A DNA stretch of 64,000 bases from Chiloscyllium plagiosum (GCF_004010195.1 NC_057738.1:31130793-31194792); one strand, 5' to 3'; shown: positions 1 to 64,000, numbered from the stretch's first letter. The notes: generated by a model not told the origin, from the sequence alone. Program-made: numbers and translations.

Positions 1-450
1 TCTGACCAATAAAGGAAAGCATACCAGACGCCTTCTTCTCTATCCTATCTACCTGCGACTCCACTTTCAAGGAGCCATGAACCTGCACTCCAAGGTCTCT
101 TTGTTCAGCAACACTCCCTAGGACCTTATCATTAAATGTATAAGTCCTGCTAAGATTTGCTTTCCCAAAATGCATCAACTCGCATTTATCTGAATTAAAC
201 TCCATCTGCCACTTCTCAGCCCATTGGCCCATCTGGTCAAGATCCTGTTGTAATCTGAGGTAACCCTTTTCGCTGTCCACTACACCTTCAATTTTGGTGT
301 CATCTGGAATCTTACTAACTGTACCTCTTATGCTCGCATCCAAATCATTTATGTAAATGACAAAAAGTAAAGGGCCCAGCACCGATCCTTGTGGCACTCC
401 ACTGGTCACAGGCCTCCAGTCTGAAAAGCAACCTTCCACCACCACCCTCT
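1..450 (-). mobile_element. CR1-type LINE fragment (RT region), cut by window edge
   Basis: Minus strand encodes VTSGVPQGSVLGP...DDTK-like CR1 RT motifs; closely similar to the copy at ~27650-28100. Confidence 0.85.
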
Positions 451-1069
451 TAACCTATTAGGTTGTGCTCGGACATACTCTGAAGCAGGGAGGATTTGAA
501 TCCCGGCTTTCTCACCAAGAGGTTGGGACACTAATATTGTACCACAAGAACCAAAAGTCGTTAATCCCATTCTCCTGCCTTTTGATATAACCTTTGATCT
601 CCTGACTAAAACAAGAACCTATCTATCTCTATCTGAAATGAACTCACTAAATTGGCTCCCACAGCCCTCTGTGGCAATGGGTTCCAGATTCACCACCCTT
701 GGGTTGTAAAGGGCTGTCCCTTCGCTCTGAGGCTGTGCCCTCACCAGGTTGTCTCTGGTATTTGTGGAAACATCTTCTCCATGTTCTTTCTCTACCGGCT
801 TCTCAGTATTCTGTAAGTTTACTCATCCTTGTAAACTCTATCCAATACAGATCCAGAGTCCTCAAACACTCCTCACATGACAAGCCCTTCATCCCTGGGA
901 TCATTCTTGTAAACATCCTCTGGAACTCCTCCAATGGCAGCCATCCTTCCTTAGATACAGTGCCTAAAACTGCTCACAAATTTGCAGAGGAAGTGGTGGA
1001 GTCTGACCACAATCTTATACAGCCTGAGAAGTATATCCATACCCCATATTCTCGCCCTGCCTTCCTAAC

Positions 1070-1640
1070 TGCCAAAAGAATCTGTATGTTAACCTCAACA
1101 GAATCCTAAACCAGGACACCTCAGTCCTTTTGTGCTTCAGACTTGCGAAATCTTTCAACATTTGGAAAACAGTCTAGACATATACCCTTCCTACCAAAGC
1201 ACAAATCCCCACACATTCCCACGTTGTATTTCATCTGGCACTTCTTTGTCCACTACCCTACCTGTCCAAGTCCTTCCGCAGCCTCAACACTACCTGTCCA
1301 TTCACTGATTTTTATCATCTACAACATGAGCAAAAATACCCTCAATTATTTTGTCCAGATTGTTAATTATAATGTGAATACATATGATCCTAACACAGAG
1401 CTCTGCAAAATTCCACAAGTCACCAGCTGCTCTCCTGACAAAGATCCTTTTGTCCCCACTCTCTGCTTTCTGCCAGCCAGCCACTCTCCATGCCAGTACT
1501 GTACCCCTAGCACTGTGGGTCTTGTCCTATTTAGCAGCCACCTGTGCACACCTAATCAAAGGCCTTCTGGAAATCCAAATGGATCGTGTCCACTGGCTCT
1601 CTCTTGTTTACTTTGCTTATTACCTACATCTCCAGCCTCA
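1070..1640 (-). mobile_element. Degenerate CR1-type LINE fragment
   Basis: Minus-strand remnant of the GVPQGSVLGP region (GILQSSVLGS in ORF 1367-1549), with frameshifts. Confidence 0.6.
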
Positions 1641-2519
1641 TTTTGCAGTGGTCCAATATCTATGCTTACCCCCAACCCCCGTAATTTTTATATATCTAAT
1701 AAAAACCTCTTGCAGTTTTCTATCTTATGAACTCGTTTATGCTTATATTACATCTTTTCTCCCCTTACCGCTTTACTTGTGATCTGGAGCTTTATTTTAA
1801 CGGCTTCACAATGCACAGGCTTTCCATTAATCTTCAGTACATTGCATACTTTTGCTTTTATACTGTCCTTGACTTCCCTTGTCAACCATAGTAGCCTCAT
1901 CTTCCCTTTAGTACGTTTCTTCCTCCATGGGATAAATTTCTGCTGTGCCTCCCAAATTACCCACAGAAACCCCTGCCAATGTTGCTCCACTGTCTTCCCT
2001 GTTAGGCTGGTCCCACCAACTCTGCTCAGCAACTCCCTCATGTCTTTATAGATATGATTACTCGATTGTCATACTGTTATATCCAGTAAAAGCATGCTCC
2101 TCTAAAACTGAAAAGGCCCTTGAATAACGTGAGACCTGTCCTAGATTCAAATGTGGCATTTTGTGCTCATTCATTCATTACATATCCACAAAAAAAAGTC
2201 AAATTCCAGAACAAAAAGCCAAATGCTTCCACTCAGACCTTGAATCAAGGTAACCTGGCTCAGGTCCAAGGGTGTTAATTTAGTAAGCAGAAAATAAAGA
2301 ACTACAGATATTGGAAATCTCAAACAAGAACAGAAATGACTGGAGAACCTCAGCAGAGACAGCAAATTCACAGCATCTACTTGATGCTCTCAATAAAACC
2401 TCTTTAAGTTTGTTGAACAAATTCCAACATCCAAAGACTTTTAGTTGCCCTGTGTTTTTAAATATCAGTTCTCACTTTAACCTCAGATTGTAAATGACCA
2501 AATGAGGAGAACAACTTAC

Positions 2520-2637
2520 TTACAGTCTCTGCTTCCACCCATTTATTGATCTCCTGCCTTATTTCATTTGCAGCAGTTCGGAAATCAACTGCAGACATCT
2601 TTGCTCCATAGAATTTCATGGAGGACGTAAGGAATTC
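2520..2637 (-). CDS. SERPINB1: SERPINB1-like clade B serpin, coding exon 3 (118 nt)
   Basis: cag|GAA...EFLTSSMKFYGAKMSAVDFRTAANEIRQEINKWVEAETV+A|gtaagt. The 118-nt length and phase-1 end match the equivalent exon of the paralog at 41152-41269. No later exon was found in 1-2519, so the gene continues beyond the window. Confidence 0.9.
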
Positions 2638-3805
2638 CTGCACAATACATAATGGAAAACAGAATTCTACACATTTTGGAAGATTTTGAAGATCTGATTT
2701 AATAATGATCAAATAGTTGACCACCAGGATTGCTAAACATTGGTGTATTGTCTGCACAGCAACATTAAAAGAGATTTGAAGAATGTTTGATGCTGGGATG
2801 TGGCTTTGCTGGATAGGTCAGCATTTATGGCACATCCTCAAATGCCCTTGAGAAGGTGGCAGTGGTGTGTAGAGAAGGTAGTTCCAGAATTTTGATCAAA
2901 TGGCAGTGAAGGAACAGCAAAATAGTTTTAAATTAGGATGGTGTGTGACTTGGTGGGTTACTTACAGATGGTATTGTTTACATGCGTCTGCTGTCCTTGT
3001 CCTTCTAGATAGTCAAAGTCATGGGTTTGGAAGGTGCTGTCAAAGAAATGTTAGTGAATTACTGCAGTACATTTTGTGAATAGTACACACTGCTGTTACC
3101 AAGTATCAGTGGTGAAGGGAGCACCTGAATTGTGTGTTGGGTTTGTGAAGTCTCCAAGCCATGAGAATTTGTATGGAAGTGTTCAAGTTGTCTGAACTGA
3201 AAATAGGGTTAGGCCATCAGAATTGGAAAGAAATTGTAAAACTGTCCCACAAGGAGAATTAGGAAAAATCAGACAAGGAAAGAAATGTAAGCAATGAGGT
3301 GTGAGTAATAATTCTCTTGGATGCCTATCTGAACAGGATACTTCTGGGAGGAAGACTGAAACATTATTTGCTGCTTATGTTGTGTTTCTTAAACTATTTT
3401 ATAAAGCATTGTTTGTTTTTACTTCTTTTGTGTAGTAATATTGTGTTCTTATGTTAGAGTATATTTGTGGCCTCAAGAAAATGTGTTCAGTGACTAACCA
3501 AACCTATAAGAAATTTAAATTTATCACCTCTTAAGCCAGGTTTCATTTTAGGATCTGACTTGTTCAGTATTAACATCAGCTGGGGTCATAATTTAATGCC
3601 AAATGGGATGGTTAGATTTTCTCTTGTTCAAGGTGGGAATTACTTGGCACTTGTATGGTGCCAGTGTTACTTGCCAGATAGCTGGAACTCTGTCTTTGAA
3701 AGGATCGTTGTGAGAATCCACATGCAGCACAACTGGCATGAGTTTTCTAGCCTAGTTCTAGTGAACTGGAAGAATGTGGAAACTGGTGACCAAATCACAA
3801 CTTAC

Positions 3806-3943
3806 CTCTAGGAAGCTATAGGTCTTCTCTCCATATAGTCGATTGGCCACTTTCAACAGATATGCAGCATCAGCTCGGTTAATCTCCGATTGCATTTCCT
3901 GGAATCCAGAGTGGACATTTTGTACTTGATCAAAATGAAGAGT
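3806..3943 (-). CDS. SERPINB1: SERPINB1-like clade B serpin, coding exon 2 (138 nt)
   Basis: Translated by hand (not in the ORF track): TLHFDQVQNVHSGFQEMQSEINRADAAYLLKVANRLYGEKTYSFLE, flanked by ag/gtaag; serpin ANRLYGEK motif. Confidence 0.92.
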
Positions 3944-4014
3944 CTGTTATGAGAATAAATGCAGAAAATAAACATTACACAGGGAATTGAGGAAGAAGCT
4001 ACGAGTTATTATCA

Positions 4015-4313
4015 CCTAGTGGTTAGCATTGCTGCCTCACAGTGCCAGAGATCCGGGTTCAATTCCCGCCTCAGGCAACTGTCTGTGTGGAGTTTGCACA
4101 TTCTCCCCGTGACTGTGTGGGTTTGCTCCAGTTTCCTCCCACAGTCCAAAAATGTGCAGGTTAGGTGAATTGGCCATGCTAAATTGCCCGTAGTGTTAGG
4201 TGAAGGGGTAAATGTAGGGGAATGGGTCTGGGTGGGTTGCTCTTCAGAGGGTCGGAGTGGACTTGTTGGGCCGAAGGGTCTGTTCCCACACTGTAAGTAA
4301 TCTAATCTAATCT
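4015..4313 (+). mobile_element. tRNA-derived HE1/V-SINE-type SINE
   Basis: Partial A box (agtggttagca), B box (gggttcaattccc), central ctgtgtggagtttgcacattctcccc domain and (taatc)n tail. Confidence 0.85.
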
Positions 4314-4329
4314 AAAATTTTTAAGCCCA

Positions 4330-4590
4330 GTTAGAACAGGAGTGAGGAGGAACTTCTTCTCTCGGGGATAGTAAATCTTGGGAATTCTTTACTGCAGAGG
4401 GTGTAGAGGTCATTAAGAATATTCAATGCTGAGATTGACAGATTTTTAATCATTAAGAGAATCTAGGGTTATGAGAATGAGGATTGAAAGTGGAGTTTAG
4501 GATTATCAGATCAGCCATGATCCCATTAAATGGCATAACAGACGCTATGGACTGAATGGCCTACTTCTGCTCCTATGTCTTATGGTCGTT
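4330..4590 (+). mobile_element. CR1-type LINE 3' end
   Basis: Typical 3' terminus ...gaatggcctacttctgctcctatgtcttatgg, also seen at ~14040-14270 and ~54165-54375. Confidence 0.65.
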
Positions 4591-5015
4591 CAATCTCTTT
4601 CTGCCATTTTGGTTCCTGCTGGTTTCCTTCACACATTTCCTGCAGGCATTTATTCTGTGCTGTAATAGTATTCTGCACTTGCTGATCACCCTCCAGTAAT
4701 ACCTAAAGAAGCCATTCTACAGGTCTAAGGTGAGAGATCATTTGACAGTCACTTATTCAATCAGGAGCAAGTCATTTAAGAAACAATCCTGCTCAGAGTC
4801 AACTTCCACATATTCAGAGCATAAGAGGTCAATGAGTAGTGATTAGAAGCAGGAATTCTGGTTGATTCTTGCATCCAGAACAATGAAGATTCCACTTAGA
4901 TCAGCTAACAGCATCAGCTAAGAATTGAATCTCTGACTCTGTTAGGTTCTGCTCCTCACTTCCTGCTCTAACCTACTGAATTTATCAAGAGAACACAGAC
5001 TTATTTCATACATAC

Positions 5016-5183
5016 TTTTGCCATCTGAGATGCCGTGTTATTCTTTGCTCCAAGGTAAACCATGGCCAATGCAACAGAGATGCTGAATGGAGAAAAAAAG
5101 ATGTTGCCATCTTGATTGCTTTCAATCAGCTTTCTGAATAGGTCAAGAGTGAAAAGGCAATTTGCTTTTCTTAGCTCCTCCAT
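5016..5183 (-). CDS. SERPINB1: SERPINB1-like (leukocyte elastase inhibitor-like) first coding exon (168 nt)
   Basis: [19 protein letters not shown]...[30 protein letters not shown]|gtatgt; acceptor ttctttgcag before 5194; no signal peptide. The B1 assignment rests on recalled similarity because the reactive loop lies outside the window. Confidence 0.88.
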
Positions 5184-5470
5184 GGTGTTTTACACTGCAA
5201 AGAAAATAAATATAAAACACAGATGCTCAGTATAACAAGATTCTCAAGAAGGTTAATGAATTACCAAGTTTTGAAACAAAGGAAAGAACTAGCTTCAAAG
5301 AAATCACAAGCTGGGCGTTAGCAGTGAAATGTTTACAACTTTGCAGTAAAACTGGACAGGCTTTTATTCTTCATATGACTAAGATGACGTTGCTGAGGTA
5401 ACCTTGATCAATTGATGAATGCTTGAGACAAAGACATTTGTCTTCATTGCATTCATATTGGAAAACAAGT

Positions 5471-6008
5471 TCAAAGTTTGTGAGAAGATTTGTAGCTCGG
5501 GTGCTCGTTGTTGTGGTTCTGTTCGCCGAGCTGGGAATTTGTGTTGCAGACATTTCACCCCCTGTCTAGGTGATATCCTCAGTGCTTGGGAGCCTCCTGT
5601 GAAGCGCTTCTGTGATCTTTCCTCCGGCATTTGTAGTGGTTTGAATCTGCCGCTTCCGGTTGTCAGTTCCAGCTGTCTGCTGCAGTGGTCGGTATATTGG
5701 GTCCAAGTCGATGTGCTCATCCACAGATTCAATCAATAAGCACATCGACTTGGACCCAATATACCGATCACTGCAGCGGACAGCTGGAACTGACAACCGG
5801 AAGCGGCAGATGAGCACATCGACTTGGACCCAATATACCGACCACTGCAGCGGACAGCTGGAACTGACAACCAGAAGCGGCAGATACAAATCACTATAAA
5901 TGCCGGAGGAAACATCACAGAAGCACTTCACAGGAGGCTCCCAAGCACTGAGGATGTCACCTAGACAGGGGACGAAATGTCTGCAACACAAATTCCCAGC
6001 GCGGCGAA
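5471..6008. mobile_element. Fold-back Penelope-like non-autonomous element with two hammerhead motifs
   Basis: 12-bp TSD tggaaaacaagt (5459-5470, 6009-6020); arms of ~200 bp in inverted orientation; internal ~75-bp tandem duplication; hammerhead cores at 5546-5585 (-) and 5945-5984 (+). Confidence 0.8.
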
Positions 6009-7790
6009 TGGAAAACAAGTATTTAAATCAACATTGTACTTCCCAGTCAGCTGACGTAAATTGCTTAACTTTAAGTGAAGCAGATGATGTGCCACTGCAA
6101 TAATTGGAAACATTTGTGAAAGAAAAAGAAGCGTTGAGGCCCAAATGCAGATTCTTGGAGATAGAAGTGGTAAATAGCCCATTACATGTGGTTAAAACTC
6201 AATGTTAAAGGCATTATACGCCATGTTCCTATCATGAAAGAGATGCAGGCCTCACCCATTTTTTTTCTCATAATGTACTTTAAAATAAAAAATATTTTCC
6301 AAAATAAATAATATTCCTCACAGATTTCTCTATAGCAGCTATGAATCCTCAACTAGCATTCATCAGCAAATTGTGAAAGGTCAAATGCACACATGACAGC
6401 TTTCTTCTACACTTTGCTCTTCCACCACAGACCACACAGACATGGATCATTGTCACAAGATACATCTACGCCATAAAACAATGCAGAAAGATTACCTAAT
6501 CAAAGTTAGGAAAATTATTAAGGCATTGCAACAGAAGTGATTGTTCAGCCCCCTCAGCCTGTTACGCTATTCAATCAGATTATGTCTTATCTTTTGACAT
6601 TAAGCCATTGATTTTAATTTCTTTGAGTAGTTTATTAATCTGCACTCATGAATCAAGTTACTGAGCATGCAATATCACCCAAGAAGATTCAACTTTATTA
6701 TATTGTGTTCCATTGTCCATCATCAACACTTCAGTCAATGATCAGCCATTGTTATTCATGTTTCAAAATTTGTCTCTTCTGAACAGCTAATAAAGGAAGC
6801 CTTTGAAAATGCTGGAATTCTGTTTTTTTATGACTGATGTGTTATCTTGAAGTTCAGGGTGTTGACATAATAGGAGCAGAAGCAATACAGTATTGCTGTT
6901 TTAGCCAATCTTTAATCCCATGTTGCAATAAGTCATTCAGCTCATAAAGCTTGTGTCAACAATTCTCCTTAGTTTCACAGAAGAACCCACAAAATGAGAT
7001 CATTTTGCAATTGATCATCCACTGATAGGTTCAATGAGTTTCCAACATTACCTTCAAATATTTGCTCAAGGAAACCCCTGTTCTTATATAAGAAGATACA
7101 TTGACAAATAACAAGATTGTTCCAGATGAAGAAACTCTTTTGATCCTTATTTATTCATTCATCCATAAATATCCTAAAGTTTCCCATTACAGTTTTTAAA
7201 TCTTAAATGCAACCCCAAGTTTTCACATGCACTACTTCACCTGGAAATTTATACTGACCGTTGATTGACCATTTCTAATTCCCTTGTTATCTGACTTGTA
7301 GCTATTTCTATACCATTCACAAAACACCTATGTTCGTCATTTTTGCAGAGGGTTGTATAGCACAGAAACCCTATTAGGCCCATGCACGTTCCACACAGGT
7401 TACCTCCCATCTTAATTCCCCCTGCGGTATCAACACAGCTTCCTCTTCCCTTCTTCCTCGCTTCATGGTCTGGCTTCCCTGTAAATGCATCTGTGCTGTT
7501 TTTCATGACCACTCCATGTGGCCACACGTTTCATATTCTCACCACACTTAGTAAAGAACTTCTGCCTGATTTATTATTTCCCATTTACAGCACCCTGATT
7601 ATGAGCTCCCCTGCAAGTGGAACCAACCCAAACACTTTCAGAATTTGAAATATCTCTCTTCTGTAACCTCTCTACCCTTATTTCTAGGGAATAGTCATCC
7701 CTTATAGTTACACCTTCAAAGTTTGGGAGAAGATTTGTAGCTCGGCTGCTCGTTGTTGTGGTTCTGTTCGCCGAGCTGGAAATTTTTGTT

Positions 7791-7830
7791 GCAAACGTTT
7801 CGTCCCCTGTCTAGGTGACATCCTCAGTGC
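7791..7830 (-). ncRNA. Minimal type I hammerhead ribozyme motif
   Basis: Reverse complement GCA-CTGAGGA-tGTCaCC-tagaca-GGgGAC-GAAAC-GTT-TGC: stem I GCA/TGC, conserved core, stem II, palindromic ACGT in place of stem III. Confidence 0.72.
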
Positions 7831-8108
7831 TTGGGAGCCTCCTGTGAACTCACCAGAACGAAAGACCCGATACCCAGCATGAGCAAAACTAATGTAGTGT
7901 ACAAAATCCCAAGCCAAACAAAGAACAGCCAGGGAACTCCTAAAAGCATGGTACTCATCCACAAACTCCATCAACAAACACCTCGACCTGGACCCAATAT
8001 ACCGGCCACTACAGCGGACAGCTGAAACTGACAACCGGAAGCGGCAGGGACAGGCCACTATAAATGCTGGAGGAAACACCACAGAAGGGCTTCACAGGAG
8101 GCTCCCAA

Positions 8109-8148
8109 GCACTGAGGATGTTACCTAGACAGGGGACGAAACGTTTGC
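8109..8148 (+). ncRNA. Minimal type I hammerhead ribozyme motif
   Basis: gca-ctgagga-tgttacctagacaggggac-gaaac-gtt-tgc. Confidence 0.7.
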
Positions 8149-8322
8149 AACAAAAATTTCCAGCTCGGCGAACAGTTACACCTTCTGTTGTGGTACCACT
8201 CCTGTAACCTAGCTTTTACATTTTCTAAAGGGCTTTCAGGTCCATTGAAACATGTGGACCAGAACAGTGCACAATTCTTTAAGTATGATTTCACCAATTT
8301 CTATAAATATTTATACTGTGTT

Positions 8323-8495
8323 AAAAATCACACAACACCAGGTTATAGTTCAACTGCCGTTGACAACCACCTGATGAAGGAGCGTCCCTCCGAAAGCTAG
8401 TGTGCTTCCAATTAAACCTGTTGGACTATTACCTGGTGTTGTGTGATTTTTGACTTTGTCCACCCCAGTCCAACACAGGCATCTCCAAATCATAG
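8323..8495 (+). mobile_element. Mini Penelope-type insert with hammerhead (second family)
   Basis: 12-bp TSD ttatactgtgtt (8311-8322, 8496-8507); short inverted 5' segment; cac-CTGATGA-aGGAG-cgtcc-CTCC-GAAA-GCTA-gtg at 8368-8402. Confidence 0.75.
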
Positions 8496-8964
8496 TTATA
8501 CTGTGTTTTGAATTATATTGCATCTGTTTCTTCCTACCTTTCAATTTCATTAGAAATTACTTTGACAATTTACTCTGAATTCCCAGAATACTGAATTCAA
8601 CTCAGAAGTTTGCAGGTGGAATTTTTTCAAGTGTCTCTTGAATTCCAGGTAAACTAGACCATATTGCTGTCAGCTCTGTATTTGGGTTGTTGCTGCTACC
8701 AAGGGGTGAGCATAGTAAAATGTGATCATTTCTTTTGTATTGTGTACTGTTCATTTGCTTGTAGAAAGATCCCCAAATGTACTTTTGCAGTGTGAACAGA
8801 GATTTATTTTCCTCTGTCTATTTTATCCACGTTTTTGAACATGACCCCTAAACTGATCTGCTTCTAACCTACCCATGTCTCTCCAATGTCCAGCAACTCC
8901 TTCATAAATCTTTACTGTCTCAAAATTTCCATCTTAGACTCTCTCTTCATTTTGGGAAAAGAAT

Positions 8965-9180
8965 GAAATCCCTACAGTACAGAGCAGGGCCATTTTGCCC
9001 ATCAGGTCCACTCAGACTCTGAAGATCATTGCTCCCAATCCCAGCCCCACAGCCTAACCTGCACATCTGTAGACTCTGGTAAGAAACTAGAACACTCGGC
9101 AGAAACCCATGCAGACACCAAGAGTCCACACAGTCACACAAGGCTGGAAACCAGCCCGGATCCCTGGTGCCGTTAGGTTG
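8965..9180 (-). mobile_element. Degenerate HE1/V-SINE-type SINE
   Basis: Diverged reverse-complement match to the SINE at 4015-4313. Confidence 0.55.
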
Positions 9181-10471
9181 CCGATACCATGTGGATTCCT
9201 TGTCATTTATTTATTGAGAGGTTGTTTGTAGAAAATAAAGCAGTGGATTTCAGGTTATTTGTACAAACATGTTTATGAGATTTACTTTGATTCATTTGCT
9301 CCAGTGTGTTTCTCAAGATCTTCCCACTTGCTGGATGTTATCACAGAATCTGGCGAATCCATGGCTTTGCTTTAGGAATTATATGTCTCCTCCAACAGCC
9401 CAATTACTGTAATAAACTGGGACTATCAGGCAGTGCTGCTGCTGTTTCTCTCTGGGCTGAGATGTCAGTCACCGAGCCTGACAACTGCCCTGCAGCCATT
9501 TTGTGCTGGGAGCAGAGCTAATGTCCTCAGGGTTAGACCCCTCCCCATTGTGGAGCAGAGGGGTGTAACAGGTAGAAAGTGATGGCTCAGAGATCTGCTG
9601 CTCAGTCTCTTTGTCCCTCTGCTGACTGGTTTCTGAAACTAACTTATGGTCAAGGCACCAGCCATTCTGTGTGTCTGCTCTTGACGAGTTGAATTATCCA
9701 TGTTAAACTCACTGGACTCCCTTTTGCACACTGTAAGTAATATCTTTGCTTATCCACTGTTTTAAACATAAAAACTTTGAATGAAAACCTTACCTCCAGG
9801 AGTGGTTGAGATGTTGACCAGAGGCTGCATCTATCTTCTCATGTGGATGTTATCATATTGTATATTTTATACCTATCCCTTATTTTTGTTATTGTCTTGT
9901 TTGAATTGCTATATTTATATATATTATCACTATTTCTTATTCTTGCCATTTTCAAGTAGAGTAGGAATTTCTTCCTGGACCCCCAGTCAATGTTTATTCC
10001 TCACTATCATCACTGAAGCATTGGTCATTTGCTTCATTTCTGATTATGGGATCTTGCTGTGCACAAATTGGCTTCTAACCATAACAGTGACTACACTTCA
10101 AAGCCTATTGTTGGCTGTCAAGCACTTTGTATCAGTCCAAGAATGTGAAAAGTGCTATATAAATGAAACTTCTTTCTCTCTATCAATTAAAGATTCTCGT
10201 TGGAATTCCTCAAAATCTTCACATGGTTAAAAAAAAAGCAAAGCAGCATTTATTTACCTTTGCATTTCCTCCACTCAAAATGCCTACATGTCACTAATAC
10301 TGACAACTTTCTTCAGACGTAAGTGTGAATCTCTCAATTTTTAGTACCCTATGGTGATGATAGCTCTCAGCTCAATCAGGCTAGTGACTAATTATCACAT
10401 TGCTGTTTGAGTGATCTTCCTGTGACCATATCAGCTTCTTTGTTTCCTACATTACAACACTTCAGTTCAAA

Positions 10472-10683
10472 TTTTAGGGTTCAGAGTGTGTTGCTGGAGA
10501 AGCACAGCAGGTCAGGCAGCAGCTGAGGAGCAGGAAAATCAACGTTTTGGTCCGGAGCCCTTCATCCGGCACAAAACGTCGATTTTCCTGCTCCTCTGAT
10601 GCTGCCTGACCTGCTGCGCTTTTCCAGCAACACACTCTGTACTCTGATCTCCAGCATCCGCAGATCTCACTGTCTCCTAGTTG
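10472..10683. mobile_element. Mini fold-back Penelope-type insert (third family)
   Basis: Inverted arms (gagtgtgttgctgg.../...ccagcaacacactc); TSD acttca(g/c)ttcaaa at 10459-10471 and 10684-10696; damaged hammerhead core at the centre. Confidence 0.7.
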
Positions 10684-11109
10684 ACTTCACTTCAAAAGCT
10701 ATTCCTCGGCTGCAGCGTACTTTGTTACATTCCAGACCCACAAGATCGGAATGGTGGGGAGTTCTCATAGAAACCTATAAATTTCTAACAGGGTTGATGC
10801 AGGAGGGAGTTCCCAAAGACTGGGGAGTCTGCAACGACGGTCACAGTTGAAGGTTACAGGACAGGACAGTTCAGACTGAGAGGAGGAGGAATTGCTTCAC
10901 GCAGACAGTGGTGAACCTGTGGAATTCTCTGCCACAGAAAGCAGTTGAGACCAAAATATCCAATGTTTCCAAGAAGGAGTTTGGCATGATTTTGAGGGCT
11001 AAAGGGATCAAACGGTATGGGATAAAAGCATGAATAGGGTATGGAGTTGTATGATCAAACATGATCAGATTGATTTGGTTCAAAGAACCGAATGGCTATT
11101 TCTACTATT

Positions 11110-11950
11110 TTTTACAGGGTCATACAGAGTTGTACAGCACGGAAACAGACTCTATTCCAACTCATCCATGCCAACTAGATATCCTAAATAGATTTAGCTC
11201 CGTTTACCAGCACTTGGCCCATTTCCCTTTAAACCCTTCCTAATCATATCACCATCCAGATGCATTTTCAAAGTTGTAACTGTACCCATCTCCACCACTT
11301 CCTCTGGCAGTTCATTCCATACATGTTCTACACTCTGAGTGAAAAAGCTGCCCCTTAAGTCCCAAATAAATCTTTCCTCTCTCACCATAAATGTACGCTC
11401 ACTAGTTTTGGGCTCTCCTAACCTGGGTAAAAGACCTTGGCTCTTCACCCTGTCCATGCCACTCATGTTTTTGTAAACTTCAATAAGCCTCTGATGCTCT
11501 AGGGAAAACAGCCCCAGCCTATTCAGCCTCTCGCTATAGCTCAAACCCTCCAACCCTGGTAACATCCTTGTAAATCTTTTCTGAACACTATCAAGTTTTG
11601 CAACATCCTTCCCATAGTAAGGAGGCCAGAATTACATGCAGTGTTCCAGAATTGGCCTAACCAACGTCCTGTACAGCCACAACATGACCTCCCAACTCCT
11701 TTACTCAATGCACTGACTAATAAAGGCAAGTGTACATAACACCTTCACCAAGCTGTCTTCTTGCAACTTCACTTTCCATGAAATATTACCCTGCACACCA
11801 ACGTCTCTTTGTTCATTGACAATCCCCTGGACTTTACCATTAAGTGCGTGAGTCCTGCCCTGATTTCCCTTCCCAAAATGCAGTCCCACAAATTTATCTA
11901 AATTAAACTCCATCTACAAGTCCTTGGCCCACATGCCCATCTGATTAAAA
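11110..11950 (-). mobile_element. CR1-type LINE 3' part
   Basis: ORFs 11194-11565 (LSYSERLNRLGLFSLE...WNELPEEVV) and 11701-11913 (MEFNLDK..LHFGK) are CR1 ORF2 C-terminal motifs. Confidence 0.88.
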
Positions 11951-12219
11951 TCAGCATGTTCCCCCTCAGGTTTGCTTTTGTTTGTTCACTTCATCATTGG
12001 AGATAGGAAATGAATAACTCCGCAGCAATTCCCAAACTGGCATTACGTTGTTTTTTTTTCCCTATGGGCTTATGTTTGTTCTCAGTATAAGAGAATACGG
12101 CAGATCGAACATCAGTCACGTGTCTCTCTCACACTGATTAGGATCGAACAAAGGTCTCCATCACTGACAGGGAGATGTGGGAACATTGAGGGACCAGAGG
12201 GAGATAGAAAGACCCTTAC

Positions 12220-12300
12220 CTGATCTGCCGGGGTCTTTCAGTAGACACCACTTCTTTGCGTCTTCTGCGCAATCTGCCTGTGGCGTGGTATTTTATCCTG
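12220..12300 (-). promoter_or_regulatory. Candidate non-coding first exon and core promoter of the SERPINB1-like gene
   Basis: Strong donor CAG|GTAAGG at 12220/12219 in non-repeat sequence; TATA-like GATAAAA at 12291-12297; a non-coding exon 1 is expected because the ATG exon starts with an acceptor. Confidence 0.4.
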
Positions 12301-12529
12301 AAGTGCCCACACCCACAGCCTCGAAATGATAGCTCTCCTGAGGGTTTTCTTAGTCACACACTGGAATTGCTTACTTCCAAATTATGTTTTTTTTCTCAAA
12401 GTTGCTTACAGAGATTCCAAGAACAGTCCTGCCCCAGCACAGCCTCAGAAATGAAAAAAAACCCTCCTGAATTCAGGTAGGCGAGAGTTCCTCACACAGG
12501 AAGTGCAGTGGGCCAGGGATGAACAAAAA

Positions 12530-12910
12530 CCTAGAACAGTACAGCACAAGATCAGGACCTTCAGCTCATCATGTCTGTGCCGACCATGATACCATTCTAA
12601 ACTAATCATATGTCCCTGCACATGGTCCCTATCCCTCTATTTTCCACCGTTCATGTGCTTGTCTAAATGCCTCTCATATCTGCTTCTAACATGTCCCCTG
12701 TCTGCACGTTCCATACACCTACTACCCTCTGTGTAAAACATTTGCTTTTGTGTATCTCCTTTAAACTTACCCCCTTTTATCTTGAACCTGTGCCCCTAGT
12801 TTTTGACATTTCCATCCTGGGAAAAAGACTCCAACTATCCATCCTATCCATGCCTCTCATAATTTTATATACTTATGTCAGGTCGCTGCCTCTGCCTTTG
12901 ACACTTTAGC
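12530..12910 (-). mobile_element. CR1-type LINE 3' end
   Basis: Same 3' terminal pattern as ~36730-37125. Confidence 0.6.
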
Positions 12911-13025
12911 ATAAACATTCTGATGTACACAGGCATGCTGACTGACTGGCCAATGGAAATTCCAGGCCAGTAATGCTTGTTTTTCTCACTCCACAGATGC
13001 TACCAGATCTGCTGAGATTCTCCAG

Positions 13026-13236
13026 GGTCGGAGGGTGTAGTGCTGGAAAAGCACAGCTGGTCAGGCAGCATCCAAGGAGCAAAAGAATCGACGTTTCGAT
13101 TCCTGATGGCCAATTCCTGATGAAGAGCTTATGCTCAAAACATTGACTCTCCTGCTCCTCAGATGCTGACTGACCTACTTTTCCAGCACCATACTCTTTG
13201 ACTCTGATCTCCAGCAGCTGCAGTCCTCACTTTCTC
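13026..13236. mobile_element. Mini fold-back Penelope-type insert nested in another Penelope-derived repeat
   Basis: TSD ctgaga(t/c)tctccag at 13012-13025 and 13237-13250; inverted arms; ctgatgaagagcttatgctcaaaac core. Confidence 0.7.
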
Positions 13237-14925
13237 CTGAGACTCTCCAGCACTGTTTTTATGTCAAATCTCTGGCATCTGCTGTATTTTGCTCCTGAAT
13301 TGACTTATTGGTCTCTGTGGCTTACAAGGTTGTTCCTACGTATGGAAGAATTTACTGCTGAGGAGAAGTTCCGTATGTTGGGCTTGTACTCATTGGAGTT
13401 TAGGAGGATCACTGAGTGACCTTCTAGAAAAATACAAGGTTCTTCAGGTCGTTGAGGGGTAAATGCAGAAAGGTTGTTTCTCCTTGTGGGGACAATTGAT
13501 GACCAGAGTAAGGACTTACCCAGTTAAGCCAGAGACGATGAAGAATTTTCCCGTCTCAAAGCGCTGTTATATACTTGTTTAAATGCTCACTGCATAATGG
13601 TAGTATGCTGCAGTGCATTCAAGGCATCAGAGTTACTGTGACAACATGCACTTTCACATGCATGTTGAAGTCAGGAGCTCCGGATCGTGATGGGAGAGCA
13701 TCCAAACGTCTGCCTATATGCCTAACCAGGAATCTCCCCTGCTCCTACCACCTGCCAAAGGTAGGTGTTGCAAGAATTTATAGAGTGATACTCAACCTGA
13801 TTGACCATGTTATGACCACAACTTGTATTTCTAATAATGACTCTGAACTGGAGGAGCTGTAGTCATTTGGTTTCTTGGTCTTTTCTTAATTGAGCAAATA
13901 GCCATTTGTAATTCTTTAATTCAAAGGGCACGATTCTTGAATCTGGGAGCTTTGGAACATGACTAATGCATTTTCAATTTACATTTAAGCATCCCATGGT
14001 GGAAAACATCACTTTCTGAACTCGTGCCATTAAATCCAATCTTTATTCCTGTGCCTGTGGAATTCATTGCCACAGAACGCAGTAGAGGCCGGGACGTTGG
14101 CTGTCATCAAGGCAGAGATTGATAAATTCTTGATCTCGCAAGGAAGTAAGGGCTATGGGGAGATTGCGGATAAGTGGAATTGAAATGCCCGTCAGCCATG
14201 ATTAAATGGCAGAGTGGACTTGATGGGCCAAATGGCCTTGCTTCCAATCCTATGTCTTATGGTCTTATGGTCTAACTCAAGTTCCTCTTCTTTGTCATGT
14301 TAATGACAAGAGCCCAACAATAGTCAGTCATTCATCTGGGATTGATTAATTTTGTGGGTAACTTTACTTGAAACAAGTTATGAGATAACTTCAAGTGGCA
14401 AACCAATTGTTTTCTGATGGAGTAGACCATACAGATGCAGAAGGAGAAAGTGAGGACTGCAGAGGCTGGAGATCAGAGTCAAGAGTGTGGTGCTGAAAAG
14501 CACAGACAGTCAGGCAGCATCTGAGGCCTTCATACAGACGCAGAGCAGACTAAACAGGCAGAGTTGCACCATTGTATACACACAACATATAGTGTCCTTA
14601 AAGGTAAACACTCTTAAACTGGAAAGGAACACATACACGATCCTAAATATCTGTAATATTTCCTTGGAAATTCTGGTATTGCATTCTGTGTCTATGCTGG
14701 AAGCCTGTGGAAAGTTTTTTGGAAAATAATGAAAAATTGATGGACTGACTATGCTAACAACTTAATGGGAAAAATGTAAACGTGGGAGCTGGAAAGGCAC
14801 AGCAGCTCAGGCAGCATCTGAGAAACAGAAGAGTTGACATTTCGGGCATAAGCCCTTCATCATAAATGTGGAGGGGGAAGGGGGCTGAGAGATTGAAAAG
14901 AAATCAAAGGAAATACTTAAATTAT

Positions 14926-16335
14926 AACAATCTCTGTGGAGACTGATAATGGTTCAAAGAGAAATTTGAGGTTCAGTTATTAGCTGAGAAAGATGCCAAA
15001 AGATATCACATTTTAAATGCAAACTTTGACTTTATCAAAAGACGAGTGACAAAATATTTCTTTTGCAGGCTACTTGTCGTATAAAGAACTGAACAGTATT
15101 TGTTACTTTTCCACAATTACTGCCAACCCCAATTTTGTCTCATTATTCAATCTCTGTAACAGACACACACTTTTCCTGAAACCAATGCAAAATGTTTTGC
15201 AGCTCCCAATGGATTTACTTCTTTGTATTTCCCAAGACATACTATCATCCACAGCAAGGGTGTTCCTAGGGAGGGTTACTCCAGATTCAGTTTGGAAAAA
15301 GTTCCAATTGCATTTACTATTGGCATCCCTTGAATTGCAAACTTGCACTCTGCATGGTGAATGATAACATCAACATTTTCTCTGCCTTACATGTGAGGTA
15401 CCATATATCTTATAATTTCATTCACCAACCTGAAATTTAACGATACCGATCCAAACACTTAAAGCAAAAGGTGGTCCAAAAGTAATAACGAGTGTACAAA
15501 CAAAAATAGTGACCTCCTTGTTTAAAAGAAAAGCCTTTTAAGAAGTATCTGATGTTTACTTCCACTGGTTTACCTACATCGCACAGCTGTGAACAAACTG
15601 AAGAAAGCACGAGAAAGTCCAAAACATTTTATTTGACATCATTGCACTGTATCAGTGATATTTTAAAAATTGCAATCTCCAATATACAGGTTAAAGCTTA
15701 AAGACATTATATAGAGCAATAACATTATATATTTTGGTCTGAACTTCGGAATTGTTTTCTTCAGAAGTTTAAATGCTCCTTCCCGTGAAACTTCATTCCT
15801 TACATTCACACACAGAACATCAAAAGTAATTCAAAACGCGAAGCACTCTGATTTTTGGAATTTTTTTAAAACGTCTGGACAGAAACAATCACACATTCTT
15901 AGAAGTTTACAAGGAAGCTGAAGGAATACAAAGGTGAACCCAGCTAATAATTTTGCATTTAATACAGCAAGTAGGATATGGGGATGTAGGTCTAAACCGT
16001 GTTTCTAAACAGGTAACTTATAAACTGATTCACAAACTGAGTTGAATTTGAAGCAAACTTCAGATAGTGAAGTAAGAAGTCAAATCATTTCCAAACTCCT
16101 TAACTACTGTAATGGCGTTTGGGTGTGATCGAGAGAGAGTGTATGATCTGCCTGTATGAATGAAGGTACTGTTATTACTTCAGGATTAAAACAGATGGGG
16201 CAACAAGGTTAAAATTAAAGTCAACTCCCTAACTTCAGTTCTCTTGTTACGTCACAAAGACAGATCAATAAAAAGGGCTCCTTTATTCCAAAATGCCCAG
16301 ACAAATAGTTGACTAAAAGTTTTAATTTAGAACCC
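14926..16335 (-). repeat. Segmental duplicate of 28369-29785 (3' flank or 3' UTR of the SERPINB6-like gene)
   Basis: Long collinear match read directly, e.g. aacgataccgatccaaacacttaaagcaaaaggtggtcc at 15439 and 28886. Confidence 0.95.
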
Positions 16336-18300
16336 TTGTTGAATTCTATGTTAAGGCCATATGGTTGTAAGCTGCTGAGGCGGAAGATGAAGTGTGCTTC
16401 TTTCAATTTGCATGTGGACTGGTGTTGACAGTGGGGGAGGCCAGGATGGACATGTCATTAGGGGAGTGGGATGTAGAGTTGAAATGAATGGCAACGTAAG
16501 ATGAGATTGATTGGAGTGTACGGACAATAAGTGTTTCCTGAACCGCTCTGCGGGTTTGCGCTCAGTCTCCCTGATGTAAAGGAGATCACATCAGGAGCAG
16601 TAGATGCAATAAATCAGGTTCAAGGAAATGCAGTGGGTTTTTGCCGGCCTTGGAATGATTATTTGGGGCCTTGGGTGGAGGGGGGGGGTGGGGGGAGCAG
16701 GTGTTAGAGCAGGGTTTGCTCCTCCTGCAGCCACTGGGAAGGGACCGGGTGTGGAGGAGGGGTTGGTGGGGAGTGTGGATCTAACGAGAGAGTCACGGAG
16801 GAAACAGTCCCTGCGAAACACGGATAGGGGTTGGGAGGGAAATGTCATTCTGGTGGTGGAAGTGGTGGAGGATGATGCATTGGTCTTGGAGATTAGTGGT
16901 GTGGAATATCAGGACTCGAGGACTCCACATTTGTTGTGGTTGAGGTTTCTTTTTAGGGCAGAGGTGCAGGAAATGGAGGAGATGCAGCTGAGGGCATTGT
17001 TGATCACACAGGAGAGGAACTTGTGGTCCTTGAAGGAGGAGGACATCTGGAACATCCTGGAGTGGAATTGCTCATCCTGGGAGCAGATACAGTGGAGGAG
17101 GAGGAATTGGGAGTGAGACGGGTAGCTGTGGGAGTCGGTGGGTTTGTAATAGATGCCAGTGCTGAGTTGGTTGCTGGAGATGGAGACGGAGAGTTCCAGA
17201 AAGGGGAGGGGGTTGTCGGAGATGGACCAGGTAAGTTTGAGATCAGGGTGGAAAGTGTTGGTCTGGTGAGTGAACTGTTCAAGCTTCTCGTGGGAGCATG
17301 AGGCAGTGCTGATACAGTAATTGATGTAGCAGAGGAAAAGGTGACAGATGGTGCCAGTGTAGTTGCAGGAGAGGGACTCTTCCACTTATCCTACAAAGAA
17401 GCAGGCATAGCTCAGACCCACGCAGATACCCAAAGCCACCCTTTGGTTGGTAGGAAGTGGGAGGATTGAAAGGAAAAGTTGTTCAGGGTGAGGACCAGTT
17501 CTGCCAATTGAATGAGGGTGTAGGTGTAGGTGTGCTGGTTGGGTCTGCGAGGGAGGAAGAAACTGAGGGCCTTGAGGCCTTCTTCATGGGGGAATACAGG
17601 TGTAAAAAGACTGGAGGTCCATGGGGAAGATGAGCTGTTGGGAACTGGGAAACAGAAAGTTGTTGTATGGTGTCCCGAACATAGGTGGGGAGTTCTTGGA
17701 CCAAGGGGACAGGAAGATGTCAATAAAAAGAGGAGATGAGTTCAGTGGGACAGGAGCAGGCAGAGTCAAATGGCCGACTGGGTAGTCAGGTTTATGAATT
17801 TTGGGGAGAAGTTAGAAACGGACGGTGCGGGGTTGGGGAACTGAGGCTGGAGGCTATGGATGGGAGATCTTCTGAGGTGATGAGATTGTGGATGGTCTTG
17901 GAAATGATTGGTGATGAGAAGTCAGGTCATGATCAAGGAGGCGGTAGGAGGTCAGTGTGCCAAACTACCACCGTACCCCCCCACACACACACTTTTATGA
18001 GGGGGTTTGATGGTGAGGTTGAGGTTGGAGTGGTTCGGATGGGGTGAGGTTGGAATGGGTGAGACGTTGGAGAGATTCAGGCGAGTGTTCTCAGGACGGC
18101 AGTTAGAGATGCAGAGGTCAAGTGAGGGTAGGAGGACAAGACGAGGTGTCCAGGAGGATGGAATTTGTTGGATGTGAGAGAAGGGGTTTTTGGAGGGTGG
18201 GTGGGATTCATGTTTTAAGAAGTAGGCATGGAGGCACAGAGCATTTGACGTCTAGATGAGTGCGAAATTCGTTGATGTGTGGGTGCAGTGGAATGAAAGT
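16336..18300 (-). mobile_element. Penelope-like retroelement (RT + GIY-YIG), degenerate
   Basis: Minus-strand remnants LIQLAELVLTLNNFSF, LPFLELSV, YYKPTDSHSY and NLIYCIYCS (GIY-YIG); same family as 32800-35600. Confidence 0.85.
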
Positions 18301-20205
18301 GATAATCCCTCCATGGAAATTATCATCTCTCAAATACATTGTACCTTTCAGTTCAACTACTCCCTGTGCTGGCAAGTCCTACATTCTCACCACTCCTTGG
18401 GTGAGGTTTCAGCTGAAATCCCGATAGGATTTCTTGCCAATTCTTTGATATCATTGGCTTCTGGTTATGCTGAATATTTCTGCACTAACTCTTTCACTTC
18501 ATAACACGTCAACTATTAGAATTGCATTAATAAGTCTGAAACTCAATCAATTTTACAAATCAATAAGCCTGTCTGAACTCCTGAGGTTTTACAAAATATA
18601 TTCTTGTTCCACAACTATCTTATCATTTGTATCTGTCCTTCCTCCCATCATCCTTGGGTCTACAAATTCATTTAAGCTGCCTCCATCATTATTATTTAGG
18701 TTCACGTATTTAAGTGGTGAAGCTGCCATTGCTTGTTTTCTTGAAGTCAAGCTGGTGCCCTATCAAGGTTATCTGTTTTCCCTATTTGTCATACAGTCTC
18801 CCTCGCTGACAGATTGGGGACTCCTCTCCACTATTTATAGCCTTTTGTTTAAAGAAAATCAGCCATCTTTCTTAAAGGGAGATGGAGATTGCAATTCTTA
18901 ATCTCTCAGTACTCAATAGCCAAAAGATTCTTTATGACTGTAGGATCATACTTTTCCTGTAATTCTTGCTGAACTACAAACTTCAAGCTGTCTTGTTCCA
19001 GACACCATTGTACCAGACTGTCTAATAGAAACATCTGCAGCTGTGGGTTTGTCCAAAACTCCTTGTATTTTAATTTGTAAGTTTCTTTGTTACCTTGGAT
19101 TTATCTCATTCTCAAAGCTATTGTTGTCCTAACTTATGATCACACCTTGATGCTGCACTATAGAAACTATTTCTGAATCTACCACTAAAGATGGTCCAAT
19201 TTCCATGATAGGTTCTTTTTACATTGACGCAACTCTGCGATATTTTATTTTCTTGTGTTCCTTGATTAATGTAATTGATACCCCAAGCCAAAGACTTTGC
19301 TTTTTAAAAAATTTCACTGATGGGATGCAAGCGATACTGACTGGGCCAGCATTTCTTGCCCATTCTAGTTGCGTTGGAGAATGTGGTGGTGAGCTGCCTT
19401 TTTGAACTACTACAGTCCACTTGGTGTCGATACAACTGTGACTAGCTTTGACTATGCTTCAAGCCTAATAATTAAAGTAAATATTACTCACAAAAATAGG
19501 TCAGCCTTCAAACCAAAGGGGCTGGTCGTAGTAACTTTAGATGTTGTTTTGGAGTTTGCAGAGTTGTCCTGGAGCGTTTTTAAAAAACTTTTTAAACATT
19601 GGAGCACAGTCTCCAGTGTAATGCAGACTTTTGTCAGGCAGCAAATATTTTATACTCCTGAGTTATTCCCAATGTATTGCATTCCTCACTCAATAGAAAT
19701 GAAGGGAAACATTTAGATTCAAAAAATGTTTTCATAGATCGTTAGCCATTTATTTATTGCTCGTTGGCAAAAATGCTGCACAAGAAAACCAGTGAAACTC
19801 TGCTCTTTGATTTTAACAAGTCGACTTGTTAAATCCCAAAACCAGCTAGCAATTTACCCAAAAGCTGGATGGATTTAAATGCATGCACATTATATCTGCA
19901 AAGTCTTTTAACAAATAATTCGATCAACGCATTTTAAACTCAGTCATTTGAATAGATCCCTTTAATAAAAAGCAAAATACTGCAAATGCTGGAAATCTGA
20001 AACACACACAGGGGATGCTGGAGAAATGCAGGAGGTCTGGCAGCATCTGGGGGGAGAGTTAACATTTTGTGTCTGATAATGACTTCTTCAGAACCAATCG
20101 GATTTGAAAGGTTAACTGTTTGTCTCACCACAGATACTGCCAGACCTGCTGAGTTTCTCCAATAGATTGCTTATCTGACCTTTACTCTCCTTTATTTATG
20201 AGATT

Positions 20206-23200
20206 TTTTCTATATAATTTTATTGTAAAAGATTTTTTAAAATATTACAACAAATCCAAAACAAGACAATTCAATACAGTAAAAAGAAAAAACACAGAAC
20301 TACATTTGCCTCTAAATACGTATATAGATATGAAGAAAAAAGAAGAAAAGGACCCACTAAATGCATAAATAAATAAAAACTAACAACTAACTACTAACTC
20401 ATAAATAATAATAATAATACGGCTCAGCGAGACAAAACAGTAGCTCTCGATCACCGAGAGCATTAATTTATACATATTCATTTGTTCGTAATGCTTCCTC
20501 TCTCGGTATTAGATTCATTAAACAACATCATCATGACTATATAAAAGCCCTTATTAATGTGGCAGACAGGTCAGTGCCCTGAGAATTCAAGAGGAGCTGC
20601 CACATCTTATAGAAATTCTCAGTTTTATGATGCATCATACTTGTAAGGAAATCCAAAGGGATGTGCTCTATGACCATGTTACGTCAGCCCAACAATCCCA
20701 GGGGATCTTCAGACACCCGCCCTAAAAGCAGGTCTTTTCTGGCACAAAAAGTAAGGATACTGAAAATCTTTTTCTTGTGCAAGTCTAAAGGAAGTAGATT
20801 AACCAGGCCAAGAAGAAGAGATACCGGATCCATCTCCACTTCTGTCCACAAGACCCTCTCAATTTCACTTACCACAGACTCCAGTATGTCCAGAGACTGT
20901 GGCAGGACCAGAGACAGTGCGTGAGAGTACCCGGACTCATTTTGCATTTGGGACATGTTGAAGATACTCCCACTTTAAATTTTGAGAGATGATCCCGGAG
21001 CCAAGTGGACTCTGCGGAGAATCTTCAATTGCAAGGCATGGGTCCTATTGCAAATCGAGATCCTTCTTGCATTTTCCCAGACATCCTCCAATGTCTCAGA
21101 GGAGATCTCAGTGTCCAGCTCCTTCTCCCATACCTTACAAAGCCCCTCGGTCTCGTCCAAGAGCCCTCTCCCAACAGGTGGTAAAGAGTGCTGACAGAGA
21201 GTGTGTTCTCAGCACTAAGCACCCTCTTCTCAATGTCGGATCTATAGGAGTCAGTTAGGAGTGTAGTTCTGATTTGAAAAAAAAAACAAAAGAGGTCACT
21301 GCTAAGTAACTCATATTTCTGAGCTAACTGGTCAAGAGACGTCAATGTGTCCCCCTCAAATAGGTCATCCAGGCAAGACACACCCCGAGCTGCCCAAAGT
21401 TTAAACACTGAGTACATCATCCCCAGTTGAAAACATGGCATACCGATTATGGGTGTAAGAAATGATGCTTTGGCAATATTACCTTCACTCTGCCACATTG
21501 CCCTCTATGCTTTAGCAGTACTGATAACTATTGAGTTATGGAAATATTCCTTAACCATCCTCATTTTCTCCAAGAACAATAATCTCTGAGAAGCTGCCTG
21601 AGAAGCTTTGATATCTAACCATAGTGAGAGAGGGTCCCAATGGTAAGATAACAGCGGGCGTAAACGATAGTTTTTAATATCTGGAAGGTCCACTCCTCCC
21701 AGTTTGTGTGGTAGCTGTAATGTAGTTAATTTAATAAGGGGGGTGCTTACGATGCCAGATGAAAGAACTGAACAATCCGTTCCGTCTCCAAAATGTTTGC
21801 CTAGTAAAGATCAAAGGCAGCATTCACAAACAGTAGGTGGGGGAGAATATTCATTTTAATGCGGGCTAACCAAGAAATCAGAAGCACCTCCTACCTTCAA
21901 AGGTCTTGTCTGATTCTGTCAAATATGGACAAAATTAGCTTTAAGTAGCCAATCAAACACATGGGTAATGAATATGACTAAAGTATACAAAATCCCCCGT
22001 GACCATTTTAAGGAAAATTGAGATTCGCCCCCGAGACCAGGCATTTTTCAGAGACCACCAATAGGCATGGCTTTCAATTTCATAAAGTTGACCGTATAAC
22101 CCGAGAAAACACCAAACGATTGGATGCATTGTATCAGATGAGATACCGAAACTGTTGGGTTTGACAAAAAGATAAGAACATCCTCCACATACAATGTGAT
22201 CTTATGTGACTTTGTCTCCCCTTCTGGAGCAGATATTTTGGGATCCCTACGTTTGTTGTCTGCCAGCAGCTCAATCACCAATGTGAAAAACAACAGCAAT
22301 AGGGAACAGCCCTGTCGCTGCCTCTGAGGATATTAAAATTGATTGACCATACACCATTGGTGAGAACCGCAACAAGAGGTTCACGATAAAGAACCTTTAC
22401 CCATCTGATAAAGACTTCACCCAGGTCAACCCAATCTAAAGTATAAAAAAGGTATGGCCCTCAACCCAAACAAATGCCTTTTCTGCATCGAGAGAGATCA
22501 CTAATCCCAGTACAGATTATTGTTGACATGCTTGGATCACATTGAGTAACCTCCTGACATCATTACATGATCTGCAGCCCTTTATAAAGCCTGCCTGGTC
22601 CTCCATAATAATGGAAGGCAATATAGTTTCTAGCCTTAGTGCAAGAGTCTGAGATAGGATTTTGAAATCAACATTCAAAAGTAAGATAGGCCAATAGGAA
22701 GCACAATCCTCCGGGGCATTCCCTTTTTTAAGAATAAGAGAAATATTAGCCTCTCTTAAAGATGGCAGGAGGAGGCCCTGACTGTGTGAACCATCAAATA
22801 TACTGATCATCGGTCCTGACAGTATGTTTATAAATTCCTTACAAAATTCACTGGGAAGTCCGTCAGGACTGGGCACCTTTCCACTCTAGAGCTGCGTTCA
22901 CTGCCAATTGTACAGGACACCACTGAGCCCAAGTGTGCTGCTGGAGTCAAAAAGAGAGTAATCTTGGTATGACACCCGTGCGGATTGTAAAAAAACGTTA
23001 AGTCCCTGCCTGTAGGGTGAGATGCCTCCAAACGTCCACCACACAAATCCCTTAATTGCTTAGATCATTAAGAAGATATCAGGGGCTTTTGGCATCTGTC
23101 TACAGTGGGGTTTATTAGACAATTAAAATACCGCCGCTATGATAATATGCCGAGATGCAAGGTAATCAGTTTAGAGAATGCATCGAATAGCAATTTGAGG

Positions 23201-25163
23201 GGGTGGGCCGGGGGGTCAGTAAACATTTAAGGTCTCTTATCCTTTCCCCTTTATCAAGGCTTTAAGAATTCCGAATCTCCCGTATGTGTCTTTCACACAC
23301 TCTAGTGCCTTAAATGGGAGATTCCTCCCAACAAGCGTGGTCACTCTCCTGCTCCGGTATTACAAGATGAGTAAACCCGGTCAGACCCATTCTGCCGCAA
23401 TTTCAAATGCTCTCTATCATCTAGGTGTGTCTCCTGCAATAAGGCGATATCCACCCTTTCCTTTTTAAGTCTGGAGAGTACCTTTTTTCCTCTTGACCAG
23501 CAAGTGGCTCCCCTTAATGTTCCAGGTACACCATTTAAACATTTGGCCATAACATTCCGTAGCAACATTTAGACTCCAAAGAGGAAGAATTCAAATTACA
23601 AATCGCTGAGCCTCAATGAAGGAAAATCCACTGAACATAGAACTACATAAACTAAAGCAGCTACAACTAACAAAACTACAAAATTATCAAAAACCATGTA
23701 CAGCAAAAACCAAAAAACAAAACCACGTGTAAAGCGCCAATAGCATTGATTAGGGGGATTTATCCCCTGCTCAAAGGGGACACCTATACACCCCAAAACC
23801 CTATTTCCCACCCCATTGCCAATATGGCAGACAAGGTAGTTAAATACCAAAACCGGGTTTAAACCACCTGTAAATAGTGCCTAGCCATCCCAACCACCTT
23901 CTGAACTCCTCCTCGCTAGGGTCACACAACAAACACAGGCAGTAAAAGAAACAGAAGTAAAAACAAAAGGAAAGAATAACAATATGAGCAAATGAGTTAA
24001 AAAATAAATACACCACCCATCCCCTGGTATAGCATAACCTTAAAATTAAACGGAAATACTCTGTCCACCCCCAAGCATATTTTAACACAACATATTACCA
24101 ACAAAAAAGGAGACCCCAACAGAACCTCCCTTAAGAAGGACAAACCCGAACAACACTATTATCTGTAGCTATTCAATCGTCTGATCTAAGTTAGCGTGTC
24201 CACAAAGTTTCTTGCTTTCTCCGGCAAGTCAAATAAATGTACTGATCCATTAAACATAAGCTGAAGCACGGCTGGTTACCTTGGAGAGTACTGGATCCCG
24301 AGCTCTCAATCATTTCTTGATGCCATCGTAGGATTTTCTTTTCTAGATCACCGTTGCCAAGAAGTTTTAAAAACATATGACCCTGGAGCCCTCGCAAACC
24401 AAAGCCATCAGATTCTTCCCCTGGGCCCTGGAAACTTCCATGACTCTCTGTTTGTCTTTATTCTTATGGAACTGCACCAGGATAGGGTGAGGGCATTGGT
24501 TCATACCTGGCCTCTGCGCCGTGACCCGGTGAGCTCTTTCAATCTTCATTTTTCCCATTTCAGGCTCCAGGCTAAGAAATTCCAACAGCCACTTCTCAAA
24601 GAATTCCCCTGGCTGCTCACCTTCCTTCCACTCTGGCAGACAGATGATACAAAGATTCTTCCTCCTGCCTCGTTCTCAAGATCGTCATCCTGATCAGGTA
24701 AGCCATGGACCTGCGTTTCCAGGGCTTCAATCCGGTTCTTAGATGCTTCAGTCTTGGTTTCCAGCAATATGACTTAGCATTCAACCTCATTCTTCCAAGG
24801 TCTCCCAGCTGCTGTTTATGCTTCTGTCACAGAACAGCGATTTGGGCCAGCTTTTCTTCCATCTGCTTTCCCAGCCCCTCCTTCGAGATTTGGTGAGCTC
24901 CGCGACCAAGGCCTGGTGAGACAGGCCCATCACGTCAGTAGATTGAGCTGCAGTCCCAGCCTCGGGCTCCCTCCCTCCTTTCTTCAGCATTTCATCGTAG
25001 CAAAAACGAAGGTAAGAGAAATTTCAATGTTCTCTGTGACTCTTTTGCAGTATTTGTAAGTAAAATAACTTGACCGGGGTGGGCTATAGCTCTGCCTTGC
25101 TGGTGTTGTAGCAAGGAGCTCAGCAACGCGATCCTTCTAGATTGCCGCCATCTTGGATCGCAC
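20206..25163 (-). mobile_element. Near-full-length degenerate L1 (LINE-1 clade) with an internal ORF2 deletion
   Basis: 5' CAAGATGGCGG motif (25144-25155); ORF1 remnants ~24190-24990 (KIERAHR); long T-rich spacer; APE endonuclease (IALLQETHL); RT (PSPDG, DQAGFIKG, LYVEDV); C-terminal Cys region; AATAAA and A-rich tail at ~20206-20225. Confidence 0.9.
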
Positions 25164-25298
25164 CATTAGATTGGTTTTAATTGTCTGAATTCAGTTTTGG
25201 ATGAGGTGTGCTGAATTAACCACTTTTTATCCCACCTTCATGGATTGGTTTCCTCTGAATAACTTGAAGCAATGTTTCATGTTGAAGCTTGCAACTTC

Positions 25299-25423
25299 TT
25301 CCAGCTCATTAAAGTTGTCATCAATATCTGGCAACACGATAATCATACTCAGCTCATTCAGGAATATAAGCCAAATTAGATGTGCCTTATTGCCACATCA
25401 TTTGCACTGTTTTATTTTTCATT
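25299..25423 (-). pseudogene. Pseudo-exon copy of SERPINB6-like coding exon 5
   Basis: Aligns to 32017-32181 (VQMMWQ...NELSMIIVLPDIDDNFNELE) but has a 1-nt insertion with a stop, a ~40-nt internal deletion and a destroyed donor. Flanking intron homology: 25164-25735, 19690-20205 and 18300-18480. Confidence 0.88.
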
Positions 25424-26303
25424 CTGCAAGTGAAGAGAGATTATTATCAAAACTAGGGAGCATTCCAAAATGGAAAATAATTCCAAAGGCAGGAGGGTTC
25501 AAATTGAAGCTTCCATTCACAAAGCAACAATCTGTTCAGAGAGAGCTTTCTGACATTAATCAATGTCAGTGTGGTATATGGCACCCACAATCACTGCTTC
25601 ACCTGGAGTTGCACAAAAAAGCAGCAATTGGGAACTTCAGGAACAAATAGACCACGCTCAAACAAAATGCTCCCTTTACAGATGCACAGCCATGTGTCAG
25701 ACTTGATGAGAACACACAATGCAACAATTTTGCTGCACTCACCAACCGATAAATTAGAGGGAACATCCGCATGGCACTAGATGACAGTAAGGCCATAAGA
25801 TGTAGGAGCAGAAGAAAGCTACATGGTCCATCAAGTCTACTTCACCATTTAATGAAATCATGGTTGACGTGATAATCCTCAGCTCCACTTTCCTGGCTTT
25901 TCCCCATAACCTTGTAGTCTCTTTTGATTAGAAATCTGTCTATCTCAGCCTCAAATGTAATCAATAACACAACATAGACAACCCTCTGTGGTTAAGTATT
26001 TCACAGACTCACTGCATTGCCTAGTTTTAGCATGAGCTTCCTAGTTTTATAAAACTGGAAGAAGTGCAGATGCTGGAAATCAGATACAAAATCAGAAATT
26101 GCTGGAAAAGCTCAGCTGATCTGGCAGCATCTTTGGAGAAATGAGAGTTAAAGTTTCAGGTTTTTGCTCAGATCTGGTCTCACCCCAGTAATCTGTACCC
26201 CTTGATTATTTAGTATTTTTGGTATGCTGTTAGTGTCCTCTACTGTGAAAAATAATGCAAAGTATTTGTTCAACTCCTCTGCCATTTCCTAGCTCCCCAG
26301 TAT

Positions 26304-26408
26304 GATATTCCGTATTCCTAACGAAGGGCTTTTGCCCGAAACGTTAATTTTACTGCTCCTCGGATGCTGCCTGAACTGCTATGCTTTTCCAGCACCACTC
26401 TAATCTAG
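26304..26408 (+). mobile_element. ~105-bp hammerhead-type Penelope end insert
   Basis: 10-bp TSD tccccagtat (26294-26303, 26409-26418); ctaacga-agggcttttgccc-gaaacgtt (mutated core). Confidence 0.65.
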
Positions 26409-26509
26409 TCCCCAGTATTTCCCGCCCTCATTCACTGAGAATTCTATTGCCTGTCTTCTCTTTGTGTATTTAAGAAAGTCTTACTATCTGTTTTGTTACT
26501 TTCTAATTT

Positions 26510-27040
26510 ACCCTGAATTTAATTTCTCTTTTTTGTAGAATACAAAACAAACTTTCCCAATCCTCTGATTAATTCTGATGTGAAATTTGACTCTCGATAT
26601 CATTGTATCTCTGTGAATAGTCCACATCTGATGAAAGATGAGTAACTTGTCTACAACCCTTTTAGCTGTGATATTGCACAAAGGAATGGCCTCTGGAAAT
26701 CTAGTGGGCACATCCATTATTGTAAACAAATACGAATTCCCACTTTTTGTTTTAGGTTGGAGTCCTAAGCAATCAATTAAGACCCTTAAAAAAGGTTCCT
26801 CACATGCAGGAATAGATATTAAGGGTGCAGATATTATCAGTGCATGCGGTTTTCCAATTAACTGACATGTATGACATGTCTAGCAAAATTCAACTACATC
26901 CTTGTGCAGTCCAGGCCAGTAAAAATAAAAATGTTTTTGTATTTTAACTTGAGTTTTTCTCACCCCTAAATGATTAGCTACTGGTAGTTCATGCACCACT
27001 CAGCACCTGCTTTCGATAACCCACTGGCAATATGACTTAG
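26510..27040 (-). mobile_element. Gypsy/Ty3 LTR retrotransposon integrase fragment
   Basis: FTIMDVPTRFPEAIPL (catalytic core start), with upstream H..H/YWPGL..DV zinc-binding remnants. Confidence 0.8.
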
Positions 27041-27044
27041 TAAT

Positions 27045-28340
27045 TGAGTCAAAGAGATGTACAGCATGGAAACTGACCCTTTGGTCCAAATCGTTCATGC
27101 CGACAAGTTATCCTAACCTAGTCCCATTTACCAGAACTTTGCACATGTTCTCCTAAACCCTTCCTATTATTATTCTCATGCAGATGCCTTTTAAATGCTA
27201 TAATTGTACCAGCCTCCACCACTTTCTCTGGCAGCTCATTTCATACACACACCACCAGCTGCGTGAAAAAGTTGCCCCTTAAATCCCTTTTATATCTTTG
27301 CCCTCTCACCTTAAACCTATGCCCTCTAGTTCCGGACTTCCCCAACCCAGGGAAAAGACCTTGTCTGTTTATCCTATCCATGCCCCTCATGATTTTATAA
27401 ACCTCTATAAAGGTCACCCCTCAGCCTCCGACACTCCAGGGAAAACAGCCCCAGACTATTCAACCTCTCCCTACAGCTCAAATCCTCCAACCCTGGCAAC
27501 ATCCTTGTAAATCTTTTCTGAACCTTTTCAAGTTTCGCAACATCCTTCCAATAGAAAGGAGACCAGAATTGCGCACAATATTCCAACAGTGGCCTAACCA
27601 ATGTCCTGTACAGCCGCAACATGACCTCCCAACTCCTGTACTCAATACTCTGACCAATAAAGGAAAAGCATACCAAACACCTTCTTCACTATCCTATCTA
27701 CCTGCAACTCCACTTTCAAAGGAGCTAGAACCTGCACTCCAAGGTCTCTTTGTTCAGCAACACTCCCTATGACCTTACCATTAAGTGTATAAGTCCTGCT
27801 AAGATTTGCTTTTCCAAAATGCAACACCTCGCATTTATCTAAATTAAACTCCATCCACCACTCCTCAGCCCATCTGATCAAGACCCTGTTGTACTCTGAG
27901 GTAACCTTCTTCGCTGTCCACTACACCTCCAATTTTGGTGTCATCTGCAAACTTACTAACCATACCTCTTATGCTCACATCCAAATCATTTGTATAAACA
28001 ATGAAAAGTAGAGGACCCAGCACCGAACCTTGTGGCACACCACTGGTCACAGGCCTCCAGTCTGAAAAGCAATCCTCCACGACCACCCTGTGTCTTCTAC
28101 CTTCAAGCCAGTTCTGTATCGAAATGGATAGCTCTCCCTATATTCCATGAGATCTAACCTTACTAACGAGCCTCCCATGGGGAACCTTGTCGAACACCTT
28201 ACTGAAGTCCATATAGATCATGTCCACTACTCTGCCCTCATCAATCCTCTTTGTTCCTTATTCAAAAAACTCAATCAAGTTTTTGAGACATGATTTCCCA
28301 CCCAAAGCCATGCTGACTATCCCTAATCAGTCCTTGCCTT
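27045..28340 (-). mobile_element. CR1-type LINE 3' portion
   Basis: VTSGVPQGSVLGPLLF, SKFADDTK, LVRPLLEYC..FWSP, LGLFSLE motifs. Confidence 0.92.
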
Positions 28341-29935
28341 TCAAATACATGTAAGTCCTAGGTTTCTTACAATCTCCGTAGAGACAAATAATGGTTTATA
28401 GAGACATTTCAACATTTGGTTATTAGCTGAGGTGCATGACAAAAGATATCACATTTTAAATGCAAGCTTTTGCTATTTCAAAAGACCAAAAATGAGACAT
28501 TTCTTTTGCAGGCTACTTGTAGTTTAAGAACTGAACAGTATTTGTTACTTTTCCACAATTACTGCCAACCCCAATTTTGTCTCATTATTCAATCTCTAAA
28601 ATAGACACCCACTTTTCCCAAAACCAGTGCAAAATGTTTTGCAGCTCACAACGGATTTACTTTGGTCTTTTCTGATACATGCTACTATCCACAGCAAGGG
28701 GAGGGGATCTCCAGATTCAGTTTGGAAAACGTTCCAACTGCATTAACTACTAATGTCCCTTGAACTGCAAACCAAGTGACTGTTCCTACTTGCACTCTGC
28801 ATGGTGAATGATAACATCAGCATTTTCTCTGCCTTACGTGTGAGCTACCATCCATTTTATAAATTTCAGGTTGGTGAATGAAATTAACGATACCGATCCA
28901 AACACTTAAAGCAAAAGGTGGTCCAAAAGTAATAACGAGTGTACAAACAAAAATAGTGACCTCCTTGTTTAAAAGAAAAGCCTTTTAAGAAGTATCTGAT
29001 TGTTTACTTCCACTGGTTTACCTACATCGCACAGCTGTGAACAAACTGAAGAAAGCACGAGAAAGTCCAAAACATTTTATTTGACATCATTGCACTGCAT
29101 CAGAGATATTTTAAAAAGTGCAGTCTCCAATATACAAGTTAAAGCTTAAAGACATTGTATAGAGCAATAACATTACATATTTTGGTCTGAACTTCAGAAT
29201 GATTTTCTTCAGAAGTTTAAATGCTCCTTCCCGTGAAACTTCATTCCCTTACATTCACACACAGCACATCAAAAGTAATTCAAAACGCGAAGCACTCCGA
29301 TTTTTGGAATTTTTTTTAAAAATGTCTGCACAGAAATAATCACACATTCTTAGAAGTTTACAAGGTAGCTGAAGGAATAGAAAGATCAACCCAGCTAACA
29401 ATTTGTGTTTATTACAGCAAGTAGGATATGGGGATGTAGGTCTAAACTGTGCTACTAAATAGGTAACTTATAAACTGATTCACAAACTGAGCTGAATTTG
29501 AAGCAAACTTCAGATAGTGAAGTAAGAAGTTAAATCATTTCCAAACTCCTTAACTACTGTAATGGCGTTTGGGTGTGATCGAGAGAGAGTGTATGATCTG
29601 CCTGTATGAATGAAGGCACTATTATTACTTCAGGATTAAAACAGATGGGGCAACAAGGTTAAAATTAAAGTCAACTCCCCAACTTCAGTTCTCTTGTTAC
29701 GTCACAAAGATCGAAAAGAAAAAGGGTTCTTTTGTTCCAAAATGCCCAGACAAATAGTTGACAAAAAGCTTTTAATTTAGAACCCTATCTCCTTCACTAC
29801 CATCAACCTATCGTCAGTTTCGGTAAGGAAGCGTGATTTGCAAACTAACCTCTCAAGTAAGAACTATTTCCACTATTTCAATTTAGCTGCAGAAGCATTT
29901 TTAAATTACGTACATTTAATTAAAAATCAATACAT

Positions 29936-29941
29936 TTTATT
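29936..29941 (-). other. Candidate polyadenylation signal of the SERPINB6-like gene
   Basis: AATAAA on the minus strand ~160 nt after the stop codon; a further AATAAA at 29076-29081. Confidence 0.5.
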
Positions 29942-30102
29942 GTGTCCTATTCCATCTCTCTCAACTGCCATTAAACTGCACTCTCTTACGGATCTCTAGA
30001 TTGTCCAAAGCTTCAGTTTTCCCCATTAGGAAAACCACTTGCATGGACATTATCCAACCAATCTGAGCAGTGTTGAATGGCAATAGCTGCGGTTTGGGGG
30101 TT

Positions 30103-30507
30103 TTAAGGTGAGGAGAGCCTTCCAAAGAACAAAATACTGCGTGTTTTGTTGTGCCTGATGAAGAACAGGAACGGGTGGTCAGCCACAAACTCGAATGTAA
30201 TCACTGCACAGCGCAACAGAAAGACAGCTGCAGTCGCAGCAGCAGCCTCCGTGCCCTCTTCATTAACTTCGACAAAAGCTTTATGAACAACCTTTGACAA
30301 AACCAGATCATTTTTCTCAGTCATCCCAGAGAAGTTAGCATGTGAATCACTGAAAGCATCTAGCATTCCCATTTCAGTGAGTGTTGCTTTAAGATCATAT
30401 TGCTCCTCGAGCTTGAATTTTGGCAACACGACTTTAACTTCCATATTACTCATGTTTTCTGGGTTGGTCCAATCCATCAGATTATCAAAAGTGAGTTGAC
30501 TCTGAAG
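30103..30507 (-). CDS. SERPINB6: SERPINB6-like final coding exon (405 nt) with reactive centre loop
   Basis: tttag|LQSQLTFDNLMDWT...LPKFKLEE...VEVNEEGTEAAAATAAVFLLR-CAVITFEFVADHPFLFFIRHN...FFGRLSSP*; serpin signature and inhibitory hinge. Confidence 0.95.
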   Translation of the reverse strand, partial: LQSQLTFDNLMDWTNPENMSNMEVKVVLPKFKLEEQYDLKATLTEMGMLDAFSDSHANFSGMTEKNDLVLSKVVHKAFVEVNEEGTEAAAATAAVFLLRCAVITFEFVADHPFLFFIRHNKTRSILFFGRLSSP

Positions 30508-32016
30508 CTAAAAACAAAACAAAACAAAAAAATAAATCTAAATATTAAAAGATTTATCAGTGTCAATCTTTATACAGAATATTTAGAACACAATGCCCCT
30601 ACTGACTAATATTCATAGCTACACCACATATCTGTCTTTGGTGCCGGTCTTCTGTAACCTTACCTGTGAGGATTTAAATCAGTGCATAAAATAGATAGTA
30701 AGGTGGGAAAACACAAGAACAAATTGGGAGAGATAAACATTTTTAAAATTAGTGGAACCTGGAACTTCAGATTCCATCAAGTAGTTGTCTGATTTCATGG
30801 CTACGTGATTGATGCTTCAATTATTTTCTTTAAATATATGCATTTGCAAAAGCTCCTCTGTCTCTCCTCACCCAAAATTTACCTTGATAACCACAGCCCC
30901 CAATCAAATGATCATCCCTCAAATGCACTGTAACGTTCATTTCAACTACTCCCTGCGCTGACAAGTTCTAGATTCTCACCAGTCCTTAGGTGAAGTTTCT
31001 GCTAAATTCCTGATAGGATTTCTTGCCAACTGTCTTATATCATTGGCTTCTAGTTATGACCTTCCCAACAAGAGGGAATATTCTCCGTTTACTCACTCTA
31101 TAAAAAACTTCCATAACTTTAAAGACAGCCAATAGGCCACCCTTTAGCTTCTCCCTTCACCTCTTACTCCAACTCAACCCCTGGGAAAAAAAATCATATC
31201 AATGATTTCTTGATATGTACACTCATGCATGTCTGGTAGATTCCTTGGAAATCTCCTCCCCACCCTCTCCATTCCTGCATATCCATTGTATAACATGACA
31301 ACCAGAATTTAATACATTGGAGTACAATAAAACATCAGAGATTTTATACTCATGAATTATTCCCAATGCATTGAATCTGAATGCTTCAGATACAAAAAGA
31401 TATTTTGATAGCTGGTTGGCCACTTACTTATTGTTTGTTGGAAAAATGCTGCTCAAGAAAACTGGCGAAACTCTGCTCTTGGATTATGAAACGTTAGGCT
31501 TGTTAATACCGAAAGGAGTTAGCAATCTGTCCAAATGCTGGATCGATTTTAATGCACGCTCACTGGCTGCAAAGTCAAGCTTCCCTTTTTCCAAATAATT
31601 CAGCCAACACGCATTAAATTCAATTGTAAACCACTTGAATAGATTCCTTTAATAAAAAGCAAAATACTACGGATCTGGAAATCTGACACAAAAGCACAGC
31701 AATGCTGGAAAGACACAGTAGGTCTGGCCGCATCTGTGGACAGCGCATTTGGAGTTTGATTTGACTTCTTTGGAACTAACTGGACTTGATAGGTTGACTG
31801 TTTCTTTCACCACTGATACTGCCAGACCGGCTGAGTTTCTCCAATAGATTCTTCGACTGAATTTTACTCCCATTCATTCATGAAATTGATATTCATTGTT
31901 TGGATTCATTTTTGGTTGAGACATGCTGAATGATCCATTTTCCCTACCCCTTCTCAATAGTTTGGTTTCCTTGGAATAAACTGAAGCAATGTTTCATGTT
32001 AAAACTTGCAACTTAC

Positions 32017-32181
32017 TTTTTCCAGCTCACTGAAGTTGTCATCAATATCTGGCAACAGGATGATCATGCTCAGTTCATTCTGAACATAGGGGAGCTCAAG
32101 TATCTTGATTTTAAATTCTTGAATGTATGCCATATTAAACTTGGCTTTTTGCCACATCATTTGCACCGGTTTTGTTTCATT
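32017..32181 (-). CDS. SERPINB6: SERPINB6-like coding exon 5 (165 nt)
   Basis: ttgcag|NETKPVQMMWQKAKFNMAYIQEFKIKILELPYVQNELSMIILLPDIDDNFSELEK|gtaagt. Confidence 0.95.
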
Positions 32182-32499
32182 CTGCAAGTAAATAGAGACT
32201 ATTAGTGAAACGACAGAACACAAATTTATCCAAAATGGAAAATAATTCCAAGGTCAGGAGGTTTCAAACTGAAGCTTCCTTTCACAAAGCAACAATCTGT
32301 TCAGAGAGCTTTCTGACATTAACCACTTCTCAATGTCAGCGTGGTATATGACACACACAATCACTGTTTCATCTGAAGTTGCACAAGTTCACAGCAATTG
32401 GGAGTTTCAGGATCAAACAGGCCACACTCAAACAAAATGCTCCCTTTACAAATGTAGGGCCATGTGTCAGTCTTGAAGAGAGCACACAATGTGGATAGA

Positions 32500-32790
32500 A
32501 AACTTAGAATCCCTACAGTGTGGAAATAGGCCATATGGCCAAACAACCTCTCTCCGAAGAATAACCCACCTAGACCCATTCCCCTACTACTTGACATTTA
32601 CCCCTAACTAATCCACTTAACCTGTACATCCTTGAACATTATGGGCAATTTAGCACAGCCAATTCACCTGGCCTGCACATCTTTGGATTGTGGGAAGAAA
32701 CCCACGCAGACATGGGGAGAATGTGCAAACACCACACAGTCACCCGAGGCTGGAATCCACCCCAGGTCCCTGGCGCTGTGAGGCAGCAGT
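32500..32790 (-). mobile_element. HE1/V-SINE-type SINE
   Basis: Reverse complement of the SINE consensus seen at 4015-4313. Confidence 0.75.
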
Positions 32791-32799
32791 ACCTTACTG

Positions 32800-35600
32800 T
32801 GATTGAGAGTGGAGCTGGAAAAGCTCAGCAGGTCAAGCAGCATCAGAGGAGCAAAGGGAGTCAATGTTTCAGGACAGAACCTTTCATCAGGACTGAGGGA
32901 GGGAGTAGGGGCTTGTGAAATAAATAGAGGGAGGGTGGTGCGGCTGGGAGAAAGGTGGGTGGGATGGTGATTAGTGGATGCAGTTAAGGGGTGGTTGTGA
33001 TTAGTCAGTGGGAAGGGTGGAGCAGATAGGTGGGAAGGAAGATGGACGGATATGGTCAGGTCAAGGAGGTGGGGCAGAGAAGGAAGGCTGGGCCTGGGAT
33101 GAGGTGGCAGATTTGGAAGCTGGTGAATTCTATGTTAAGACCGTGTGGTTGTAAGCTCCTGTGGCAGAACATGAGATGTTCTTCCTCCAGTTTGCGTGTG
33201 ACCTTGTGTTGACATTGGAGGAGACCAAGATGGACATGTCATCAAGAAGGTTGAAATGGATGGCAACTGGAAGGTGAGGTCAATTGGAGTGTATGAAAAT
33301 GAGTGTTTCCTGAACTGTTCCATGGGTTTGCGCTCGGACTCCCTGATAAATAGGGCATCACATCAGGAGCAGTGGATGCAATAAATCAGGTTCAAAGAAA
33401 TGCAAGTGGATCTTTGCCAGACTTGGAATGATTTTTGAGGCCTTGGATGGAGGCGAGTGGGGAGGTGTTGGAGGAGGTTTTGCACCTCCTGTGACCACAA
33501 GAGAAGGTACCAAGTGGAGGAGAGGTTGGTGAGGAGTGTGGACCTAACAAGGGAGTCATGGAGGGAACGGTCCCTGCGAAACTCGGATTAGAGGTTGGGA
33601 GGGAAATGTCAAGTGGTAGAAGTGGAGGAGAATGATGCGTTGGACTTGGAGATGAATGGGGTGGAATGAGAGGATCGGGGACTCTATCCTTCTTGTGGTC
33701 GAGGGGTTTTTCTAGAGAGCAGAGGCGTGGGAAATGGAGGGGATGCAGTTGAGGGTATTGTTGATAATGTAGGAGGGAAAATTGCAGTCATTGAAGTAGG
33801 AGGACATCTGGGATGTCTTGGAGTGGAACAGCTCATCCTGGGAGCAGATAAGGCAGAGGCAGAGGAATTGGGACTACTGGGAGGGGGGGGGTGGGGGGGG
33901 GGGGGGTGTTATCGAGGTAGCTGTGGGAGTTGGTGGGTTTATAATAGATGTCGGTGCTGAGTTGGTTGCCGGTGATGCACACAAAATGGACCCAAAAAAA
34001 AAAAGGGGAGGGGGTAGTCAGAGATGGACCAGGTGTGTTTGAGGTCAGGGTGGAAGGCGTTGGTGTGGTGAATGATCTGTTCAAGCTTCTCATGGGAGCA
34101 CGAGGCAGTGCCGATACAATCATTGATTAGATTAGATTAGAATACTTACAGTGTTGAAACAGGCCCTTCGGCCCAACAAGTCCACACTGCCCCGCCGAAG
34201 CGCAACCCACCCCATACCCCTACATTTACTCCTTACCTAACACTACGGGCAATTTAGCATGGCCAATTCACCTGACCTGCACCTCTTTGGACTGTGGGAC
34301 GAAACCAGAGCACCCGGAAGAAACCCACGCAGACACGGGGAGAACGTGCAAACTCCACACAGTCAGTCGCCTGAGGCGGGAATTGAACCAGAGTCTCTGG
34401 CGCTGTGAGGTAGCAGTGCTAACCACTGTGCCACCGTGCCGCCCACATTGATGTAGCAGAGGAAAAGGTGAGGGATGATGCCAGTGTAGCTGCAGAAGAG
34501 GGACTCTTCCACTTATCCTACAAAGAAGCAGGCATAGCTCAGACCCACGCAGATACCCAAAGCCACCCCTTTGGTCGGTAGGAAGTGGGAGCATTGAAAA
34601 GGAAAAGTTGTTCGGGGGAGGACCAGTTCTGCTAATCGAATGATGGTGTCAGTGCAGGGGAACTAGTTGTGTCTGTGGGAGAGGAAGAAATTGAAGACCT
34701 TGAGGCCTTCTTCATGGGGGATACAGGTGTAGAGAGACTTGATGTCCACGGTGAAGATGAACTATTGGAAGCCATGGAACCGAAAGTTATGGAAAAGATC
34801 AATGGGGTGGGTGGTGTCCCAAATGTAGGTGGGGACTTTCTGGACCAAAGGCGACAAGACAGAATTGTGAAAAGAGGAGAGAAGTTCAGTGGGATAGGAG
34901 CAGGCAGAGACGATTGGCCGACTGGGGCAGTCAGGTTTATGAATTTTGGGGAAAAGATAGAAACAGGCAGTGTGGGGTTGGGGAACTGAGGTTGGAGGCT
35001 GTGGATGGGAGATTTTCCGAGCTGATGCGACTGTGGATGGTTTTGGAGATAATGGTTTGCTGATGACAGGTCAGATTGTGATTGAGGGGACGGTAGGAGA
35101 AGGTGTCGGTGAGTTGGTATGTGGCTTCCTTGAGGTAGAGGTCGGTGCACCAAACTACCACTGCGACGCCCTTGTCAGGATATTTGATGGTGAGACTGGG
35201 GTTGGAGTGGAAGGAGCAGAGGGACACTTGGATGGGGAGGAGGTTGGAGAGATTCAGGTGAGTGATCTCCGGACTGCAGTTAGAGATGCAGAGGTCAAGG
35301 GAGGGGAGAAGGGTAGGAAGCCAGGATGGGGTGTCCAGTAGGATGGAGTTTGTTGGAGGCAGAAGGAGGGGTCTTTGGAGGGTGGGTGGGATTCATGTTT
35401 GAAGTAGTAGGCACGGAGGTGGAGATGGTGGAAAAAAAGTGTTCAACATCTAAATGTGTGCAAAATTTGTTGATGTGTGCATAGTGGAATGAAAGCAAGC
35501 TCTTTCCTGAGGACTGACTGTCCTCCGTGAGGGAGATGTCAGGGGAAATGATAAATACCCGGCAAGACTTCGGGCTGGAGCCTGGTGTAGAGCTGGAGTT
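32800..35600 (-). mobile_element. Penelope-like retroelement (RT + GIY-YIG + hammerhead-bearing 3' end), degenerate
   Basis: LTIKYPDKGVAVVVW and YYKPTNSHSYLD motifs; GIY-YIG region ~33300-33420; hammerhead remnant ~32866-32890; interrupted by a SINE. Confidence 0.87.
34128..34445 (-). mobile_element. Full-length young HE1/V-SINE-type SINE nested in a Penelope-like element
   Basis: Complete tRNA-like head (ggcggcacggtggcacagtggttagc), (ctaat)n tail, 7-bp TSD cattgat (34121-34127, 34446-34452). Confidence 0.9.
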
Positions 35601-37139
35601 GGGAGTGGGGATGGTGATTGTCTCGGTCTCTGGGAAATGCATGTGGGAACAGTCATGTGATGGGTCATGTGACTATTACCACAGATTTCTGCAGGTTTTC
35701 CCCACATAAACAATATTCATCTCTTCTATTCTTTTGCCAAAGTTCGAAATCTCACATTTTCCCACATTATATTCCATTTATCAAGTTTTTGCCCACTCGC
35801 TTAACGGGCCTATATCCCTTTGTAGACTCATATAATCCTCGCCACTTACCTTCTTACCTAATTTTGTCATCTGCAAATTTGGTGATGGTCCACTTACTTT
35901 CCCCATCTAAAACATTAATCAATCCTCAATACTGATACCTGTGGTGCTTCACTACTTTCATGTTGCCATCCTGAAAATGCCACCTTTATCCCAACTCTGC
36001 TTTCTATTATATATAGTGAATCCTCCATTTGTTATAACATGCACCTCCAACACATGGGCTCTTATCTTAAGTAGGAGAAAGTGAGAACTGCAGATGCTGG
36101 AGATCAGAGTCAAAAGTGTGGTGCTGGTAAAGCGCAGCTGGTTAGGCAGTATCCAAGGAGCAGGAGACTCTGTTTCAGGCATAAGCCCATCAGGAATGTA
36201 GGCCATAGGCCCTTCATCAGTGATTCCTTCCCCTTGTTACTAGTTAACTCCAGCCATATGGTTTCTACATTTCATTCCCAAGATCATTTCTGCCAGTCTA
36301 CTAATTCTATTGCTTACTAACAAAGCCATCCCATCACACTTGTCTTCCTGCTTGTCTGTCCTTTTGAAAGGTCACTTATACCTAAATATTTAGCTTTGAT
36401 TTCCTTGTACTCATGTCTCCCTAATGGCTATAATATCTATTTGTGCCTTTAATTCATTTATTTTGAGATTTTTTAAAAAAATCAAAGTTCAGACCAACTT
36501 AAAGCTAGAACAAGGATCTACATTCTATTACTCTAGATTTTTCTGTGCTTGTCCATTACAATTCAAGGACCAACATTTTATATATCTCCACTATTCCTAA
36601 GTTCTCTGCATTTCAAAATGTACTCGTTTTTTGGTTCAAGATGGATGATCTCACTTGTGTACAAATCCATCTACCGCCATTCTGCCAATTTAATTTGATC
36701 TGTCATTTTATGATCCCCATTTATTCTAGAACAAAGAACAATACAGCACAGGAACAAGCCCTTCAGCCTTCCAACCCTGCGCCAACACATTTTGCCCTTC
36801 CATACTAAAACTGTCTTCACTTACAGGATCCATATCCCTCTATTCCCTTCCTATTCATGTATTCATCCAGGTGCTTCTTGAATGCTGCTACTGGGTTGGC
36901 TTCCACCTTCCATCTGACAACACGTTCTAGGCACTCAGCATCCTTTGTGCGAAAAACATGTCTCACATATCTCTTTTAAATTCTGCCCCTCACACCTTGA
37001 ACCTGTGGTCCCCTAGTAATTGAGCCCTCCACCCTGGGAAAAAGCCTCATACTTTCCACTTTATCCATGCTATTCACAATCTTATAAGCTTTTATCAGGT
37101 TGCCCCTCAACCTCCTGCGTTCCAGTGAAAACAAACCCA

Positions 37140-37926
37140 AATAAATCCATAAAGACCATAAAGGAATTGCAAAACCTGCACCCACACCTCCTCTCTCCAC
37201 CGCCCCCCCCCTTCCAAGGCCCCAAAGAAGCCTTCCACACCCATCAAAGTTTCACCTGCACTTCCACACATGTTATTTATTGTATCCATTGTTCCTGATG
37301 CGGTTTCCTCTACATTGGTGAGACTGGATACCTACAAGCAGGATGCTTCAGAGAACATCTCCAGGACACCCACACCAATCAACCCCACCGCCCTGTGGCT
37401 GAACATTTCAACTCCCCCTCCCACTCTGCCGAGCACATGCAGGTCCTGTGCCTCCTCCACCGCCACTCCTTTACCATCCAGCACCTGGAGGAAGGCGGCC
37501 TCATCTTCCGCCTTTGGATCCTTCAACCCCAGGGCATCAATGTGGACTCCACCAGTTTTCTCATTTCCCCTTCCCCCACTCCCTGCCACCTTACCCCAGT
37601 TCCAACCTTCCAGCTCAGCACCACCCTCACGACCTGTCCTTCTGTCAATCTTCCTTCCCACCTATCTGCTCCATCCTCCTCTCCGACCTATCACCTTCAC
37701 CCCCACCTCCATCCACCTATTACAGACTCAGCTACCTTCCCCCAGCCCCACCCCATTTATCTCTTGACCCACTAGGCTCCCAACCTCATTCTTGATGAAG
37801 AGCTTTTGCCCGAAATGTTGATTTTCCTGGTCCTCGGATGCTGCGTGACCTGTTGTGCTTTTCAAGCACCACTCTACTCTTGACTCTGATCTCCAGCATC
37901 TGCAGCCCTCACTTTTGCCTGGCCCT
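37140..37926 (+). mobile_element. Penelope-like 3' fragment (GIY-YIG + hammerhead) nested in CR1
   Basis: FTCTSTHVIYCIHCS...YIGET, AEHFN, PQGIN motifs; 14-bp TSD tgaaaacaaaccca (37126-37139, 37927-37940). Confidence 0.88.
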
Positions 37927-38573
37927 TGAAAACAAACCCAGTCTATCCAACCATTCCTCATAGCTGAAATTCCCCATACCAGGTAACATCCTGGTAAACT
38001 TGTTGGGCCGAAGGGCCTGTTTCCACACGGAAAGTAAGCTAATCTAATCTAAACCTTTTCTGTACCTCTCCAAAGCATCTACATCCTTCTGGTGTGGTGA
38101 CCAGAGTGGAATATTGTGTACAAGTGTGGTCCAACTAAAGTTCTATATAGCCGAAGCATAACTTGCCCATCCTTATACTCAATGCCCCTAGTTAGTATAC
38201 AGACTTATTGTTAAGAGAAGTGTAAACTCCAACTCTATATTATGCTATCGAAATCATTAAATCAACATGTGGCGAATACAAGATTCCACACAGGCACCAC
38301 TAGCTACTTCATTCCAATTTGTGGACATATTTAAATGAGTCAGGGATAAAATGTGGATGTCAATGGTGCTGAGTTATACTCAACTGGAGAACAATGAAAG
38401 CTTGGGATGCACAAAGAGGCCAAATTTAAAGGAGCACAAATTTTGAAAGGTGGTAGGCTGTTGGATGGGGGGTGTGGAGAAAAGGGGTGAGGCCACAGAA
38501 TGATTTGCAAACTCTTTTTCAACCTAAGGGCATAGCTGGAACAGGGGCGAATGTGGGGTTAGCAAGCACGCGG

Positions 38574-38910
38574 CGTTGGGTAAATGATTTAGGGAGAGAT
38601 GGCATGCAGGTAGCAGAATCTTGGATTAGCTCAAATCAGAGAGAGAATACTAAAAAAGCCTGGAACTCACATCAAATACGAATGGCAATGAGGAAAGTTA
38701 GATGGGTTTGGAACAGTGTAAAGAGTGTGGTGCTGGAAAAGCCGTTGGGTAAATGATTTAGGGAGAGATGGCATGCAGGTAGCAGAATCTTGGATTAGCT
38801 CAAATCAGAGAGAGAATACTAAAAAATCTGGAACTCACATCAAATACGAATGGCAATGAGGAAAGTTAGATGGGTTTGTAACAGTGCAAAGAGTGTGGTG
38901 CTGGAAAAGC
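38574..38910. repeat. Tandem duplication, 2 x ~169 bp
   Basis: Units 38574-38742 and 38743-38910 are nearly identical. Confidence 0.95.
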
Positions 38911-39081
38911 ATCCGAGGAGCAGGAAAATCGATGTTTCGGGCATGAGCCCTGATTCCTGATGAAGGGCTTCTGCCCGAAACATCATTTCTCCTGCTCTTC
39001 CGGTGCTGCCTGACCTGATGCGCTTTTCCAACACCATACTCTCATCTCTGATCTCAGGCATCTGCAGTCCTCACTTTCTCC
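38890..39081. mobile_element. Mini fold-back Penelope-type insert with hammerhead
   Basis: Inverted arms; attc-CTGATGA-aGGGC-ttct-GCCC-GAAA-catc at ~38953-38985. Confidence 0.72.
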
Positions 39082-39381
39082 GTGCAACAGCGTAATGCAG
39101 GAGGACTGAAAATCCAATCATTCCATCACACTGCCAGCTGCTAAACCGTTCATTCCAAAAATCTAACTCTTTATCTATCTTTAACTCTAAATCTATCTTT
39201 AAATAAAGTTTTGTTCATATTGGCCCAGCTAAGGATGACAAATATAATTATGTATATTTTACACCAATCATGGGAACTTAATTATACTCAGAAGAGCAAC
39301 ATGCTTCTGGGCTTACAATTCCGAGTTTTTGCTGATCAAGCAGTGGATAAGCCACTGTTCAGATTTTCTGCCCTATTTTAC

Positions 39382-39524
39382 CTGGCTTATTCGGAATTGT
39401 CCCTCTTGTGTGTTTTTTTCTTCAAATTTTCGTTCCCAGTTCCCTTTAAAGTAAATGGCATTCACAAGGACAAGCTTCGTCAAACTGTCCACAGTGCCTT
39501 CGCTTAACAAATTCCTGATCTTGC
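39382..39524 (-). CDS. SERPINB6: SERPINB6-like coding exon 4 (143 nt)
   Basis: Translated by hand: (G)[47 protein letters not shown]|gtaaaa; NAIYFKG.W serpin motif. Confidence 0.95.
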
Positions 39525-39969
39525 CTGGAGGATAACGGAAAAACAAATGCACTTACAGGTGAAAGATCAAATGAAAAAAACAAAAAGAAATTCAAGTCCA
39601 CAAGAAGTGGCAATCTTATATCATCTGACCAACAAAGTGTAGAGCTTAGTGACTGGACTTCTTGAAGCTAGACACTTGACATTTCCAGCTGATGCCATCC
39701 AATGGTGGCTGGGACTATAGGTCAAAGGGACCTTTTTGGGAAGCATTAACCAAATTATCTATCACCACTACGACTGTTCATATAACACAGTAACAAGGGG
39801 TTTCAGAGAAACAAAACAAAATGTGATTCTACGCCACATAAGATGATATTAGGTCATTGATAATGAGATCGATTTGAAGGAATGCTTTTCAAAAAAAAAG
39901 AGGAATGAGGTGTGGAGGGGCTTTTCCAGAGTTGCGATCCCAAGCAACTGAGGCACAACCACCATTGGA

Positions 39970-40280
39970 GTGATTCAGATCAGTAACAGATTTCTGGCTT
40001 TTATTGGTAGAGGAATTGAGTTCCGGAGTCCTGAGGTCATGATGCAGTTGTATAAGACTCTGGTCCGGCCGCATCTGGAATATTGTGGGGGTAGGTTCTT
40101 CACTCAGCGTGTCGTAAGTTCATGGAATGCCCTGCCAGTAGCAGTGGTGTACTCTCCCTCTTTATGGGCATTTAAGCGGGCATTGGATAGGTATATGGAG
40201 GATAGTGGGTTAGTATAGGTTAGGTGGGCTTGGATCGGCGCAACATCGAGGGCCAAAGGGCCTGTACTGCGCTGTATTCT
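39970..40280 (+). mobile_element. Internally deleted CR1 3' fragment
   Basis: LYKTLVRPHLEYC joined directly to FFTQRVVSSWNALP; ttctat-type tail. Confidence 0.8.
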
Positions 40281-41151
40281 TCTATATTCTATGTTCTAAC
40301 ATTCAAGAGACCAGAATCAGAGAAGCACAGATCTTTCAGGGGAGTGAGAGAGGCAGGAGGGTTATAGGGGTATATCAAGATAAGATCATGGAAGGTTTTG
40401 AAGAGAGAGAAAAAAAGAGAGGATAAGAATTCTTTTAAAAACCAAGATCGGCTTCCAGTCAAGCAATGTAAATGAGCAAGAACCTGGACAATAGGAGAAC
40501 TGGGTGCAAGTTATGGACGTCCTCAGGTTTACAAACATATGATATGTGTTGGCAGAGTCAGGTCTGGAAGCAACAAAAGCTTAAACAAGAGTTTTAACAA
40601 GTGAACTGAGACATAGGTGAAGTTATGGAGTTGGAAATCAGCCGGTCTTAGCAACAATTCCAAATATGGTCAGAAGCTCATCCCAGGTCAAAATGTGGCG
40701 GCAAGTTTAAAAACAGCCTGGTTTAAATTGCAGACAGTTGAATGAATTTAACAAAGAAAACCAGGAGTGATAGCTGAGTCATTGAATTTATTCAAAGCAA
40801 AGTTAGAGAGATTTATGATTGATGATGATTTGGTTGGTGGGGAGGGCATGAGGGAGTAGAAAAGGTAGATAGGAACATGCAATAAAGGCTACAATCAGAT
40901 CATAAATTATCCTAATGAATGACAGAGCAGACTCAAGGGCTATATGGTAGCAAGGGAAGGGAGTTTGGAGCAGGGACCAAAACACTATGGTTTAGTCTTC
41001 CCTCTATTTAAAAATGAAGGAGATTCCTGTTTATCCAGTGCTGATTATAAGAAAACAGTCCGATACGTTAACATGGGGAAGCAAAGTGGCAAGCTAGAAC
41101 TGGAAAGACTTTGCATTTCTTCAAATAGATCAATTACCCAGCAGCACTTGC

Positions 41152-41269
41152 CTTCAGTTTGTGTTTCAGTCCAGGAGTTGATCTGTTTTCTGACTTCTTC
41201 AGCTGCCTTAGCAAAATCCACTGCAGCTAATTCTGCCTCGTAATATTTCAGAGTAGATGCAAGGAAATT
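41152..41269 (-). CDS. SERPINB6: SERPINB6-like coding exon 3 (118 nt), GC donor
   Basis: tttag|[39 protein letters not shown]+G|gcaagt. Confidence 0.92.
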
Positions 41270-41827
41270 CTAAAGGATTAACAGGCAACACAAAGATAAC
41301 CTAGTTTCCTAATATTCCACAATAAAAATGTTAATTTTACAAGTGGAACAGAGTAACAGAGTTTTAGGGGAGGGTGGACCAAGGGAAGGAGATGGACAAA
41401 TACATTTCCACCATCGGCAAACTAAAGTGACAGCAGCATTTTAAAACTGCTGAAAAAGAGGTACATGAACCATCAGTAATATCGTTAATCAAGATAACAC
41501 AAAAGAATACCAAACATCCAAGGGAGACACAATGCAGAGAAAAGTCAACCAAAGCAGAGCAGGCTATTTGACCATGCTAAGGAAAAGCCAACATTACACG
41601 TCCATTCACAGCCAATTTTCAACAAGACAATAAATCAGAATCAAGAACTTGACTTGACTTTCCTTTGCAAAGACCAAGGACTAAAAAGCAAATGCATGAC
41701 TCCCAATGGCACTGTCGTGATCAGCTCATTGAAAATAAAAACTCCTTCCCTTAGTATTTTGTTGGGCTGTGCAATTCTATCTGATCAGACTTGATGCACC
41801 AGCAGAGATTTACCACAACCAGTTTAC

Positions 41828-41965
41828 CGAGAGAAAGTTGTAGCTCTTCTCCCCATAGAGGCGATTGGCTAGCTTCAACACGTAGTTTTCATTAGGCTTG
41901 TTGATTGCAGCTTGAAGTTTCTGAAATTCAGAATGAAGGTCGTGTACTTTATCAAAACCAAGCAC
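41828..41965 (-). CDS. SERPINB6: SERPINB6-like coding exon 2 (138 nt)
   Basis: ttcag|VLGFDKVHDLHSEFQKLQAAINKPNENYVLKLANRLYGEKSYNFLS|gtaaac. Confidence 0.95.
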
Positions 41966-42379
41966 CTGAAAGAGAGCAAGAGAGAGAGATGCAACAAAAA
42001 CCGTTTAGAGACATTTTAAGTAGAGAATTCCAGTTCTAAACTGGGGAAACCAGACCAGCTATTTTTGAGAAACTGTTCTAAAAGAACACCAAATTGGCAC
42101 CAACTGGTTTCTTGTTTAACAAACAACTTCTGCATCATTTCATTTTGATATGTAGATATGTTCATTATTCTGCCAATTGGTTTACACAAATGGCCTGCAT
42201 ATCACAAGGTTTATGTTATATTAAGTATAGTTAAATCTGAATTTGAGAGTTTTGCTAATGTAACAGGAAGTATTGCAATATCACATGATCTTGCTCACCA
42301 AAAGCTGACTGAAAGTGTGTTTTTGGCCATAGGAAAAGGTAATAGAGGGGCAAGGATGGACGGTGGACTGCTGGAACAT

Positions 42380-42812
42380 GAGGCTTAAGAAGCAGCAATG
42401 GGAAACAAAAAAATGGCAGAGGAACTGGATACTTTGCATCAGTCTTCATGGAGGAAGACATCAGTAGCATACTAAAAATTCAAGAGAGTCAGGGGCTAGA
42501 GGTGAGTGTACTGTCCTTCGCTAAGAGAATTTGTTGGGGAAACTAAAAGGTCTGAAGGTGGTTAAATCACCTGGACCAGATGGAGGCATTTCAGGGACCA
42601 TCCTAGTCAATGGGGGTTCCAGAGGACTGGGAAATGGCTAATGTAATACCCCTGTTTAAGAAAAAAGGGAGGCAGAGGACGGGAACTTATAGCTAGCTAG
42701 CCTGAACTCTTATCGTTGGTCAGATTTAGAGTCCTTTATTGAGTGAGTATGAGATTGCAGAGTATTTGGAAGTGCATAGTAAAATAGGGCTGAGTCAGCA
42801 TGGCTTTATCAA
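42380..42812 (+). mobile_element. CR1-type LINE fragment (RT N-terminal region)
   Basis: KSPGPDG and DWEMANVIPLFKK motifs readable on the plus strand. Confidence 0.75.
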
Positions 42813-44149
42813 GAGAGAAAGTGAGGACTGCAGATGCTAGAGATCAGAGTCATGTACACTGCGGGCACACAATGCAGGTGTAAGATGACATAGTACACAG
42901 TAACATGTGCCACCCCTAGACTGATCACTGTTGACGACCGTGACAATCAGAACTGCTTTGTGTCAAGCACCAAAGGGCAAGGCAGAGCCAAAGTTCAGGG
43001 AATCCCCAATTTACAAACCATCCCGACTTACAAATACTCATACTTACAAATGGTATCCCACACATGAGTATCACTTTAAAGACCAAGCATACAAGTATTT
43101 CCTGTGATTACAAACAACTGCCTTAGATTGATAAGCATCATGTTCCAACATGCATACAATTCAACTTGTGAATGGACTCAGGAATGGAACCCAGGCTGCA
43201 CTGTGAGCTCTGAACTCTGTCTGAGGGTGAAAACAATAAAGTGCATAACAACGCAAGGCAGAAATGCTGTCTGCACTCAGATAGGTGCCAAATGAGTGGA
43301 CAGGAAGCACAGCCAGGTCCAGTCCATGAGCTCGATGGATGTCGGCCCCTAATGGGTATAATTTCCTGGCAGCATATTCCAATGAAACGTGCCTTTGCTC
43401 TCAGAAGTGCAGCACTAAAGTGTGCAACCATACTTTCAACGTACTGGAGATGAGCCATGATAATGCAGACAGGGTGGTGAAGCCAAAGTCCATGGACAGG
43501 GGGAGCATGCAGGAATCGGTTGAAGAATGTGACACTTTGGTCTTGACATTGAGAAGGGTCTCACTCAATACCTCACTCGATTTCTCACCACGGTCTATGT
43601 CATTTAGGACCTGGGAAGATTTCACCCAAAAACAAATTTATGACATGTACTCAGGGCCTACAGACTCAAACTTGGTGGGAGTTTGGCAGCACAAGAACAG
43701 AAATAGACCATTCAGCCCCTCGGGCCTATTCAATGAGATCATGGCTGATCTGTGACCTAACTGGCCAGATGGAGAGACTTACTGAGGGAGGGAAACAAGT
43801 CACTAATGAAACCGTGGTTGACAGAAAAAACACCTTGGGAGAAGAAATTGAATGCATGGAGGGCTCAACGCAAAGCGATTTGTAGAGGGGAAAATCAAAC
43901 TAAATTCGCAGAGCTAGCAGAGTAAGGAAGCAACATCAGCTTTAGAGCAAGAAACTCGGACATTGAATTCTGGATGACTTGTAGCTTAGGAGGGCAGTAG
44001 CAGAAGGTCATTAAACAGAACATTACAAAAGTGACGATCAGGTGGCAGGGAGAGGGAGATAAAGCAGGGGCAGTTTTGGAAAGAAAAATATAGCCTTGTT
44101 GACAGATCAAATGTAAAGAAGATCCCAAGAGTCTGGCCTACTGCATTTG

Positions 44150-45160
44150 GAGAAAGTGAGGACTGCAGAGGCTGGAGATCAGAGTCAAAAGGTGTGGTGC
44201 TGGAAAAGCACAGCAGGTCAGGCAGCATCCGAGGAGGAGAATCGACATTTTGCGCATAAGCTCTTCATCAGGAATGTGATGGTAGCTGGGAAGGAGATAG
44301 GTAGATGCAGTGCGGCGATGATTGTGATAGGTCAGTGGGGAAGGTGGACCGGATAAGTGGGAATGAAGATGGACAGGTAAAGAGGGCGGTGCCAAGTTGG
44401 AGGGTTGGATCTGGGATGAGTTGGGGTTAGGGGAGATGAAGAAACTGATGAAGTCAACGTTGATGCCATGTGGTTGAAAGGTCCAAAGGCGCAAGATGAA
44501 ACATTCTTCCTCCAGTTGTTGGGTGGCTTGGATTTGGCGGTGGAGGAGGCCCAGGACTTGCATGTCCTTGGAGGAGTGGGAGGGAGAATTGAAGTGTTTG
44601 GCCACAGGGCGGTGGGATTGTTTGGCGAGTGACCCCCAGAGATGTTCCCCGAAATGTTTTGCGAGTTGGCGTCCTGTCTCCCCAATCTAGAGGAGACCAC
44701 ATTGAGAGCAACGGACACAGGAGATGAGGTATTTGGATGTGCAGGAATATCTCTGCCAGATGTGGAAGCATCCTTGGGGGTCTTGGAAGGAGGTGAGCAT
44801 GGGCAGGTGTGGGTGCAGGTTTTACACTTCTTGCGACAGCAAGGGAAGGTTCCAAGTGTGGAGGGTGGGTTGTTGGGGGACCTAGACCTAACAAGGGCCT
44901 GGTCTCTGCTGAATGCTGATAGGGGTGGGGAGGGGTCTGACTGTAGGTGGCCGAAATAGTGGAGAATAATGCACTGTGTCTGGAGATTAGTGGGCCAGAA
45001 GGTCGAGGACCAGGGAGGTTCTATTCTTGTTGTGGTTGGAGTGGTGGGTTCAAGGACAGAGGAGCGGGAAGTGGAGGAGATATGCTGGAGGGCGTTGTTG
45101 ATCATTGTATTGGGAAATTACGGTCCTTGAGATAGGAGGCCATCTGGGATGTCCTGGAGT
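44150..45160 (-). mobile_element. Penelope-like 3' fragment (GIY-YIG + hammerhead end)
   Basis: GTFPCCRKKCKTC, AKHFNSPSH, PHGIN motifs; hammerhead remnant ~44243-44275. Confidence 0.85.
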
Positions 45161-47594
45161 TAAACAGAGAGAGTGTTACAAATGGAAATAGAGAATCTGA
45201 TCACAAGTTTAACAGCAATAAATGGGCCAGGTGTCCTACTCCTGCTACTTACACGAATACACAGGACACCAGAAAAGGACCATAGGCATTGTTGTGCTAC
45301 TGCTCAGCAGGGGCTCAAGATCAGTCTGTCCTGACTGGAGTATCGGCAACACGAGGGAATAGGTTACATTTCGTAGCATCACAAATTACAAAACTTAGGA
45401 ACCAGCAAATTAACAGCCTATGTTGCAACAGCAGACCAAGCAGCTCGCTGGACAGCAACATACATTTCAGATCATTAGTCATTTGTTTACTTCCAGAAGA
45501 AAAAAAAATGCAACACAAGAAAATAACACAAATACCAAATTTGGAGTTTATTAATGGAATGCATTATTTAACCAACGGATAGGGAGACAGCATTTGCCTA
45601 TGTTTTTGCACAACATAATGCAATGGACTTATTATGCTGAATACACGTTTGTATTTAGCTTTGAGAATGCTGTCAACTGCAATCCAGAGTTGGCACTCTC
45701 ACAAAGCATTTGCTTCATTTTATGTGCCAAACCCACATTAGATCATGTGTTAAAAGCTACTGTTATTCCAAATCACAGCATTTGCTGATTGCACAGAAGT
45801 TCATCTTCCAATAATTCAACCCAGTTAGGCAGTTTCACAGGTTATTAAAGGTTAAGGAAATACTCTAGATATTTTTTAAAAATTACAACTTAAATCATAA
45901 AAAGCAAATCCTCAAACTTTTTTTTAAAAAATGCACTATTTTTGTTGTCATGGCTTAAGACCTCATATCACACCATGGAAAATTAAAGTTGTTTTTGTTA
46001 CAATATAACTCAAACTGTGTGATCAAAAAGAAACATTTTTAGCAAAAGCCATCCACACAAAGCTGGCTTTTTAAAAAAAATAGCTTTTTCTATTGAATAA
46101 TCAGCTTCGTCAATGCAATCCATTGCACAAATAGGTCACATGGTAAAGTTTTGCTCAATTCCTATCTTACTTTATTACAAAACTCTGTAGATTAGTTTAT
46201 CTGAACACTGATATTACCCATATTTGGAAAATTACCACTGTTTCCTGAAGGCCTTAGCCTGGCAAAAGATCCTAAAACACATTACATTTTTAAAAGCAAC
46301 CTTTTCCCCCTCTCCATACTTGTGGGGTTTTAAAAAATATTTTTTCAGCCAATGTCAGTACAGTGCAGTTACAACGATCTTTTGGCAATCAGGTTCAGAG
46401 GAGAAGGTTTCGTCAACTTCAGAATTAATTTATATCAGAATTAAACTATTAGACTGAGTGAACATTCTTTGTTTCTTATTTCCCCCTCTCCCAAAAGCTT
46501 AGCCTTAGCTAGTTTTCTGACGTATTTGTAAACACACCATTTTTATATTGGAACGCATCAATCTGAACAACTGATCATCATCTCTGTTGAACAAAACTGT
46601 AAAGGTTCACCATTAAATGGGGCTAATGGTTTTCTGAAATACAACACCTTACAACCAGACCATTGACTTTCTCCTTCACTGACAAAAAAAAACAATAAAA
46701 CCAGGAGGGAGATGGAAATAAAAACTTAAGACAAGTGCATTGTAGCCAGAAACGCACTGTCTGAAAGGGGAATGGAATCAAATTCAACAGCAGAGTGTTG
46801 TATAGATAGATTATTTTAAAGTAAAAGGGCTCTCGAGGATGTGCTAGGGAGTGGCACTAAAAGGTAGCTCTTTTAAAGAGCTGGCACTAGCCAGCCTCTC
46901 CTCGTGCTGTATAATCCTATAACTGCTTCCAAAGTCGCAAATGTAGGGAGCAATGTGATAAAGATAGATCATTTGCCACATTAAGCATCTCGTACCTATT
47001 TGCTTTTCATAGTTAAATGCCCTGTCTGTTCAGTTTAGAAGTCCAAAAGGCAAATAAAGAGGGCACAAACAAGATTGGCAATTGCATGGTCAAAATGTAT
47101 GGTTGTACATATCAGGAAAGGAGGAACAGGCTGGCTTGATTTTCTATTTGGGGTGGGAGAGTGCCGAGGGATGATTTGTCAAGAGTTATTTACAATTATA
47201 AAAATTTTTGATTGAATGGACACACAGATAACATGTGGCATTTGAGAGGAAGAGCAGGACTAGACACCTGTTAAAGACACAATCACCCATCAATCCAAAA
47301 GGGAACTCAGAAAATGAAATCCATCCCCCAAAGAGTGATGAGAAATGGAACTCACTATCAAAGGAAGCGGCCAAAGTGATGAATATAAAAGCATTTATGA
47401 GAAAGCTACACTGTCATTTGAAGGAAATGAAATAGAAGGGTTACAAGGATAAATTAAAATGAGGAAAGATCAAAGGTTACTCAAATGCAGTATGAACATT
47501 GACATAGTCTGGTTGGATCAACTGGTATGTTTCTGCTCTATCCTCTATAAATAAAAGCGTACCTTTAATATTGCAATTATCATGATACACCCAC

Positions 47595-47771
47595 CTTGGC
47601 CATCTGAGTGGCAGTGTTTCCTTTCCCACCTAGATACACCATAGCCAGAGCAGCTGATATACTCAGTGGAGATACAAAGATATTGCCATTTTTGTCATTT
47701 CTATCCAACTGTTTGAAGAGATCAAGAGCGAACTTGACATTTGAAGTACTCAGAAGATCCATTCCTGACAT
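47595..47771 (-). CDS. SERPINB6: SERPINB6-like first coding exon
   Basis: ctag|AT ATG TCA GGA ATG...: (MSG)MDLLSTSNVKFALDLFKQL...[30 protein letters not shown]|gtgggt. The exon 47595-47773 is 179 nt, the same length as the paralog exon 5016-5194. Spliced CDS from the second ATG is 1137 nt, open throughout. Confidence 0.95.
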
Positions 47772-47889
47772 ATCTAGAGTAGGAGAAAAGAAAAACATTG
47801 AATTGTGGTTTGTTCTGCTTCTCCTACCAGGCAGTGTCAGAAAAGACACTGTGTCAAAATTTGCTCGAATGCTAAGGAGTGGGGAAAGC

Positions 47890-48810
47890 TTTTTATTGCA
47901 AAAGTATGTTTTATTCATTAAAAATCATCTTTAAATACATACAAAGGTTCTAAACCATATCTGTACAATCTTTGCAGAGAAAAAACAAGGAAAGCATCGA
48001 AATTTTGACCTTTCTCAGAGTTTCTGTACAGTTGCAAAATACAAAGCAGACACTTAGGCAGGTAATTATTTATTAATTATTTATGCTCATTTTGAGGCAC
48101 CGATTGGGTCTGACAACTGAACAGACCGGTTATGGTTTGACAGAAAGGCCTCAGGCAGTGGCATTTCTCCACAGCGCCTTGGCAGTAACTGCCCCAAGCT
48201 ATAGTGCATTCCTCAGCACGTCGTCCTGGACCTTGGAACGTGCCGATCGAGGTCAGCTCTTTACACTGCAAGACCAGCAAGTTTGGGCAGACCAAAGAGT
48301 GTCTTTCATTGGGTTGATGGTGCTCCAGGCGCAGACGATGTTTGTCCAGGCGCAGACTGCACCCATGGAACAGCTCATACACCATTCAGCCCTGTGTCAC
48401 AGAGCTGCTCGGGATGAACCTCAACAAAAACTCTCCAGACCTTCTTTGCAAGGCCACATTCCAGAAGGAGACGTGTGACCATCTTGTTACCAGCTCAACC
48501 ACTTCGAGAGCAGCAAGCTGTGGCGCACAGAGACTGGGCACGCATGAAGGATCGGGCAGGTACTACCCTTCTCACCAACAGCCAAGCGATGTCTTAGCAC
48601 TTGATGGTATGTTCTGGTGATAAGCCATTCTGCCAAATGTCTGACAGTCTGCCCAGGGAATCATGTGACAGGATCCACTCTCTCCTTCTCTCAAAGGGTA
48701 TTCAAAGACACCGCATGCTGTCTACTTCCTGAAGGACATGTGGTTAAAGGTGTTTCTCTTTGCAAATGTTTCCATGAGGGACAAGTGACATGGAACGGTC
48801 CAAACACTTT
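47890..48810 (-). mobile_element. Tx1-type non-LTR retrotransposon 3' end
   Basis: Minus-strand C-terminal Cys-rich remnant (...LLLECGLAKKVWR), AT-rich 3' UTR ending in aataaa...caataaaa. Confidence 0.65.
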
Positions 48811-48811
48811 T

Positions 48812-49080
48812 AGATTAGATTAGATTCCCTACAGTGTGGAAACAGGCCCTTCGGTTCAACAAGTTCACACCGCCCCTCCGAAGAGTAACCCACCCAGACT
48901 CATTTCCCTCTGACTAATGCATCTAACACTACGGGCAATTTAGCATGGCCAAATCACCTGACCTGCACACAGACATGGGGAGAATGTGCAAACTCCACAC
49001 AGACAGTCACCCGAGGCTGGAATCGAACCTGTGAGGCAGCAGTGCTAACCACTGAACCACCGAACCACTGTGCTGCCCTT
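48812..49080 (-). mobile_element. HE1/V-SINE-type SINE, internally deleted
   Basis: SINE head, central domain and (ctaat)n tail. Confidence 0.75.
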
Positions 49081-50442
49081 GGAGTGACCTGCAGAAACAA
49101 GGTTAGACCCATCCTCTGCAACCCCAGGGACAGGTAGAACCTCAACACATATTGACACTTGGTATTTGCACATAGCCCTTACTGAGTAGAAATGTTGATT
49201 AAGATCTGAGCAAAGAGTTTATTTTTATTGGGGGTATGAGAAACGCAGTAAGGTTGTGAATGCTGGTCAACATTGCAGGAGCAGTGTTCCAGTTTTGCAT
49301 ATAATGGAGTGACAACAGATTGCAGAACCAAAGAGAGAAACCAGGAATTTCACCAAATGTAATATCTTAGTAATTTCAAATTCATGATATATGCAATTAT
49401 TAGATTAGAAAGTCATGCCCCTGTTCTCAGAACACAATTTCCTTGACAGTGTGTATTGCTTCACCCAGAATGAGTAAAAACAAAATCACTAAAACCTGAA
49501 AGAGTTGGTTCTGCATACACCAGCAGCCCCTCAATGAAAACGAGTAATTGCAAATTCCCTGGACTCAAGCTAATCTTCACTCAGTTTGTAGGAAGACAGT
49601 TCAAAATTCCAGTTGGCTCAGGTTCTAGTTTCCATTACAGTTCTGTCCAACCTCCTAGACTGCACCCTAAGCAAATTTGAGCTCACTCAAAACTCTTCTA
49701 TTCATATCCTCACTCAGACAGAGTCCCCATCACCCAGAAACAAGAACAGAAATTGCTGGAAAAGCTCAGCAGGTCTGGTAGCATCAGTGGAGACAAATCA
49801 GCATTAACGTTTCAGGTTGAATGACCTTTCCTCAGAACCAGTTTCACTGCCCCAACACCTAGAGCTCACTGATTTATAATGAATCAGAAAGGGTTGATTG
49901 AGGAGTTGGCAGGCTGGCCCTGTACACACTGGAGGTTAGAAGAATGAGAAGTGATCTTATAGAAGCACAAGCTGGGGGTTGTAGGGGGAAGAGGCAATGA
50001 GGCATGGAGAGGATGTTTCTCCACGTGGGGATATCTAAACGTTGGCAGCACAGTTTCAGAATAAAGACTCCACCATTCAACATAGAGGTGAGTGGACATT
50101 TCTGCTGTAGAAAGCTTGTCAATCTTTGAAATCCTATAACCCAAGGATAGGATGTCTATGTTATTAAATATATTCAGGGGTGAGACAGACGTATTTTTAA
50201 TCAGTGAGGGAATCACGAATTCTAGACAGCAAGCAGCAAATGGAGTGGAGGCGACAACCAGATCAACTTTGGTCCAAGTGAACGGTGGACTCGAGGGGCC
50301 GAATGGCCGATCTCAACTATAATTTATGTCCTGTTCCAACTGCACCTCCATGTTAAAATCCTCCTCTTTGCCTTCTAACCATTACTTTCTCAAGTGTAAT
50401 TAAGGATTGGCAATAAATGCCGGCCAAGCCAGTGACACCCAT

Positions 50443-50649
50443 ATTAGATTAGATTACTTACAGTGTGGAAACAGGCCCTTCGGCCCAACAAGTCCACACT
50501 GACCCGCCGAAGCGTAACCCACCCATACCCCTACATTTACCCCTTTACCGAACACTACGGGCAATTTAGCATGGCCAATTCACCTGACTTGACCCGGGTC
50601 TCTGGCGCTGCGAGGCAGCAGTGCTAACCACTGTGCCACCGTGCCGCCC
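50443..50649 (-). mobile_element. HE1/V-SINE-type SINE lacking the central domain
   Basis: tRNA-like head joined directly to the 3' tail region. Confidence 0.78.
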
Positions 50650-51356
50650 ACCGTCCTGCGAAAAAACTTTCAAAATTCCTTCAGTTGCGTCACTCCTCAT
50701 TATTTGTATTGATTATCCGCCCAGTTATACAAACTTTGGATTTCTGCACACCTCCAGTTTTAATTGTCCTATTGTTGATGGCACACCTTATCCTTCAAAT
50801 CCTACTTCTGACTGCCTGTTTTAATACTGTATGTGGACTGGTGCCAAAATGTATTTGAATACACTTCCACAAAGATGCTTGGGACTCCACTGAAAGATAA
50901 ATACAAAATTATTATCCCACTCCATCCAACAGTCTGGTGACCATAAATCAAAGGATCAGCAAGGGTAAAGGGTTAATGCATTTACCTGTCACTAAGCAAC
51001 ATTAGTCAGTAAAATCAGTTAATTGCACTTGCAGACTAAGAATGCATGACCCACTTATTTCAAATACTAACAACATATATACTTTTGAAGATATAAACTG
51101 AAGACCTGATTTATATGAGGAGACACTGGATATCAAAATACCCACTGCACCAGAGAAATCTTCAAAACACAACAGCAACAGAATTAGCACAGGGTTTAAA
51201 GAACGGCTTCTGAAAGCCCTGTTTTTGTCTGCCCTCACCACAGTACATTCCAGTGAATCTTAACTGAGTATAAAGGTCAGTATTACAACAATATACCAAC
51301 CAATACTATATGGTTACAGGAAAAAGTCAACAAGGGTGTTCCAAACTCAAGATTTG

Positions 51357-51427
51357 CAATGAATTTAATACTGTGTAATATAACTATTATTACAATGAAT
51401 TTAATACTGTGTAATATAACTATTATT
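51357..51427. repeat. Tandem duplication, 36-bp period
   Basis: caatgaatttaatactgtgtaatataactattatt x2. Confidence 0.9.
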
Positions 51428-53002
51428 CATACAATGCCTGATTCACAAACATTAAGGTTCAACCATTCTGACAACACTATTTTCCCCCCATTCCTCTGAA
51501 ACTGTTTTCAAAGTAGGTTAGTTAGTTGAGGTTTGACTGTAGTGTCTATAACAGGTTTACAGCACAGAAACGGACCGTTTCCTTCATATGCACCAACCAG
51601 ACATCCCCATGTGATCTAGTCCCATTTGCCACATTTGGCCCATATCCCTCCGAATAATTCCTATTCATTTACCCATCCAGATGCCTTTCAAATGTTATAA
51701 TTGTACCAGACTCCACCACTTCCTCTGGCAGCTCATTCCACACACACACTACTCTCTGCTTTAATTAGAGTTTTATGACTAGGATGTAAACAATTTTCAA
51801 CAAAGTTAATTGACACCATTTTGGGGAAAGATTGCAGGAATTTTATATAGGAGAAAGTGAGGACTGCAAATGCTGGAGCTCAGAGTCGAGAGAGTGGTGT
51901 TGGAAAAGCACAACAGGTCAGGCAGCATCGGAGGAGCAGGAGAATCGATGTTTTGGACATAAGCCCTTCAACAGGGATCAAATATTCCAAATGTCTCACA
52001 ACCACACACAAAAAGTGGTTTTGTGGGCGATCATTAAGAACACAAGCCGTTATACCCTTGTATAACAGACTACTGCAAATAAAACAACTTTCCTTATACA
52101 AAGCACAATTATGGGAGAGGAAGTTAATTCTGGTCTTGCAGAGTAATAAATGTAACAAGGGACACTCTCAATTAAAACTGAATCCAACTGGAAATAAACG
52201 AAGGTTACCATTCCAGAACAAGGCAGGTTGACTGATTAAGGTTGAGGGATACCGCTTACTAAATAGAAATATGAGCATTTCTAAAGGTTTCCATGAGAAA
52301 TGTTCAGGAATGGCTTTTCAGATCAAATCAACAGGTGGTACAGGCGTTAGATAATTCCAGAGAATTAGTAAGGAGCACTTAAATTATTCCTTGCTAATCC
52401 CGACTCATTGAGTCGGCACTGAAACATTCAGAAATTTAGGAAAGATGAATCACTCAGCCAGTAATCTTTGGGGTGTGGTTATGTTGCTTTAAGAGCATGG
52501 GAGACCGAGCAGTTATGATGGTCAGATTACCGAACCAGTCATTGCACAGGCCTGGTCTCACTATCCAGAGAAACCCCAGCGCATGGAACATTTCAACTCC
52601 GGGATTTAGGATCGAGCTGTGAAATACGGGAGAATAATTTAAGCCACATCCAGTTGTGTAGGGATAACGGGGCCACAACAAAAACAAAAAGGGGGAAGAG
52701 GGAATAATCGGGAAAGAGCGTTAGCTTGTTTCTGCATTCTCCCCTCCTGGCGAGGGAGACAGCGAACAAGGACCGGCCTTTGCAATGGGCGAACGCTATC
52801 CCTCCCAGTCGCACTGTCGAAGTGCAGAAGGTATTCCTGTCTGAAGCAGAGCAGGGGGAGGAGTAGCAGACCCACCCGAGTAGCGGCTGAGCCAGGGAGA
52901 GGCGCAGTGCTCGGGTTCACTCAGCGCTGTTATTGCACTCTGACAGATGACCACAGTAACACAGCAACAGTACAGGTACCAGCTGATAGGAGGCATACTC
53001 AC

Positions 53003-53095
53003 TGCGGTGTGACTGGCAGCACAAGGAACACTCAAGCATAATATCAGCACCGCTATGGTTCCTCCTATTTTATTGAGTCCAATGAGCTGACAAGG
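53003..53095 (-). promoter_or_regulatory. Candidate non-coding first exon and promoter of the SERPINB6-like gene
   Basis: Donor GCA|GTGAGT at 53003/53002; TATA-like AATAAAA at ~53067-53073; CCAAT at ~53079; lies in a CpG-enriched non-repeat stretch (~52550-53240). Confidence 0.45.
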
Positions 53096-53355
53096 CTGGT
53101 CCCCAGAGAGCCCAGACACATGACAGTGGGAGGGATAGGAGGGCTGGCCTTTACGCTGTTTCCTTTTTGATCCTGTTCCGCTCAACCCGGGATCTCAGCG
53201 CAAAAACAGCGCAACTCAGCGCGGTCTGGCAGCGTCAGTGGCTGAGACAGCAGAGTTTAACATTTCAAGTGTTGGGATTCTTCACCAGCTTCCTGTTCCT
53301 ACTCAGAAACAAAACCAAACATTTCGAGTTTGATTAAAAACCATATAAAAGTGTA

Positions 53356-53391
53356 GTTCTGAGGAAGGGTCGCTGGAGCCGAAATGTTAAC
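53356..53391 (+). ncRNA. Minimal hammerhead motif (fourth family)
   Basis: GTT-CTGAGGA-agggtcgctggagcc-GAAA-tGTT-AAC. Confidence 0.55.
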
Positions 53392-53479
53392 TCTGGTTTC
53401 TCTCCACACATGCTGCCAGACCTGCTGAGTTTTTCCAGCAATTTCTGTTTTTGATTTCCAGTATTCATGGCACTGTACC

Positions 53480-53765
53480 ATAGAATCCCTATGTGGAAAC
53501 AGGCCCTTCAGCCCAACAAGTCAGCGCTGACCCTCTGAAGAGTAACCCATCCAGACCCATTCCCCTAACCTACACATCCCTGAACATTATGGGCAATTTG
53601 GCATGGCCAACCCACCCTAACCAGCACATCTTTGGATTGTGGGAGGAAACCCACACTGACACTGGAAGAACGTGCAAATTGCCACAAAGATAATTGCCCA
53701 AGTCGAACCAGATCCCTGGTGCTGTGAGGCAGCAGTGCTAACCACTGAGCCACCGTGCCACCCAT
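53480..53765 (-). mobile_element. HE1/V-SINE-type SINE
   Basis: Head ggtggcacggtggctcagtggttagcactgctgcc on the minus strand. Confidence 0.75.
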
Positions 53766-53930
53766 AATTCAGCCTGTTCTTATTCCCTGCCTTAACTAGA
53801 GCCCATTGAGATCCCAGCAACCAGCATTTTTATAAAAACCAAAGGAACTGTGGTTCCTGTAGATCAGAAACAAAAACAAATTGCTGGAAAAACTCAGCAA
53901 GTCTGGCAGCATCTGTGGAGAGAAAGTAGA

Positions 53931-53966
53931 GTTAACGTTTCGGGTCCAGTGACTCTTCCTCAGAAC
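53931..53966 (-). ncRNA. Minimal hammerhead motif (fourth family), core intact
   Basis: Reverse complement GTT-CTGAGGA-aGaGTC-actg-GACcC-GAAAC-GTT-AAC. Confidence 0.7.
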
Positions 53967-54049
53967 TGCACTTTGATATTGTTTTTATTAAACCTGTTCA
54001 GTTTACTGATGGTAGTTTAATAGAGTTTTTAAAAAAGTACCCAGGGTGA

Positions 54050-55215
54050 TTCCTCACATACAGGATTTATACATAAAGCTGGCAAGGGCACTGCTCTTCA
54101 TGGAGCTGTGAACCATGCGTACTTGCAATTGAGGTTAGGTGAGCATTCCTAGAGGTATGCTACAAATCTGTGAAATTCCCCGCTCAGTGGAGCAGTTGAG
54201 GCTACCTCATTGAGTCTTTTAAAGGCAAAGATAGATTTTTTGAACATTTAAGGAATTAATGGTTACAGTAAGAGGGCGGGTAAGTGGAGCTGAGTCCATG
54301 AAAAGATCAGCCATTGAATGGGAGAGTAGGCTCGAAGGGCCAAATGGCTTACTCTTGCTCCTAGTTCTTATCTTCCTCTGTTAATACACATAGAGGTTTG
54401 TGCCAATATATAAGACTGCCATTTGGGATATCATCAGCCTGTGCAATTTTTCAGCAGATTATGGAGAACATTTTACAAGGTCTCCTCCAGGTTGCCATTT
54501 ATCTAGATGATGTACTAATAACAGGGAACAATAAGGAGCACTTGGAGAACTTAGTCACAGTCCTTGGACCTTTCTTCCCGGTGGCCATACCCCTTAGAAA
54601 GGAAAAGTGTGCGTTCCAGGCACCCCTAAATGACCTACAGAGTCAATAAGACCAGGTTACACCCATTAGAAGATAAAGTGAGGGTGATCAAAGCTGCCCC
54701 AGCTCCCACATCTGTACTGGAGCTTAAGTCTTTCCTTGGGCTGGTGAACTATTATGGAGAGTTCATACATAGCTTGGCCTCTATCCTGGTACCTTTGCAC
54801 CAACTCTTAAAGTGTCAGTCTTGGGAATGGTCAGATAGCCAAGCCATAGCTTCCAGGCAAGTGAAGAAACAGTTATCATCCTCTGAGATGTTGACACATG
54901 ATGGTCCCAAGCAAGATCTGATAATGACATATGCTGCCTCCATGTACTGCATTGTGATGGTATTAGCTCATAGGTGGCTTAATGGAGAGGAAAGCCTAAT
55001 ATCATTTCATCCCGGACACAGGCTAATGCAAAGCATAAATACGCCCAGATGGAGAAAAAAAGGTTTGGCAATCGTTTGGAATCCAGAAATTCCACCAATA
55101 TGTTAATAGATGTAAATTTGTAATAACAACAAATCACAAATTCCTGCTAGGTCTAGTTAAAGAGGACAAAGCAGTGCTGCCCATAGATTCAGACCAATTT
55201 AGCAGTGTGTTCTAA
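54050..55215 (+). mobile_element. Gypsy/Ty3 pol fragment (RT/RNase H) interrupted by a CR1 3' end (~54165-54375)
   Basis: HAYLQL, RLPFGISSACAIFQ, YLDDVLITG, LKSFLGLVNYY motifs. Confidence 0.88.
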
Positions 55216-55239
55216 TACTGGACCATCACTATCCTGGTA

Positions 55240-55708
55240 GGAGAAAGTGAGGACTGCAGATGCTNNNNNNNNNNNNNNNNNNNNNNNNNNNNNNNNNNNN
55301 NNNNNNNNNNNNNNNNNNNNNNNNNNNNNNNNNNNNNNNNNNNNNNNNNNNNNNNNNNNNNNNNNNNNNNNNNNNNNNNNNNNNNNNNNNNNNNNNNNNN
55401 NNNNNNNNNNNNNNNNNNNNNNNNNNNNNNNNNNNNNNNNNNNNNNNNNNNNNNNNNNNNNNNNNNNNNNNNNNNNNNNNNNNNNNTGAGCCACGGGGTG
55501 GTTGGGTTGGTTGGTCCAGGTGTCCTAGAGGTGTTCTCTGAAACGTTCCGCAAGTAGGCGGCCTGTCTCCCCAATATAGAGGAGGCCACATCAGGTGCAG
55601 CGGATGCAGTAAATAATGTGTGTGGAGGTGCAGGTGAATTTGTGACGGATATGGAAGGATCCCTTGGGGCCTTGGAGGAAAGTAAGAGGGGAGGTGTGGG
55701 CGCAAGTT
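55240..55708 (-). mobile_element. Penelope-like 3' fragment spanning an assembly gap
   Basis: GIY-YIG remnant (YIGETGRLLAERFREHL frame); 15-bp TSD atcactatcctggta (55225-55239, 55709-55723). Confidence 0.82.
55265..55486. other. Assembly gap (222 N)
   Basis: Run of N. Confidence 1.
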
Positions 55709-56200
55709 ATCACTATCCTGGTACCAAATAAAATTCATGCAGTGTGCCCCAATGACTATCGCCCAGTGGCTCTGACTTCCATGATTATGAAGTGCTTTGA
55801 GAGGTTAGTCGTGACTCGTATCAACTCTACTCTCCCAGTTTGCCATGATCTCTTGCAATTCGTCTACCATCACAGTAGGTCCATGGTAGACACTATCTTC
55901 CTGGCCCTACACTCATCCCTGCAATACCTGGAGAACAAGAATACCTACATCATGCTCCTACTCATTGAAGGTGGGGCTGTAGTCAACGCTATTATTCCAA
56001 AAATACTAAATCTCCAAACTCCGAGACCTAGGTCTCTGCTCTACCCTCTGCAAATGGATCCTCGAATTCCTGACCCACAGACCGCAATCAGTGAGAGTAG
56101 ACCATGGCACCTTCTCCACGACAGTCCTCAACACTGGTGCCCAGCAAGGCTGCATACACAGCCCCTTACTATACTCCTTGTACACTCATGACTGCATGGC
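55709..56200 (+). mobile_element. Rex1/Babar-type LINE RT fragment
   Basis: NDYRPVALTSMIMKCFERLV motif. Confidence 0.8.
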
Positions 56201-58587
56201 CACGTGCTAACAACAAGCTCCATCCAGGTAACAGCAAAGGGACAGTGGCCCCATGTTCCCCTCAATTTAACATTTCCCCTGGATTTCAGAGATTTAGAGT
56301 GGAGAGCAATAAAAACAAGGAAACAGAGCAGTATTTATACTTCCTTGCCAGCATCACCCAGAAATAAAATAATTAAAAGCATCCAGGGCAGAGGGAGCAG
56401 AATCAGAACCAGAGTGTTGGAACGAACTGATGTGCTAAAGAAGAAAAGTGACAGAATAAATTGAGAAATCACCCACAATCTCAAACATTCATTCATTCCA
56501 CCACTGATGCTCAGTAGCAGCTGTGTGTTTCATCAACACAATAAACTGCAGCAATTCACCAAGGTCCCTTCAACAGCACCTTCCAAAACCCACAACCTCC
56601 AGCACTTAGAAGAATAAGGACAAGAGATACATAGGAATTCCACCACCTCCTAGTCACTCATCATCCCAATTAGGAATCATATTAATGATCCTATCCTAAC
56701 AGCACACTGGGTGTACCTATATCAAATGGATTGCAGCCATTCAAGAAGGCAGCTCAATTTCTCCAGGGCAACTGGGGATAGGGAATAAACACTGACCAAG
56801 CTAGTCATATATGATGAATAAGAGCAAAGGAAGAACACTTCTAAGATGAATTGTGGAGATGAGTTATGGGCTGCACACATGACTGGATACCAACTGGAAG
56901 CAAAGTCTAAAGGGATGAGATTACTGTTCAAAATATTTCCTCAATTTTTCCTAACATTGATTTGAGAATATTAATTATTTCAAAAATCTTCCTGTCCCTT
57001 CCAACAGGATGATTTGGTGTTGTGACAGATCTATAGTTCTTCCAGCATTTTGCCTCTTGAAGTTGTATTGTTTACAGAGATCCCTTTAAGATCAAGAACA
57101 TGAGCTTGTTTGGTGGAAATGTGGACCTGTTCAGAATGTTAGAGATAATGGCACTGACTTTTGGTAGACTATGTTGCAACTATGCCCTCTGGTGGAACAC
57201 AATTGCTTCATGCTATTATTAAACATCAGTATACAAATGTACATAAATAGACAGGCTCATCTTAATTACATTTCAGAAAACAATTTCTTTCTGTCTGTCA
57301 ACAGGAATGGTCTATCTATTCACACAAAGAGTCAACCTTTGTTGTCTTGATGCATTGCATTGCATTTTTAGCCTGCCTGGGACTGGAAACAGTGGTGGGC
57401 TGGTGTGGAATTTTGCATTGCCTGTTAGTTTCCCAGCTCCAACACATCAGCCATATTGGGGTGGTCTAGCTACAAAGCCATTATTTTGATTTAAATTGTA
57501 ACAGGTTGGAGGGAGGGCCTCTCCATACTGTAATGCCCTCTCCTCACTTACCTTCAGTCATACTCAATCACAAAATCAGAGAAGTCTTACAGCGCAGGAG
57601 GCCAGTCAGCCCATCATTCTGCACCAGCTTTTTAAATGAGCATCATTACCTAGTGTCGATCTCCTGCTTTCCCCCATACCCTTGCACATTATCTTTACCT
57701 AAATAATCATCCATTGCCCTCTTGAATGCCTCAATTAAACATGTCTCCAACACATTTCCAGGCAGTGCTTTCCATACTCTAACTACTTGCTAAGTGGAAA
57801 TTTCTTTTCCTCTCACATCATCCCAGCTTCTTTTGCACATCAACTGAAATGTAAGCCCTCTTGTTCTAGTTCCTTTTTCGAGCAGAAACGGTTTCTCTTT
57901 ATCAACTCAATCAAGCCAGCTCATGATTTTGAAAATCTCTATCAGATTTCCTCTACGCATTCTTCTATCTAATGAGAACTGTCTCAACTTCTTCAATCTA
58001 TCCTCATAACTGAATTTTCTCATATCTTTGACCATTCTAGTAAATTGCTTCTGCACTGGGATAGAAGGAACATTACCTGCTACTTAACCTCTGATGTGAC
58101 TGACCAACTGTTGTTTCTCTTCCCATTTAATCACAGAGGATTGTGATATTAGTTTCAGCTTCAAGCTCTGAATGAGTGGTTAATTGTTCCTCTCGCGCTT
58201 ATCGGGCATTGCTTTGCAAACAAGACATGAAAGATTCGAACTGAAGTCAGATAATAATAAAGGAACATGTTTGCAAAACTTAAATCCAACTAAAAATTGA
58301 TTTTCGTCTGGACTCCTGGAAGCCTCCACTGCCCATACATGACTGCTTTAGCTTTTTTTGAAAAACTGTTATATCTGAATCTCTTGCTCAGTCGCTCATT
58401 TTCAGCAATGTTTGTATTAATTATAGAACACTAAATCAAATAGATTTAAAAAATGAATTATGAACCAAAAAACCCCAAACTTAGTAAAATCTAATGAACC
58501 TTTGGTAAAGTTAAAAATAGCTTTAGACACCAGACATCAACATCTGAAACAAAAATGAATGTCCCAAATGGTTTAGACACATAGTTA

Positions 58588-58905
58588 GGGGGCAAGGTGA
58601 CTCAGTGGTTAGTGCTGCTGCCTCAGAACGCCAGGGACCAAGGTTTGATTTCGGCTTTGGGCGACTGTCTGTGTGGAGTTTGCATATTCTCCCCGTGTCT
58701 GTGTGGGTTTCCTCCCATGTTCCAAAGTTGTGCAGGTTAGGGTGGATTGGTCATGCTAAATTGCCCGTAGTGTTCAGGGATGTGTAGGTTAGGTGCATTA
58801 GTCAGGGGTAAATGTGGAGTAATAATGGATTTGGGTGGGATACTCTTCAGGGAGTCGGTGTGGACTTGTTGGGCTGAAGGGCCTGTTTCCACATTGTACA
58901 GATTC
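58588..58905 (+). mobile_element. HE1/V-SINE-type SINE
   Basis: Head, central domain and 3' ttgttgggctgaagggcctgtttcc. Confidence 0.78.
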
Positions 58906-59721
58906 TTTGATTCTCTATAATCTTGTTTCCTTATTTGTCCTTTGCTTCTTTGATCTTCAATGTCTCAGAATGAAAGTTTTGATATTCAGTGGCCTTGTGT
59001 TTCAGGGTTTTGTCAATCTCCCCAGATCAGGTGAATGTGAAATGACTGGTTTGCCCCTGTGTTGCTACATCAACAGGAAACAGCAGGGACAGCACCTCAC
59101 CTATAGCCAGGATCCTCCACTGAACTCTGAAATGTTAACACTCCTGATCATAAGCAAGCCTCAATATTTACTGCATTAGAATCTGTCACTGGTGATTTTC
59201 CCTTTAACTGAAAAAATCCTTTTGATAGCAAATGGGAAATGACTAGACCTGCCCATGTAGGAAAGGGAAGAATGAAAACATTGCCATCAATCCTCATCAT
59301 AAGCCCCATTCCCTAGCCCTATCCCTCTCCCTGGGGTGAATTAGATCCGTTTGTAACCTTTAATGCTATTCCAGGGTCTTTTTGGGACTGAGCAGGCAAT
59401 TCTCGACTTGCAGGTCTTTGGCCACATGGGGACCATGTTATTCAATTAGGCAGTGGTATTTGCTTCTCTACCATTACTCTAGTCAAAGTAAAGTTCATGG
59501 GACTTGAAGCATGAGGCAACTTGATGGACTAGTACTCACCATTCTGAACAATTGGTACCAAGCTCTTCTGATGTATTAGAACCAATTCCACTGTGCTTTA
59601 AGAATTTCAGAGTGCCTTTGAAGTGTTTTCTTTGTCCTCACTTAGAACATTGGTCATTTGATGGTTTGAGGTTCTTGAATGCAGGACTGATGAGAACTGA
59701 GGGTAGCTTGCAAATCTGATG

Positions 59722-59880
59722 CAGGATGGGCAGAGACACTACAATCATCTGCAAACTGTGTAGAATAGAATATCTTTTATTGTCACTTGTACTCCAGTAC
59801 AGAAATACAAGTGACAATAAAGGATATTCTATTCTATTCTATACAGTTTGTAGATGATTGCAGTGTCTCAGCCCATCCTG
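59722..59880. repeat. Long inverted repeat (~70-bp arms, 14-nt loop)
   Basis: 59722-59791 pairs with 59806-59880 with about 5 mismatches and one 5-nt indel. Confidence 0.92.
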
Positions 59881-60219
59881 AAAAGTTTTTTTCAATGGCT
59901 GCCTTTAATAGTGTCATCTTAGGTACAAGTACCTTGGTACAAATCTTGGATATAAAAGAGAATTAAAAGGAAAAATAGTAGCATTACTTACGTGTGTAAA
60001 AATAAGTTAGAGATAAGGTATTTGTAACAGAGGTAAATGGAATTACAATACAGTCTGGTAAAGAATTCCAAATAGCAGCGGCTCAGCATGTGGTCAGGCA
60101 CAACAGCATTATGTCTATGATAGTTGAGTTTTGACACAGAAATTATAGAGGTTAAAAAGTTTTCCATCTCAACAGTATTTAATACTGATACCAGATTACA
60201 CCTGATCTTTGGGACAAGG

Positions 60220-60515
60220 ACACAGTGGCTCAGTGGTTAGCACTGCTGCCTCACAGCACCAGGGACCTGGATTCGATCCCATGCCTGTGTGGGTTTCCTC
60301 CAGGTGCTCCGGTTTCTTCCCACAATCCAAAAGATGTGCAGGTTAGGTGAATTGGCCATGCTAAATTGCTTATAGTATTCAGGGATGTGTAGGTTAGATG
60401 CATTAGTCAGGGGTAAATGGAGGGTAGTGGAATGGGTCTGGGTTGATTACTCTTCGGCTCAACAAGTCCACACCACACCCCAAAGGGCCTGTTTCCACAC
60501 TGCAGGTATTCTATG
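60220..60515 (+). mobile_element. HE1/V-SINE-type SINE
   Basis: Head and tail match the other copies; short internal inversion near 60460-60480. Confidence 0.75.
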
Positions 60516-61409
60516 ATTTGACAAGGTGAGTAGCCACTGTTAGTTAGATAGTAGATAGTACATGGGCTATCAAGCAGTCTTGTCTAACCCCAGTTTGAAT
60601 TTTGAAGGTATCTATTTCATACTTCCCTGGTCATTTACCATCGTATCATTATAAAGCAGGTTCAGGATTGTGATGATGTTTCTCGGACATCCAAATGTTT
60701 GGAGCAGAGCCATATAATTTTTTCAGTGAAAGCTTTGGATCAGGTTGATAAATGAAGAATATCAACTCTAACATAAAAACAGATCACTTCCCTTCTGTAG
60801 CATTGTCCATCATTGCCACTGCTTGAGCTCATCTACTACTGAATTGCTCTCCCACGTCTTGTACCTTGAGATTTAATTATTGCAGTGTCCCCTGACCAGC
60901 CTCCCATTTTCCACACTCCATAAATGTGAACTCATCCAAATAAATAAAAAAAACCTATTTCACAACCATGTCTCCTTTACCTGGACACACACAACTGTGG
61001 ATGCTGGAAATCTGAAATAAAGAGAAAACAGAAATCACTGGAGTAACTCTGCAGGTCTGGCAAGTGTCCAGCCAACTGAGCTAACTGACCACCAAAGTGA
61101 CAGATTGGGGCTCACCCATCATCGTAGCAGAAACCAGTGTAAAATCCAGCAGGATGTTTGAGTGAGTAAGCATTTTCTACAGCATAAATGCCAATGAAAT
61201 AATGGAGTGAGACCCCCCTGGAGAGCAATGATTCCAAAATGGAGTTCATAGCAGTTTCTGAATGATTATATTTTTCACCCAGACAGCAGTGGGGATCTGG
61301 ATGCATTGCCTGGGAGGGTAGATGAGGCAGTAATCTCACAATTTGTAAAAAGTACTTGGATGACATATAATATTCAAGGCAATATGCCAAAAGTGCAAGT
61401 GTATAGAAT

Positions 61410-62100
61410 TAGAGTCATAGAGTTAAACAACGTGGAAACTAATACTTCGGTCCAAACAGTCAATGCTGACCACATTCCCAAACTAAATTTGTCCCACTTT
61501 GCTGCACTTGGCCCATATCCCTCCAAACCTTTCCTATTCATGACCTCATTCAAATGTCTTTTAAATGTTGTAACTGTATCCGCACCCACCACTTTCTCTG
61601 GAAGTTCATCACACATGAATCATTCATTCTCTGTGTAAAAAAGTGGCCCCTCATGTCCTTTTTAAATCTTTCTCCTCTCACCTTAAAAATGTGCCCCCGA
61701 GTTTTGAACTCCCCCACCCTAGGGAAATGACCCTTGCCATTCACCTGATCTATGCCACTTATGATTTTATAAACCTCAATAAAGTCACCTCAACCTCCTG
61801 AGCTCCAGTGAAAAAATGTCTTAGTCTTTCCAGTCCATTTTTTGTATCTGAAAACCTCTATTCCCAGCAACATCCTGGTAAATCTTTTCTGAACCCCCTC
61901 CAGTTTAATTGTATCCTTCCTGTAGCAGGGCGACCAGTACTGCACACAGTACTCCAAAAGTGGCCTCACCAACATGCTGTACAACTCAACATGACGTCCC
62001 AACTCCTACACTCAAAGGTCTGAGCAATGAAGGCAAGTGTGCTAAACACCTTCTTAAGCACACACCCCCTACCACTCATGAGGCAAATTTCAAAGAATTA
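61410..62100 (-). mobile_element. CR1-type LINE 3' part
   Basis: LVRPLLEYCVQYWSP, KTRGH..KVRGERF, ELPEKVV motifs. Confidence 0.88.
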
Positions 62101-63170
62101 TGTTGATGGGCCATAAGGCCTCTTCTGTACAGAGTGATTCAATGATTTTCTCTGGGGTCCACAAAATAAAGTGGAAATGTCTTTGGTCAACAATAAACGA
62201 ATGGGTGGGGACCAAGATATGTTGTGCTCCATCTCCCTCTCCCTCACCCCCTCTCTGCCTTCCAAGTCGCCTGGTTTCTTTGTTCTCCTGACTCCGCCTT
62301 CCTCTCTCTCCTGTTACTGTCCCCAATACCTGCTCTTTCCACGTTCCTAGTCTCCCTCTATCCTCCCTGCATTGTAGAGAGAATCACTGTTAACTGTGAG
62401 TGAATAGCAGTTTTTGAAAGTATTATTAAATAAGTTGACATGAAACACGATGAATATTGTAATTACAGCTGGAGGTTTGTGATTACTTACAGATTGGGAT
62501 GTAGGGTCCTTAGACTGAAAAACGTTTTGTGAACCCTTGTCCTGGAGTATTTGACCAAGTTGATTGGTATTGCACTGTACGCACTACTATTTCAAAAATG
62601 CAAAGTAATCCCACCTTTACAAATCTTACCTGGGTGCCCCAAAGCAGCTTTCAATTGTAATATAATCGCCGCCCCCTACAGGTTAGCTTCCAGAGTGAAA
62701 GGTTCAGGTGAGGGGGAGCAGGGACTGACAGAGATTGGATTCTCTCCTGCTCGGGGCACAATCAGTTTGCTGGTTTAATCGTTAACCCGAAAACTGAACC
62801 CTGTGGGCCGGTTACAGCGTTTTATGGAGTTGATATGAACTTTACAGGGGAGTCTTTTTTTCAACTTTTAAGCAGTTTCTTCCATCTTTGGTGAACTCGG
62901 CTCACCATTTGCTGTAGTTTGTGGAACCGGAATAACCAGTTTATTCCCTGCTTTTTTAACCGCCTGGTTTCAGTTTGCCAGCAAGACGCTGCTGATGAAA
63001 GGTGAGGACTTTATCTTGGTTTGAGCTGAGTTTGGATAAGCCTTTTTCCGCCTTATTTACACCTTATCTTTCCTTTCTTTTACACACACATGCATACATA
63101 CATATATCTAAACACCTGGGACTTCGATTGGGGCGAACGATTGGCCTAATTCTGGTCCTATTAGGGTGAT

Positions 63171-63290
63171 TTGGAGATGCCGGTGTTGGACTGAGGTGGA
63201 TAAAGTTAAAAATCACATGACACCAGGTTACAGTCCAACAGGTTCATTTGGAAGCTAGTTTTCGGAGCGTTGCTCCTTCATCAGGTGGTT
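63171..63290 (-). mobile_element. 120-bp hammerhead-bearing insert (same family as 8323-8495)
   Basis: 16-bp TSD gtcctattagggtgat (63155-63170, 63291-63306); reverse complement cac-CTGATGA-aGGAGC-aac-GCTCC-GAAA-acta. Confidence 0.8.
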
Positions 63291-63414
63291 GTCCTATTAG
63301 GGTGATCTGACTTAGAGAGTGTTGTCAATCTCCTCTAGCACACGTAGGTCGGGCCGAGTGGTCTTCACCAGTGGGAAGCACTATCCCCGCTTTAACTGTG
63401 AAGCCGCTGTTTGT

Positions 63415-63439
63415 AAGTATATTTCTGAAATAAAAAAAA
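63415..63439 (+). mobile_element. 25-nt poly(A)-tailed retroinsertion
   Basis: aagtatatttctgaaataaaaaaaa between perfect 17-bp direct repeats gtgaagccgctgtttgt (63398-63414, 63440-63456). Confidence 0.8.
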
Positions 63440-64000
63440 GTGAAGCCGCTGTTTGTCCAGCGTGGTTTAATTTGCTCTGTACCGGATGAATCCACAGCCT
63501 AACCTGAGTGAAAATGGTTTAGCTATAACCTCCTACCGACAAATCGGGCATTTCTTTTGAAAAATCTTCCCCCTCAATCAAGTCCCAAGTTTTACTGCCT
63601 CGGAATGTGTCAATTTGTTATTTAACTACCAAAAAAAGACACTTCTGTAGGTGAATTGGAAATGGCTGCTTTTGGATTGAGCTCTTGAAAACACATCAGT
63701 CTCCTCCCACTCTAAATGGAAGGAAACAAAAGCAGAACCCGTGTTTTAAGAGTGTTGTTAAATAGCATATCAATTTTGGCATTCATTACCAAACTTACCT
63801 TTCACTGCCCCTCAGTATCTTAAAAGATAAATCCATATAACCTACTAGGCAGCTGTAGCAAAACAAAAGCTGGATATATTCTGTAAAAGTATTGAATTGT
63901 TTATGCGTTGCTTGTTTTTCTTGTTAGCATGTTTCAACTTGTCCTGCTTCTGCTAAACTGTAACCTGTCAAAAGAAACTATAAATAACAAATCTGATGTA

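Follow-up and report, generated by a model that had tools for sequence, protein, structure and literature searches.

Penelope-like elements (PLEs) carry minimal hammerhead ribozymes, and dimeric forms of these were reportedly described by Lunse et al. in 2017. PLE hammerheads share with the motifs described here the core boxes, an unpaired nucleotide that separates position 9 from 10.1, the G10.1-C11.1 pair, a palindrome at 15.2-16.2 and a short helix I, as well as the presence of several families per genome, mostly as single copies and as opposite-strand pairs 100-700 bp apart. The sections of the PLE hammerhead survey that were accessible do not describe a defined 5' start of single copies, and the two of its supplement files that were available hold no shark entries. 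The role of the PLE hammerhead, the RNA strand that is copied and the way the pseudo-LTR (pLTR) is rebuilt are still open (PMC8557442, PMC3846280, PMC2377424). On an RNA of the pLTR-ORF junction, the anole PLE protein initiates internally in vitro, and the 5' end of the RNA sets the product length; the main text of this study reports no TATA, cap or poly(A) mapping (PMC11167929). PAc, the Poseidon PLE of Anolis (Frangieh et al. 2024, PMC11167929), resembles family A of the present work in two respects: helix II opens with an ATG that is in frame with the ORF, and within the ORF two 3' ends are separated by a tail. Our families B, C and D are instead assigned to the Neptune type, in which a CxxC linker precedes GIY-YIG.

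Insertion units of EN+ PLEs comprise a pLTR, an inverted 5'-truncated copy and a one-sided tail of 30-40 bp (PMC8557442, PMC3846280), and fold-backs and TSDs of ~8-17 bp are common to them and to the inserts studied here. TATA and Inr-like motifs are known from the Adineta pLTR (PMC8557442, PMC3846280), and solo pLTRs have been explained by recombination or deletion, with an antisense template also considered (PMC3846280); many solos here have instead TSDs and an extra G on the sense strand. Finally, non-LTR retrozymes (PMC7229834; bioRxiv 10.64898/2026.07.22.740005) are likewise small, non-coding, PLE-related and equipped with a type I hammerhead. However, they are tandem repeats with one hammerhead per unit that are processed to circles, while the present inserts are uncut, occur singly or inverted and show linkage to autonomous families.

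The window analysed here is a stretch of 64,000 nt from Chiloscyllium plagiosum (GCF_004010195.1 NC_057738.1:31130793-31194792). A preliminary description had listed about 20 minimal hammerhead motifs in four families (A to D), and 20/20 were present, at or within about 40 nt of where they had been placed. A strict minimal-hammerhead descriptor gave 9 matches in the window versus a mean of 0.1 (maximum 1) across 60 dinucleotide shuffles; an Rfam search of the window returned no hammerhead and three miRNA-like hairpin matches instead. The proposed motif pattern held for the four families, the palindromes and the core of the commonest haplotypes, but it omitted one additional nucleotide (9.1) that lies between core and helix II in all four families and without which a descriptor misses the listed motifs. 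Moreover, helix I of the commonest C type is not of 3 bp, with 2/3 pairs formed as compared with 3/3 in A, B and D. Core boxes, G10.1-C11.1 and nucleotide 9.1 are present in the commonest haplotypes of A, B, C and D. That stems differ between families while pairing is kept was borne out for helix I and helix II, the latter retaining at least 3 bp in 22/24 haplotypes seen three or more times, these being counts rather than a phylogeny-aware covariation test. The palindrome at 15.1-16.1, which would permit dimers, is ACGT in A, C and D and AGCT in B; minimum free energy (MFE) folds of dimers gave exchanged helices instead of the catalytic dimer, and MFE is uninformative on the dimer.

As had been noticed, many copies are mutated: read by eye, the invariant core boxes are intact in only 11/20 window motifs (A 4/4, B 2/2, C 2/10, D 3/4), and core, G10.1-C11.1, paired helix II, palindrome and helix I are all intact in 3/20, namely A7791, A8109 and B8368. 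Judged by sequence, these are real minimal hammerhead motifs, of a kind already known and mostly decayed in the window, at the ends of four PLE families.

Family A forms two fold-back inserts. The one at 5459..6020 has a 12-bp TSD (5459-5470 / 6009-6020), a minus arm with a damaged hammerhead (5546-5585) and a tail, and a plus arm with a hammerhead of CpG-decayed palindrome (5945-5984) and a GIY-YIG C-terminal remnant; the one at 7706..8185 has a 12-bp TSD, a tail on the minus arm only and intact motifs at 7791-7830 (-) and 8109-8148 (+). Family B is represented by the insert at 8311..8507, which has a 12-bp TSD, a short inverted arm (8320-8354) and a plus arm (8363-8492) that spans the interval between the inferred start site (-8) and the end of the tail. 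A G stands at 8362, and the arm carries an ATTAAA signal as well as an intact hammerhead motif beginning at 8368. The second B insert, at 63155..63306 on the minus strand, is of the start-site class (63167-63292, -8 to tail end), with broken palindrome and helix I and a 16-bp TSD that overlaps both ends of the element.

Family C fold-backs lie at 10474..10677 (broken hammerhead core), at 13032..13237 (plus arm from -4, at 13113, to the tail; G12 mutated) and at 38885..39081 (plus arm with intact core, palindrome and helix I broken). Start-site-class C copies are found at 26294..26418 on the plus strand (insert 26313-26408, 10-bp TSD, core mutated) and at 51850..51978 on the minus strand (-4 to tail end, core mutated), and minus-strand stubs at 14789..14862 (starting at +1, C3 missing) and 36064..36225 (hammerhead duplicated and partly deleted). 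The carriers had been described as tiny inserts, but the C motifs at 32866, 37790 and 44243 end PLE remnants of 0.7-2.8 kb. These are a long fragmented Neptune-type remnant with RT and GIY-YIG pieces (32805..35608, minus; C motif end 32863-32893, core intact, palindrome broken), a Neptune-type GIY-YIG remnant with a pyrimidine-rich 3' UTR (37212..37900, plus; C motif 37789-37819, C3 mutated) and a further Neptune-type remnant (44160..45117, minus; C motif end 44244-44274, G12 mutated). Family D comprises an old fold-back at 19981..20161 (G12 mutated), a start-site-class stub at 49737..49838 on the minus strand (core intact, 10.1-11.1 pair now A-U) and two copies with intact core and one helix II mismatch, at 53327..53456 (plus) and, with a tail, at 53832..53995 (minus). 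TSDs of 10-16 bp had been reported, and 5/16 inserts tested have them (12, 12, 12, 10 and 16 bp), whereas the other 11 gave 5-7 bp.

The attribution of the motifs to PLEs was upheld, since all four families are PLE ends with a GIY-YIG ORF upstream and a two-ended tail. GIY-YIG ORFs occur upstream of A, C and D motifs, in broken or partly masked copies only. In B, a same-strand motif lies 481-808 nt downstream of a GIY-YIG ORF with no N between (three loci, L271, L355 and L209). Among 7 locus fragments, Pfam gave one GIY-YIG match (E 1.6e-4, slightly below the curated cut-off), and Atlas matches carry HTH_animal/GIY-YIG/RVT_1; Pfam found no GIY-YIG in the decayed ORFs of the window. No intact full-length element or ORF was recovered, the longest listed frames being largely N runs. 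One locus (L198) shows the classic unit of inverted arm, pLTR, ORF and pLTR with an 11-bp direct repeat. A family D tandem at another locus (L199) proved to be a host duplication. In all four families, 3' ends are bimodal, 35-40 nt apart, and the optional 30-40 nt tail, the inverted 5' arm and the TSD are those of EN+ PLEs. From sequence features, A is classified as Poseidon-type and B, C and D as Neptune-type. A CxxC linker, Zn-finger-like, was read between RT and EN in B and C; D was placed by its GIY-YIG and its 3' similarity to C, and A by its likeness to PAc and by a C-terminal motif that we take to be of Penelope/Poseidon type, its linker being seen only in part. The four contexts had been called unrelated; there are indeed four families, but C and D are sister Neptune families with common downstream sequence, so that not all contexts are unrelated.

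Whether short inserts have fixed ends or variable 5' truncation received a divided answer: short B, C and D have a preferred 5' end, while A shows ordinary variable truncation. Ends at -10..0 of the hammerhead core were counted in 44/95 B, 107/237 C and 20/43 D copies versus 2/60 in A (Fisher p 5e-12), that is, 45-47% of sampled B, C and D copies start at most 10 nt upstream of the core. These counts exclude copies located at hammerhead-ascertained centres or up to 1.2 kb from them, the loci L111-130 and L191-210, copies with identity under 0.85, copies whose junction holds N, and D copies that an inverted arm in the reference had mis-extended; nine duplicates among 869 rows were taken out only later, which left 860. 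The pile-up is ~10 nt wide rather than a single base, and the -4 edge of family C recurs in the runs of organisms A, B and C. TSDs of at least 8 bp flank 26/79 single start-site copies versus 2/79 controls, and a tail is present on about half of the inverted arms.

In family B, TATAAA lies 28-32 nt above the start in 36/49 long copies; C has only a TATA-like T/CTTAT box (57/80) and D a TATA-like box in just 6/13 long copies. The B start is preceded by an extra G in 88/100 copies (the first 100 of 2,531), compared with 19/100 and 23/100 at the neighbouring positions, and long B copies have C at this position in 37/39. A T precedes 46 of the 88 extra G's, which the inverted arm could supply; where the preceding base is A, G is still present in 17/20. 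Family D has G at the pre-start position in 48/100 copies (p 6e-6), and no G excess was detected in C (44 G and 56 A of 100, p 0.38). The extra G in B may be the signature of a copied cap, yet a C-adding terminal transferase would yield the same G without a cap. Downstream, AWTAAA is present in 127/155 B copies, and in run X17, which is poly(A)-primed and from a related species, 1,404/3,254 reads have poly(A) loose ends between +55 and +58 of B and may be host transcripts; run X18 gave 0 reads, and no poly(A) was seen among the loose ends listed for C. No RNA dataset was listed for the window, no RNA 5' end was observed, and neither listing marked positions where molecules start or stop in number, a pattern that a poly(A)-primed library could not reveal for cut ends.

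Taken together, the 5' pile-up, the TATA spacing in B, the extra G and the poly(A) site suggest that the mini-inserts are likely run-off cDNAs of capped, sense, uncut RNA. We regard it as probable that minimal type I hammerhead motifs sit in the pLTRs of four PLE families and that the start-site-class B, C and D inserts are such run-off products. The RT of the element would start inside the RNA at either of the two tail sites and continue until it runs out of template at the capped 5' end of an uncleaved sense transcript. The first nucleotide of this transcript likely lies 4-8 nt upstream of the hammerhead core, the pile-up presumably marking the transcription start and the G being presumably copied from the cap. 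Fold-backs may arise when two cDNAs, each primed on a different strand of the target, have their ends joined. Start-site inserts, which have no TATA box upstream, would mostly be dead ends, and long copies would come from read-through RNA initiated in an upstream copy. Cleavage by the hammerheads would require dimers or the help of proteins, and it would not be the source of these templates. For the Neptune families, the evidence points to a sense, likely capped and uncleaved template, which would place the hammerhead within the first 40 nt of the transcript and offers exact coordinates for studying where the RNA starts, whether its cap is copied, how far it reads through the poly(A) site and what the ribozyme does. 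No description of start-site run-off copies or of a cap G in PLEs was found in the accessible literature, which included few subscription journals.

The same ends could be ordinary 5' truncations from the 3' pLTR, with the RT stalling or switching to another template where the hammerhead fold ends on its upstream side, or in the pyrimidine-rich UTR, and no link to a transcription start. We hold this to be unlikely: many ends do fall inside the motif, junction microhomologies and palindromes are frequent and the extra G is absent in C, but a structural block should halt the RT at the 3' edge of the fold and not beyond, A, whose helix II is longer, shows no pile-up, and the position-specific G and TATA spacing of B are left unexplained. 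Far less credible still is that dimeric self-cleavage generates linear or circular unit RNAs that are then reverse transcribed, as proposed in PMC4209133 and in keeping with the consensus motifs of four families, which are intact and have paired stems and a palindromic helix III. The 5' ends are not enriched at the cut site, with 0/95 B, 12/237 C (10 in the 5 nt before), 1/43 D and 1/60 A ends within 2 nt of it, and the two templated bases before the cut are kept in 97/100 B copies (the first 100 of 18,808 matches). A circular template would neither stop at -4/-8 nor add G, and hammerhead mutants had no effect on anole PLE insertion in vitro (PMC11167929). Cleavage as the main route for start-site inserts is therefore refuted, unless ligated circles beginning at the pile-up are the templates.

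The preliminary description had also envisaged a separate retrozyme-like class, which is not supported because neither a short-only lineage nor tandem arrays were found. In its wider form, in which short B, C and D are independent SINE- or retrozyme-like families whose internal-promoter masters are mobilised in trans by the PLE protein, this explanation has a small chance of being correct. It would account for preferred 5' and 3' ends and could draw on the internal promoter of Drosophila Penelope (PMC2377424); short C copies differ less from one another (0.058) than from long C copies (0.099), with p 0.09 in a neighbour test, and the long:short ratio varies among C subfamilies (p 0.07). On the other side, every family and subfamily, all those of B and C included, has long copies running into the PLE 3' UTR or ORF, short B copies are scattered in sequence among the long (0.052 to the nearest long copy, 0.054 to the nearest short) and the short unit does not include the TATA box. 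Just 21 same-strand neighbours at most 500 nt apart occur among 860 copies, with no multimer arrays, and no tandem hammerhead arrays were seen in the window and ~1.9 Mb of loci. A different use of the same transcript is doubtful as well, namely that the Neptune pseudo-LTR is a true U3-R-U5 module with its start 8 nt before the hammerhead and its poly(A) site 55-58 nt after. As generally understood, LTR elements and retroviruses with their minus-strand strong-stop DNA show the same order as family B (TATA, start, hammerhead, AWTAAA, poly(A) site, RT start sites). A polyadenylated RNA would have no tail at its 3' end, so that reverse transcription must begin at the 5' copy; target-primed strong-stop DNA would then jump from R to R to the 3' end, with the two R regions paired through the hammerhead dimer, and hundreds of thousands of mini-inserts would be failed jumps. 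If true, PLEs would use LTR-like strand transfer. However, PLEs are target-primed, with a GIY-YIG endonuclease and no tRNA primer; the poly(A) signal exists in B only, and long B copies bear no cap-G scar of strand transfer (3 substitutions and 0 insertions versus 2,875 unchanged).

The population of these ends is very dense, as had been claimed. Exact motif matches number >37,000 genome-wide, as compared with ~4,000 descriptor matches in coelacanth and ~9,000 in Xenopus, and by a rough estimate PLE end copies in the genome amount to about a million, a large natural record of insertion products.

All 20 hammerhead motifs of the preliminary description were located at or near their reported positions in the window, where a strict descriptor permitting an extra nucleotide between the core and helix II found 9 (60 shuffled versions gave 0.1 on average). 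Its remark that many individual copies are mutated was borne out: read by eye, the invariant core is kept in just 11 of the 20 and 3 are wholly intact. The motifs had also been placed on tiny inserts, several of them with target-site duplications (TSDs) of 10-16 bp. Three family C motifs depart from this in terminating long remnants of Penelope-like elements (PLEs), and such TSDs were recovered for 5 of 16 inserts tested and not for the remainder. Four further C/D PLE end fragments, absent from the earlier list, are truncated inside or below the hammerhead (12986-13025 on the plus strand; 14443-14526, 26051-26161 and 31651-31756 on the minus strand). An additional long Neptune-type remnant with reverse transcriptase (RT) and GIY-YIG pieces lies at 16338-18205 (minus strand), with no hammerhead end located for it, and a 222-N run at 55265-55486 splits a Neptune-type GIY-YIG remnant. 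Two D copies, 53327-53456 (plus) and 53832-53995 (minus), face each other across a different repeat and have about 25 nt upstream in common, unlike other long D copies.

When extended upstream, families A, C and D lead into GIY-YIG coding sequence, and so does B past a long 3' UTR that contains a CA repeat. A fragment of the C-family ORF matches Pfam GIY-YIG slightly below the cut-off, and its Atlas neighbours carry HTH_animal, GIY-YIG and RVT_1. A textbook PLE unit was found at one sampled locus (L198), in which an inverted arm, a terminal repeat (pLTR), an internally deleted ORF and another pLTR are bounded by 11-bp direct repeats; its ATG stands at the start of helix II, like that of the anole element (PMC11167929). 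In each of the four families the 3' end falls at two positions, separated by 35-40 nt, leaving a tail that in the same paper marks two internal RT start sites. Young copies that extend only a short way 5' had an inverted partner in 14/28 (A), 78/115 (B), 88/220 (C) and 13/53 (D) cases, with the tail in about half of these partners. Judged from sequence, the motifs are a real, dense population of minimal hammerheads of known type on PLE ends, mostly decayed in the window. At five loci (L007, L008, L102, L209 and L097), PLE ends of different families sit in or beside each other (A together with B, B together with D, C inside B), which suggests a shared target preference.

The very dense population announced earlier is real. 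Exact motif matches in the 3.56 Gb genome numbered 7,492 for A, 12,864 for B, 16,735 for C and 49 for D, and reversed control patterns gave 0; patterns downstream of the motif matched 17,297, 27,832, 48,019 and 2,825 times, respectively. In 549 kb sampled apart from the ascertained centres, 187 PLE end copies were present, and 37 of them showed a core-like pattern; extrapolated, this makes some 1.2 million and 240,000 copies, a rough estimate since the sample comes from one contig close to young copies. Larger published counts of canonical hammerheads reach 120,000 in axolotl, according to PMC7229834.

The 5' ends were studied in copies recruited by the stretch that lies downstream of the cut site, and in others from the DNA around them, hammerhead-ascertained copies being excluded. 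On the question of fixed ends versus variable truncation, a preferred end was found in three families, with 44/95 B, 107/237 C and 20/43 D copies ending at most 10 nt upstream of C3, and not in A (2/60; p 5e-12). Ends more than 150 nt upstream numbered 25 in A, 8 in B, 14 in C and 2 in D. No excess was observed at the hammerhead cut site itself (B 0, D 1, A 1; C 12, with 10 in the 5 nt before it), and the two templated bases before it were retained in 97 of the first 100 of 18,808 B matches, with a pattern that barred flanks with C. The hammerhead did not set the 5' ends of the Neptune-type mini-inserts. The C edge at -4 was also seen as loose ends in 150 reads of RNA run X17, as well as in contigs from runs X4, X5 and X2 (95, 50 and 67).

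Promoter-like boxes were found above these edges: TATAAA 28-32 nt above B position -8 in 36/49 long B copies, a T/CTTAT box at -31 to -37 in 57/80 C copies and a TATA-like box in 6/13 long D copies. By hand count, a G precedes B homology ending at -8 in 88 of the first 100 of 2,531 matches; G occupies two neighbouring positions in 19/100 and 23/100, the base one further out is mixed, and 37/39 long B copies have C at the extra-G position. Among the matches listed, the excess is weaker in D (48/100) and was not found in C (44/100). In PMC2831318, the frequent 5' guanines of full-length LINE-1 are interpreted as indicating that the template was capped. Four independent, near-identical B palindromes (perfect hairpin inserts L031, L204, L205 and L206, G000:C1) share the same 9-nt junction at the putative start site, a pattern consistent with the fusion of two cDNA ends via the added base.

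Run X17 is poly(A)-primed single-cell RNA from a related species, of which about 2% was examined. There, 1,404 of 3,254 reads on a long B copy terminate in poly(A) at +55, +57 or +58 (L037:1559-1562), about 12-15 nt past ATTAAA/AATAAA, and the DNA at that place is not rich in A. AWTAAA is present in 127/155 B copies and is absent from all 96 A, 321 C and 77 D copies. B is thus ordered as TATA, likely start, hammerhead, poly(A) site and RT start sites. The reads may derive from host transcripts using the B signal. B gives a used poly(A) site in the related species and, with a copy number estimated at 160,000, may influence where host transcripts end.

Some of the mini-elements had been suggested as a possible retrozyme-like non-autonomous class. 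This is not supported: every B and C subfamily holds both long and start-site copies, short B copies are equally close to long and to short ones, and multimers were not found among 860 copies, of which just 21 had a neighbour on the same strand within 500 nt. C showed a weak tendency to cluster (p 0.09; ratio test p 0.07). Nor are start-site copies all recombination solos, as single ones have TSDs of at least 8 bp in 4/17 (B), 18/44 (C) and 4/18 (D) cases, against 1, 1 and 0 in controls; many are therefore insertions of their own.

The Neptune-type mini-inserts are likely a defined class of by-products that carry information on the template RNA. We infer that RT would bind its internal site close to where a capped sense transcript begins, prime on nicked target and yield run-off products of about 90 or 130 nt. 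If both strands of the target were primed, as happens in vitro according to PMC11167929, fold-backs would result. Long copies would require either read-through RNA begun upstream or a jump from one repeat to the other. Such a jump should leave a G scar in long B copies, where 3 substitutions and 0 insertions were found against 2,875 unchanged, and read-through is therefore simpler. No earlier description of start-site run-off PLE copies was found in the literature searched.

The window also holds the final coding exon of a serpin of clade B (ovalbumin type) at 30106-30507 on the minus strand (Pfam Serpin, E 1e-47; best PDB matches PAI-2 and leukocyte elastase inhibitor). Two copies of another repeat, about 700 bp long and 96% identical, occupy 15553-16251 and 29001-29701. 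Decayed fragments of other retroelements, which as a set comprise integrase, RT-RNase H and RT, lie at 22517-22885 and 26508-26879 (minus strand) and at 54630-55106 and 55646-56191 (plus strand).
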